A stretch of 38,985 nucleotides of DNA from assembly GCA_020057445.1 (NCBI GenBank), contig JAGVFV010000093.1, forward strand, positions 1 through 38,985, in the 5' to 3' direction. This DNA is from an archaeon (GTDB lineage Archaea; Nanobdellota; Nanobdellia; Woesearchaeales; JAHJEM01). The notes beneath the pieces were generated by a model. The model saw nothing but the letters and a program-made list of their open reading frames with translations. It was not told where the DNA came from and searched no databases. The position numbers and the translations under genes are program-made. Positions 1 to 38,985 of the stretch are shown here, one piece after another. Every line of letters begins with the position of its first letter. Positions within the stretch are counted from its first letter, which is position 1.

Positions 1-2
1 AT

Positions 3-170
3 CTTGTCGACGAAAAAAACATGCTCTTCTTTGCAGAACGCATGATAAGGAATGACGAAGCCCAAAAGACATTCTTCAAACGAGACGACTTTGTCGAAGA
101 ACGAGAGGCATTCGCCCGCTGCTTCACCGATCCTTCTATCAGCGCAAAGATACGAAAGAAAATCAGATAA
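3..170 (+). CDS. 3' end of an unidentified protein-coding gene (5' part lies outside the window)
   Basis: Frame 3 is open from the window edge to TAA at 168-170. It translates to LVDEKNMLFFAERMIRNDEAQKTFFKRDDFVEEREAFARCFTDPSISAKIRKKIR, which has protein-like composition. It is convergent with the ATPase gene that ends at 176. No family recognised. Confidence 0.3.
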   Translation, partial: LVDEKNMLFFAERMIRNDEAQKTFFKRDDFVEEREAFARCFTDPSISAKIRKKIR

Positions 171-175
171 TCAAC

Positions 176-1483
176 CTATAAGACTTGCTTCTTCTCTGAC
201 AACGCGACCGGACTCTCTCCTCCATGCCACGTCATCCTCGGCCGCACGCGGATGGGAAACAGCCGCTCATTATTATCATCAAGCACGATCGCAGCCCCTG
301 TCTCGCGCGGAAGGTCATTGAGGAGCTTGTCAAGCCCAGTTCGCATGTAGCTCTGCATCAGCATGCCAAGAGCGTCAGTATCGATCTTTGCCGTGATCCT
401 GTGGCTGATGATTGTGTCTGCCTGGGTCATGACATCAGTATGGATCTTTCCAGGCTGCTGGCTTGCAAGAACAAGAGAGATCCCAGGCTGCCTTCCCTCA
501 CGAAGGATGGTGATCAACGCGTCGCTCGCAGACGTCTTTCCAGTATTTGGCAAGAACTCATGCGCCTCATCGATCACAAGCCACACGAGAGGATACTCCT
601 TCTTCGGCTCATCCTCACCAAAATAGTTCATCGCCTTGTGCAGGTCCTTGAACTCCTCAACCTTCCTCTCCTTCATCCGCTGCACAAACAACTTCTCTGC
701 GACAAGGCCGATGACCAGGCTCTTGATATTCCAGCCGCCTCCTTGCGTCGCGTAGATGGACACATCAATGACACTCACCTGACCTGGCTTTGCAAGATCT
801 GAAAGAGGAGTGCCTTCCTTTGAAAAGATTCCCCATGATTTCGCATTCAAGAAACGGTTCTTCGCAGCATCCTTCACGCTCTTCTCACTATCTGTCGCCT
901 GACATGCGGCAATGATATCATCAATATCATACAAAACATTCTTGTCCTGCAAGTCCAGGATGACCCGCTCGATCAAGACCCCGAGGGGTTCGGTCTCACT
1001 AATGCCAAACGTCAGGCACCAATCCTCTGCAGTGAGTTCGCTTGTCTTCACTGAGAACGGCACGTCGACAGGGATCCCCTCATCCCGCGCTTTCTTGAAA
1101 AAACCTTCAGGGCAATAGATCACGATGTCCATTTTCTTTGGCTCAAGATCCCACAGCTTCAGCAAGTCACGATCCTTCCTGTTCGGATACTTCATGGTCC
1201 AATAGATGCCCATCGTGTCCAGCATGATGATGGAGAGATTATTCCTCACTTCCGACGGAAGATCAGCCAATCCTTCGGCAATGACCCCCATGGTGTAGGA
1301 CTTTCCTCCTCCGCGTTTTCCGCAGACAAAGACGACGTGGCTTCGCAGCATGTCCAGATACACGGGATTAGCAAGAGAATTCTCCCGCCCCATCTTCACA
1401 TACTGCTTGCCGAGAAGGATCATCCCTTGGCTACCATACTTTTTCCTGTCAGACTCGCTCCTGCCGATGATGATATCAAACAT
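176..1483 (-). CDS. HerA/DUF87-type P-loop ATPase (435 aa)
   Basis: Walker A is GKRGGGKS and Walker B is LVWLVIDEAHEF. The ASQQP...HRI C-terminal region is typical of HerA/FtsK-like DUF87 ATPases. ATG at 1481-1483 has GGAG 3 nt upstream. Confidence 0.8.
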   Translation of the reverse strand: MFDIIIGRSESDRKKYGSQGMILLGKQYVKMGRENSLANPVYLDMLRSHVVFVCGKRGGGKSYTMGVIAEGLADLPSEVRNNLSIIMLDTMGIYWTMKYPNRKDRDLLKLWDLEPKKMDIVIYCPEGFFKKARDEGIPVDVPFSVKTSELTAEDWCLTFGISETEPLGVLIERVILDLQDKNVLYDIDDIIAACQATDSEKSVKDAAKNRFLNAKSWGIFSKEGTPLSDLAKPGQVSVIDVSIYATQGGGWNIKSLVIGLVAEKLFVQRMKERKVEEFKDLHKAMNYFGEDEPKKEYPLVWLVIDEAHEFLPNTGKTSASDALITILREGRQPGISLVLASQQPGKIHTDVMTQADTIISHRITAKIDTDALGMLMQSYMRTGLDKLLNDLPRETGAAIVLDDNNERLFPIRVRPRMTWHGGESPVALSEKKQVL

Positions 1484-1607
1484 ATCTCCTTCCTCATGCT
1501 CTATCTTTTATATATTTTTGCTAGAAAAACACTACTATTCTCGAATGGCAAAAAGGAAAAGGTTTAAATAGCATCCACTCTTCCATCACCTCCTCAGGTG
1601 ATCTATT

Positions 1608-3023
1608 ATGGCAAAAAAACCGCTTCCATATCCAGAAAAGAAGACAGTCATCAAAAAACACCACACAGGACGATACATCGGCATCACCCTTGGCATCCTC
1701 ATCATCCTTGTCGCCCTCATCTACCTGATTAAGACAGAAGTCCTTGTCAAGACGCCGGTGACTCTTCCCCAGAAAGAAGGAGTCGCAGCGAGCGTCGGAA
1801 CGAGCGACATCACCCTTGCAGAACTCAATACTGCATATGAGCGGCTCCCAGAACAATACAAGGCGCAACTCACGAGGACCGATGTCCTCAAGCAGCTCAT
1901 CGACGAAAAACTTCTCCTCCTCGATGCAGAAGCGAAGAAGATAACAGTCTCCGAAGCAGATGTCCAAAAAGAGATCTCCGCCCTCATGGTGACGAACAAC
2001 ATCACTGAGGAAGAATTCAACCAGGCGCTCGCACTCCAAGGGGTGAACAAGTCAGAATTCCTCACCGCATTCAAGAACAGGCTTCTCATAGCAAAACTCT
2101 TCAATGTCACTGTCCTTTCCGCAACCACAGTCACCACCCAAGAAGCGAAGACTTACTATGATGAGAATCAAGACATCTTCACCCAGCCTGCGTCAGTGCA
2201 TGCGGCACACATCCTTGTCAACACCTCTGCCGAGGCAGACGAGATCGTTTCGGAACTCTCCTCCGGGAAAAACTTCACAGACCTTGCCAAGAAATACTCC
2301 ATCGACCCGTCAGCAAAAGTCAATGGCGGAGACCTCGGCTACTTCAGCCAGGGCATGATGGTCCCTGCGTTTGAAGAAGCGGCATTCGCGACAGCCAAAG
2401 GAAAGTACTCAGATCCTGTCCAGACACAATTCGGCTGGCACATCATCTGGGTCATCGATACAAAACCGGCACAAGTCATCCTCTTCGATGACATAAAGAC
2501 AGAGCTCATCGAATCACTGCGCATGACAAAAGCCAGAACCGACTTCCAGACATACCTCTCGGAACTAGGCAACAAGACAAAGATCGTCACCTATTTCAGT
2601 GAGAGCATAACACCGACCGCGACCATGCCTGCAGGAGCCAACGATGAGAACATACCTCCTGAACAATTGCCAGTGACGAGCGCACCTGCGGAAGAGCAAT
2701 CACCTGCAGAAACACCTACAGAGACCGCTCCTGCAGAAACCACGAAACCTGCTGCAGGGACACTTGCAGCATGCCTCACTGACAAAGACGCAATCTTGTA
2801 CGGCGCGTACTGGAACAAGGACACAGAAGACCAGATGAACCTCTTCGGCACTGAGAAAGCAGACCTGCCCTATGTAGAATGCGGAGTCTCCGACGACTAC
2901 GCAGCACAAAAGAAAGAATGCAAGGATGAGAAGATCCTCGGCTATCCCACATGGAAGATCGCAGGAAAGCTCGTCCCAGGAATCCTGACGAAAGAACAGG
3001 TCAAGGCGCTCGCAGGGTGCTAA
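1608..3023 (+). CDS. Membrane-anchored parvulin-type peptidyl-prolyl isomerase with a C-terminal thioredoxin-like (VKOR-associated type) domain lacking CXXC
   Basis: N-terminal TM helix (IGITLGILIILVALIYLI) and a SurA-N-like helical region. PpiC/parvulin core is HAAHILV...FGWHIIWV, followed by a P/E/T/A-rich linker. The C-terminal segment YGAYW-NKDT-EDQMNLFG...YVEC...ECK...GYPTWKIAGK matches the Trx-like domain fused to bacterial VKOR. AGGTGA Shine-Dalgarno lies upstream. Confidence 0.8.
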   Translation: MAKKPLPYPEKKTVIKKHHTGRYIGITLGILIILVALIYLIKTEVLVKTPVTLPQKEGVAASVGTSDITLAELNTAYERLPEQYKAQLTRTDVLKQLIDEKLLLLDAEAKKITVSEADVQKEISALMVTNNITEEEFNQALALQGVNKSEFLTAFKNRLLIAKLFNVTVLSATTVTTQEAKTYYDENQDIFTQPASVHAAHILVNTSAEADEIVSELSSGKNFTDLAKKYSIDPSAKVNGGDLGYFSQGMMVPAFEEAAFATAKGKYSDPVQTQFGWHIIWVIDTKPAQVILFDDIKTELIESLRMTKARTDFQTYLSELGNKTKIVTYFSESITPTATMPAGANDENIPPEQLPVTSAPAEEQSPAETPTETAPAETTKPAAGTLAACLTDKDAILYGAYWNKDTEDQMNLFGTEKADLPYVECGVSDDYAAQKKECKDEKILGYPTWKIAGKLVPGILTKEQVKALAGC

Positions 3024-3050
3024 TTTTTTTTTTCAAATCCTTTTTTTTTT
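3024..3050 (+). terminator. Oligo-T archaeal terminator (two T10 runs)
   Basis: T10 at 3024-3033 and T10 at 3041-3050, immediately after the TAA stop at 3021-3023. Confidence 0.6.
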
Positions 3051-3169
3051 CTTCCCTACTCGTCCTTACACTTTCATGAAGATTTCTTTTTTTGCGATGA
3101 GATATATTGTTTTGCCACATTCTTTATGTTTCCTTATGGAAAACAACACCCGCAATGTTTATAAATGCC

Positions 3170-3355
3170 AACCCATTCGCTAACCTTGCTACGCAATTAG
3201 GGTCCTTACCCAAGCAAAGAACCATCAGGTTCTGGCGATGAAGGAGAAGCCACTCCTGCGTACAACAGCCCGGCACGAGAGTTGCTCTCGCAAGCAAGGA
3301 CATCAGTCCGGCAATGAGCTTGAGAGTTAGTGTCCCGGGCACCACACACCATCCT
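3170..3355. ncRNA. Candidate structured ncRNA of about 180 nt; identity and strand unresolved (some SRP-RNA-like sequence flavour)
   Basis: A GC-rich island sits in an AT/T-rich spacer. Nested helices read by eye:
- UACGCA (3190-3195) pairs with UGCGUA (3257-3262). This helix encloses hairpins GGGU-CCUU-ACCC (3200-3211) and AGAACC-AUCA-GGUUCU (3218-3233).
- GCCCGG(CAC) (3268-3276) pairs with (GUG)UCCCGGGC (3330-3340). This helix encloses CGAGAG-UUG-CUCUCG and CAAGC..GGAC-AUCA-GUCC..GCUUG.
TATA TTTATAAAT at 3158-3166 is on the plus strand. The 73-aa ORF at 3124..3345(-) looks spurious. Confidence 0.4.
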
Positions 3356-3485
3356 GATCAAAAAAAATTTCGCATATCCACTTAAAGACCAAGCCCACTC
3401 ATCATGATTCCCATCGTCACAACATATATTGACAGAATGAATCCATTATCGCTTGTTCTCTAAGTGCGATAGGAAGGAAACCCCT

Positions 3486-4799
3486 ATGGCAAAGATCGCA
3501 CAAGTATCAGCAAAATACATAGTCCACGCAGAAATCCAGATTCAAGGCGTCGTCGACAAACCAGACGTGATAGGCGCCATCTTCGGACAGACCGAAGGGC
3601 TTCTTGGCGCAGACCTGGAACTACGCGAACTCCAAAGAAGCGGAAGGATCGGCAGGATCGAAGTCAACGTCGACACCAAATCCGGAAAGACCGCAGGAGA
3701 GATTGTCGTCCCCTCAAGCCTCGACAAGGCAGAGACGGCAATCATCGCAGCGGCGCTAGAAATAATCCAGCGCATCGGACCATGCAATGCAAAGATCCAT
3801 GTCGCAAGCATAGAAGACGTCAGGATCTCCAAGCGACAATTCGTCGTCGAAAGGGCAAAAGAGCTCCTCAAGACACTCATGGACACGAGCATGCCTGACT
3901 CCCAAGAACTCGCGGACGAAGTCGCCTATTCTGTGAGAGTCATGGAAATCCAGGAATATGGACGAGAAAGGCTTCCTGCAGGACCAGCAGTAGACGAGAG
4001 CGACGAAGTCATCGTCGTCGAAGGAAGGGCAGACGTCCTTAACCTCCTCAAGCACGGCTTCAAGAACGTGATAGCCCTCAACGGCACGTCAGTGCCTGAA
4101 ACCATAATCGAGCTCTCCCGCAAGAAGACACTCACTGCCTTTGTCGACGGAGATCGCGGAGGGAACCTCATCGTGCAGGAACTCCTCTCCATATCAGAGA
4201 TCGACTTTGTGACACGCGCGCCAGACGGAAAAGAGGTCGAGGAATTGACCAAGAAAGAGATACACAAGGCACTGCGCGGACGCTTTGCAGCAGAACAGGC
4301 ACGCATGGAATTCATGCAGAAGGACGAAAAAAAGACACAAGCGCCATCAGGCCAACGCCCTGAAGGCAGGACAGAGCAACGTCCTGAACGCATTGAAGGA
4401 AGAACGGAGACAAGACAGGAACCTAGGCCTATGCAAAGGGAACCGCCCCAGCTGCAAAAGGCAGCTCCCCCTATGCCTTCATTGGCAAAGCAGCCGAAAC
4501 GAAAGATGACATCACAAGAGAAAGAATCATTCGGCCACATGCTCGAAGACCTCATCGGAACAAGAGGAGCATACATCCTTGACCCCAAGCTCAACATCCT
4601 TGGCAAAGTCCCAGTCTCAGAACTCCAAGGCACGATCAAGAGCCTCAAGACAGGAATCTACGCCATTGTCTTTGACGGCATCGCAGACAGGGATCTTGTC
4701 GCGACAGCAGAACGGGCAAACATCCAATTCCTCATCGCCATGGACAACAAGGTCAAAGAAGGAACACACCTTGCAATCATCACACCAGATGAGCTCTGA
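3486..4799 (+). CDS. dnaG: Archaeal DnaG primase (TOPRIM domain)
   Basis: N-terminal region AKYIVHAEIQIQGVVDKPDVIGAIFGQTEGLLG is typical of archaeal DnaG. TOPRIM motifs are VIVVEGRADVLNL and FVDGDRGGNLI. The ATG at 3486 has AGGAAGG upstream and is preferred over the TTG at 3453. A TATA-like ATATATT lies at about 3424. A basic/acidic low-complexity insert (RPEGRTEQRPERIEGRTETRQEPRP) is present. Confidence 0.9.
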   Translation: MAKIAQVSAKYIVHAEIQIQGVVDKPDVIGAIFGQTEGLLGADLELRELQRSGRIGRIEVNVDTKSGKTAGEIVVPSSLDKAETAIIAAALEIIQRIGPCNAKIHVASIEDVRISKRQFVVERAKELLKTLMDTSMPDSQELADEVAYSVRVMEIQEYGRERLPAGPAVDESDEVIVVEGRADVLNLLKHGFKNVIALNGTSVPETIIELSRKKTLTAFVDGDRGGNLIVQELLSISEIDFVTRAPDGKEVEELTKKEIHKALRGRFAAEQARMEFMQKDEKKTQAPSGQRPEGRTEQRPERIEGRTETRQEPRPMQREPPQLQKAAPPMPSLAKQPKRKMTSQEKESFGHMLEDLIGTRGAYILDPKLNILGKVPVSELQGTIKSLKTGIYAIVFDGIADRDLVATAERANIQFLIAMDNKVKEGTHLAIITPDEL

Positions 4800-5427
4800 G
4801 GAATTGCCATAAGAACGACCCGAGCGAAGAATTCATTTTTTTTCTTATCACTTTCTCCACTGCAGTCTCATTCATGACCCACTCTTCACTCTCTTTTTTT
4901 CTTTCCACAATCTCGCAGAAGCGAAAGGAGGGAGGAGTGATATCAGCAAACGCCCAATAAGACACAAATTTAGGCATAGGAGTTGACGCAGTGACAAGAA
5001 TAGTCTGCCCTCCTGAAAGCGCAAGATACTGAACATCACTCTTGAACGCAGGAGCCACATCCTCGACAGTATCCTGGAATGCAGCAAAAGGATATTCGTT
5101 TTCATCCACAAACATGAACTGTATGGCAAACATGCCGGACCTATCCATCCCGTTTGACAGGAACATCTGTGGAATCAACAAACCATGCAAAGCATCGACC
5201 TCGAGATTCACCCACTGATAGCCATACGTATAATTCTCCATCAAGCACTCTTCATCCACGTCCGCGGAATAATTTTCCCTGGAAACAGAACTGTTCACCA
5301 CCACAACATCGATGATATCAACATAATAGGTGACGCTCACAAAAATCAGCATGAAAAAAACCAATAATAGGAAAATTATCATCAATCTTCTCCTTCTTTT
5401 TTTCCTGCGCCTTTTTCCTTGTTCCAT
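4780..5427 (-). CDS. Hypothetical N-terminally anchored membrane protein
   Basis: N-terminal K/R cluster (GKRRRKKRRRR) followed by a TM helix (LMIIFLLLVFFMLIFVSVTYYV), then a soluble domain of about 170 aa. No family recognised. The 3' end overlaps the dnaG stop by 20 nt (convergent). Confidence 0.55.
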   Translation of the reverse strand: MEQGKRRRKKRRRRLMIIFLLLVFFMLIFVSVTYYVDIIDVVVVNSSVSRENYSADVDEECLMENYTYGYQWVNLEVDALHGLLIPQMFLSNGMDRSGMFAIQFMFVDENEYPFAAFQDTVEDVAPAFKSDVQYLALSGGQTILVTASTPMPKFVSYWAFADITPPSFRFCEIVERKKESEEWVMNETAVEKVIRKKMNSSLGSFLWQFLRAHLV

Positions 5428-5694
5428 TTTTCAGTAACGAAATATTTTCATAACAATCGGAAATCTCCGCTTATACAGGCCCATCTGGCATTTAAAATCT
5501 TTCCATACTATCAAGTATATATGATATAAGTTATGGTAATCCATCTCCTATATTTATTCTTATATTTCTCAGGTCAATCGTATTTATATACTAGTACGTG
5601 CAAAGAAAAAACAACAATGATCAGCTATTCGGCAAAGATCAAAAGCCACAAACTCTCGAGCTTCTTTGACCCTGAAGAAGAGGACGAAGAAGTG

Positions 5695-6825
5695 TCAAAA
5701 GAGTAACTTCTCATCTCCTCTGTTCACGAAATCCGGCATCAACTCTCGGTACATGCGCTCTGCAATGCCTTCACGAGAGATCCTTGCTCCATTCTCCACG
5801 CAATCAATCACTGTCCAATTCGGCAATTCCTTTGCGCACCATAAGAATGTCTGCCTGACCGCCTCCTTATACTCCTTCTTCGCAGTCTCATGCATGTCCA
5901 TCACTCTCTTCGCATCATTCCGCATGGCTTCTTCCGCCACATCCAATGGAAGATCCAGATACAATACCTTGTGCGATTTTGGAAGGCCAAGCCATCCATG
6001 CTCAAATGCCTGCAGTTTCTTGATCATCCCGTGCCTCTCATCGACCGGAAGCTTGCTCACCTGATGACCAAAATTCGCCTCAACATACCTATCAAGAATG
6101 ACATTATGCCCTTTCTTCAGCCAATACTGCAGCACTCCATTCGTATCATGCCGATTCATCGCGTACAAGGAAGCGAAGAACAACGGATCAACCTCGCTGA
6201 TGCTTCCCTTCTCACCGCGAAGCACAGAACGGATAAGATCGCCATGAAGCGCATCATCATGCGGAAAATCAAGAGTTGCCACAGGATACCCTTCTTTCTT
6301 CAACCTTTCCACAAGCAGTTGTGCCTGTGTCTTCTTCCCAGAACCATCACCGCCGTCAATCGTAAAGATCCGTCCATTGCCTGGAAAATAGAAAAACTTC
6401 TCCACAGCTGAAGCCACATCTGCAATGGTATCATACTCCACTTGGGTGAGCAATGGATTCGAATCCTCACGGATGAGCTTTGACCTGAAATGAGGATGGT
6501 ATGCCGCAAGCACCGGGATCTTTCTCACATTCAAGGCATACTCAATCTCCCTTCCCACACCGATGCTCGGCTGGGACACTTCAGCGACAAGCACATCTGC
6601 AGAAGAAAGCCATTCCATATCCCGATGAAAGACACTCGTGTTCAATCCTTTCTGCACCTGCTCCTGCTTCCATGCAGTCTCCCATGAGAGCACATCATCA
6701 CGGACAATATGGCCAGTGAGCACCTCTCCATACTGGTGCAGCATGTCGCACAATTGCCGGGCAAAATGCAGATTATCCCTGCCGCCGCTTATCGATGTCG
6801 CAAAATAGATCCTCATCATCATCAC
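5695..6825 (-). CDS. tmk: Fusion protein: DNPH1/Rcl-like 2'-deoxynucleoside 5'-phosphate N-hydrolase domain plus thymidylate kinase
   Basis: The N-terminal half has IYFATSISGGRD...VLTGHI...DMEWLSSADVLVAEVSQPSIGVGREIE, matching the DNPH1 signature YFxGSIRGGR...TEH...EWL..ADVVVAEVTQPSLGVGYE. The C-terminal half has the Tmk P-loop IDGGDGSGKKTQ and a dTMP-kinase-like body. It starts 1-4 nt after the stop of the ThyX-like gene, so the two form an operon. Confidence 0.8.
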   Translation of the reverse strand: MMMMRIYFATSISGGRDNLHFARQLCDMLHQYGEVLTGHIVRDDVLSWETAWKQEQVQKGLNTSVFHRDMEWLSSADVLVAEVSQPSIGVGREIEYALNVRKIPVLAAYHPHFRSKLIREDSNPLLTQVEYDTIADVASAVEKFFYFPGNGRIFTIDGGDGSGKKTQAQLLVERLKKEGYPVATLDFPHDDALHGDLIRSVLRGEKGSISEVDPLFFASLYAMNRHDTNGVLQYWLKKGHNVILDRYVEANFGHQVSKLPVDERHGMIKKLQAFEHGWLGLPKSHKVLYLDLPLDVAEEAMRNDAKRVMDMHETAKKEYKEAVRQTFLWCAKELPNWTVIDCVENGARISREGIAERMYRELMPDFVNRGDEKLLF

Positions 6826-6826
6826 C

Positions 6827-8515
6827 TCAGCTCCTCAAAAAGAATTCATCACGATTCCCAGGATCAGGCCTCTTTTCCATCCGCAAACCTGAAAGATACG
6901 GATCAGATTCCGTAATCAACTTTGCCGCATCAAAGGTCATCAAGCGATAATTGATATGGCCGCCAGGACGGACACGCAGATGCGACAAGTAACTTGCCTG
7001 CTTCGGATCACCATGCATCCACAAATTCACCCGATGCGCAAGCGGAAGGATGTTCTGCACAAACGCATGATCAACATCAGGACCGACAATCCTATGGACA
7101 CTGTCAATGAATCTGCCCGCTGCTTCGTAGTATCTGTTCATCTCATCCACGAATCCCTGCCGCTCCTTTGAAAACACGTCAAGATCAAGATACGCAGGAA
7201 TGCCGAATCCTTGGGAAAGGATGCCCTCAGCCGACTCCCTTGTCCAATCATTAGCATAAAGATTCGAAGGCAGTTGGATGAACCGTGACCAGGCGCGATG
7301 CCTGTTGAAATCGCGAAGCTCTCCAAGATACCCTTCCATCACCAGGGTCACTTCCTTCGTGCTTGCAAGCTCTGGAAGTTCCTTCACATGATTATGTGAT
7401 GAAAAGATGATCCTGCTGATGTCCTCTTTCTTCTTCCTTGGCAAGGACCGAACATATTCAAAAGTCTCCTCCCAGTTCAGATGAGGCCAGACAGAAAGCA
7501 CATACTGGCTCACCATCTTCTCAGCAGAACTCATGTCGCGTCCAAGATGAAATACGGCCTGTGCTATCGGAGGTCTCTTTATGCCTGCCCGCGGAATCAT
7601 ATCAAGGATGTCTCTTTGCAAGTACTCTTCAAGCTCTACAAGCGTGTTCCTTACAGTCATGTCTGCTTTCGTATCAAACATCAGGCTTCGCGCTTCTGCA
7701 AGGAAACCAAGCTCTGCTTCTATCTCTTGTTGAGGAGAAAGCAATGTCTCCAGTTGTACTCCGATATCTTGATAATAGGAAAGCCGCGACGCTTTCAAGC
7801 GAGAGATGAGTCGCGCAAAATCCCTTGCGCTCGTCTCAAACGCAAAGCCAGTGCCCTGGCCAAGCAGCAAGAAGTATCTTGCGCAGTCAAGGACGCGAGC
7901 GTCAAGTGATTTCTTCTCAGCGGGCGTCTGCGGCTGGAAAAACCTTTCAAAGGCAGAAGTCAATGCGTTTCGCTGTCTCTCAAAAAGCTGCAATGATAGT
8001 GACCCGAGGCCGTCGTATTCGTCTATCAATTCCCCTGATCCCTGAAGCATCTGTCCAAGCGGTTGCAGCACACTCTTGCCAAAGCGCTTCTGGTACCGCG
8101 TCGACTTCTCCTGACCAGAATTTATAACGCCATAATTGAAGATGGTCATCGGAACATGCATGGGACAATTATTGAAATGCACATCCATGCGCGCCATGTC
8201 AGCGACAGACGCATGCCCATATCCCCTGAACATCTCATCCAGTTTCTCATCAGGATTAACACCCTTCTCTCCCATCTCAACTGCAATCTCCACAGTCGAG
8301 CCAGGAGAACGGGAATGCCTTGCAGCAATCCACGCCCGATGAGCAGCCACACGCCTCTTCTCATTTGGGATGATGGAAGCAAGCTCAAGACCAGTGCCTC
8401 TATCAAGGAGCGTGATCACCTTAAGACCAGTATCCTCTGCAGCATAGGATCTCCACGCGTATATTCTGTCTTCTACAACCTGTACCAATTCCTTCTCTGG
8501 ATTCACCACAAACAT
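6827..8515 (-). CDS. Double-length ThyX (Thy1, flavin-dependent thymidylate synthase)-like protein, 562 aa
   Basis: There are two Thy1-like cores. The N-terminal half has GHASVADMARMDVHF...SGQEKSTRYQ, with SxRY present and RHR absent. The C-terminal half has VTLVMEGYLGELRDFNRHRAWSRFIQLPSNLY, with RHRxxS present and SxRY degenerate. A C-terminal LRVRPGGHINYR resembles the ThyX arginine motif. Confidence 0.65.
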   Translation of the reverse strand: MFVVNPEKELVQVVEDRIYAWRSYAAEDTGLKVITLLDRGTGLELASIIPNEKRRVAAHRAWIAARHSRSPGSTVEIAVEMGEKGVNPDEKLDEMFRGYGHASVADMARMDVHFNNCPMHVPMTIFNYGVINSGQEKSTRYQKRFGKSVLQPLGQMLQGSGELIDEYDGLGSLSLQLFERQRNALTSAFERFFQPQTPAEKKSLDARVLDCARYFLLLGQGTGFAFETSARDFARLISRLKASRLSYYQDIGVQLETLLSPQQEIEAELGFLAEARSLMFDTKADMTVRNTLVELEEYLQRDILDMIPRAGIKRPPIAQAVFHLGRDMSSAEKMVSQYVLSVWPHLNWEETFEYVRSLPRKKKEDISRIIFSSHNHVKELPELASTKEVTLVMEGYLGELRDFNRHRAWSRFIQLPSNLYANDWTRESAEGILSQGFGIPAYLDLDVFSKERQGFVDEMNRYYEAAGRFIDSVHRIVGPDVDHAFVQNILPLAHRVNLWMHGDPKQASYLSHLRVRPGGHINYRLMTFDAAKLITESDPYLSGLRMEKRPDPGNRDEFFLRS

Positions 8516-8550
8516 CCCCCCAACTCACGAATAGGAACCATGACGAACCA

Positions 8551-8563
8551 AAACTTTTTAAAC
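8551..8563. promoter_or_regulatory. Shared AT-rich TATA element of the divergent ThyX-like and kinase-like/dCMP deaminase promoters
   Basis: AAACTTTTAAACC lies 24-32 nt upstream of the ATG at 8586 and about 40 nt from the ATG at 8515 on the other strand. It reads as TATA-like in both directions. Confidence 0.4.
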
Positions 8564-8585
8564 CTTTCTTTGGTCTAACCTCTAT

Positions 8586-9092
8586 ATGATAATAGGACTA
8601 TGCGGCACGTCAATTGCAGGAAGGGCCGAGGTCGCGGCATATCTCATCACCAAGGGATTCGCCTACCATTCCATCATGCTCGAGGTTGAGGAAGAGGCTA
8701 AGAAAAGAGGGCAGAACACGCCTGAAGGGAAAAGAAAGATACACGAAGACTGCACCAAGAGATACGGAAAAACAGTCTTCCTCAAGAGGATCATGGACAC
8801 CATCGCCAAGGACACCATCATCGACTGCATCACCGCACGCGAAGAGCTTGCGCTGCTCAAGAAGAGGAAAGACTTCTCCCTCATCGGCGTCTACTCGCCA
8901 AACGAAGTCCGCTTCATACGCGCACGCGCGCAAGAGCTCCTCGAAGAAAGCGACACAGAAAAAAGGAAGAAAATAACAGATGAGATAGCAGAACTCTCAG
9001 AACTCATGAAGCAGATGGACGCGTCCATCGTCTACCCTTCCCCACCGGCCGCAATCATCGCGAAAGTCGAAGAGATCCTCAAGCGAAAATGA
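8586..9092 (+). CDS. Small nucleotide-kinase-like (UPF0200 / dNMP-kinase-like) protein with a degenerate P-loop
   Basis: MIIGLCGTSIAGRAEV occupies the Walker A position, but the Lys-Ser/Thr pair is replaced by Arg-Ala. The overall layout resembles small archaeal adenylate/dNMP-kinase-like proteins. An ATGA overlap at 9089-9092 couples it to the downstream dCMP deaminase. Confidence 0.5.
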   Translation: MIIGLCGTSIAGRAEVAAYLITKGFAYHSIMLEVEEEAKKRGQNTPEGKRKIHEDCTKRYGKTVFLKRIMDTIAKDTIIDCITAREELALLKKRKDFSLIGVYSPNEVRFIRARAQELLEESDTEKRKKITDEIAELSELMKQMDASIVYPSPPAAIIAKVEEILKRK

Positions 9093-9574
9093 CAAAAGAC
9101 AACCGCCCATCATGGGATGAATACTTCATGAACATAGCACGGGCAGTCGCGCTTCGCGCAACCTGCGACCGAGGAAAAAGCGGCTGTGTCCTTGTAAAAA
9201 ACAAAAGAATTCTCTCGACAGGATATGTCGGAAGCCCCATAGGCCTTCCCCACTGCGATGAGATAGGCCACTTCATGAAGACAGTCTACGACAAAGAAGG
9301 CCACGAAAGCCAGCACTGCGTCCGTACAACGCATGCGGAGATGAACGCGATCGTCCAGGCGGCACGCCACGGCATATCCATAGACGGGGCGACCATCTAC
9401 TGCAAGATGGAACCCTGCCTTGACTGCGCAAAGGCGATCATCAATTCAGGGGTCAAACGCGTTGTCTGCGAGAGGAAATACCACGCAGCAGAGACCACCC
9501 GCGAGTTCTTCAAGGACGCGGGGGTCGAGCTTGTCGTGCTGAACCCTGAAGTGGAGAAGTACGAGAACCAATAA
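9089..9574 (+). CDS. dCMP deaminase (cytidine/deoxycytidylate deaminase family)
   Basis: Zinc-binding motifs HAEMNAI and PCLDCAKAI. N-terminal RPSWDEYFMNIA is typical of dCMP deaminases. Confidence 0.9.
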   Translation: MTKDNRPSWDEYFMNIARAVALRATCDRGKSGCVLVKNKRILSTGYVGSPIGLPHCDEIGHFMKTVYDKEGHESQHCVRTTHAEMNAIVQAARHGISIDGATIYCKMEPCLDCAKAIINSGVKRVVCERKYHAAETTREFFKDAGVELVVLNPEVEKYENQ

Positions 9575-9673
9575 GACATGGTCACGCCCTCATGATATAG
9601 TTTCTTCTTGAAAATGTACCAATGTCCACGCATCGAAAGTTTTATTATCAAATCCCCTATTTGCCGTTAATTG

Positions 9674-10930
9674 ATGAAGACCATTTTCAACAAGGAAACA
9701 TTCTCCTGGTCACTCTACGACTTTGCCAATTCTGCCTATGTCGTCATCATCCTGAGCTTTGTCTTTCCTATCTTCTTCAAAGAAGTGCTCGTCGGTGGAA
9801 AGTATGGGGACTTTTGGTGGGGATTTGCCGTCAGCGTCTCCATCCTTGTGGGAGCGCTACTCTCACCCTTCATCGGAGCCCTGGCTGATGCGAGCAGCAG
9901 AAAAAAACAGCTCTTCATGTTCTGTGCTCTTATCGCAATTATGGGGACTGCACTGTTCTTCTTCTTGCCAAAAGGAGCATTGCTCATCATCCTTCTCCTC
10001 TTCATAACAACCAATGTATTTTTTGAGCTTGCCCAAACAATCTATGATTCCTTTCTCATCCAAGTGAGTAGTCCAAAACACCGCGGTAAAGTATCTGGTT
10101 TTGCATGGGGATTTGGCTACATTGGAGGTGTCGCAGCGTTGCTCCTCTTGCGCCCATTCTTCCAAGGAGGGTTTGACCACAACGAAATCATGTTCAGGCT
10201 CACCTTTCCTTTGACAGCGGCATTCTTCCTCCTCTTTTCCTTGCCCATGTTTTTCTTTCTTCGAAGAGCAGCTCTGCAGAAAAAAATCGTCCTCAGACAA
10301 GGGGTACGCCGCGTTCTTGCAACACTCAAACACTCCAGGCAACACTCGACTGCATTCCTCTTCCTTCTGGGAGCAATCCTCATGAATGACGCGCTCGTCA
10401 CCATCTTCGTATTTCTTCCCCTCTTTGCACGACAAACCATGAACTTGACTATTGTTGAAATACTCACCATGATCATTGTCGTTCAGATCATTGCGTTCCC
10501 GGCAGCCTATTTTGGAGGGCGGCTGAGCGACCGTTTCGGACCAAAAAACATCCTTCTGGGAACAATCTTCCTTTGGGCATTTGTCATCCTTTATATTGCG
10601 ACAGTCACGACAAGAGACGCCTTCTATGTTGGTGCCATCATTACCGGCCTCATCGTCGGAAGCAGCCAATCCATAATCCGGTCGTGGTACTCCCATCTTG
10701 TCCCTGCGAAGCAACAAGCAGAATTCTTTGGATTCAACGGCTTTGCCAGCAAGATTGCAGCCACCATTGGTCCTGTCCTCTTCGGCATCGTCTCCTCAGT
10801 CACAGGAAACCAAAGGCTTGCACTCCTCACACTCCTTCCCTTCTTTATCGGAGCATTCTACTTCTTTGCAAGGACGCCAGAACCAGAATGTATCTCTTTG
10901 AGCAAGAGATCAGCAACATATCATTCCTAA
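9674..10930 (+). CDS. MFS transporter (UMF1/Atg22-like type)
   Basis: About 12 hydrophobic helices. N-terminal FSWSLYDFANSAYVVII is characteristic of the UMF1 family. ATG at 9674 is preferred (the TTG at 9671 is also in frame). Confidence 0.8.
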   Translation: MKTIFNKETFSWSLYDFANSAYVVIILSFVFPIFFKEVLVGGKYGDFWWGFAVSVSILVGALLSPFIGALADASSRKKQLFMFCALIAIMGTALFFFLPKGALLIILLLFITTNVFFELAQTIYDSFLIQVSSPKHRGKVSGFAWGFGYIGGVAALLLLRPFFQGGFDHNEIMFRLTFPLTAAFFLLFSLPMFFFLRRAALQKKIVLRQGVRRVLATLKHSRQHSTAFLFLLGAILMNDALVTIFVFLPLFARQTMNLTIVEILTMIIVVQIIAFPAAYFGGRLSDRFGPKNILLGTIFLWAFVILYIATVTTRDAFYVGAIITGLIVGSSQSIIRSWYSHLVPAKQQAEFFGFNGFASKIAATIGPVLFGIVSSVTGNQRLALLTLLPFFIGAFYFFARTPEPECISLSKRSATYHS

Positions 10931-10958
10931 CAAATGAAAAAAGGATGAGGATTTCCGT

Positions 10959-11189
10959 CTATATTTTGCACGGCTGATCGATGTACTCAACAATCTTCTC
11001 CTTGCTCGCAAGTCCCGACTTGATCCTCACCTTTGTCTTGAACTCCTTTGAGAGGAACCGAATCAGTTCCTTGTTCGCCTTGTTCTTATCCGGCGGAGCG
11101 GCGACTGCGACCTTGAGAAAACCATCACCACGCTCGAGGATCTCTGACTTATTCGCGTTTGGCTTGACAAGAATTCTCAATGTTGTCAT
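10959..11189 (-). CDS. DUF167 (YggU/UPF0235) family protein
   Basis: 76 aa. The pattern LRILVKPNANKSEI...LKVAVAAPPDKNKANKELIRFLSKEF is typical of DUF167. A TATA (TTTATATTA on the minus strand, about 11210-11220) lies about 25 nt upstream. Confidence 0.75.
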   Translation of the reverse strand: MTTLRILVKPNANKSEILERGDGFLKVAVAAPPDKNKANKELIRFLSKEFKTKVRIKSGLASKEKIVEYIDQPCKI

Positions 11190-11243
11190 ATGAGAAAAAT
11201 TTGCTCTCGTAATATAAATACTCTTCGAGAACGATATCGCCTT

Positions 11244-11303
11244 GCAGCCTACGGCTGCTGCCCTGGCGCTATGCGCCAGGCAAAGTCGCCGCCCAAAGGG
11301 CGG
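11244..11303. repeat. Three consecutive GC-rich triloop hairpins
   Basis: GCAGCC-TAC-GGCTGC (11244-11258), CCTGGCGC-TAT-GCGCCAGG (11262-11280) and CCGCCC-AAA-GGGCGG (11289-11303). All stems are perfect and sit in an otherwise AT-rich spacer. Confidence 0.6.
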
Positions 11304-11318
11304 AAAAAATCAAAAAAA
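11304..11318 (-). terminator. Oligo-T terminator for the 11321..11947 gene
   Basis: On the minus strand, T7 (11312-11318) and T6 (11304-11309) directly follow the TAA stop at 11321-11323. Confidence 0.55.
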
Positions 11319-11320
11319 GT

Positions 11321-11947
11321 TTACAATTTCAGTTGTACGCCGACAGCATAACTTGGTCCTTCCTGCCAAGGATACCCATCGACACGAACGATGCCTGAGA
11401 TGCCTTTCCCTAGGTCGATGCAGCCGGTGACTTCTCCGGAATAGTCGATGTCGCCATCTGCCGCGTCGTCCACGTTTCCCCACGCATTCAGGCCGACCCT
11501 CCCTTTTCCACCATAGAGGACGAGTCCTGCATGCGGATCAAGCTTTCCCGATTGTACGCTTTCTGTCGATGCAGGAGAAACCTGAACCTGTCCACCTGCT
11601 GGTCCTACACTGAAGTTCTTCGTCGCCATACCTCTGACGAGGTCATCTACTCCTGTCCCTGTTGTCGCTTCTCCGCCAAGACCTATACCATGGCCAACAG
11701 GCGCAGTCGCACATACTTTTCCGAAGTATGTCTCTCCATCACCCTGTGTGTCCCCATATAGGCTGATAAAGCCATATGTGTTGTCTGATCCGCGTTCGAT
11801 GCGCACTTCACTTGTTTCAGTCTTAGGGTTGTATGTGCCTGAAATCTGTTGCCAGACATCTGCAAGTGCTTCTCTTGCTGCTGCGGCAGTGAGGGCCGCC
11901 GCGATTCCTATTGCGTAGATTGTTTTCATGGTAACACCTTTTTTCAT
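11321..11947 (-). CDS. Hypothetical secreted Gly-rich protein
   Basis: Sec-type signal peptide MKTIYAIGIAAALTAAAAREALA (alternative start at 11929). The mature part is Gly/Asp/Val-rich with alternating beta-strand-like segments. No family recognised. Confidence 0.55.
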   Translation of the reverse strand: MKKGVTMKTIYAIGIAAALTAAAAREALADVWQQISGTYNPKTETSEVRIERGSDNTYGFISLYGDTQGDGETYFGKVCATAPVGHGIGLGGEATTGTGVDDLVRGMATKNFSVGPAGGQVQVSPASTESVQSGKLDPHAGLVLYGGKGRVGLNAWGNVDDAADGDIDYSGEVTGCIDLGKGISGIVRVDGYPWQEGPSYAVGVQLKL

Positions 11948-12028
11948 ATACGAATTTTATAACTACTATATCGTAGTTAAAGTATATAAATATTACCTAC
12001 CCCTGAGGGGGGAGAAACAGAAAGATTT

Positions 12029-13228
12029 ATGAAGGAAAACCGCTCACGAGACATCATGAACACAGCACTCCTCGAGGAAATAGGTCTCACCAAGGCAGAA
12101 ATCAAGGTGTACCTTGCACTCCTTGAACTTGGCAGCTCCACTACTGGACCTATCGTCGAGAAGTCCGGAGCCTCAAGCTCCAAGATATATGAGATACTTG
12201 ACAAGCTCATGCAAAAAGGGCTTGCTACACAAGTCATCGAAGCGCATACCAAGTACTTTGAGGCAGTCTCGCCAGAACGACTATTGGATTATCTAGAAGA
12301 GAAACAAAGAGACATCGCGAAAAAGAAAGAAGAGCTAAAAGGCATCATTCCCGAACTAAAACTCAAGTACACCCTTGCCGAGCACAAGAAAGACGCAAAG
12401 ATCTTTCGAGGGATGAAAGGCATGGAGAGCGCGTTCGCTGAAGCGATAAAAGAATTAAAGCGCGGAGAAAGATACCAAGTCATCGGCGTTCCTGCGCGCT
12501 CAGAGGCAGTCAACCGGTTCTTCATCCATTTCAACAAGGAGATTGCAAAAGCAGGATTGGGAGCGAATATACTCTTCGATGAGACTGCACGAAAAGATCC
12601 GCAATCAAGAAAAGAGAATCTCCCCTCTGGTGAAATCAAGTTCCTTCCCAAAGGCAGCCTCACTCCCGCCGCGATCAACATCTTCAAGGAAAGCACCATC
12701 ATCTTTCCTGCAGAAGGAGGAGACGAGCCATTGCTCATCATGATTAAGGGAAAGGATGTGGCTGATTCATTCCGGTCCCAGTTCAACATCCTCTGGAACC
12801 AGCAAGCGATTGTCATGACCGGACTTGATGGGCCACGGAAAGTCATCAACGGCATCCTCGAATCAGGAGGGAACAATGTCGCAATAGGGGTGCAACAAAA
12901 ACATTATCTTGACCGAATCCCCGAGACTATGGAACACTTCTTTACCGAATACGCCACCAAAGGATACAAAGGAAGAATCCTTGTAAAAGAAGGAGACATA
13001 TTAAAACTAAAAACAAAGGGGAAAACAATCATCGGACCGCCATATGGCGAAGAAATACGATACTTACCAAAAGAATTCATATCCCCGCTTGCGATCGAAG
13101 TCTATGGCAATACTGTCGGGTTAATCGATTGGACAGAGCCAATAACGACAATCATCATCGAGAAGAAAGAGATCGCGGATGGATTCATCAAATATTTTGA
13201 TGCGCTCTGGAAGATCGCAAGACCCTAG
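12029..13228 (+). CDS. TrmB-family transcriptional regulator
   Basis: N-terminal winged helix LGLTKAEIKVYLALLELGSSTTGPIVEKSGASSSKIYEILDKLMQKGL, plus a long TrmB-type C-terminal domain. Confidence 0.8.
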   Translation: MKENRSRDIMNTALLEEIGLTKAEIKVYLALLELGSSTTGPIVEKSGASSSKIYEILDKLMQKGLATQVIEAHTKYFEAVSPERLLDYLEEKQRDIAKKKEELKGIIPELKLKYTLAEHKKDAKIFRGMKGMESAFAEAIKELKRGERYQVIGVPARSEAVNRFFIHFNKEIAKAGLGANILFDETARKDPQSRKENLPSGEIKFLPKGSLTPAAINIFKESTIIFPAEGGDEPLLIMIKGKDVADSFRSQFNILWNQQAIVMTGLDGPRKVINGILESGGNNVAIGVQQKHYLDRIPETMEHFFTEYATKGYKGRILVKEGDILKLKTKGKTIIGPPYGEEIRYLPKEFISPLAIEVYGNTVGLIDWTEPITTIIIEKKEIADGFIKYFDALWKIARP

Positions 13229-13539
13229 CTATACTCTCTCCACGTGTACTTGCACTTTGTGCAGCGGAAAAACCGAGTCTCTGGCTCGTCGCCTGCGCGG
13301 GTCTGGATGAGCCAATAGAATGCCTTCTTGTTCTTGCACTTTGCGCATTCAGTATCAGTGATCGGAAGCGTGTTCTCCTGTTCAGGAACAACCTCGATAT
13401 CCTTCTCTTTATTCAAGGTCTCTTTGATCGTCGCATCCTTCACGTCCTTCAGAGTATAGCCGCAGGAGCAGTGCAATACCTTCTTGTTCTTGTCCTTCTT
13501 CGGACGAAGGATGCTACCGCACTTCGGACAAAACATCAT
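13225..13539 (-). CDS. tfs: Transcription factor S (TFS) / RpoM-like zinc-ribbon protein, 104 aa
   Basis: N-terminal ribbon is FCPKCGS...CSCGY. C-terminal ribbon CAKCKNKKAFYWLIQTRAGDEPETRFFRCTKCKYTWREY carries the acidic DE loop. The start is set at the ATGATG at 13534-13539, not the ORF-track start at 13617. A TATA (TTTTTAAAT, minus strand, about 13566-13575) lies upstream. Its stop overlaps the TrmB stop within CTAG (13225-13228). Confidence 0.9.
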   Translation of the reverse strand: MMFCPKCGSILRPKKDKNKKVLHCSCGYTLKDVKDATIKETLNKEKDIEVVPEQENTLPITDTECAKCKNKKAFYWLIQTRAGDEPETRFFRCTKCKYTWREYS

Positions 13540-13602
13540 GCTTCTGGAAAAGAGTCCCGGCCGATTTAAAAAGTTATTGTAAATGCAAGAACTGCTCTTA
13601 TC

Positions 13603-13733
13603 GTATTTGTTTAGCACCTTCGAAATCCTCGATGTGGCATCTTAAGGCGCTGCGTCCCCGTGGGGGCAACCCCCCGCAACGCGCTAGAGTATGAATAAAA
13701 AGGGATTTCGACCTTAGGGTGCTAAACAAATAC
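13603..13733. mobile_element. MITE-like non-autonomous element: 131 bp with terminal inverted repeats and an 8-bp target-site duplication
   Basis: The left end GTATTTGTTTAGCACC (13603-13618) is the exact reverse complement of the right end GGTGCTAAACAAATAC (13718-13733). A second matched segment is CGAAATCC (13621-13628) with GGATTTCG (13703-13710). The direct repeat CTCTTATC flanks both ends (13595-13602 and 13734-13741). The element has a GC-rich internal core and no ORF. Confidence 0.7.
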
Positions 13734-13736
13734 CTC

Positions 13737-14468
13737 TTATCTTATGAACGGCGCCACCAGATACTCAGTAAACCATATCTTAACATACCCAAGATAAGGG
13801 ATCTTAAAGACAGCCCTTCCAAGGAGCTGTGTCTCAGAGACAGCCTTCTCATTCAACAGGCCGTCATCGATCTGGTTCTTATTATGATCCCCCTTTGTCT
13901 CAAAATATATCTTCTCCTCCTGACGTACACGGATCACCCGATGGATGATGGGATACGGCTTCTTCGAATCAAACACGATCACATCACCAGTCTCAACCTT
14001 CTCTGGCTTGACGCCAAAGAGCACCATAATATCACCGCGATTAAACCCGTTCTTGAAAGGGAATTCCCGAAATTCCTTCTTCGTGATATTCCCTTGCCCA
14101 TACCAGGACTCCTGGGTGCACAAGCACCTTGCCCCGCAGGTCGGCGGCCCGCAGAGTGCCTCGCTCTGCCACCACTCATCAAAAGGACCCTGGTGCTCCA
14201 TGCTTCCAGACACGACAGCGACGACCGGAAAGCTCGTGCTGAAGATAAGGCCAAGACCAGGATAGATGATGAACTTGATCAGCACGAACGCAAGGATGAG
14301 ATTCACAAACCAGCTCAGCACAGAATCATCATACCAGATGAAATACCACGACTTCTTCAGGAAACGCACCACCTTTTTCGCATCAGTAGGATGCTTCCAC
14401 GCCAGCGTCTTCTCCTTCTTCTCCTGTTTTTTCCTTGCCCGATCCTTCATATATTCAAGATTCTCCAT
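13737..14468 (-). CDS. Signal peptidase I, archaeal/ER (Sec11/SipW) type
   Basis: TM anchor followed by the catalytic Ser box VVSGSMEH, then GDIMVLFG, and a His box PIIHRVIRV. ATG at 14466-14468 (an upstream in-frame GTG lies at 14498). The stop codon lies inside the right-hand TSD copy of the MITE. Confidence 0.8.
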   Translation of the reverse strand: MENLEYMKDRARKKQEKKEKTLAWKHPTDAKKVVRFLKKSWYFIWYDDSVLSWFVNLILAFVLIKFIIYPGLGLIFSTSFPVVAVVSGSMEHQGPFDEWWQSEALCGPPTCGARCLCTQESWYGQGNITKKEFREFPFKNGFNRGDIMVLFGVKPEKVETGDVIVFDSKKPYPIIHRVIRVRQEEKIYFETKGDHNKNQIDDGLLNEKAVSETQLLGRAVFKIPYLGYVKIWFTEYLVAPFIR

Positions 14469-14558
14469 GCGTCTTAAAAAGCTTGCGCTTTTGACCACAT
14501 GTTCGCATCATGATCCAAGAGATAAACATTTAAAAGATACAATTGATTTTGCTCTCTC

Positions 14559-15464
14559 ATGAAATACTGCGTCAACTGCGGAAGAACCATCACCAAAGGC
14601 ACCTTGTGCACATCCTGCACCAAGAGCGACAAGAAAACCAAAGAACTCTCACTTCTCATGTGCCATTGCGGAAGCGTCTTCTACCAAAATCGCTGGCAGA
14701 GAAAGAAGCTCCAAACCCTCCTTTCCCCGCTCACCAGAAAACGGATCACTGCAGCACTTCCAGAGACATGCGAGAAAAAGACGAGCGTGACAATAAAGAG
14801 CGAACACCTCGACATACTCCTCACACTCATCCCGCAGATCTGCCCCTCCTGCCAAAAGCAGAAAACCCGCTATTTCGAAGGCATCCTGCAGATCCGGACA
14901 ACAAGCAGGGCGATGCTTGACAAGGCACTCCTCATCATCTCCGCAACGCTTGAAAAAAAAGACTTCTTCACCTCAAGGATAGATGAGCATAAAGACGGGC
15001 TCGACTTCTACCTCTCTGACAAGAGGAAGATGAACAACCTCGCCCACAAGCTCAAGAACACGCTCGGAGGCACAGTGTCTGAAAATCCGCAGCTCTTCTC
15101 GCGAAACAGCCAGACAAGCAGAGACATCTTCCGGCTCAATATCCTTGTCTGCCTCCCCTCATTCGACATCGGAGATATCGTCATCTACCAAGATGAAGCA
15201 GTGCTCATCACAAGCCTCTCCCCTCTCACCGGAACCATGCTCTCAACAGGCAAACGCATCAAGATCCCGCAAAAAGAAAACATCTCATCGCTGCCCCTCC
15301 ATAAAACAACCATCTCCAAAACAATACCCTGCGTCGAAGCGATCCATCCTGAAACCTACCAGTCAGAACCGCTCGTGTCGCACACTGACCGCCTCTTTTT
15401 CATCGGAGAGAAAATAAAAGTCGCCATCCACAAGAACATGATCTATTTTGTCCGCTCCTCCTGA
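14559..15464 (+). CDS. NMD3-family (ribosome export/assembly factor-like) zinc-ribbon protein
   Basis: Cys pairs CVNCG...CTSC, then CHCG, then CPSC, followed by YFEGILQIR. This matches the N-terminal architecture of NMD3 (COG1499). At 301 aa it is shorter than typical. Confidence 0.55.
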   Translation: MKYCVNCGRTITKGTLCTSCTKSDKKTKELSLLMCHCGSVFYQNRWQRKKLQTLLSPLTRKRITAALPETCEKKTSVTIKSEHLDILLTLIPQICPSCQKQKTRYFEGILQIRTTSRAMLDKALLIISATLEKKDFFTSRIDEHKDGLDFYLSDKRKMNNLAHKLKNTLGGTVSENPQLFSRNSQTSRDIFRLNILVCLPSFDIGDIVIYQDEAVLITSLSPLTGTMLSTGKRIKIPQKENISSLPLHKTTISKTIPCVEAIHPETYQSEPLVSHTDRLFFIGEKIKVAIHKNMIYFVRSS

Positions 15465-16546
15465 TACTCGCGAAGGACCTTTGAGAAGATGTCCTTTGCC
15501 CTCACTTCCCGATCCAATTCATCCCTCCTCACAAGGACAAAAGATCCCTTCTCCATCACACGCAGCATTTTTGCCTGCACAAAAATAAACCTATCCTGGT
15601 CTCTTGGCACGCTTGGAGAGATGATGATCCTGACCTCAGACAAATATCCAAGAGAACGAGCGCCCATCACATCAGGCGCGTCAACAAAGATGATCTCAGC
15701 ATCCTTACGTATCCTTCCATTCAGGGAATCAGACGACAGGTCCTTAAAACGCGGAACAACTATCCATCGCGAACCAATTCCTTCAATAAATCCCTGCCAC
15801 TCCAGGATCTCCCTCTCTTTTTCAGCAAGACTCCTCTCACGAGAAGAGACACGCTTCCCAAGCGTGATGATCCTCTCTTCCTTTTCGCGAAGGATGAGAT
15901 CCCTACCTTTCTTCTTGAATGCGACCGGGGCATCCAATCTCTGCAGGAGCGCCTTATTTTCCGACTGCAACAGGCGCAGACGCTCCTCCTGCACTGCCAA
16001 TTCCGTCCTCAGCTCGAGAAAGCCGTCCTTCTTCCTCTCCCTCCTTTGCTTATGCAGGATGATCTTTTCCCGCGGCTCAAGCAGGCGAAGCGCCTCGTCG
16101 ATATTGATCTCCTCATTCTTCAGCAAGAATTCCTTCACCTCATCCCTCAGATACTCTTTTTCCTTCATCTCAAGGACACGGTCAATCTTCATAAACAGCC
16201 TGCGGAAATGATCATGTGAAAATCGTGCGGCAGAAAGCGCGTCAAACTCATGCACATTCCCTGTCTTTTCCCGCACCAGCCTCTTCTTCTCCTCGCGCCC
16301 AAGGTCATGCGGGGGAGCAATCAGCTTGCACCCAAGCTTCCTGGAAAACCAGGCAACTGCCTCTGGCGGATCCTTCCTGTCGCAGCCGATGATGATCGGC
16401 TTACCGACAGCAATGATCTCAGAGATGATCTTCGCAGGATCATGCACGCGAAACGATGCCACATGCAAGACGTTACCCGCAAGGTCTAGGACGGCAATTG
16501 CAGCGGTCGTGCCCGGATCGATGCCGACGATAGTCCTTCTCATCAT
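15443..16546 (-). CDS. DUF460 (COG2433) protein with an RNase H-fold N-terminal domain
   Basis: N-terminus IVGIDPGTTAAIAVLDLAGNVL...IIGCDRKDPPEAV...LIAPPHDL matches DUF460, followed by a coiled-coil-rich middle region. It overlaps the NMD3-like 3' end by 22 nt (convergent). Confidence 0.7.
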   Translation of the reverse strand: MMRRTIVGIDPGTTAAIAVLDLAGNVLHVASFRVHDPAKIISEIIAVGKPIIIGCDRKDPPEAVAWFSRKLGCKLIAPPHDLGREEKKRLVREKTGNVHEFDALSAARFSHDHFRRLFMKIDRVLEMKEKEYLRDEVKEFLLKNEEINIDEALRLLEPREKIILHKQRRERKKDGFLELRTELAVQEERLRLLQSENKALLQRLDAPVAFKKKGRDLILREKEERIITLGKRVSSRERSLAEKEREILEWQGFIEGIGSRWIVVPRFKDLSSDSLNGRIRKDAEIIFVDAPDVMGARSLGYLSEVRIIISPSVPRDQDRFIFVQAKMLRVMEKGSFVLVRRDELDREVRAKDIFSKVLREYQEERTK

Positions 16547-16652
16547 CGAAAGAATCCTTCCTGATCTTTTATATTTTCTGAAAAAACAGGCATTATCTTT
16601 TCCATCCGGGAGGAGTTAACTATTTAAACCAGGCATTATTTCTTATTTCCAG

Positions 16653-17771
16653 GTGATTCACATCAGCGCCGTTCCACCGCCAACCTTCATCAATCCTCTT
16701 GAATACCGAAAAAAAACTGGCGGTCCATCTCTTCGGGGGCACATCCTTCTCACCGCAGACAGGTCTGGCTACGAACTTGCAAAAAAAATACATGAACGAT
16801 ACAACGAATGGCTCGGAGACATCGATCCCAAGTACCAGCTCAAGTTCTTCACCCCTCTAGCAGGAACCTTCCCTGACGGCGAGATAGAGATACGCAACCA
16901 CGACTCTGTCCGCGGAAGAGACGTCTTCATCGTCCAGCAGACATATGACCCAAAAGACGACATCGATGTCAATGCAAACATCATGGAATTCCTCCTATAT
17001 GCAAGCTCCATCAAAAGGCACAAGGCAAAGAACATCACCGCAGTCATCCCCTACCTTCCCTACATGCGCCAGGAACGAGAGAAATTCAGCAAACACCAGC
17101 CAGTATCCGCGGGCGTGATCGCAAAATTCATGCGCACAGTCCGAGTGGACGACGTGATCACAGGACGAGTCCACTCAGAAGTCATCTCCTCCATGTATGA
17201 CATGGTCAACATCTCTGTCGACGAACTCAATTTCCTCCCAGCATACGTCGACCATTATCTTCCATTCAAAGGAAAGTCAAACGTTGCCATAGTCTGCCCG
17301 GACAGGGGATCCATCGACTACAACAAGATCGTCGCAAGGAACCTTGACCTTCGCCTCATCGTCGCGCTCAAGACAAGACGGAGCTCGACAGAGATCGAGG
17401 ACGTCACCATCATCGGAGACATGACCGGCATCGACACCATCATCATCATCGACGACATCATCAGTTCTGCAGGGACAGTCGAAGCCATAATAAAGAAACT
17501 GCATGACATCTCGAAGATACGAGAGGTCCATATCGCCGCAAACCACGGCGTCTTCTCAGATCTCGCACTCCCCCGCCTCGAGAACCTGCGCACGAACTAC
17601 CATCTCAAGGAGCTCCTCATCACCGACTCGATAAGGCAGCCTGCAGAAGTCCTCGCATTCCCCAACCTCAAGGTGCTATCCATGGTCGACTCGCTCGCAC
17701 TTGCGATCAATGTCTGCCATTACGAAGCATCGCTCAACAAGACATTCATAGACCATCTAAAGATCGATTAG
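16653..17771 (+). CDS. prs: Ribose-phosphate pyrophosphokinase (PRPP synthetase)
   Basis: FPDGEIEIRNHDSVRGRDVFIVQ, and the PRPP-binding loop IIIIDDIISSAGT. GTG start at 16653, with TATA TATTTAAAC at about 16621-16629. Confidence 0.85.
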   Translation: MIHISAVPPPTFINPLEYRKKTGGPSLRGHILLTADRSGYELAKKIHERYNEWLGDIDPKYQLKFFTPLAGTFPDGEIEIRNHDSVRGRDVFIVQQTYDPKDDIDVNANIMEFLLYASSIKRHKAKNITAVIPYLPYMRQEREKFSKHQPVSAGVIAKFMRTVRVDDVITGRVHSEVISSMYDMVNISVDELNFLPAYVDHYLPFKGKSNVAIVCPDRGSIDYNKIVARNLDLRLIVALKTRRSSTEIEDVTIIGDMTGIDTIIIIDDIISSAGTVEAIIKKLHDISKIREVHIAANHGVFSDLALPRLENLRTNYHLKELLITDSIRQPAEVLAFPNLKVLSMVDSLALAINVCHYEASLNKTFIDHLKID

Positions 17772-19275
17772 GATCCGCTTCCTTCTCCCCTACCTGCCTC
17801 TTGACATCGCCCGCTATCGCAGGGCCGAGGATCGTCGCAAGCACCTTCTGGTCGGCCTTTCGGACATCGCTTAACGACTTGATGTTGCTCTTGAACATCA
17901 TTCTCGCGCGCACGCGCCCGACATTCTTCAGCTTCAGGAGTGGCAATAGCTCCTCCTTCACGCCATACTGCAGCCGCACACGGATCTTCATCAACCCTGT
18001 GAGCAGATGATGAAAGCCTTGCATCCTTGCAAGCTCCTCTGTGCAATAGATGAGCCAATCCGCAAGACTGAGCTTGACATGGATCTCGCCAGGGCGAATC
18101 GAGAACTCCTCGAGCAGGAATTCCTCATCATTCTCATCACACCACTCCTCGAAAAAGAGCGCTGTCTTGAACGAGTCCATGAACTCCTCAAAATCAGGAG
18201 AGAATTCACTTGGCTCATCCTCAAGGAAGAACTTCTCCCTCTCCACATACTTCTCATTGATCGCATCATATTCAGCCATCTTCACCCGCAATCGCGGGGA
18301 GATCTCATTGCACCTTGCTATCATGAACAAGAAGGAGAACATGCCAGGCATCTTCGCAGTCGAATTCCTCAAGGATGTGATGATGAAATGCGCAGACAAG
18401 GGATCCAAGTACAATTCAGACACTCGCCTGCCAAGAGGCGTCGCAGAAAGGCCATTCTCCTGCAACCTGTCTGCAGACCGGAATTGGTCCTCTTCTTCCC
18501 TCTTGATGAATTCCCACTCCTCAAGAAGCGCAAGCATCTTCATGATGATGCGCTTGAGCTCATACAGGTCCTTGAACTGGTGCGCATAGAATGTCCTCTC
18601 GAAAAAATCCATCAGGCCCTTGGTGTCATGCACAAAGCCTGACGCGATAAGGCTGAGGATGTATGTCCGAAGGACGGGCTCGACAGCAAGCTTAGAATAG
18701 ATCACCTCTGGCTTTCCTTTCAAGTACCGCTCGATGAGCTTCTCCTTTTCTCCTTGAGACTGGGCGATGGCGATCGCTTCGCCAAAATCTTCTTTACCAG
18801 GACGGCCGGCGCGCCCCGCCATCTGCTCGTATTCTAGCACTGGGATGAAATCCATCCCGGTCCTTCCGAAACGCTTGACATCACGCACAACAACGCGGAA
18901 CGCCGGAAGGTCAAGGCCAAACGCGAGAGTCGGGGTGGCGCAGATGACCTTGACCTGGCCTGTCCTGAAATTGTTCTCTATCATCTCGCGCTGGCGCGAA
19001 TGCAGGCCTGCATGATGGAACGCGACACCCTTCTTTGCGACCAAAGAGAGCCGCAGGCACTGCCTTGTCGGCTTTGGCAAGGTCTCTGAGATATTCTGTG
19101 CCAGATCCTTGCAGTCATCAGCATCCTTCAGCTTCTTCGCTATCTTTTCTGAGAGGGATTCTGCCGCACGCTTGGAATTCACAAAGAAGATCGCCTGCTT
19201 GCCCATCCTTATCGTGTCAAGGGCGATGTTCGTGGACGGGTCGTCAGACTCCTCTGCAATCTTCAAGGACTTCAT
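17746..19275 (-). CDS. Hel308/Ski2-type helicase, C-terminal portion only (RecA2, winged helix, ratchet and HhH domains); the N-terminal RecA1 domain is absent
   Basis: Motifs GVAFHHAGL, ICATPTLAFGLDLPA (V) and QMAGRAGRPG (VI), plus a C-terminal HhH (NVGRVRARMMF...ILGPAIAG). There is no Walker A or DEAH box. The frame is closed by an in-frame TGA at 19321-19323. Possible starts are ATG 19275 or TTG 19299. Confidence 0.75.
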   Translation of the reverse strand: MKSLKIAEESDDPSTNIALDTIRMGKQAIFFVNSKRAAESLSEKIAKKLKDADDCKDLAQNISETLPKPTRQCLRLSLVAKKGVAFHHAGLHSRQREMIENNFRTGQVKVICATPTLAFGLDLPAFRVVVRDVKRFGRTGMDFIPVLEYEQMAGRAGRPGKEDFGEAIAIAQSQGEKEKLIERYLKGKPEVIYSKLAVEPVLRTYILSLIASGFVHDTKGLMDFFERTFYAHQFKDLYELKRIIMKMLALLEEWEFIKREEEDQFRSADRLQENGLSATPLGRRVSELYLDPLSAHFIITSLRNSTAKMPGMFSFLFMIARCNEISPRLRVKMAEYDAINEKYVEREKFFLEDEPSEFSPDFEEFMDSFKTALFFEEWCDENDEEFLLEEFSIRPGEIHVKLSLADWLIYCTEELARMQGFHHLLTGLMKIRVRLQYGVKEELLPLLKLKNVGRVRARMMFKSNIKSLSDVRKADQKVLATILGPAIAGDVKRQVGEKEADPNRSLDGL

Positions 19276-19431
19276 ATCTCTATGGAAGAATGAATCCAAT
19301 AAAAACTTTATGCGTGATTGTCATCATTGTTGAATATTCTTTATGTTTTCCTGCAGAAAAACCCTCTGCACTGCATGGATTAACCCATCAAGAAATGGGA
19401 ACACTGCGTTCTGTCAGCAGGTGTAAAAAAA

Positions 19432-19540
19432 TGAGCCCAGCGCGATTTGAACGCGCGACCTCCCGATATCTACCTGGTGTTATCAGTTTCACCATCCTTT
19501 CTAGGATCCGGGTGCTCCAGCCAGGCTAAGCTATGGGCTC
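19432..19540 (-). tRNA. tRNA-Arg (anticodon CCU) with a 34-nt intron at the canonical 37/38 position
   Basis: Folded by hand:
- acceptor GAGCCCA / TGGGCTC
- D arm GCTT / GAGC
- anticodon stem CCCGG / TCGGG with loop AT-CCT-A[intron]A
- variable region AGGTC
- T arm GCGCG-TTCAAAT-CGCGC
- discriminator A
The intron lies at 19468-19501 and contains AGGAT, which can pair with the anticodon-loop ATCCT. Confidence 0.8.
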
Positions 19541-19620
19541 GTACCTCCCTAGGAGAAGGGAGGCATTTATAAAGTTAACCGCATCATTTTTATTTAACCT
19601 CTCATTATTTTCTCATCTCC

Positions 19621-20907
19621 ATGCCCCGAATGCTCTCACGAATCGAAGACTACTTCCCCTATGTCAGGCATAAGCTCAAGGCGACGAGGAAGAGCCTCGG
19701 CGTCGTCCTGTACCGTCACTTCGCCGACTGGGTCTTCTCAGAAAAGACATACGAATGCCTCGACGACATGGTAAGCTATGTGCAAGCGCATCCCGACTGG
19801 AACATGGCCTTCATCGCATCCCATCGCTCAGAAACAGACTGGGCAGAAGAACCCTTCCAGTTCATCACCCATAACATCAAGACAGTCATCCAATCAGGCG
19901 CAAACCTGTATCTTGGCCCTCTCGATGAATGGCTCCGCTCGGCCGGCGGCTTCAAAGTATACCGCGAAGAGACGACAGTCCGAAGCCCGAACTGGCTGCT
20001 CGATACCCTCCTCGAATTCCTCGAAGAGAAGATAGGAGTCGAACTCAATGCAGGAATAGAGATCACAAAAGAGCTCGCAGAACAGATCTACCGGGCATAC
20101 TTCGCAAAGACGCTCACCGACGGGTATAATGTCCTCATCTTCCCAGAATATTCAGAGAAACGGGACGAGGAAAAACGACGGACCATCAAATACGGCAGGA
20201 GCTACTCCGGAGAGCTCCTTCCCTTCTCAGCACTCCCCCTGCAAGTGCCATACTTCTTCCAAAAGACACATCCTGAAAAAAACCTCGTTTTCTACCCTCT
20301 TTCCATCACCTACGAGCGCGTGATCGAAGACCAGAACTTCGCCCGCCTTGAAGCATTGAAGGCACAAGGGGCATCGACCAAACGGATCTACATCGAAGAC
20401 TACTGGTGGAACCTCACCTTCCGACTTCACCAGAGACCCTCACGACTTCACCTCGCCTTTGGCGAGCCCATCCCGATGAAGGAACTTCCTCTTCGAGGAG
20501 TCGCAAGCAGGAGCAAGCTCGCACCCTACCTTCGCGACGAAGTCGGCAAACTCTCCGTCCTCTATCCGACACAGCTCGTAGGACTCGCCCTCGATCCCGT
20601 CCTGGAAAATGACGGGATGAACATCACTGACCTCAAAGAACGCATGGCATATGTACGTGACCAGGCAGCAGAACTCGGCGAGCGGTATGTGCAGCACCTC
20701 CCGACAGACATGGATGAAGCTCTCGAGCAGGCACACGAGCAATTCTGGCAGCCGAATAGGCTGCCCTATTATACACGGGAGATTGCACGTCTCGACGGAT
20801 CGACTGTCGCCATCCACCGTCCAGACGTGCTGATGCAGTACGCCAACCACTGCAGGCACTTGTTCTCTGAGAAACTGTCAAGAACCACTTTAGATGCAGG
20901 AAGCTGA
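19621..20907 (+). CDS. PlsB/GPAT-family glycerolipid acyltransferase-like protein
   Basis: Acyltransferase motif I HX4D is present (ASHRSETD). Motif II-like GGFKVYRE, motif III-like FPEYSEKRDE (partly degenerate), and motif IV-like PLSITYERV are also present. Confidence 0.65.
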   Translation: MPRMLSRIEDYFPYVRHKLKATRKSLGVVLYRHFADWVFSEKTYECLDDMVSYVQAHPDWNMAFIASHRSETDWAEEPFQFITHNIKTVIQSGANLYLGPLDEWLRSAGGFKVYREETTVRSPNWLLDTLLEFLEEKIGVELNAGIEITKELAEQIYRAYFAKTLTDGYNVLIFPEYSEKRDEEKRRTIKYGRSYSGELLPFSALPLQVPYFFQKTHPEKNLVFYPLSITYERVIEDQNFARLEALKAQGASTKRIYIEDYWWNLTFRLHQRPSRLHLAFGEPIPMKELPLRGVASRSKLAPYLRDEVGKLSVLYPTQLVGLALDPVLENDGMNITDLKERMAYVRDQAAELGERYVQHLPTDMDEALEQAHEQFWQPNRLPYYTREIARLDGSTVAIHRPDVLMQYANHCRHLFSEKLSRTTLDAGS

Positions 20908-21072
20908 CGAGAGTGCGCATACCGATAAGTCGAACTGGTGGTTCTTGATCATGCTCAAAAATGTTCCATAACTGCGTTCGCCTTTAGGAATTATCTGCGA
21001 TAACGATCTGAATGAACATTTTTGACATTTTATAAACAGCCCAAGGTTTTCCCGTCATAGGGATTTTCTTTT

Positions 21073-21113
21073 GTCCCCGTAGCTTAGCGGTAACGCGGCA
21101 CTGGTCTCAGTGC
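21073..21113 (+). other. tRNA 5'-half-like fragment (acceptor 5' strand, D arm and an anticodon-arm-like hairpin; no T arm or 3' acceptor strand)
   Basis: The first 20 nt (GTCCCCGTAGCTTAGCGGTA, 21073-21092) are identical to the first 20 nt of tRNA-Asn at 21219. They are followed by a GCACT-GGTCTC-AGTGC hairpin with a 6-nt loop, then GC-rich GAAGCGGGCGGG. No CGGGGAC 3' acceptor strand lies downstream. TATA ATTTTATAAA is at 21027-21036. Confidence 0.5.
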
Positions 21114-21218
21114 ACACGGAAGCGGGCGGGATGTTCTTGCTTTTGGCTCGAAGTCCCACGTACTGCCTTGATAAAACAAATTCTTTAAAAACACATGATG
21201 AATTCAAGATGTGTAAGT

Positions 21219-21290
21219 GTCCCCGTAGCTTAGCGGTAGAGCGTGCGGCTGTTAACCGCAAGGTCGCCAGTTCGATCCTGGCCGGGGACG
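21219..21290 (+). tRNA. tRNA-Asn (anticodon GUU)
   Basis: Hand fold:
- acceptor GTCCCCG / CGGGGAC
- D arm GCTT-AGCGGTA-GAGC
- anticodon stem TGCGG / CCGCA with loop CT-GTT-AA
- variable region AGGTC
- T arm GCCAG-TTCGATC-CTGGC
- discriminator G. Confidence 0.9.
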
Positions 21291-21368
21291 CTCTTTTATA
21301 TCTGCATGTAATTTTTTCTCAAGACCTGAGAACTTATATTCAGCGGCCCGGATTCTTTGCATGTTTTC

Positions 21369-21391
21369 TAATACTTACAATGTAAGTATTA
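21369..21391. promoter_or_regulatory. Palindromic operator site 1 (TAATACTTACA-A-TGTAAGTATTA)
   Basis: Perfect 11-bp arms around A21380. The core is ACTTAC-N3-GTAAG. Confidence 0.6.
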
Positions 21392-21442
21392 AATATATAT
21401 TGTAATATTTATAGATAATAACTTCACGTAATAGAAAAATAT

Positions 21443-21465
21443 TAATACTTACAATGTAAGATTAA
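21443..21465. promoter_or_regulatory. Palindromic operator site 2 (TAATACTTACA-A-TGTAAGATTAA)
   Basis: Core ACTTACAATGTAAG at 21447-21460, identical to the site 1 core. Confidence 0.6.
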
Positions 21466-21519
21466 TCTCGCTTTCCTTTGCGCCGCTCAATATTCTCTCG
21501 GACTGCCGGGCACGAAAAC

Positions 21520-21528
21520 TTTATAAAT
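21520..21528 (+). promoter_or_regulatory. TATA box of the surface-protein operon
   Basis: TTTATAAAT preceded by purine-rich CGAAAA (BRE-like), about 65-70 nt upstream of the HTH start codon. Confidence 0.55.
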
Positions 21529-21532
21529 GGAT

Positions 21533-21546
21533 ACTTACGATGTAAG
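21533..21546. promoter_or_regulatory. Palindromic operator site 3 (ACTTACGATGTAAG)
   Basis: It begins 5 nt downstream of the TATA box, between the TATA and the expected transcription start. Confidence 0.6.
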
Positions 21547-21568
21547 AGTCAATCGACTTAAATATCCT

Positions 21569-21582
21569 ACTTACATTGTAAG
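21569..21582. promoter_or_regulatory. Palindromic operator site 4 (ACTTACATTGTAAG)
   Basis: It lies in the predicted 5' leader, 10-13 nt upstream of the GTG/ATG start at 21592/21595. Confidence 0.6.
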
Positions 21583-21594
21583 GTCAGTGGCGTG

Positions 21595-21786
21595 ATGAGA
21601 AAAACAACAGTGCAGTTCCCTACGTACATCTTCAAAGACCGCTCCCTTGCCATCCTCGAAGCGATGGTCGACTACCTTTCTGACAAGGGCTATTCCTGCA
21701 GAGACATCGGGCGCCTTCTCAACAGGGACGAGCGCACCATCTGGACTGTCCAGTCCCGCGTACGGCATAAAAGACATGGCAGATAG
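21595..21786 (+). CDS. Small HTH protein (LuxR / sigma-70 region 4-like), paralog 1
   Basis: 63 aa. SLAILEAMVDYLSDKGYSCRDIGRLLNRDERTIWTVQSRVRHK follows the pattern of LuxR/GerE-type HTHs. It is a paralog of 33435..33659. The TAG stop at 21784-21786 overlaps the giant gene's ATG at 21776. Confidence 0.6.
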   Translation: MRKTTVQFPTYIFKDRSLAILEAMVDYLSDKGYSCRDIGRLLNRDERTIWTVQSRVRHKRHGR

Positions 21787-24700
21787 CGACATCAAGAAAC
21801 TGGAACATCTCAGGGATGAGACGTCACGTGTCCATCATCAGCTCCTTAGGCTCTCTGCAGAAGGGAAAATGACCGATGCAGACTTCTGGCAAAACCATAA
21901 AAAACTCTTCTCCGGGCAGACTGAAGAGGAATACTACCTGCGCATCAATTTCCGCATCCGCTCCCTGAAAACAACGTCAAACGTCCGTCCGACGAGACGC
22001 GCTTTTCCTGCACTCGTCCTCTTCTCCCTTCTTTTCCTCCTCTTTGCCTATTCCCTTTCCTTTGTCTTCGGACCGACAGGATTTGTCATACGCGAGGGAT
22101 ACATCACGAAGACTCTTGACATCAACACGACATACACCGGAACGACCTACATCCCGCTCACGCTCCACAATCTTCGTACCCTCACCATCACGGGCACGCT
22201 GACAGGAGAAGGAGAGATCATCCTTCATTCGGAAAACCAAAGCTACCTCGTCTATTCCTCCAACATCTCCAACGAATCATATGCGCTGGATTATTTCCCA
22301 GACATAGCATTCAATGACACCTGTGATCAGACCTGTTCTCTTCCTGACATCACAACGACCGTCCTTGAGATCAGGCTCCCTTCAAGCACGCTGCATCTCG
22401 ACAAGATCACCTACACCTTTTTCATACGCAACAGGAAACCCTCAGCCCTCGCCCCAGTCCCTTCATTTTCCATGCGGAGCAACCGCACCCTCTCCTCCCT
22501 TGACTATTTCAGCGACCTCGACGAGGATGAGCTGTCCTTCACCCTTACTCCAAATCCGTACATCAGGCTTGCACATACGGGCCACGACCTCATCTTCGCT
22601 AGCACGGGGATCCCTGGCGAATACACCCTCACCCTCACCGTCAGCGACGGCACAGACAACATCACCTCCAATCCCTTTACGGTAACTGTGCTTGACAAGG
22701 AACCCTTCACCATCTCGGAATCAGCGCGGCACCCGCCCATACGCATAGGTGTCCCTGTCATCTGGGAAAAGAACATCACAGCACAAAACAGCCTCAACAC
22801 GACAACAGAGAAACCAGTCACCTTCTCGCTACCCCGAGAGGCGACGAGACTTTCCATCTCCAAGATCTCAGACAACACCACCCTCAACCCTGCAATCCTC
22901 GTCGTCGAGGACAATGCTACAGACATCACCTACTCCTTCACAGACACCTTCTCTCCCGAGACCCTCACTAACTACATCCTCTCCTACGAGACGCCATCGC
23001 CGACACTGACAGAAGAGACGCTCTCTGCCTCGAAAAAAAGGATAACGATATCCTCCACCCTCCCCTATGAGAACATCATCGCACGCACCATCATCACGCC
23101 AGCGGAAAAGAGCACCATCTACCTCTACCACATCGTCAACGGAGAACGACAACCCTTCCCCATCTCAGGATATATTGATCCTGATGGCGATGGTCTGATC
23201 GACATCATCGAATGGACAGTCCCCCACCTCTCAGAACAGGTGTTCGAAGTGGACATCATCATTCTCAACGTGCAAAGCTTCCCGATGATCGGCGGCAACT
23301 GGACAGTGCTCTTCAACACCACAGGCACCGCGGACCTCTCCATCTCAGCAGTCAATGGAACAACGTACAACACGAGCCCGTCAGACCTCACGCCGGTCAT
23401 GCTGCAGTGCAACTCAACAACCCTCAACTACTCTTGGATCGGCAACGACTCGATCACCTATGCCGACTATTCCTGCGACAATGCCACAGGATCATGGATC
23501 GTTCATGTCAACACCGGCGGAAGCCATCACCAAGAGTTCTCCTTCGGGAACGCGACAGTCTTTGCAGACAACTATGCCTCAGGAGCTTTCCGCCTCAATC
23601 TCAATGTTTCAGGTTCAGGGGACAACACGAGCAATGCGAGTTTCTGGGGCGAGGCTGCAAGCGACACATTTGGTTTGGCGGTTAATGGCATCGGCGATTT
23701 CAATAAGGACGGCTATGATGACTTCATGATCTGCGCACCGGCATATTCGGGCAGCAAGGGAAAGGGTTACATCGTCTTTGGAAGGCCGAGCGTCTGGAAC
23801 ATGGATACGAGCGCCTTTTCCACAGGCGACAACAAGACCAACGGCAGCTTCCAGGGAGAAGCGGCAAGTGACAGCGCCTGCAGCAGTTACCAAGGAGGCG
23901 TCGGAGTCGGCGATGTGAACGGCGATGGCTATGCAGACATCGTCATGACTGCAAGCGGGAGAGACAATTCTGGCGCAAACAATGGAGAGGCATACCTCAT
24001 CTTCGGCAACAATTCAGGTTGGGGATACAACATCAGCCTTGCCAATGCGAACGCAAGCTACTATGGCGAACAGGGAAGCGGATCCAGCGGGCTCAATTTC
24101 GCAGCAGGTCTTGGCGATGTGAACGGCGACGGGTATGACGACTTTGCTATCGGTGACTATGCCACGAAGGCCAGCAATGCCTCTGCCGCCGGAAAGGTCT
24201 ATGTCTTCTTCGGCAGGGCGGCTTCCTGGCAGACAGACCAGAACATCACCATGGCAGCAAATGCCACGTTCCTCGGCTACAACATCAGCGACAATCTCGG
24301 AGCCCGCCTCGATGGCGTCGGCGATGTGAACAATGACGGGTTTGACGACTTCCTCTTGTCGGCGTCAACCGCCAAAGTCGGGGCAAGCGTCGTCGGAAAA
24401 CTCTATCTGGTCTACGGGCGGAACACCACTTGGAGCAGGGACATCAATGTGACAGGGACGAGCGACAATACCACGAACGCGAGCTTCTTTGGGCTTGCCA
24501 GCGACAATATGGGTAATCCCAAGTGGATAGGAGATGTGAACGGAGACACGCGTCCGGACCTTGGCATGAGCGCGTCCGGACGGAACAGCAGCAAAGGAGA
24601 GACCTATTTCTGGCTCGGCGGAACAGCATTCACATTAGGCATGTATCCCAATGGAAATACAGTGAACAATGTCTCCAATGTCTCTGTCTGGGGCGAAGGC

Positions 24701-27700
24701 GCAAATGATTATTCAGGATGGCAATTCTCTGGAGCAGGAGACATGAACAACGACGGCTATGACGATATCATCATTGGGGCATATTACCGATCGCAAGGGC
24801 CTACAAACAACGGGAAGGTCCATATTGTCTTTGGAAGGAACAGCGGATTTTCCATGAACATGACGAGCGCAAGCAATGCGAGCTTCATAGGAACGAACGC
24901 CTCAGACTATCTAGGGATAACAGTGGGGTACGCAGGCGATGTGAACGGCGACCTCTTTGATGACGTCATTGTCGGCGCGCCCTATGTGGACAGCAACGGA
25001 GCGACCAATGGCGGAGAGGCATACCTCATCTTCGGACAGGGGTCAGGAGATCCGATCCTGAACATCTCCAGCCTTACCGTGTTTTCGGACAGCAGCTACA
25101 TCAATGACATCACCAACAGCACATTCTATCTTTCCAACCCCCAGAAGCTCTACATCCAGGCAACAGCAGTGGGAGGAAGCAATCTGCGCGTGGAGACAGT
25201 CATGATCCTTGCCAATTCTTCAGACCACAGCCTTCCTGTGAAGGTCAAGCTTAGGGAGACATCGACAGGTTCGAACAATTACCGCGGTTTCATCAAGGTC
25301 CGCACAGGAGCGACAAGCAAGCGCTTCAACACTGTCCAGGCGACAAACCTCTCCACGCTCTACTTCTACAACTACACCAACCAGGCAAAGTATTGGACAG
25401 TGCGTGCTGATTATCGGCAGGATCCCTGCAGCCCGAACAGCACGTGGGTGGTCACAGACACGGTAAACTGCACAGGAAAGAGCATCATCAACGCCACGTC
25501 TCTCGTCATAGGGCCGACCGGCCATCTCGTCACCAACTATACCAATGTCAACATCACGGGAAACGTCACCATCAATGCGAGCGGAAGCTGGGATGCGTTC
25601 AACAGCAAGGGATCCATATGGGTCGGTGGCAACATAACAGTAAATGGCTATGCCAACTTCACGAACGTCACCTTACGCATGAACGTCACGTGCGACGGGT
25701 GCGGAGGCATCAACGTCACCTCGACAGGGACGCTTGTCATCAATGACTCAACCAACATCACCTACGGAGAGAACGTCAACAACAACTATTTCTTTACTGT
25801 CGAACAGGGAGCAAACCTCACCATCACGAACAGCAATATCGAATTCGCAGGATGGAACGATCCTGGCACAGGGGAATTGACCCCCTCGTACGGACTCATG
25901 GTCATGACCAACAATAGTGTCTTTCGGAACGTCACCTTCCAGAACAACTATTACGACATCTTCCTCTGGTATGCCAATAATACGCTCATAGATAACTGCA
26001 GCATGACTGCTGCAAGAGGGGGATGGTCACCAGTCATCTACACCACTACAGGAAACAACTTCACGAACATGAGAGTGACAACGATCGCGGGCGCGTGGAT
26101 AGACTATAGTGCCAACATGACCTTTGAGAATGTCAGCTTCAGCGGAGGAAGCGACATCGCGCTTCAATTGACTGGATCTTCAGACAATACTTTTAGGAAT
26201 TTCCATGCAAGCTCCTCTGCTGATGCGCCAGTCTTTCTTCAGGTCAGCTCAAACCGCAATATCTTCCTCAACTCCACCATCAGCTCTGCGAGCGGAAGGG
26301 CAGTTGCGCTTAGTTCAAGCAACCTCACTGTCTTCTCCTCCACCATCTTCTCATCTGTAGCATCAGGCAGCCTTGCAAAAGACATCAGTTTTCCGTCGAG
26401 CCAAAAACACGTGGTTGAGGCGCGTAACAGCACCATCAACTCAACCAAGATCGACACTGGCTCAGGGAGCCGTGTCATCATCAGGTCGTTTGTCCGTGCC
26501 TATGTCGCCGACACGCAAGGCAATGCCGTCAGCGGAGTGAATGTCACGACATTGAACCTGACATCGCAAGAGGAAAACTACAGCTACACAGACATACAAG
26601 GCAATTCCGCCTTTGTAAACCTCACCCAGCTCTTTGTCAGCGGAACAACAGACACAAGGACAGACTATAACAATTACACATTCATCCTTTCCAAGAACAA
26701 CTACTTTTCCGAGACAGTCTCGTATAACATCACCAATGGATCGCAATACAACGTGACGCTCTACAGCTACTGCGACTTCAATGGATCAGACATGCACGTG
26801 GTAGAGGACCTGACCTGCTGGAACAGGACAGGAAGCGCAGGCCTTATCAACATCAGCCCTGGAGTGAACCTCACCTTCATCAACGTCACGCTCAACATCA
26901 CTGGAAACGTCTATATTCCGCAAAACGCTACCTTTGCCATCATCAACTCAAGCCCGGCATGGACCGCTTTCCAGGGCTCTGCCGGAAATCCGACGGCTGT
27001 TCGCGTCAGGATGCAAGGCAACATGTCAGTGAACGGCACGCTCAACATCACGAACACAGCTCTTGGGTTCAACGGCAGCTGCAACACGTGCGCAGGACTG
27101 AACATCACAGGGAACATCACCATCAACGGAAGCAAGATCACGCGCGCAGAAAGCGCGACCAACTACTTCTTCACTGTCTACTCGCCAAGCAACCTCACCA
27201 TACAGAGCTCCCAGATAGAGTACTGTGGCTGGGGAGCGATGACGCCAGTCAGCGATCCGAAAGGAGGGCTCCTCATCAAATCCAACAATTCCATCATCAT
27301 CAACACGACCTTCATCAACAACTCAGTCGACATACGATTCAGCATGGCAAACAACTCCTACATCGTCAACAACACATTCGAATCGCCGTCAAACGGCTAC
27401 AACATGGTCCTTGGCACATCCAGCAGGTACAACAACATCACCAACAACACCTTCAACGGGACAAAGACAGGGATATATTTCTCCGGATCTGACAATAACT
27501 CCTTCACCAACAACTACATCAATGTCTCTGAAAATGGGATATACCTTGCATCATCTCACAACGAGACCATCAAGCACAATTTCATAGCGGCACTCGGGTC
27601 AGGACTGCGCTTATTCACGAGCAGCGACAACTGGATCTACGATGTCAACATCACCGACGGATCAGAATATTACGGTATCCTCATTGTTGGCCATCGCAAC

Positions 27701-30700
27701 CTCTTCCAATATGTGAATGTGCACTGGTATTCTTCAAACTCGAGCGCGGTCACCTTCGCCAATATGGACGCGAACAACGAATTCTGGCGCTCCAGCCTCA
27801 TCAATGAAGGCTATGACTCACTGACTTTCTTTCGTGGCAATGCCAACCTCTTCACAGATTGCTACTTTGAATCTGCTTCAGGACGGTATGACGTCGAAGG
27901 CACGTATACTGCTTCTGCAAGCTTCAATACCATCCTCCTCAACGCCAGTCTTACTACACGAAAGGTCCTTGGACAGCCAGGAGACAAGGTCTTTGGAAAG
28001 CACCGCTTCAATGTCAAGGTCAGCGACTATGCGGGCGTTGTCCAAGGGGCAAACGTCTCCATCATAAATGGCTCCTCAACCCTTGAGAACTGGAGCCTAT
28101 CCGACGCATCAGGCCTTTCCCCCCTCCTCAACCTCAGCTCATTTTATGCAATCTTCCTCAATTCTAATCCCTCCTGGGAGTCCAACTTCACTATCTTTGT
28201 CAACAAGACAGGATACCACAACAAATCAGTCTCAGTCAACATCAGCCAAGGCTACCCCTACAACATCACCATCAACGTCCTCCCGACAGTCGCGGCCCAG
28301 GCAGCAAGCCCAAGCCCCCAAGGATATGGGAATAACGTCACCATCGGGGTGAACTTCTCAGATTCCGACGGCATAAACGACGTGTCAGCCGCAAAAGTCG
28401 AGATCGACCCGCCAGGAAGTCCTGCTGCTGAAAACTTCACCATGACTGAGATCGGCACAGTTGCCGCAACAGACAGGTTCCAGTACAACTACACCGGCTG
28501 GCACCATGGCAACTACTCCTACAAGTTCTGGATATACGACGCATCAACAGACTGGATAGACACAGCCGCGTCCACCTTCGAAGTCAATGCCAACATCACG
28601 ATCAATGTGCGCACGATAAAAGACACCTACTCCCAGATGGAGGTCGTCTACCTCACCGACCCGCCAGACGAGATATTCATCCCGCCAGCAATTCCGGCAT
28701 CGCGGCTGCCGGCATTGCAGGACAGCGTCGAACAACAGGCCATCGCCGAAAATGAGCCAGCCCAAAAAGCCAGAAACATGCAGCGTGGACTAGTTGATAA
28801 AAACAAGGACACAGGACCTCCCTTTATTACCAACGCGTTCGCCAACCCTCCGGACGTCTACCCTGGAGACAACATGACTATTTCTGCCGACATCATCGAC
28901 CCTTACGGCATCATCTCTGCATCCGCAATCATGCCCCACGAGAAAGGAGTGGACAACATATCGCTCAAGCTCACAAAAGGGACAACGTACAACGGCACGT
29001 GGCAGGTTGTCTGGCCTGTCCACGACACGATAAAGAAAGCATACACAACCACAATAACAGCGACGAACACGCAAGGAAAGAGCGCGACGTTTCCACTTTC
29101 CTGGACAGACGTCACGTACGTCTGGATTGACCAGGATGTGGAGAATGTGTCAAGCTACAGCAGGTCAGGAGCGTTATACTGCACTAATCCTGCAAACGGA
29201 TATGATGAGGGATGGGGAACAATGACAAATTCGGGATCAAATGTCTGCTATATCTTCATCAACTACACCATACCCCGCTATGTGACGAGCATAAAGGATG
29301 AACTCAAAGCAGACGGTTCCAATTACGCTGTAGTCTATGACTGTTATAACCATTCAAGTGGTGCTTGGATAAATATCGGACAGTCTACAACAGCGGAGAC
29401 CATCAATATCACACCTCCTGCTGCATGCCTCAACGGCACCAACCTCTCCATGCGCTTCGTTTCCGTAGGTGATCTGGGAGAACCCGGAGGACAATTTTTC
29501 GAAGACAAGGCATGGTGGTACAAGAAGGTCGGACCGTACTATGACAACTTCATCAACGGCACCAACACGACAAACATCGGTATCATCGGAGCCGCGGACA
29601 CGAGCACTGCACTCATCCTCCAGACCAACAACAACCAGAGCAAGATCGCCTGGGAATCAAACGTCACCATCAACAGCACCTGGAACTTCGACGACGTCAT
29701 CACCTTCAACGACTCCTACCTCTACGTCAACACCAACTTCTACCCGAACCTGAACGCTAAGGCGACAGTCACCATCTCAAACCTCTACTATAGAGACTTC
29801 ATCCTCTACAAGGACGGCAGCCTTTGCACAGACTGCCTCATCATCTCGAACACGGGGAACGGCACCATCACCTTCAATGTCAGCGGATTCTCCAACTACA
29901 CCTGGGCAGAAGGAAACCAGTCCAAGATCACGAACAACGGAACGACAGCGGTGAACGTCTCCCTCCTCATCAAGATCCAATATTACAACAGCACAGACTC
30001 CATCTGGTATGACGAGGCGCTCATCGTCAACATCACCAACGTCAGCATAGCGGCAGGAGGATCAGTGAAGCTCGACGACTTCTTCAACGGGTTTGTCAAC
30101 ACCTCTGACGACCTCATCCACGGGTCAGGATGGTACAGGGTGAACGTGAGCCTCACGAACGCCTCATCCTTCATGCTCACCAACTACAGCACAGGAGCGA
30201 TCTCTAGCGTGTACAACTTCAGCTACCTGAACAACTCAGTCCCCATTGTCCAATACGTCCAGCTGCTTCCCCCGTGGGCGCAGACCAACGATTCGCTGAC
30301 GATCTACGCCAACTGCACTGATGCAGACGTCTCTGATTCAGTCACAGCGTCTTACACTTTCTACAAGAACGGCACCAACACGAGTTCAGGGACAGCATCG
30401 ATCACGAAGAGCACGAATGCGACTGTCGCGACGCTCTCCGACTCTTCGACGACGAAGAGCGACATCTGGACAGCAAGCGTCAGCTGCAAGGACAGCTACA
30501 ACTCATCAGCCTACACAAACTCATCCACAGTCACCATCCAGAACAGCGTGCCACAGACAAACCTTGTCCTCCTCCTCCCGACGAACCCCAACACGACCGC
30601 GTACCTCAACTGCACCTTTGCCATCGCCGACAATGACACGACAGACCGCCTGACTGTCTTCTACAGATGGTACAACAACAGCGAGCAATATTCCAACGGA

Positions 30701-31927
30701 ACGCTCGTCTACAGCCTCACGAACAACTACACACTTCTTTCCAACGCAACCACGTCCAAAGGAGACACGTGGACCTGCTCCATCAACGCCACCGACGATA
30801 TCGGTGTCAATAATTTCACCAACTCATCTTCTGTCACCATCGCAAATACCATTCCCACGGTTCCCGCTCTCGAGGTCCCGACGAGCGAGAATTTCACAGT
30901 CCATAACCGATCCACCACCTTCAACTGGTCCAACAGCACTGATATGGATGGCGACGCCATCACCTACGACATAGACATCTCCTCAGATACTGCGTGCGCA
31001 GGAGGAGGATTCACAGACACCGGCCTGACAGTATCTCAATATACCTACGCCAGCGAGCTCTGCACCCAGGACGAGACAAGCCTCCTCTACAACTGGACTG
31101 TTCGCGCCTGCGACCCGACTGGCTGCAGCGCCTGGACAACGCCATGGAACTTCTCCATCGAGCCTTGGATCGTCATCGCCTTCGCCACAGACAGCATTGA
31201 CTTTGGCACGTGGCAGGTGAGCGACGAGAACACCTGGAATGATACGTCAGACAACCACCCTCCTCCCTTTGTCATAGAAAACAACGGCAATGTCTACTCC
31301 AACCTCACCAATGTCACAGCGAACGCAAGCCTCTGGAGGTCCCCGCTCGCAGGCCTTGGCACCCACTACTTCCAGATCAAGGTCGACGAGACCGCGGAAT
31401 CGACATCCTTTGACTGGGGGACAAGCCAGACCACCTACATGAACCTCACTTCGACCAACCAATCCCTCATCAACAGGCTCGGCTATAATCCCCTAGCAAA
31501 CAGCGCACAGCTCGACATCAACATCACGCTACCCCAGAACGAGCCGGCAGGAAACAAGACAGCGGCGATCATCCTCTGGTTCGAACAGACGCCATCGACA
31601 GCCATTCCATCCTGTGATGGATATTATGCACTAGGATACTGCTGGTACCAAGACAACACTACAGAAACAAGCTGCGACACCATCTGCCTAGACCACGGAG
31701 GCTGCGTCAATGAGAATTGGAACGATAACAATGAATGTTCTGTCTGCGCTCATTTCAATCAGGAAAATGAAGGATGCTTTGAGGATGCCTCTTCGTATAC
31801 ACCGCTCTTATTCAGGGACGGAGTCCCAAATGGTGTTTGTAATTATAGAGACTCAGGAACAAGCCAAGACTGTGCAAGCACAGGTCCAGATGAATTTGCC
31901 TATAGGATGTGCGCATGCGAAACGTAG
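21776..31927 (+). CDS. Giant N-terminally anchored surface protein (3,383 aa): cadherin-like domain, 7 FG-GAP repeats, two right-handed beta-helix modules, Ig-like repeats and a Cys-rich C-terminal domain
   Basis: The frame is uninterrupted. ATG at 21776 is chosen because the upstream extension to 21647 overlaps the HTH gene out of frame. Domains seen:
- about 85 aa of cytoplasmic N-terminus, then TM AFPALVLFSLLFLLFAYSLSFVF (about 22000-22070)
- cadherin/dystroglycan-like domain LDYFSDLDEDELSFTL...TLTVSDGTDN
- seven GD(V/F/M)NxDGxxD FG-GAP blades (about 23630-25050)
- PbH1-like beta-helix repeats (about 25440-26470 and 26770-27960)
- 12 Cys in the last approximately 105 aa
- very dense N-X-S/T sequons throughout. 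Confidence 0.9.
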   Translation: MADSDIKKLEHLRDETSRVHHQLLRLSAEGKMTDADFWQNHKKLFSGQTEEEYYLRINFRIRSLKTTSNVRPTRRAFPALVLFSLLFLLFAYSLSFVFGPTGFVIREGYITKTLDINTTYTGTTYIPLTLHNLRTLTITGTLTGEGEIILHSENQSYLVYSSNISNESYALDYFPDIAFNDTCDQTCSLPDITTTVLEIRLPSSTLHLDKITYTFFIRNRKPSALAPVPSFSMRSNRTLSSLDYFSDLDEDELSFTLTPNPYIRLAHTGHDLIFASTGIPGEYTLTLTVSDGTDNITSNPFTVTVLDKEPFTISESARHPPIRIGVPVIWEKNITAQNSLNTTTEKPVTFSLPREATRLSISKISDNTTLNPAILVVEDNATDITYSFTDTFSPETLTNYILSYETPSPTLTEETLSASKKRITISSTLPYENIIARTIITPAEKSTIYLYHIVNGERQPFPISGYIDPDGDGLIDIIEWTVPHLSEQVFEVDIIILNVQSFPMIGGNWTVLFNTTGTADLSISAVNGTTYNTSPSDLTPVMLQCNSTTLNYSWIGNDSITYADYSCDNATGSWIVHVNTGGSHHQEFSFGNATVFADNYASGAFRLNLNVSGSGDNTSNASFWGEAASDTFGLAVNGIGDFNKDGYDDFMICAPAYSGSKGKGYIVFGRPSVWNMDTSAFSTGDNKTNGSFQGEAASDSACSSYQGGVGVGDVNGDGYADIVMTASGRDNSGANNGEAYLIFGNNSGWGYNISLANANASYYGEQGSGSSGLNFAAGLGDVNGDGYDDFAIGDYATKASNASAAGKVYVFFGRAASWQTDQNITMAANATFLGYNISDNLGARLDGVGDVNNDGFDDFLLSASTAKVGASVVGKLYLVYGRNTTWSRDINVTGTSDNTTNASFFGLASDNMGNPKWIGDVNGDTRPDLGMSASGRNSSKGETYFWLGGTAFTLGMYPNGNTVNNVSNVSVWGEGANDYSGWQFSGAGDMNNDGYDDIIIGAYYRSQGPTNNGKVHIVFGRNSGFSMNMTSASNASFIGTNASDYLGITVGYAGDVNGDLFDDVIVGAPYVDSNGATNGGEAYLIFGQGSGDPILNISSLTVFSDSSYINDITNSTFYLSNPQKLYIQATAVGGSNLRVETVMILANSSDHSLPVKVKLRETSTGSNNYRGFIKVRTGATSKRFNTVQATNLSTLYFYNYTNQAKYWTVRADYRQDPCSPNSTWVVTDTVNCTGKSIINATSLVIGPTGHLVTNYTNVNITGNVTINASGSWDAFNSKGSIWVGGNITVNGYANFTNVTLRMNVTCDGCGGINVTSTGTLVINDSTNITYGENVNNNYFFTVEQGANLTITNSNIEFAGWNDPGTGELTPSYGLMVMTNNSVFRNVTFQNNYYDIFLWYANNTLIDNCSMTAARGGWSPVIYTTTGNNFTNMRVTTIAGAWIDYSANMTFENVSFSGGSDIALQLTGSSDNTFRNFHASSSADAPVFLQVSSNRNIFLNSTISSASGRAVALSSSNLTVFSSTIFSSVASGSLAKDISFPSSQKHVVEARNSTINSTKIDTGSGSRVIIRSFVRAYVADTQGNAVSGVNVTTLNLTSQEENYSYTDIQGNSAFVNLTQLFVSGTTDTRTDYNNYTFILSKNNYFSETVSYNITNGSQYNVTLYSYCDFNGSDMHVVEDLTCWNRTGSAGLINISPGVNLTFINVTLNITGNVYIPQNATFAIINSSPAWTAFQGSAGNPTAVRVRMQGNMSVNGTLNITNTALGFNGSCNTCAGLNITGNITINGSKITRAESATNYFFTVYSPSNLTIQSSQIEYCGWGAMTPVSDPKGGLLIKSNNSIIINTTFINNSVDIRFSMANNSYIVNNTFESPSNGYNMVLGTSSRYNNITNNTFNGTKTGIYFSGSDNNSFTNNYINVSENGIYLASSHNETIKHNFIAALGSGLRLFTSSDNWIYDVNITDGSEYYGILIVGHRNLFQYVNVHWYSSNSSAVTFANMDANNEFWRSSLINEGYDSLTFFRGNANLFTDCYFESASGRYDVEGTYTASASFNTILLNASLTTRKVLGQPGDKVFGKHRFNVKVSDYAGVVQGANVSIINGSSTLENWSLSDASGLSPLLNLSSFYAIFLNSNPSWESNFTIFVNKTGYHNKSVSVNISQGYPYNITINVLPTVAAQAASPSPQGYGNNVTIGVNFSDSDGINDVSAAKVEIDPPGSPAAENFTMTEIGTVAATDRFQYNYTGWHHGNYSYKFWIYDASTDWIDTAASTFEVNANITINVRTIKDTYSQMEVVYLTDPPDEIFIPPAIPASRLPALQDSVEQQAIAENEPAQKARNMQRGLVDKNKDTGPPFITNAFANPPDVYPGDNMTISADIIDPYGIISASAIMPHEKGVDNISLKLTKGTTYNGTWQVVWPVHDTIKKAYTTTITATNTQGKSATFPLSWTDVTYVWIDQDVENVSSYSRSGALYCTNPANGYDEGWGTMTNSGSNVCYIFINYTIPRYVTSIKDELKADGSNYAVVYDCYNHSSGAWINIGQSTTAETINITPPAACLNGTNLSMRFVSVGDLGEPGGQFFEDKAWWYKKVGPYYDNFINGTNTTNIGIIGAADTSTALILQTNNNQSKIAWESNVTINSTWNFDDVITFNDSYLYVNTNFYPNLNAKATVTISNLYYRDFILYKDGSLCTDCLIISNTGNGTITFNVSGFSNYTWAEGNQSKITNNGTTAVNVSLLIKIQYYNSTDSIWYDEALIVNITNVSIAAGGSVKLDDFFNGFVNTSDDLIHGSGWYRVNVSLTNASSFMLTNYSTGAISSVYNFSYLNNSVPIVQYVQLLPPWAQTNDSLTIYANCTDADVSDSVTASYTFYKNGTNTSSGTASITKSTNATVATLSDSSTTKSDIWTASVSCKDSYNSSAYTNSSTVTIQNSVPQTNLVLLLPTNPNTTAYLNCTFAIADNDTTDRLTVFYRWYNNSEQYSNGTLVYSLTNNYTLLSNATTSKGDTWTCSINATDDIGVNNFTNSSSVTIANTIPTVPALEVPTSENFTVHNRSTTFNWSNSTDMDGDAITYDIDISSDTACAGGGFTDTGLTVSQYTYASELCTQDETSLLYNWTVRACDPTGCSAWTTPWNFSIEPWIVIAFATDSIDFGTWQVSDENTWNDTSDNHPPPFVIENNGNVYSNLTNVTANASLWRSPLAGLGTHYFQIKVDETAESTSFDWGTSQTTYMNLTSTNQSLINRLGYNPLANSAQLDINITLPQNEPAGNKTAAIILWFEQTPSTAIPSCDGYYALGYCWYQDNTTETSCDTICLDHGGCVNENWNDNNECSVCAHFNQENEGCFEDASSYTPLLFRDGVPNGVCNYRDSGTSQDCASTGPDEFAYRMCACET

Positions 31928-31941
31928 AAAATGACAAGACA

Positions 31942-33438
31942 ATGAAAAGACAAAAAATGATGGAAAGGGAATACAGGAAGTGCAGAGAAAACACCCTGCA
32001 TTCCTTCGGACTCCTCTTCCTGTCTCTAATACTATTCCTGATTATTTCCTCAGAGGCGATGGCGCTCGGTATCGCCCCATCGCGAAAAGTCGTCAACTAC
32101 GAGAGCGAATTCACAGTCCAGGCGACGCTCGTGAACAACGACGGACGGCAGATGACACTCTTCATCCTCCCGCAGGGAGAATTCGCACCCTATGTCCTGC
32201 TCGACAAGAACATCATCAAGATCACAGCAGAAGAAGGGGAAGTGAAGTTCACCTACACAGTCAAGGTGCCGAAGAACGCAACCACGCCCGGACAGAATCT
32301 TGTCCGTGTCGCATTCATAGAACTCCCTCCTGACTTCAAGAATCCACTCGTGACACCAGAGGGGCAAGTAGTGGATGTCGGAGAGAAGAGCGCGATCAGC
32401 GCGACCACAGCGATCGTCCAGCAGGTGGTTATCAACGTCCCCTTCCCAGATATCTATGTCGACGGCAGGCTCTACATCACCGGCGAGAGGGCAGGAGAGC
32501 CAGTCGCCTTCTCTGTCAGCCTCTTCAACAGGGGAAGCAAAGACACTGCAGTGGAAGGATATGTGCTTGTCAAAGGGCCGACAAACGAAGAGCTCGCCCA
32601 CATATCCCTTGGAAAAACGACACTCTCTCCAGCCCAAGAATCACGCATCGTAGGCGCCTGGACACCAGAGCACACAGGAGAATATTACGCAGAGGCCTAC
32701 ATCACCTACGGAGAGCGGACATTCACCCTCAAAGAGCAATTCACCGTCGGCGCTCCCTTCATCTCCATCGACACCCTGCGGATCGGCGCATTCCGCCTCG
32801 GCACGATCGCGAAATTCGACGTCGAACTCTCCAGCAAATGGAACAAGATGTTAACAGACATCGAAGGAGAGATGACAGTACTAAACAACAAAGGAGGCAT
32901 CGTCTCGTCATTTGAGACCACACGAAAGGACCTTCCCCCCTACGGCTCAGGCACTGTCACAGGATACTGGGACACCGCCGGAGTCACTGTCGGCGAATAC
33001 GACGTGAACGTCAAGATCAACGCAGAAGGAAAGACAAGCCAAAAGACCTTCCCGACAGTAGTCTCCATAGACTCCATAGAAGTCAAAGAAGGACAAGCAG
33101 CGATAGGACAGGTCATCGGCACAAAGAAAGGAGGCTCGACCACAAGTCTCCTCATCATCCTCGTCATAGTCCTCATCATCCTCAACATAGGAATCCTCCT
33201 CTTCTTCAGGAAAATCAAAGGCGCCCTCGGCAAGCCTCCTTCGCCACCTCAAACCCCACGGACTCCTCCACCCCCCTCCTCAACCAGGCAAGCCCCTCCG
33301 CCTGCAACCAGGCAACCATCCTCCTCGCCTGCTTCGCGACCAGCAACTCCCACCCAACCTGCACCCCGCCCTGCACCATCCCAAACTCCCACTCCACGAC
33401 AAGCAGCCCCTCCAAGTGAAACCATGGTGAACCAGTGA
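31942..33438 (+). CDS. Secreted multi-Ig (CARDB-like) protein with a C-terminal TM anchor and a Pro-rich cytoplasmic tail
   Basis: Signal peptide FGLLFLSLILFLIISSEAMA, then CARDB-like segments (for example AGEPVAFSVSLFNRGSKDTAVEGYVLV). TM is LLIILVIVLIILNIGILLFF, followed by RKIKG and an approximately 65-aa P/T/S/Q-rich tail. ATG at 31942 lies 15 nt after the giant gene's stop; in-frame alternatives are 31909, 31915 and 31957. Confidence 0.75.
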   Translation: MKRQKMMEREYRKCRENTLHSFGLLFLSLILFLIISSEAMALGIAPSRKVVNYESEFTVQATLVNNDGRQMTLFILPQGEFAPYVLLDKNIIKITAEEGEVKFTYTVKVPKNATTPGQNLVRVAFIELPPDFKNPLVTPEGQVVDVGEKSAISATTAIVQQVVINVPFPDIYVDGRLYITGERAGEPVAFSVSLFNRGSKDTAVEGYVLVKGPTNEELAHISLGKTTLSPAQESRIVGAWTPEHTGEYYAEAYITYGERTFTLKEQFTVGAPFISIDTLRIGAFRLGTIAKFDVELSSKWNKMLTDIEGEMTVLNNKGGIVSSFETTRKDLPPYGSGTVTGYWDTAGVTVGEYDVNVKINAEGKTSQKTFPTVVSIDSIEVKEGQAAIGQVIGTKKGGSTTSLLIILVIVLIILNIGILLFFRKIKGALGKPPSPPQTPRTPPPPSSTRQAPPPATRQPSSSPASRPATPTQPAPRPAPSQTPTPRQAAPPSETMVNQ

Positions 33439-33659
33439 GAGAACACAAGAGACCGGACTATGTACTCATCCCAGATACTGTATTTAGGGATCGGTCAGTC
33501 TCAGTCATGGAATCCATGGTCAGATACCTCAAGGAAGATCGGGGATTTTCCTACCATGACATAGGAAAGCTCCTCAACAGGGACGAGAGGACTGTCTGGA
33601 CAGTCTACTCCCGCTGCCAAAAGAAGGCTGTACTTACTGAAAAAGGGAAAAATATTTAA
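33435..33659 (+). CDS. Small HTH protein (LuxR / sigma-70 region 4-like), paralog 2
   Basis: SVSVMESMVRYLKEDRGFSYHDIGKLLNRDERTVWTVYSRCQKK aligns with paralog 1; the shared block is LLNRDERT(I/V)WTV. The GTG start forms a GTGA overlap with the upstream stop (33435-33438). Confidence 0.6.
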   Translation: MREHKRPDYVLIPDTVFRDRSVSVMESMVRYLKEDRGFSYHDIGKLLNRDERTVWTVYSRCQKKAVLTEKGKNI

Positions 33660-33694
33660 ATATTGCACATCAAAAAACCAAATAGGTGTGAGCA

Positions 33695-33979
33695 ATGGAC
33701 ACTATGCAATCTTCAGAATCAACTCAACAATCAACAACCCCACCACACGACATCTCGAGGCGGACGATCGTCATCCTCCTCATCCTCGTCACCCTCCTTT
33801 CTGCACTCAGCACGCTCTCAGTACTCAACGAGATCAACAAGGTCAAGCTCATGCCTACGCAGAACAACCAGGTGGCGACAGGAAAAGTACAGCTGACCAT
33901 ACTTGATCCAAACGCTCCGCAGACACAACCTCCAAACATCGCCACAGGCAAAGTCGTACTCGAAATAAAAGACAGGTGA
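33695..33979 (+). CDS. 94-aa anchored protein with two copies of an ATGKV-x-L-x-I strand motif
   Basis: Polar N-terminus, TM IVILLILVTLLSALSTLSVL, then QVATGKVQLTILD and NIATGKVVLEIKD. AGGTG Shine-Dalgarno at about 33684. Confidence 0.6.
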   Translation: MDTMQSSESTQQSTTPPHDISRRTIVILLILVTLLSALSTLSVLNEINKVKLMPTQNNQVATGKVQLTILDPNAPQTQPPNIATGKVVLEIKDR

Positions 33980-33985
33980 CACCCC

Positions 33986-34660
33986 ATGGACATCTCCAAC
34001 AAGACACTCGCAATATTCCTCGTCGCGGCAATCGTGCTCTCGCTTGGAGGAACAATGCTCTCCCTCAATTCGCTCAATAAGATAGGGCCGACGGGGATGG
34101 CATCAACACAGATAGGTCGTGTCAATCTTACTATCCTCTCAAATTCCGATATCACTCTTGGGCATCAACAGATAGAATTCGGGATAGGTGTTGTGAATAC
34201 GTCTAGTGGTTGTAAATATGCCAATCTGACGCAAAACGCGACGAATGGTTTCTTTGGTAATTGTTGGGTGAACCAAGCGCAGATGCCCAACAGCGTTGTT
34301 GCGAATGAGACTAATTTTTGGTCTATCCAGAATGACGGAAACGTCAACATCACGCTCACTGCGACGAGCACACAGAAGAATTGGAGCAACTTCATCGGCA
34401 ACTGCACTGTTACAGATGAACAGAACTGGTATCGCTTTGCCGCATTCAATAACGCGACAGAGTCGGGGATCTCATGCCAGGGCATGAACACGACAGGCTG
34501 GACAAACTTCACCGGAGCCCAACAAGATGTTTGCAACAGCCTCGACTATGTTGATACCCGTGATACCATCGCGGTCGTACTCAATCTCTCCATCTGTCAG
34601 TCAAACTATCCGACAGGATACAAGAACGACAACGTCACGTTCCAATCAGCAGCAGCATGA
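33986..34660 (+). CDS. Secreted Cys-rich, heavily sequon-laden protein (224 aa), paralog A
   Basis: N-terminal hydrophobic signal/anchor LAIFLVAAIVLSLGGTML. The mature part has 6 Cys and 13 N-X-S/T sequons (my count). AGGTGA Shine-Dalgarno overlaps the upstream stop. It is a paralog of 37505..38194. Confidence 0.75.
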   Translation: MDISNKTLAIFLVAAIVLSLGGTMLSLNSLNKIGPTGMASTQIGRVNLTILSNSDITLGHQQIEFGIGVVNTSSGCKYANLTQNATNGFFGNCWVNQAQMPNSVVANETNFWSIQNDGNVNITLTATSTQKNWSNFIGNCTVTDEQNWYRFAAFNNATESGISCQGMNTTGWTNFTGAQQDVCNSLDYVDTRDTIAVVLNLSICQSNYPTGYKNDNVTFQSAAA

Positions 34661-35859
34661 AACCTTTTCTCCTTTTTTTGATTTTCATTGCTTGCATCCC
34701 TACGATAACAGCCATGGGGATACAGGGAGTTGTCCTCAAAGACACATTATTCTTCCAGCCAGGAATGGAACGGCACTATGACCTCACCTTTTCCACCAAC
34801 TCTGGGTTCACAGAGGATTATGTCCTCTATGCACATATGCTGCTTGGAGAACAATCCCCTGTCGATCTCACTTCGTATGTCACCATCGATAAATATTATG
34901 TCAAAGAAGTCCCAACAGGATCTGTCATCCCCTTCACCGTCGACCTGAAACTTCCCGAAACGATTGACGTCCCAGGCATCCATGAAATCCGCGCAGGAGC
35001 AAGGGAAACCGGCACCGTAGGTGGTGGAGGGATGGGAGCGCTTACCGCAGCTGAACTGCGCATAATCGTCATTGTCCTCTTCCCTGGCGAATATGGTGTT
35101 GGAGGATTCATCACCACCAGCGTGAATGAAAACCAGACACTCCCCTTCAAATTCACCATCAGCAACTATGGCACGTCGATCTTGCAGGCAAAAGGGCGGG
35201 TAGGAATATATAAAGAAGGAGAATCCCTTCTTCTCGGCGTCGCACGGTCAGATACTTATCAGGTCAACTCAACAGGCAGCAGGGAATTCTTTGCCTTCTT
35301 CAACACGACAGGACTAAGTCCGGGCGACTACTATGCCCTTGGCACCCTGATATGGAGCAAGAATAACGAAACCCAATACAATGCGACTTTCAGCATAGGA
35401 TCCAAAAGCGCGTTCATCGTCGACTATACCAAAGAAGCATATGTAGACACGGTCAACAAGATGGAATTCATCGTCCGCTCACTTTGGAACAACAAAATCA
35501 ACAACATCTATGTCGATGCCTTCCTTCTCGATAAAAATAATAAGACAATCGCATCCTTCCCTACCACGTCCAAACAGCTCAGCCCCTGGCAGACAGATAC
35601 GGTCCTTGGATACCTAGACACGAAAAATGTTCCCGAGGGAAATTACACACTGCGCATGCGTCTCAATTACGACACCAGCCAAACCACATTCGAAGGCAAT
35701 ATCTCCATCCTTCCAAAGCCTCCGGCAGAAACACCGCAGCCCGAAGTTAAGAAAGAACACGCATCACTCCCCCGCTATGTCAGTATCATGTTCATCATCA
35801 TAGGCGCACTTCTTATCATGCTCCTCATTCTCGTTTTCATCATCATAAAAAGGAGATGA
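34657..35859 (+). CDS. Secreted multi-Ig (CARDB-like) protein with a C-terminal TM anchor, paralog of 31942..33438
   Basis: Signal peptide MKPFLLFLIFIACIPTITAMG, CARDB-like segment NQTLPFKFTISNYGTSILQAKGRVGIY, C-terminal VSIMFIIIGALLIMLLILVFIIIKRR. ATGA start/stop overlap at 34657-34660. Confidence 0.75.
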   Translation: MKPFLLFLIFIACIPTITAMGIQGVVLKDTLFFQPGMERHYDLTFSTNSGFTEDYVLYAHMLLGEQSPVDLTSYVTIDKYYVKEVPTGSVIPFTVDLKLPETIDVPGIHEIRAGARETGTVGGGGMGALTAAELRIIVIVLFPGEYGVGGFITTSVNENQTLPFKFTISNYGTSILQAKGRVGIYKEGESLLLGVARSDTYQVNSTGSREFFAFFNTTGLSPGDYYALGTLIWSKNNETQYNATFSIGSKSAFIVDYTKEAYVDTVNKMEFIVRSLWNNKINNIYVDAFLLDKNNKTIASFPTTSKQLSPWQTDTVLGYLDTKNVPEGNYTLRMRLNYDTSQTTFEGNISILPKPPAETPQPEVKKEHASLPRYVSIMFIIIGALLIMLLILVFIIIKRR

Positions 35860-35862
35860 ACA

Positions 35863-36291
35863 ATGAAGAAAAGACAAGCACTCCTCTTCCTTATCGCCTT
35901 TTTTTTTCTTATCTCTGCAGTCACTTCAATACTCTATGGCATATTCGCCCGGCCATTCGAGAAAATAACAATCCAAGTCAATGGTACCATATCAGGAGGC
36001 AATACATTAGGATTTAATGTTGCTACAGATGCGCTTGCCTTTGGCCACGTCCCCAGACATGCAACAGGCAAACGCTATCTTATTCTTACGAACGGGCTGT
36101 CTCAACCAATTACCGTCAAGATCTATGACACTGGCAACATCTCCCCCTACCTCACCGTCAACGAAAGCATTATCCGTCTTCCACCGCAATCCGAGCACAA
36201 CATCTCCATACTCCTGACACCGACGGACTCGGCAGCAGGGTATTACGAAGGATTCATCACAGCAGCATACTACCGTCGCTTCATCTCCTGA
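35863..36291 (+). CDS. N-terminally anchored single Ig-like (PapD/ASH/MSP-like pattern) domain protein, 142 aa
   Basis: TM ALLFLIAFFFLISAVTSILYGIF, then LAFGHVPRHATGKRYLILTNGLSQPITVKIY...LTVNESIIRLPPQSEHNISILLTP, the beta-sandwich pattern seen in ASH/PapD-like domains. The start is 3 nt after the upstream stop, with AGGAGA upstream. Confidence 0.6.
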   Translation: MKKRQALLFLIAFFFLISAVTSILYGIFARPFEKITIQVNGTISGGNTLGFNVATDALAFGHVPRHATGKRYLILTNGLSQPITVKIYDTGNISPYLTVNESIIRLPPQSEHNISILLTPTDSAAGYYEGFITAAYYRRFIS

Positions 36292-37408
36292 GACACTCAA
36301 CCACGACCTCGCAATGCTCTGTCTGCGGAAACAGGTCAAAGACCTTGACCGATTCCACACGGAAGACTTTCAAGAGCAGAGGCAACTCCTTTGCCAGCTG
36401 CTCAGGATTGCACGAGACATATACGAGGACTTGCGGTCTCTTCTCGACAAGCCAATCAAGCGTCTTTCTTGGCATGCCAGACCGTGGGGGGTCGACGAGG
36501 GCAAATATTTTTTCTGGAATTTGCATGCGGCCGATCTTTTCAGCATCAAAGCATATTGCTTTACCGATTCGCTTATTCTCTTTCAGATTTTCCTCTGCCA
36601 ACTGCACACTTTCTTCAAAAGACTCCACAATCAGGACTTCCTCAAACAAGGGAGAAAGGCAAACACCGAACGTGCCAACGCCTCCGAAGAGATCAAGCAA
36701 CGAAATTCCTTTCCGTTCATGATTCTCAAACAATCTGTAGACATGATCAACCATCTCCTTTGCCATTGCAGGATTATTCTGGAAAAAACCTTGGATACTG
36801 TGCTTGAGGACGCATCCACGCACGTCCTCTTCCAAGAAGGAGCTTCCTTTGAGCACTTCATACCTCTCACTTATGCTCACATCGGATTTCTTGCCAACGA
36901 ATGCAAGGACGACATTTTCAGCGCTCGGAGAACCTGCAAACGATCTGATGCGATCCCTCTCTTCCTGTAGACGGACAAACTCCTCATTCATCACAAAAGA
37001 CACTGAAGCGCTCTTTCGAAACAGGGAAGACCTGATCACTGCATACTTTAAGCATCCGGACTGCCTTCTGATATCAAATATATTCGGCGACTCTTTTACA
37101 AACCAAGAGCGGACATCTTTCAATAACTCATTTACCTGATCATTTGCAATAGGGCAGTCCTCAATATCAATGATCGTCTTCCAATCATTCCTCTTTCTTA
37201 ATCCCAATCCTTTCTCATGGAAGATGAAATCCATGCGATTCCGATAACCGAACGGGCTTCCTGAGAGAATATCAACAGGACAACCTACGCCAACTCTCCT
37301 CAAGAGCGATTCAACACGCATCCTCTTCTGTTCGACCTGCGCATCATACGGCACGTGCTGGAGAGTACATCCTCCGCACCTTCCGAAATACTTGCACTTC
37401 GCGTCCAT
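36281..37408 (-). CDS. RumA/TrmA-family SAM-dependent RNA (uracil-C5)-methyltransferase
   Basis: N-terminal Fe-S Cys cluster CKYFGRCGGC. SAM/catalytic motifs are LDLFGGVGTFG, VDPPRSGM, YVSCNP and FDLFPQTEHCE. No TRAM domain. The 3' end overlaps 35863..36291 by 11 nt (convergent). Confidence 0.85.
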   Translation of the reverse strand: MDAKCKYFGRCGGCTLQHVPYDAQVEQKRMRVESLLRRVGVGCPVDILSGSPFGYRNRMDFIFHEKGLGLRKRNDWKTIIDIEDCPIANDQVNELLKDVRSWFVKESPNIFDIRRQSGCLKYAVIRSSLFRKSASVSFVMNEEFVRLQEERDRIRSFAGSPSAENVVLAFVGKKSDVSISERYEVLKGSSFLEEDVRGCVLKHSIQGFFQNNPAMAKEMVDHVYRLFENHERKGISLLDLFGGVGTFGVCLSPLFEEVLIVESFEESVQLAEENLKENKRIGKAICFDAEKIGRMQIPEKIFALVDPPRSGMPRKTLDWLVEKRPQVLVYVSCNPEQLAKELPLLLKVFRVESVKVFDLFPQTEHCEVVVECLRR

Positions 37409-37504
37409 TTTCCTGAGAAAATGGTGTTTTTATTAATAATTACCGCTCCTCATCTCTGCATAATAGCAAAACTTATATATGAGTTTCCTCAAAAACCAAT
37501 AAAT

Positions 37505-38194
37505 ATGGTATCCAATAAAACACTAGCCCTTCTCATCGTTGTCACTGTGCTTCTTTCTGTCTCTGCGCAGTTCATCAGCATCTCAAGGCTCGCTCAGATA
37601 CAAAGGCCATCTATACCAGAAGGTACTGGAATGGTATCAACACAGACAGGTCGTGTCAACTTCACTATTTCCTCTAATTCTGATATCACTCTCGGGCATC
37701 AACAGGTGGATTTTGGCTCTGGTGTTATCAACGTGTCTAGTGGTTGTAAATATGTCAATCTGACTCAAAACGCGACGAATGGTTTCTTTGGCAATTGTTG
37801 GGTGAACCAGGCGCAGGCGCCAAACACAGTTGTCGCGAATGAGACCGCTTTTTGGTCTATCCAAAATGACGGAAACATCAACATCACGCTCACTGCGACA
37901 AGCGCACAGAAGAATTGGAGCAACTTCATCGGCAACTGCTCTGTCTCCTCAGAAGCGAATTGGTATCGCTATGCAGCATTCAATAACGCAACTGAAACAG
38001 GAGTTTCGTGCCAGGGTATGAACATGACAGGTTGGACAAATTTCACCGGAGACCAACAAGAGATTTGCACAAGCCTCGACTACCATGACACCTATGATAC
38101 CATCGCAGTCGTCCTCAATCTCACCATATGCCAGTCAAACTATCCAACAGGATACAAGAACGACAACGTCACCTTCAGCGCGGCAGCAGCATAA
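37505..38194 (+). CDS. Secreted Cys-rich, heavily sequon-laden protein (229 aa), paralog B
   Basis: Signal peptide MVSNKTLALLIVVTVLLSVSA. All 6 Cys and most sequons are shared with paralog A. Long identical nucleotide runs occur, for example 35 nt at 37905-37939 matching 34371-34405. ATG at 37505 is chosen because the ORF-track start at 37355 overlaps the methyltransferase gene. TATA-like CTTATATAT lies about 30 nt upstream. Confidence 0.75.
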   Translation: MVSNKTLALLIVVTVLLSVSAQFISISRLAQIQRPSIPEGTGMVSTQTGRVNFTISSNSDITLGHQQVDFGSGVINVSSGCKYVNLTQNATNGFFGNCWVNQAQAPNTVVANETAFWSIQNDGNINITLTATSAQKNWSNFIGNCSVSSEANWYRYAAFNNATETGVSCQGMNMTGWTNFTGDQQEICTSLDYHDTYDTIAVVLNLTICQSNYPTGYKNDNVTFSAAAA

Positions 38195-38226
38195 AATATA
38201 TATATGCTCTGCATTGAAGAGCTTCC

Positions 38227-38985
38227 ATGAGGCGTGACATTCCTGTAATACTTCTTGTCTTTCTCTTTGTCTTCCATAGCGTCGTCATCACCGGCTACAT
38301 CATCTATTCGACACAGAACATCATCACAGGCCAGGCGACTGTCCAGCAAGGGAAGGTCTCCCTCTGCATCAACAACGTCCCCTTCCTCAACCTTTCCTCC
38401 TGCGGCCACAACCTCACCGAAGACACAGAATACTACTGCTTTGCAAACGCCACAGACACTGACGGAGATACCCTCCTCTTCTATTCCGAATTCATCACAC
38501 CGAGAAGGGTCTTCACCATGACGCCCATGGGCATCATCAGCTTCACGCCGACAAACGACGACGTCGGCAACCACACCGCCAACATCAGCGTGAACGATTC
38601 TGTCTGTCCGGGAGTCTCCCCGTCAGAGCTCTTCTCATTCGAAGTCCATAATGTGAACGACCCGCCCTACCTGAACCAGTCCATCCCTGACCAATTCCTC
38701 ATCGAAAACACGCAGCTACGCACCTTCTACCTCAACAACCACTTCACAGACCCTGATGCCGACCCCCTCACCTACACAAACACCCTCACAGGCAACTTCG
38801 AGATTACCATAGCACCATCATCACAGGTCGTCATCAACCCCACGACCTGCCCTGCAGAAGACTATGTCATCTTCATCGCAAAAGACCCCTATAACCTCAC
38901 TGCAGAATCAAACCTTGTCAAGCTCAACTGCTCAGTACTGCTCACTCCTGAAGAGCAGGTCGGCACTGGAGAAGGCGGCGGGGGC
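38227..38985 (+). CDS. 5' part of another large secreted cadherin-like repeat protein (runs off the window)
   Basis: ATG at 38227 is open in frame to the window end (253 codons) and is not in the ORF track. Translation begins MRRDIPVILLVFLFVFHSVVITGYIIY (anchor), then ITGQATVQQGKVSLCI. Cadherin-like hallmarks follow: NATDTDGDTL, VHNVNDPPYLNQSIPDQF and FTDPDADPLTYT. Confidence 0.7.
   Translation, partial: MRRDIPVILLVFLFVFHSVVITGYIIYSTQNIITGQATVQQGKVSLCINNVPFLNLSSCGHNLTEDTEYYCFANATDTDGDTLLFYSEFITPRRVFTMTPMGIISFTPTNDDVGNHTANISVNDSVCPGVSPSELFSFEVHNVNDPPYLNQSIPDQFLIENTQLRTFYLNNHFTDPDADPLTYTNTLTGNFEITIAPSSQVVINPTTCPAEDYVIFIAKDPYNLTAESNLVKLNCSVLLTPEEQVGTGEGGGG

Follow-up and report, generated by a model that had tools for sequence, protein, structure and literature searches.

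WxL/Csc clusters of Firmicutes encode a small WxL protein, a large WxL protein and a WxLIP protein (DUF916-DUF3324-TM), with strand insertion predicted between partners (PMC10599100). In archaea, donor-strand filaments of the TasA superfamily comprise the Sulfolobus threads (Saci_0406), Pyrobaculum ABP and the Pyrodictium cannulae (CanA/CanX), and none has been described for DPANN in the literature. Together with chaperone-usher pili (type 1, P and archaic Csu) and archaeal type IV pili, these are the systems against which we compared a surface-protein locus. We tentatively prefer, at somewhat less than even confidence, to read this locus as a lineage-specific (Woesearchaeota/Nanoarchaeota, DPANN), HTH-regulated surface complex or fibre that would be built by beta-strand complementation.

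The window, that is, the whole 38,985-nt stretch of DNA analysed, contains eight genes on the same strand spanning 21592-36291, with coordinates and start and stop codons re-derived. Judged from its sequence, this region is genuinely an operon, tightly packed with genes for surface proteins, and every protein that it encodes is annotated as hypothetical in the existing record. The features are as follows.

21369-21583, no strand: four-copy array of an 18-nt unit containing the palindrome ACTTACAWTGTAAG, putative HTH operator
21513-21527, + strand: BRE/TATA-like element (cgaaaac TTTATAAA), read from the sequence, just 5′ of operator 3
21592-21786, + strand: HTH1, 64 aa, single-domain helix-turn-helix protein
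21776-31927, + strand: giant, 3,383 aa, adhesin-like, N-terminal anchor
23900-25027, + strand: FG-GAP repeat region of the giant (integrin-alpha-like propeller), aa ~709-1084
25910-27700, + strand: two parallel beta-helix (Beta_helix/NosD) modules of the giant, aa 1379-1531 and 1827-1975
31139-31573, + strand: b-like domain at the C-terminal end of the giant, aa 3122-3266
31595-31924, + strand: Cys-rich tail of the giant, ~110 aa, read from the translation
31942-33438, + strand: c1 (Ig/TM-1), 498 aa; signal peptide, Ig-like domains, C-terminal TM, Pro-rich cytoplasmic tail
33435-33659, + strand: HTH2, 74 aa, paralogue of HTH1
33695-33979, + strand: a (p94); DISRRT motif, TM helix, two strand motifs
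33986-34660, + strand: b (Cys224); N-terminal TM, linker, beta-sandwich domain
34657-35859, + strand: c2 (Ig/TM-2), 400 aa; signal peptide, three Ig-like domains, C-terminal TM
35863-36291, + strand: d, 142 aa; N-terminal TM, one ASH/PapD-like Ig domain
37505-38194, + strand: b2, 229 aa, second b copy, outside the interval first annotated
38227-38985, + strand: E-family surface gene, start of the gene only, running off the contig end

The intergenic distances, in order from HTH1 to d, are -11, 14, -4, 35, 6, -4 and 3 nt, in agreement with the first-pass annotation, which had described eight same-strand genes with almost no spacing. The ATG of the giant gene lies 11 nt inside the HTH1 gene, c1 overlaps HTH2 in a GTGA and Cys224 overlaps c2 in an ATGA, as had been claimed, and the Shine-Dalgarno sequences were likewise recovered, one (AGGTG) 8 nt 5′ of the p94 ATG and one (AGGTGA) that includes the p94 stop codon and precedes Cys224; the 3-nt gap between c2 and the 142-aa gene was also reproduced. 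The gap between giant and c1, given there as 15 nt, is 14 nt. No terminator-like site was found on the + strand inside the eight-gene cluster. The locus does not stop at 36291, the limit first given: b2 (74% identical to Cys224) and the E-family gene lie beyond it, after a convergent tRNA U5-methyltransferase gene. The E-family gene (E-family HMM 1e-54; Pfam Big_9 9.3e-10) encodes a TM segment, a ‘TGQA..GKVSLCI’ strand motif and Big_9/cadherin-like repeats. That every product except the HTH proteins carries a signal peptide or membrane anchor was borne out by hydrophobic segments in the giant (aa 75-100), p94 (aa ~20-47), Cys224 (aa ~3-28) and the 142-aa protein (aa 4-29), and at both the N- and C-termini of c1 and of c2, with AF2 helices in agreement. 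The two Ig/TM proteins are indeed paralogous (BLASTP E 8e-18, 23% identity).

Upstream of HTH1, the palindrome TACTTACAWTGTAAGTA is present four times, at 21373, 21447, 21533 and 21569, these sites being presumed operators for the HTH proteins. Scanning the window with up to 3 mismatches returned these 4 sites (8 strand matches) and 2 unrelated matches elsewhere; shuffled windows gave 1.5 ± 1.3 matches, and 0 of 100 reached 10. Two distant loci carry the palindrome too, L005 three times and L038 twice, in every case with an HTH gene as neighbour; the rest of the 445 kb of related loci has no copy. By the archaeal TATA consensus, the BRE/TATA-like element, with the box itself at 21520-27, would act as a promoter; the one promoter given in the first-pass annotation is putative. 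HTH1, which starts with GTG (an alternative in-frame ATG lies at 21595), is a paralogue of HTH2 (54% identity, E 3e-22), and its Pfam matches, HTH_38 and HTH_23, are both below threshold. The HTH family HMM has matches adjoining the cluster in 6 other loci, and an HTH2 homologue occupies the equivalent position in L001. We propose that the four 17-bp palindromes are binding sites of HTH1 and HTH2, in keeping with the palindrome-HTH association observed across genomes; with two of them flanking the TATA-like box and the start codon, the operon may be autoregulated, most simply by repression.

Of 36 Woesearchaeota/Nanoarchaeota sources, 24 have a-b-c2-d in uninterrupted order, and in most of the other 12 contig ends cut the locus. 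The order is kept at 25-35% protein identity, and an E gene lies 3′ of d in 21 of the 36. Many loci carry multiple b paralogues, in varying number. What evolution has conserved is the four-gene core a-b-c2-d (33695-36291), to which the HTH genes and the giant+c1 pair are often, though not always, added. The first-pass annotation had named homologues that are never syntenic as a refutation; the homologues are in fact strongly syntenic. Its suggestion of a DPANN origin is in line with the homologues: all are from MAGs whose label is Nanoarchaeota, Woesearchaeota or archaeon, apart from some in TPA assemblies that bear the deposited label ‘uncultured Methanosarcinales’. The genes might merely be co-transcribed, encoding functionally independent surface (glyco)proteins that form no specific complex, and the domain matches, all to generic Ig-like or adhesin folds, would suit this. 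We nevertheless regard it as the least probable of the readings, given that the four-small-gene order is strictly kept at such divergence, that c1 and c2 are orthologous by position, and that an N-terminal motif is common to a and b and a b domain to small and giant proteins.

The giant carries 188 N-x-S/T sequons (5.6 per 100 aa). Its FG-GAP repeats match Pfam at E 4.7e-33 over the entire protein in 6 stretches, and its beta-helix modules match Beta_helix (6e-11 and 1.7e-14) and NosD (1.6e-14). The b-like domain is homologous to the globular domain of Cys224 (hhalign with the b family alignment A1, 95.5%, E 1.4e-8, 160 columns; b-family HMM, domain E 3.5e-12), and no family match was found for the Cys-rich tail. 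In 7 other loci, a b-like domain likewise forms the extreme C-terminus of large proteins, and these proteins, the giant included, are followed downstream by a c1 paralogue. The giant has its own N-terminal anchor, for which a docking role of the C-terminal domain would leave no obvious need.

The AF2 model of c2 (pLDDT 83.8) has three Ig-like beta-sandwich domains and a C-terminal TM helix. Foldseek matched it to WxLIP 9i1y_A at E 1.8e-9 and also to the solved WxLIP structure 9i25, with these WxLIP-like matches lying among 677 generic tandem-Ig matches. At the sequence level, c2 matches Pfam WxLIP_HBD at E 2e-5, a similarity that recurs in the c family (3,642 clusters) but is weak and mostly below the Pfam threshold, with one member above the gathering score. 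The 13 c genes located 5′ of an a-b core all have better scores with c1 than with c2, 7 of them lying directly 3′ of an ORF ending in a b-like domain, and 27 of 28 c genes that are followed by d are c2-like; by these sequence scores, c1 and c2 are positional orthologue groups. The d protein matches Pfam ASH with 29.9 bits (cut-off 27), its profile matches the Hydin ASH repeats at 1.7e-9, and hhalign (95.7%) shows its homology to c domain 1; WxLIP_PGBD is weakly matched by 3 of 22 d members. The architecture of c (signal peptide, beta-sandwich domains, C-terminal TM) would also fit an S-layer-type envelope, in which c would be a SlaB-like membrane stalk and b and the large proteins a glycosylated canopy; the S-layer protein 7ptp is among the c2 Foldseek matches, the c family is very abundant, and b and the giant are rich in sequons. 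We find such an envelope improbable, since lattice-forming families gave no match, a dedicated HTH gene with four putative operators suggests regulated rather than constitutive expression, the b paralogue number varies and the giant+c1 pair is optional, and the giant is made of adhesin-type FG-GAP and beta-helix domains.

Proteins a and b, for which no family was found in Pfam or NCBIfam, have in common a near-invariant N-terminus (DISxKT plus TM) and ‘GxVxLxI’ strand motifs. In the b family alignment A1, a near-invariant MDISNKTLA...TM is followed by the linker motifs xTG[YFM]A and GxVxLxI, with G44 invariant, and the beta-sandwich domain carries a conserved Cys pair. Protein a, encoded directly 5′ of b in nearly all loci, has two ‘TGKVxLxI’ strand motifs after the TM helix with a Pro-rich linker between them (alignment of 34 members), and lacks a globular domain, consisting in these 34 sequences of the TM helix and two strands only. 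There are no sequons in a and 6.2 per 100 aa in b (Cys224); densities of 5.6-6.2 per 100 aa in giant and b, 0-0.2 in a and c1 and 0.36 in cytoplasmic proteins would put the giant and b outermost, with a and c1 buried. In the AF2 model of b (pLDDT 80.7), helix 5-31 is followed by ~24 low-confidence residues and is not packed on the globular domain, and the strand motif is unstructured in the monomer (pLDDT 47-57).

Type IV pilins are typified by a near-invariant hydrophobic helix at the N-terminus with a variable beta-rich domain after it. The a and b proteins share this pattern with the archaeal ones, as they do the presence of several paralogues per genome, and could be divergent members whose helix forms the filament core, assembled by a PilB/PilC-type machine from elsewhere in the genome. 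In favour are the short charged leader (MDISNK) ahead of the helix, of variable length in family a, and the fact that pilin genes of several archaea lie apart from those of their machinery. As had been stated earlier, however, the N-termini are not of class III: a [KR][GA] cleavage motif is missing from both a and b, and class III signal and archaeal pilin models of Pfam and NCBIfam gave no match at E <= 0.1. The b helix is set off from the domain rather than packed on it, the top 50 Foldseek matches of b include no type IV pilin or archaellin, c and d have no counterpart in known T4P loci, and T2SSE/PilC genes are absent within ±10 kb of 36 loci. We consider this reading as improbable as the S-layer-type envelope.

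The predicted fold of b is, weakly, most like donor-strand-complemented pilins (FimA, CsuA/B, CanA cannulae). Among its top 20 Foldseek matches in the PDB, 18 are donor-strand-complemented subunits, including FimA, CsuA/B, CsuE, PapE and FimG, and the highest probabilities belong to Hyper2 9bab (0.99) and CanA 9h8b (0.98, TM 0.57), with the thread 7pnb also present; no match reached E <= 1e-3, the best being 0.02-0.04 with TM 0.4-0.58. The b profile matched no PDB sequence even at E 10. Like b, the TasA-superfamily subunits of these archaeal filaments are Sec-dependent, glycosylated beta-sandwiches with an N-terminal strand, and the Saci_0405 cap, a small companion offering only a donor strand, is reminiscent of a. 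In contrast to b, these families, mainly from Thermoproteota, have ordinary cleaved signal peptides and neither c/d-type partners nor a giant adhesin, and Pfam and PDB sequence searches revealed no relationship to them. Chaperone-usher systems provide the best structural neighbours of b, within the limit of weak scores (E >= 0.02), and share an adhesin with a C-terminal pilin-like domain (cf. two-domain FimH and CsuE), a PapD-like-fold partner encoded alongside (d, c domain 1) and alternating hydrophobic residues in the strand motif. They differ in that usher and outer membrane are both absent here and no two-domain soluble PapD chaperone is encoded (no PapD_N/PapD_C match), the partners here being membrane-anchored.

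These resemblances raise the alternative of a donor-strand-exchange pilus, in which b would be cleaved from its anchor and polymerise head-to-tail through its N-terminal strand, as in threads or chaperone-usher pili. The giant would be the tip adhesin, joined like FimH by its C-terminal pilin-like domain, a would be a membrane-anchored base or terminator giving the last strand or strands, and c and d, likewise anchored in the membrane, would serve as PapD-like chaperones or form an assembly platform. Besides the largely donor-strand Foldseek list and a strand that is conserved and disordered in the monomer, the points in its favour are the b-like end of the giant, the several b paralogues in many loci, the ASH/PapD-like fold of d and c domain 1, a G-x-A motif (within xTG[YFM]A) just before the strand in b and a, an archaeal SPase I encoded within the window (TIGR02228, 78 bits), and the existence of archaeal filaments of this type (PMC9715654, PMC12518558). 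Such a pilus is nonetheless unlikely, if worth weighing. The only G-x-A site of a and b lies ~12 residues past the hydrophobic core, unusually distant for cleavage, and their near-invariant TM helix, conserved far beyond what a disposable signal peptide would call for, is unlike an ordinary cleaved one. Structural scores are equally weak for this pilus and for the preferred complex, Pfam gave no match to PapD_N, PapD_C or an usher, and known archaeal filaments complemented in this way work without c/d-like partners.

The layout of the locus comes close to that of WxL clusters (PMC10599100): a small single-domain protein, a large adhesin bearing that domain C-terminally after host-binding domains, and a tandem Ig-like protein with a C-terminal TM helix encoded alongside, together with the WxLIP_HBD matches of c, the 9i1y/9i25 matches of the c2 model and the weak WxLIP_PGBD similarity of d. 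The differences are that the b domain is not WxL (no Pfam WxL match and no PDB-sequence match, including to the WxL chain of 9i25) and has its own conserved N-terminal TM helix, that c has three Ig domains and WxLIP two, that archaea have no peptidoglycan to bind, and that a and d have no counterpart there, the small LPXTG protein being only loosely analogous.

Searches of the window for a pilus ATPase, PilC, prepilin peptidase or sortase came back empty, as first reported, and so did those of ±10 kb around 35 related loci; no ATPase, platform protein or peptidase recurs in these neighbourhoods. A coherent, uncharacterised surface-protein system is supported, and searches of Pfam, NCBIfam, PHROGs and PDB sequences link no part to a characterised one; the parts themselves are not without kin, as b, c, d and the giant have relatives in kind.

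In the strand-complemented complex that we prefer, all structural products would go into or through the membrane, as their sequences indicate. The b domain, a glycosylated beta-sandwich of pilin-like fold, would be a common docking module, occurring by homology both as small proteins (Cys224, b2) and at the C-terminus of the giant FG-GAP/beta-helix adhesin. Membrane-anchored Ig-like partners would hold the b-bearing proteins, c1 the giant and c2 with d the small b, matching the observed pairing of genes. The conserved amphipathic GxVxLxI strands, in the flexible N-terminal linker of b and twice on a, may make the contacts in trans, each completing the sheet of an adjacent b, c or d domain. Chaperone-usher pili, archaeal threads and cannulae offer precedents, and the WxLIP-WxL contact is predicted to be of this kind. 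Tight gene coupling, topology, synteny and the c1/c2 position groups are consistent with this, as are the b-like C-terminus of the giant, the b Foldseek list, the disordered conserved strand, the composition of a, the ASH/PapD-likeness of d, the WxLIP similarity of c, the WxL-like layout, sequon density, the palindrome beside HTH genes and neighbourhoods lacking an ATPase, platform or peptidase. Against it count the weak Foldseek scores of b and its lack of PDB-sequence, Pfam and NCBIfam matches, the generic tandem-Ig background of c, the conserved TM of a and b, and the giant’s own anchor.

The outcome would be a membrane-tethered complex or short fibre displaying the heavily glycosylated 3,383-aa adhesin outward, where it would plausibly attach the cell to a host cell or a surface, a role to which only the FG-GAP/beta-helix domains, N-glycosylation sequon density and the DPANN lifestyle point. 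Many tiny DPANN archaea that probably depend on a host carry the cluster in the same order, and it offers a concrete candidate for the means by which such cells attach to others.

The genes and junctions of the operon were re-derived from the sequence, and the arrangement proposed in the first-pass annotation, eight tightly spaced genes on the same strand, was borne out:

21592-21786, plus strand, HTH1 (GTG start; ATG at 21595)
21776-31927, plus strand, giant protein (3,383 aa)
31942-33438, plus strand, c1 (first Ig/TM protein)
33435-33659, plus strand, HTH2
33695-33979, plus strand, a (p94)
33986-34660, plus strand, b (Cys224)
34657-35859, plus strand, c2 (second Ig/TM protein)
35863-36291, plus strand, d

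The genes are directly coupled, with intergenic distances from HTH1 to d of -11, +14, -4, +35, +6, -4 and +3 nt; the spacing before c1 is short, as previously described, but measures 14 nt rather than 15 nt. AGGTG-type ribosome-binding sites were found where they had been placed before, the hydrophobic segments that define the membrane topology by sequence match the earlier description, and c1 and c2 are indeed paralogues (E 8e-18). HTH1 and HTH2 are also paralogues, sharing 54% identity. Scans of the operon for sigma-70 promoters and intrinsic terminators were uninformative for an archaeon. The window itself is archaeal, encoding TFS, NMD3, a DnaG-type Toprim protein, a Hel308-like helicase, TrmB and an archaeal signal peptidase I. 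Two further genes encode nucleotide-metabolism proteins of unusual architecture. One (5695-6825, minus strand, 376 aa) fuses thymidylate kinase with a nucleoside 2-deoxyribosyltransferase domain; in the other (6827-8515, minus strand, 562 aa), a ThyX domain is confined to the first ~240 residues.

The end of the operon at 36291 did not hold as the limit of the locus, as a copy of b and an E-family surface gene lie farther downstream:

36281-37408, convergent, tRNA U5-methyltransferase gene (same position in the related locus L001)
37505-38194, plus strand, b2, a second b gene (74% identical to b)
38227-38985 (contig end), plus strand, start of an E-family gene (E-family HMM 1e-54; Big_9 9e-10)

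The flanks of the operon, Hel308 upstream and trmA downstream, are common to the related loci L004 and L001, and no evidence was found for an integrated element as the origin of the operon. Upstream of the operon, Rfam detected tRNA-Asn only. The 5′ end of this tRNA-Asn(GTT) gene (21219-21291) has a 26-nt copy (92% identical; 21072-21097 vs 21218-21243) located 146 nt farther upstream. ARAGORN and Rfam recognise the downstream gene alone, and the stretch at 21072-21097 was rejected as a second tRNA and regarded as a partial duplicate, which could be a remnant of integration or recombination or a decayed tRNA. A viral or tail-fibre origin was dropped after tblastn of b against phage genomes gave no match.

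Related loci were collected by look-ups of Cys224 homologues and by scanning GTDB species, each represented by a single genome (32 loci), giving 35 non-redundant loci whose gene content was determined by building family HMMs and mapping them on all ORFs. The distribution obtained is a lower bound, because the genome scan used a single narrow peptide pattern, [IV]SNKTLA[IML][FL][LI]. All homologues of the operon proteins come from metagenome-assembled genomes labelled Nanoarchaeota, Woesearchaeota or archaeon, together with some from TPA assemblies labelled ‘uncultured Methanosarcinales’ (labels as deposited). The first-pass annotation would have been refuted by a complete lack of synteny among homologues in related genomes; they are clearly syntenic, with a-b(+)-c-d contiguous on one strand in 24 of the 36 sources (window included), and nearly all of the other 12 are interrupted by contig ends. 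The c genes form two groups of positional orthologues: of the 28 c genes with d behind them, 27 are c2-like, and the 13 c genes located upstream of the a-b core are all c1-like. The partners upstream are large proteins with a b-like domain at the extreme C-terminus (7 loci). An E surface protein follows d in 21 sources, in many of which E is succeeded by two RHH mini-genes and then by a Big_9-type protein of ~1,250-1,400 aa. Clustering of all neighbouring ORFs yielded no further recurrent family, and no ATPase, platform protein, peptidase or sortase.

Several observations were made around these loci. E-family proteins (the gene at 38227-38985 and those of 21 loci) are 650-1,400 aa long and carry an N-terminal TM segment, then a b-like strand of the ‘TGQA..GKVSLCI’ type, followed by cadherin/Big_9 repeats and modules rich in Cys; a second TM segment and a helical cytoplasmic tail are further features of the three full-length members examined (L003, L004, L006). 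These proteins may be members of the same apparatus. Two or three tandem genes for ~44-aa ribbon-helix-helix-like proteins (MxNINIxIPDxLHKxLK...) occur downstream of the cluster in eight loci (L001, L003, L004, L006, L008, L012, L014 and L023; for example, L004 17658-17923 and 17920 onward), in most of them directly followed by a Big_9-type surface protein of ~1,220-1,280 aa; in these genomes the RHH genes and the Big_9 protein form a second conserved unit in which a regulator accompanies a surface protein. In one sub-lineage (L017, L024, L025, L027, L029, L032, L033 and L034), a conserved protein of ~187 aa without an obvious membrane segment is inserted between d and E (for example, L025 4098-4658). 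In L003, a distant relative of the cluster, a protein with a Bro-N domain, which is usually phage-associated, is encoded at 6305-7141 between a giant surface protein of >7,000 aa and the b/c genes.

The N-terminus of b, MDISNKTLAxFLVAAIVxSxAGTxISLNKL, hardly varies across 25 homologues whose identity elsewhere is ~30%; xTG[YFM]A comes next, and then a G-x-V-x-L-x-I strand with an invariant Gly. In the AF2 model of b (pLDDT 80.7), residues 5-31 form a helix, the conserved strand falls within a linker of low confidence (33-55), and a beta-sandwich of nine strands follows. A Foldseek search of this model against the PDB gave no significant match (none at or below 1e-3, best E 0.02); 18 of the top 20 matches, all below significance with E 0.02 at best, were donor-strand-complemented fibre subunits, and the neighbours at this sub-significant level included FimA, FimG, PapE, CsuA/B, CsuE, CanA cannulae, the Hyper2 tube and the Sulfolobus thread subunit. 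The small protein a (34 sequences) consists solely of a DISxKT motif, a conserved TM helix and two strands of the GxVxLxI type with a Pro-rich linker between them. Neither a nor b matched any family in Pfam, NCBIfam or PHROGs, and profiles of b and c searched against PDB sequences retrieved no informative solved structure. We do not claim b as an ASH domain, as hhalign of b vs d was not significant (28%).

The domain common to b and the giant protein lies near the C-terminus of the latter, which comprises the following regions:

aa 75-100, TM segment
aa ~709-1084, FG-GAP propeller
aa 1379-1531 and 1827-1975, two parallel beta-helices
aa 3122-3266, b-like domain (hhalign 95.5%, E 1.4e-8; HMM 3.5e-12)
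C-terminal to the b-like domain, Cys-rich tail

Long beta-rich stretches of the giant have no domain match. The giant and b have 5.6-6.2 N-glycosylation sequons per 100 aa, c2 and d have 2-3, and c1 and a have 0-0.2, compared with a mean of 0.36 per 100 aa for fifteen housekeeping proteins. These densities fit a predicted topology in which the giant and b would be exposed and a and c1 buried or membrane-proximal.

The model of c2 (pLDDT 83.8) has three Ig-like sandwiches, with a TM helix at the C-terminus. Its Foldseek matches were generic tandem-Ig proteins, with ASH-repeat ciliary proteins first; WxLIP structures 9i1y and 9i25 appeared at 1.8e-9 with the highest sequence identity (15%), and the match to 9i1y_A (E 1.8e-9, TM 0.37) was one among 677 generic Ig matches. 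Against Pfam WxLIP_HBD, c2 scored E 2e-5 and 25.0 bits, under the cut-off of 28.9; such matches were found in five of ten sampled c-family members, one of which was over the cut-off (P0050, 31.3 bits). No match to the WxLIP PGBD (DUF916) was obtained for c, WxLIP was not found with the c profile among PDB sequences, and 3 of 22 d members matched the PGBD weakly. A weak trace of the TcfC E-set was also seen in c2 (E 0.035). Word-seeded searches with c2, either as a single sequence or as a 12-sequence profile, returned four proteins each, with TM and low-complexity words dominating; an exhaustive profile search was used instead and defined a c family of 3,642 clusters (50% identity) at E <= 1e-3, or 1,719 if the limit is tightened to E <= 1e-30. 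The d protein matched Pfam ASH at 29.9 bits, over the cut-off of 27; members of its family match ASH, PapD-like PF14874, Cep192_D4 and HYDIN Ig, and the d profile matched Hydin at 1.7e-9. In addition, d and domain 1 of c are homologues (hhalign 95.7%).

Upstream of HTH1, an 18-nt unit containing the palindrome ACTTACAWTGTAAG is present in four copies, at 21373, 21447, 21533 and 21569, the first of which corresponds to the start of the locus at 21369 in the first-pass annotation. With up to three mismatches allowed, the palindrome has 10 strand matches in the window vs 1.5 +/- 1.3 in shuffled sequences, and 8 of the 10 are the four sites. Sites 3 and 4 are flanked by a TATA-like box (TTTATAAA, 21520-27) on one side and the HTH1 start codon on the other. 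The same palindrome, as TACTTACAATGTAAGTA, has three copies in L005 and two in L038, in both cases directly adjoining a divergently oriented HTH gene that heads the a-b-c-d genes; across the 445 kb of related loci, in which ~0.4 matches are expected, it has no further copies. Because b in the L005 and L038 genomes is merely ~28-30% identical to Cys224, the HTH gene and its putative operator would represent an old, dedicated regulatory unit. The position of the operator suggests that the HTH proteins may act as repressors.

The cluster was compared with known surface systems. In WxL clusters, a small and a large protein with a common C-terminal domain accompany an Ig-Ig-TM protein, and strand insertion is predicted (PMC10599100). 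The likeness to WxL/WxLIP (Csc) clusters is one of layout only, namely a small and a large protein with a common C-terminal domain beside an Ig-TM protein (PMC10599100). WxLIP has the order DUF916 (PGBD), DUF3324 (HBD) and C-terminal TM; in c, HBD matches are mostly sub-threshold and the PGBD gave no match; the WxL domain, with its dual Trp-x-Leu motif, had no Pfam match in b or the giant at E <= 0.1, the b profile (A1) had no match among PDB sequences at E <= 10, and no WxL chain was among the top 50 Foldseek matches of b. Chaperone-usher pili use a two-domain PapD_N + PapD_C chaperone, whereas d is a single TM-anchored ASH/PapD-like domain; PapD_N and PapD_C gave no match, and an outer-membrane usher is absent from the window and from the recurrent neighbours of the 36 loci, the TcfC E-set match in c2 being the sole trace. 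Chaperone-usher pilins are fold neighbours of b at E 0.02-0.3, above the significance limit, and, with regard to a strand-completed pilin fold, the N-terminal strand motif of b is conserved and unstructured in the monomer model. Sequence membership of b in the TasA superfamily (Peptidase_M73/TasA, AbpA, CanX, thread) found no match in Pfam or NCBIfam, and A1 gave 0 matches at E <= 10 among PDB sequences including the TasA, AbpA, CanA and Saci_0406 entries. These filaments are built of jelly-roll subunits that carry an N-terminal donor strand. The Foldseek matches of b among them were 9h8b (CanA; probability 0.98, TM 0.57), 9bab (Hyper2; probability 0.99, TM 0.58) and 7pnb (thread; E 0.14), all at E > 1e-3. 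Archaeal type IV pilins carry [KR][GA] followed by a hydrophobic helix, whereas the N-termini here read M(D/E)ISNKTLA... or ...DISxKT..., and Class_IIIsignal, Pilin_N and arch_flag_Nterm (Pfam, NCBIfam) gave no match. No prepilin peptidase (A24) was found in the window, and a PilB/FlaI ATPase and PilC/FlaJ platform are absent from the window and from +-10 kb of 35 related loci; the sole ATPase in the searched window is HerA-like. This HerA/FtsK-type ATPase (176-1483, minus strand, at the contig start; DUF87 with weak Zot/VirB4/CedD-like matches) is not PilB-type and lies 20 kb from the operon. Judged by their defining sequence features, none of the families considered includes the cluster; d alone is assignable to a named superfamily (ASH/PapD-like). 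The best description is thus of a cluster that would work like a strand-complementation surface system but belongs to none of the known ones. All products are annotated as ‘hypothetical protein’, and we found no description of this cluster in the literature on DPANN donor strands, adhesins and surface proteins.

We propose that the b domain would serve as a docking or polymerisation module, with the amphipathic strands of b and a completing neighbouring beta-sheets in trans, c1, c2 and d acting as membrane-anchored partners, and the giant being the displayed adhesin. By analogy, such a logic would match two known kinds of system, the chaperone-usher and archaeal donor-strand fibres and the Firmicute WxL/WxLIP clusters. 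The product may be a membrane-tethered complex; the near-invariant TM helix favours membrane retention. It may also be a true polymer: the xTG[YFM]A (G-x-A) motif of b precedes the strand and, together with the genomic SPase I, would allow cleavage. In archaeal donor-strand filaments, a Sec/SPase I signal peptide is cut directly ahead of the donor strand; the putative site in b, however, lies ~12 residues past the hydrophobic core, which is near-invariant. The archaeal type I signal peptidase is encoded at 13737-14498 on the minus strand (NCBIfam TIGR02228, 78 bits, cut-off 51.9; SipW as secondary match; Pfam gives no match); an equally long ORF on the opposite strand overlaps it (13719-14477, plus strand) and is probably spurious. 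Taken to its furthest extent, the proposal would give DPANN archaea (Woesearchaeota/Nanoarchaeota) their own class of donor-strand-assembled surface fibre, in which a multi-thousand-residue tip adhesin is joined via a pilin-like C-terminal domain, and membrane-tethered PapD-like Ig proteins (c, d) and a two-donor-strand TM mini-protein build and anchor the fibre. Such a fibre would be the archaeal equivalent of chaperone-usher logic, minus the outer membrane, perhaps with ancestry in common with Firmicutes WxL/WxLIP, and would be the host-attachment organelle of the episymbionts. We consider this full version unlikely.

Little is known of how DPANN archaea recognise their hosts and stay attached to them, and we know of no cultured model for Woesearchaeota. 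The cluster provides a defined and widespread candidate set, consisting of a giant glycosylated adhesin, a pilin-like docking domain, membrane Ig anchors and a regulator with a candidate operator, and the c family alone comprises about 3,600 clusters at 50% identity. Donor-strand assembly has so far been described in bacterial CU pili, TasA, and Thermoproteota and haloarchaeal filaments. If the strand-complementation model holds, it would extend this mode of assembly to a new archaeal superphylum and would point to a deep parallel, or a link, with the WxL systems of Gram-positive bacteria.

Follow-up and report, generated by a model that had tools for sequence, protein, structure and literature searches.

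A giant modular protein of a DPANN archaeon, encoded in a conserved operon, as a candidate large subunit of a docked cell-surface complex

Results

The window, that is the whole 38,985-nt stretch of archaeal contig analysed here, carries the operon HTH1-giant-p509-HTH2-p94-p224-p400-p142 (21595-36291), of which the giant is the second gene. The operon is tightly packed, its genes being separated by gaps of 3-36 nt or overlapping by 4-11 nt.

21374..21582, + strand: candidate operators, four CTTACA-N-TGTAAG palindromes (4 against 0.02 expected from shuffles)
21595..21786, + strand: HTH1, 63-aa helix-turn-helix-only protein (HTH_38/HTH_23, below threshold)
21776..31927, + strand: giant ORF, 3,383 aa (alternative start Met32 at 21869)
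31942..33438, + strand: p509, signal peptide, Ig-like domains, C-terminal TM and Pro-rich tail
33435..33659, + strand: HTH2, paralogue of HTH1
33695..33979, + strand: p94, p224-type N-terminus and helix, then only two 'ATGKV.L.I' strands
33986..34660, + strand: p224, conserved N-terminus, helix, TG[FYM]A motif and shared beta-sandwich
34657..35859, + strand: p400, paralogue of p509 with signal peptide, Ig-like domains and C-terminal TM
35863..36291, + strand: p142, last operon gene, small N-terminally anchored ASH/PapD-like beta-sandwich (ASH 29.9 bits, cut-off 27)
37505..38194, + strand: second p224 copy, 74% identity, outside the operon (P0061)

All four palindromes lie between a tRNA-Asn gene and HTH1, the stop of which overlaps the ATG of the giant by 11 nt. 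Homologues of HTH1, 46% identical, are found within the same cluster in five other loci (L001, L005, L008, L010 and L025).

The giant ORF is real. Its open frame spans 21647-31927 and gives 3,383 aa from the ATG at 21776 with zero internal stops, as the first-pass annotation had it in describing a single uninterrupted 10.15-kb frame, and public gene calls keep it whole (JGI, 3,383 aa; NCBI, 3,352 aa from Met32). Repeat-driven misassembly is unlikely because the repeats seen in the DNA are brief and have diverged (50-nt units at most 76% identical; longest exact repeat 23 nt) and GC3 is even over the whole ORF. Given these properties and ORFs of at least 3,136-3,331 aa in the same slot of four other genomes, it is extremely improbable that the frame, known from a metagenome contig, arose through misassembly or by joining several genes into a chimera.

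The giant is divided as follows.

21776..22003, + strand: charged N-terminal region, predicted cytoplasmic (aa 1-76; 34% charged)
22004..22075, + strand: sole strongly hydrophobic helix (aa 77-100, then GPTGF)
23585..25135, + strand: seven-blade FG-GAP beta-propeller (aa 604-1120)
25523..26770, + strand: beta-helix module 1 and following beta-sandwich (aa 1250-1665)
26771..28273, + strand: beta-helix module 2 and following beta-sandwich, a duplicate of module 1 (aa 1666-2166)
30227..30847, + strand: two paralogous ~100-aa N-S-V-P Ig-like modules (aa 2818-3024; 39% identity)
30848..31162, + strand: Fn3-like domain, first half of the C-terminal module (aa 3025-3129)
31163..31597, + strand: shared beta-sandwich, proposed docking/assembly domain, homologous to mature p224 (aa 3130-3274)
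31598..31924, + strand: Cys-rich domain, mobile C-terminal module (aa 3275-3383; 10 conserved Cys)

The evidence supports the view of the giant as an extracellular protein of modular, adhesin-like build from an archaeon with a small genome, and all relatives of its operon partners occur in DPANN MAGs. The seven-blade propeller that had been read from the translation is borne out by Pfam (E 4.7e-33), by exactly seven DxNxDxxxD motifs with a ~69-aa period and by seven DNA repeat copies. The two beta-helix modules, each with a beta-sandwich after it, were likewise recovered, with Pfam Beta_helix at E 6.2e-16 and internal duplication of both the helices (aa 1258-1431 vs 1706-1890, 40% identity) and the sandwiches (aa 1516-1662 vs 2022-2166, 26-29% identity). 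The CarboxypepD_reg label placed on these sandwiches is sub-threshold, at 18.9 bits for the whole protein, 17.3 for the segment and 15.2 for the second copy against a cut-off of 32.3. Nor did the proposed cadherin/dystroglycan-like domain survive, drawing only Big_9, He_PIG and PKD matches with E-values of 0.017-0.13, far below cut-offs. Ig-like segments were found in part, most such stretches having no family match in the segment scan. The three N[ST][VI]P modules are present at 30227-31162, the third being Fn3-like, and the N-S-V-P type recurs in P0003-P0011, L002, L005-L007 and L013. NxS/T sequons number 188 against 73.5 expected from composition, with none before aa 117.

At the N-terminus the charged region is confirmed, at 76 rather than the ~85 aa first given, and a homologue search with it across the counterpart loci returned only the self-match. 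The single TM helix stands as the one hydrophobic segment, with a Kyte-Doolittle value of 2.48 where every other window of the giant reaches at most 1.32; no hydrophobic window lies at the C-terminus, in line with the claim that a C-terminal anchor is absent. The 15 aa that precede the helix carry a net charge of +5 and the 15 aa that follow it one of 0, and an N-in orientation is supported by the sequence. The helix, at 24 uncharged residues, exceeds the usual length of a signal-peptide core, and cleavage by signal peptidase I at the most suitable small-residue site (VFG|P) is disfavoured by the Pro directly after it. A GPTG[MF] motif after the helix is common to the giant and p224. Among counterparts the N-termini range from short, classical, cleavable-looking signal peptides (P0005, L012 and L017) to long extensions, the helix being likewise preceded by long N-regions in L016 and L013. 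This wide variation indicates that N-terminal anchoring is not a feature of the family.

The operon was found in 25 DPANN genomes and two metagenome contigs. A genome scan with the p509 family gave 25 loci in Woese-, Pace-, Nano- and Aenigmatarchaeota and Parvarchaeum, and upstream sequence exists for 24 loci (22 of the 25 plus L001 and L002). In all 24 the C-terminal module is present in the ORF before the p509-like gene, an ORF of 313 to more than 3,331 aa; both halves occur in 23, and the Fn3 half alone was detected in L020. Directly downstream, in every locus with upstream sequence, is a protein with signal peptide, Ig-like domains and C-terminal TM; p509-like, p224-like (1-2 copies), p400-like and p142-like genes follow, a p142-type protein being present in 11 other loci. 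The gene order is conserved across DPANN phyla, and the locus is a conserved eight-gene DPANN surface-structure operon, apparently undescribed. Other giants of this slot (L003, L010 and L013) carry two to six LamG domains, beta-helix, disaggregatase or Ig domains in place of FG-GAP, and only the C-terminal module is common to all slot proteins.

That module, aa 3025-3275, is the only part of the giant conserved in all counterparts from other genomes. Its Fn3-like half is present in 24 counterparts, with the window's own giant counted in, and is modelled at pLDDT mostly 60-91 with FN3 structures ranked top (probability 1.0, E only 1e-3 to 4e-2). The sandwich half was detected by phmmer in 23 loci (E 1e-11 to 1e-32), and profile comparison reveals its homology to the mature portion of the ~220-aa p224 proteins from this operon (hhalign probability 99.55%, E 2.2e-23, 146 columns). 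The giant's own sandwich gives a low-confidence model (pLDDT 35-57), only 7 homologue sequences covering the domain. In 23 other loci the module reaches the very end of the protein; in this giant alone is it followed by another domain, a Cys-rich addition of ~105 aa. With 12 Cys in the last 104 aa, the Cys-rich part of the tip that had been proposed is genuine; the distal-tip role is not supported as stated. The domain is an add-on limited to this member. It has 48 relatives at E<=1e-3, which end many unrelated secreted proteins including pilin-like ones, and a model at pLDDT 84-93; it found no sequence match in Pfam, NCBIfam or PDB. It belongs to an unannotated mobile family.

The p224 model (AlphaFold, pLDDT 80.7) has donor-strand pilins as top structural neighbours (FimA, FimG, PapE, Csu, the Sulfolobus thread subunit, cannula CanA with probability 0.98 and Hyper2 with 0.99), at Foldseek E-values of at least 0.02, none reaching 1e-3. 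Its N-terminus reads M[DE]ISNK-T-L in 39 of 40 sequences, and all 40 contain TG[FYM]A ... G.V.LT. The latter segment is modelled in the monomer at pLDDT 47-57; its complete conservation despite this indicates that it is constrained and lies outside the confidently folded core. The p94 equivalent in L022, of 67 aa, consists only of the N-terminus, helix and strand-like segments. Among p509/p400 members the most frequent Pfam match is WxLIP_HBD (13/38, best E 2.5e-6), with generic Ig families near as frequent (CARDB 12/38, Filamin 6/38); p400 itself matches WxLIP_HBD at E 2e-5 and 25 bits, the cut-off being 28.9. No family member matches the Pfam WxL, Peptidase_M73 (TasA), archaeal pilin or SipW-signal models.

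Discussion

The first-pass annotation envisioned a rod tethered at the N-terminus alone and otherwise free, with a distal C-terminus, and this is not supported as stated. The C-terminal module is the sole conserved part, is homologous to p224 and always adjoins genes for membrane-anchored Ig-like proteins, while counterparts with classical signal peptides have no other conserved element able to retain them; together these make a docking or assembly module likelier than a tip.

One of the closest described arrangements is that of the WxL (Csc) clusters of Lactobacillales/Bacillales, which encode both a small and a large WxL protein, a WxLIP (DUF916-DUF3324-TM) and a small anchored protein (PMC10599100, PMC1534035). 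There the small protein is the shared domain alone, the large one has binding domains followed by a C-terminal shared domain, and a strand is predicted to insert into a further protein, which has two Ig-like domains and ends in a TM (PMC10599100). The operon offers p224 as the small protein, the giant as the large one with its variable binding domains, p509 and p400 as one or two signal-peptide, Ig-like and C-terminal-TM proteins, and p142 as the ~140-aa anchored protein; WxLIP_HBD is the most-matched family of p509/p400, and an L. plantarum wxl gene also has a small HTH-only regulator (PMC13522541). In contrast to these clusters, the operon is archaeal with no peptidoglycan to bind, its shared domain lacks a Pfam WxL match and, by eye in the alignment, the two Trp-x-Leu motifs, its small proteins bear, in place of an ordinary signal peptide, a conserved N-terminal signature and a long helix, and its large subunit can exceed 3,300 aa.

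Donor-strand tip adhesins and filaments (FimH/FimA, Csu and, from the archaeal TasA superfamily, AbpA/AbpB, CanA/CanX and the Saci_0406 thread) likewise join an adhesive part to a C-terminal homologue of the small subunit; AbpB has been proposed to unite strand donation with distal adhesin domains (PMC9245690). They include the solved folds nearest to the p224 model, and the operon encodes a PapD-like/ASH protein. However, the operon has no significant sequence or fold match to them, no usher and no demonstrated donor strand, and its subunit precursors retain a long N-terminal helix. The DPANN lineages also differ from the range of AbpA/CanX/thread homologues, which a cannula survey placed mainly in Thermoproteota (PMC12518558). 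The layout shared with WxL clusters and two-domain tip adhesins argues that the C-terminal module probably docks and is not a free distal tip.

Giant DPANN surface proteins (Nanohaloarchaeota SPEARE-type; LamG/PKD) (PMC10266531) are similar in being very large, acidic, rich in Ig-like domains and N-terminally targeted in a small genome, in their presumed host-contact role and in LamG domains, here seen in slot counterparts. Unlike SPEARE-type proteins, the giant has no VirB4/TraG-like ATPase domain or adjacent secretion ATPase, and is defined by its Fn3 and sandwich module and its p509, p224, p400 and p142 partners. Its propeller, with seven blades and Ca-binding motifs, resembles those of integrin-alpha type, and its beta-helix repeats resemble right-handed parallel beta-helix proteins, both above Pfam threshold; these are generic and not family-defining, because other slot members lack FG-GAP.

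We give about even chances to the reading in which a DPANN cell-surface complex has the giant as its large, variable subunit, docked onto operon partners through the C-terminal module. The protein would be exported with its N-terminus in the cytoplasm, and the module would dock onto p224 and/or membrane-anchored p509/p400, with beta-strand complementation between sandwiches as the probable mode. The propeller, the two beta-helix modules and the Ig-like modules, predicted to be densely N-glycosylated, would project outward and bind ligands, most plausibly host-cell glycans or envelope proteins, and the Cys-rich domain may be an added binding module that can be exchanged and that only this member has. 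In layout the giant would resemble the large WxL protein of Firmicute clusters, or a two-domain tip adhesin with its adhesin part and C-terminal pilin domain.

Some observations run counter to docking: the long hydrophobic helix could anchor the giant alone, the module here precedes another domain, unlike in every other member, the WxLIP_HBD matches are weak and almost equalled in number by generic Ig families, the Foldseek matches of p224 are poor, models of WxL, TasA, archaeal pilin and SipW-signal find no member, and the giant's own sandwich is modelled with low confidence.

Alternatively, the giant could be a type II signal-anchor adhesin that needs no partner, aa 77-100 holding it in the membrane and the Cys-rich domain forming the distal ligand-binding tip, with neighbours that are merely co-located. 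The charged N-region, the long uncharged helix with its charge step, the Pro that disfavours cleavage and the long N-regions of L016 and L013 agree with this, and a terminal position in many unrelated secreted proteins is what one would expect of an exposed binding module. We nevertheless regard it as unlikely, as it gives no account of the Fn3 and sandwich module as the sole conserved part in 24 counterparts, leaves the p224 homology and the constant place upstream of p509-type genes unexplained, and sits poorly with N-termini that vary across the family.

The operon could instead build a p224 filament, either a type-IV-pilin-like helix bundle or a donor-strand polymer modelled on TasA/Abp/cannula/chaperone-usher pili, with the giant forming its tip or a minor subunit, p94 contributing a terminal strand anchored in the membrane and p142 acting as a PapD-like helper. 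Donor-strand filaments are established in archaea (PMC9245690, PMC12518558, PMC9715654), and the structural neighbours of p224, its invariant N-terminus and conserved segment outside the confident fold, the pared-down p94 and 67-aa L022 proteins and the above-cut-off ASH/PapD match of p142 would all suit such a polymer. Against this, every fold match is statistically weak, and hhalign pairs the p224 'VNLTI' strand with 'WNFSIE', located where Fn3 and sandwich meet in the large proteins, so that it may be no more than the domain's first strand. Only 1 of 40 p224 sequences fits the class III (FlaFind-type) signal pattern because position -1 is Thr, archaeal pilin, archaellin and TasA models find no match, and the recurrent cluster genes include no assembly ATPase, platform protein, prepilin peptidase or dedicated signal peptidase. 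We regard such a filament as unlikely.

A further reading takes the C-terminal module not for a structural dock but for a signal in sorting or secretion that p509/p400 recognise and may remove, as with the C-terminal domain of type IX secretion cargo. It would suit a single sandwich at the extreme end of cargo of very different size and content in the 23 other loci, and is nonetheless highly doubtful, as a strictly C-terminal signal should not tolerate the 109 residues beyond the module in the giant and mature p224, essentially the same domain alone, would be a signal without cargo.

From the domain types and known DPANN biology (PMC10266531) we infer that the giant may serve in host attachment. 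Placing it in a conserved operon, as its large and variable member, makes its mode of attachment to the cell testable.

Results

The giant gene and its operon

The single uninterrupted 10.15-kb frame proposed in the first-pass annotation is present: the + strand is open from 21647 to 31927, and from the first ATG at 21776 it runs stop-free to 31927, encoding 3,383 aa. More than 3,400 stop-free codons at about 50% G+C exclude a chance origin by simple arithmetic. The window itself is one entire public contig of 38,985 bp. The JGI gene call yields the identical 3,383-aa product, named 'parallel beta-helix repeat protein', and the NCBI call starts at Met32 to give 3,352 aa. Repeat-driven misassembly of the gene, which occupies 26% of the contig, is unlikely, as its internal DNA repeats are short and diverged (50-nt FG-GAP units of at most 76% identity, longest exact repeat 23 nt) and GC3 is even along its length (0.63-0.75). 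We regard the giant ORF and most of its anatomy as confirmed.

In a closely packed run of genes on one strand, the giant comes second.

Genes of the operon (window coordinates, strand, product)
21595-21786, +, HTH1, overlapping the giant ATG by 11 nt
21776-31927, +, giant, with a 14-nt gap to p509
31942-33438, +, p509, overlapping HTH2 by 4 nt
33435-33659, +, HTH2
33695-33979, +, p94
33986-34660, +, p224, overlapping p400 by 4 nt
34657-35859, +, p400
35863-36291, +, p142

Genes near the giant are archaeal (TrmB, DUF460, NMD3, a TFS-type zinc ribbon, a Hel308-like helicase, a DnaG-type Toprim protein and HerA), and close relatives of the operon proteins are labelled Nanoarchaeota MAGs. Between a tRNA-Asn gene and the operon, the palindrome CTTACA-N-TGTAAG occurs in four copies within 210 bp (21374-21582), with 0.02 expected. 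These copies are a likely operator for the 63-aa HTH protein; the palindrome was not found near the clusters of other genomes. Outside the operon, past a convergent tRNA (uracil-5)-methyltransferase gene (36281-37408, - strand), lies a second p224 gene (37505-38194, 74% identity). Further off, this archaeal contig encodes at 1608-3023 a SurA-like protein with SurA_N and PPIC rotamase domains; SurA-like proteins are typical of bacterial periplasmic chaperones. A gene for a nucleoside 2-deoxyribosyltransferase-thymidylate kinase fusion (5695-6825) adjoins that of an unusually long (562 aa) ThyX-like protein (6827-8515) and, with a dCMP deaminase gene nearby (9089-9574), forms a small pyrimidine-salvage cluster.

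Architecture and anchoring of the giant

Most of the modular order read earlier from the translation was recovered. The 7-blade FG-GAP region is matched by Pfam at E 4.7e-33 (score 113 bits, cut-off 22.1), and exactly seven DxNxDxxxD calcium-binding loops recur with a period of ~69 aa over aa 641-1063. Two beta-helix modules were likewise found, Pfam Beta_helix scoring above its gathering threshold over five stretches (E 6.2e-16, 58.9 bits against 25.9) and TIGR03804 reaching 19.6 against 19.45; the modules are duplicates of one another (40% identity), as are the sandwiches that follow them (26-29% identity). The beta-sandwich after each beta-helix module scores well under the CarboxypepD_reg cut-off of 32.3 bits, the first copy reaching 18.9 bits in the whole-protein scan and 17.3 in a segment scan, and its paralogous second copy 15.2. 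The three modules starting N-[ST]-[VI]-P were also recovered as two paralogous N-S-V-P modules (39% identity) and one N-T-I-P module that is predicted by modelling to fold as Fn3, and the Cys-rich end holds 12 Cys within the last 104 aa. The cadherin/dystroglycan-like domain was not upheld: cadherin models gave zero matches in a Pfam segment scan of the giant, and the region drew only Big_9, He_PIG and PKD matches at E 0.017-0.13, the best being Big_9 (E 0.017) and He_PIG (E 0.031, 15.2 bits against 24). Of the Ig-like segments, most stretches are without any Pfam match.

A ~200-aa module at aa ~395-600 (22960-23575), which has no Pfam match, recurs in large surface proteins of five other homologous loci (L002, L017, L018, L019 and L027), with E down to 3e-47 in local phmmer. 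Given these relatives, the empty result of a homolog search with aa 1-620 reflects candidate selection rather than absence. In L002 a diversity-generating retroelement (3016-8174) precedes the local copy of the cluster by 2-7 kb on its upstream side; it comprises a reverse transcriptase, bAvd and a target protein with LamG + FGE-sulfatase, and this target protein has the module of the giant's aa ~395-530. No reverse transcriptase match was found among the window ORFs scanned.

The sole hydrophobic helix of the giant spans aa 77-100, where the Kyte-Doolittle value is 2.48 and that of the next best window 1.32, with a net charge of +5 just before it and 0 after. The protein is acidic (D+E 301, K+R 166) and Asn-rich (10.4%), and carries 188 NxS/T sequons where 73.5 are expected, none of them before aa 117, a pattern that fits an N-in topology and a heavily N-glycosylated ectodomain. 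The tRNA-Asn(GTT) gene directly upstream of the operon (21219-21291) is noted beside this Asn and sequon content. Helix, charge and sequon placement agree with the single N-terminal TM helix, N-terminus inside, of the first-pass annotation, and Kyte-Doolittle windows over the whole protein bear out the lack of a C-terminal anchor, with no hydrophobic helix at the C-terminus. The N-terminal region is indeed charged (34%) but measures 76 rather than ~85 aa.

We find the earlier picture of an N-anchored rod with a distal Cys-rich tip only partly supported. The helix may be kept as an uncleaved type II signal anchor, and the long N-region before it, its 24-residue hydrophobic core and the Pro just after its best small-residue site all argue for retention; as a rule for the family this fares less well, since the N-termini of the counterparts are varied. 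Directly after the helix comes GPTGF, the same GPTG[MF] motif as the GPTGM of the giant's own p224. YTGFAV is found in the large protein of L018, and short signal peptides of the classical kind in other large proteins. A post-helix TG[FY][AV] was considered as a feature common to the large proteins and rejected as such: it is strict only in the giant and L018, appears as weaker variants in L016, L019 and the relative P0001, is absent elsewhere, and serves as a hint only.

Conservation of the operon and variation of its cargo

When the last 574 aa of the giant were used as the query, the search returned proteins of 670-940 aa, mostly with LamG, which align to aa ~2600-3270 and never to the Cys-rich end, and on whose contigs the neighboring genes are as in the window. 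With the p509 family as query, a scan that took one genome for each species gave 25 loci, all in archaeal DPANN MAGs, from Woese-, Pace-, Nano- and Aenigmatarchaeota and Parvarchaeum. Searching pieces of the window against all locus ORFs revealed a recurrent order, present in every locus with upstream sequence: a large slot protein, sometimes a small HTH protein, a p509-like protein, one or two p224-like proteins, a p400-like and a p142-like protein. The slot protein ranges from 313 to more than 3,331 aa, and in all loci but one its last ~240 aa consist of an Fn3-like domain and a ~145-aa beta-sandwich; in the slot protein of L020 the Fn3 half of the module alone was detected.

Other giants occupy this slot: in L003, L004, L010 and L013 its ORF runs off the edge of the locus and measures at least 3,136-3,331 aa. 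Their cargo includes two to six LamG domains, beta-helix, disaggregatase repeat and Ig-like domains, and no FG-GAP was found in it. As the cargo differs between slot proteins, the adhesin-like modules can be exchanged for one another, the constant element being the C-terminal module. This one small conserved module of the giants is homologous to small co-encoded proteins and always accompanied by two membrane-anchored Ig-like proteins.

The shared beta-sandwich, p224 and the partner proteins

Aligned as profiles, the C-terminal sandwiches of 19 large proteins and 16 members of the p224 family match over p224 residues 50-220 (hhalign 99.55%, E 2.2e-23), from which coverage p224 is essentially an N-terminal targeting region plus one domain. 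Neither the shared domain nor p224 has a Pfam, NCBIfam or PDB sequence match, for PDB even at E<=10. The AlphaFold model of p224 (25 sequences; pLDDT 80.7, pTM 0.68) shows a beta-sandwich, a helix spanning 5-31 and, at 33-55, a linker of low confidence; aa 36-55, a candidate donor segment, is conserved yet of low confidence in this monomer model. Foldseek against PDB gave a best E of 0.021, none reaching 1e-3. With no significant E, the top neighbors were FimA, CanA, Hyper2, Csu, PapE, FimG and a Sulfolobus thread subunit, the Pyrodictium cannula protein CanA having a probability of 0.98 and a TM-score by target of 0.57 and Hyper2 values of 0.99 and 0.58. That the closest neighbors of the model are almost all donor-strand pilins is taken as a lead rather than a test.

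The N-terminus of the p224 family is itself distinctive. Before the helix, M[DE]ISN[KR]-T-L-A is found in 39 of 40 sequences, and all 40 carry [TS]G.[AVGT], typically TG[FYM]A, at residues 31-45, followed by G.V.LT. Class III signals follow the pattern [KRDE][GA][ALIFQMVED][ILMVTAS]x3 before a hydrophobic helix, and in this form the pattern is fitted by one of the 40 sequences, position -1 being Thr in 33. By this rule the p224 N-terminus does not qualify as a class III signal, nor is it a typical signal of the Sec type. Archaeal pilin and archaellin models of Pfam and NCBIfam gave no match in the p224 family, and their models detected no TasA/SipW-type signal on p224.

The partners p509 and p400 are paralogs, each combining a signal peptide and Ig-like domains with a TM helix at the C-terminus. 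WxLIP_HBD matches 13 of 38 members of their family, the most of any family (best E 2.5e-6), the one member score listed, 25 bits for p400, lying under the cut-off of 28.9; CARDB matches 12 of 38 and WxLIP_PGBD two of 38, and family profiles against PDB sequences gave nothing significant. The C-terminal ~75 aa of p509 (33210-33438) form a Pro/Ser/Thr-rich tail past the TM, on the cytoplasmic side, present in none of 37 homologs examined. The small p142 combines an N-terminal helix with a sandwich whose ASH/PapD-like match exceeds the Pfam cut-off. Two mini-proteins, p94 (33695-33979) and a 67-aa protein of L022 (11215-11418), consist of a p224-type N-terminus, the helix and then only one or two short segments of TGK plus alternating hydrophobic residues; these might be membrane-anchored strand donors.

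The Cys-rich domain

A phmmer search with the Cys-rich end against 1.84 billion representatives returned 48 relatives at E<=1e-3. They define a module of ~100 aa with ten conserved Cys (C.GY..G.CWY.G..G.SC..VC..HGGC...NWND...C.VC.HF....C....P....C.YR....Q.C....R.C.C), almost always at the extreme C-terminus and in two or three copies in some proteins. Its carriers are bacterial type-IV-pilin-like (N_methyl, 5 of 47), LamG, fn3, VWA, subtilase, beta-helix and dockerin proteins; among operon-slot proteins it is confined to the window's giant (1 of 24). AlphaFold models the domain confidently (pLDDT 84-93), and sequence searches of Pfam, NCBIfam and PDB found no match to it. The sole recurring hint for the domain, MGAT5 (sequence E ~1, Foldseek E 0.033), was too weak and was set aside. 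The family (P0013-P0059) is unannotated; in one member, P0021 (2,265 aa), the domain occupies aa 1573-1673, and the 90% identity cluster of P0021 includes P0088, a 4,357-aa 'parallel beta-helix repeat protein'.

Discussion

The first-pass annotation was right to see a giant adhesin-like surface protein, yet such a protein is ordinary for DPANN, and giant DPANN surface proteins as such are already known (PMC10266531). What is added here, on our reading of the sequences, is a conserved operon and a proposed shared docking module. The SPEARE-type giants of Nanohaloarchaeota have a VirB4/TraG-like ATPase domain and an adjacent secretion ATPase gene (PMC10266531), whereas the giant described here lacks such a domain and no ATPase family was found in its adjacent genes.

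There is a likeness to the WxL clusters of Firmicutes, whose layout the DPANN operon matches point for point. The giant and p224 share a C-terminal domain, p224 being essentially that domain, and p509 and p400 resemble WxLIP (DUF916 + DUF3324 + TM) in architecture, with weak family matches. For the Firmicute systems, the prediction is that WxLIP inserts one of its strands into the WxL domain (PMC10599100, PMC1534035). There are also differences. Pfam WxL (PF13731) found no match in 16 p224-family members (E<=1) or in the giant's C-terminal 264 aa (E<=5), and the conserved Trp of the large-protein sandwiches, read by eye, sits in SLW.S and W.N[VL] rather than W-x-L. WxL clusters are moreover peptidoglycan-binding systems of Firmicutes, whereas all 25 loci here are from archaeal DPANN MAGs. 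A common organizing logic is found in the two-domain tip adhesins of donor-strand pili and in the archaeal TasA superfamily (PMC9245690, PMC12518558); the p224 family has no Pfam match to TasA (Peptidase_M73). Family membership in WxL, TasA or type IV pilins was considered and fails the sequence tests, hence our claim is that the system works like these, not that it is one of them. Among the top-ranked literature matches, no paper joined DPANN with WxL, chaperone-usher or donor-strand systems, nor with TasA.

From the likeness in layout to WxL clusters, together with the logic of two-domain tip adhesins and TasA, our proposal is that the giant is attached via the conserved module to a structure of p224, p509 and p400, with its variable modules as the binding end. 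More broadly, and quite tentatively, the operon could encode a hitherto undescribed system of surface appendages found across DPANN, the counterpart in archaea of WxL clusters and donor-strand pili, though we would put this at somewhat less than an even chance. A p224-based fiber or platform, which p509 and p400 would anchor, would take up interchangeable cargo of 300 aa to more than 3,300 aa through the common Fn3 + beta-sandwich module. For sorting, such a system would use an N-terminal signature of its own, M[DE]ISNK-T-L ... TG[FY]A, and it would serve as an apparatus attaching small-genome archaea to other cells.

The hold of DPANN archaea on their hosts is largely unexplained, and their giant surface proteins are usually annotated by generic domains alone. 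The operon gives a concrete, testable hypothesis for how DPANN giants may be mounted on the cell, and the whole cargo repertoire can be sought in metagenomes with three sequence handles: the module, the N-terminal signature of p224 and the family of the Cys-rich domain. Should common descent, not convergence, underlie the parallel with WxL clusters, it would link the assembly of surface complexes in Firmicutes and DPANN archaea.
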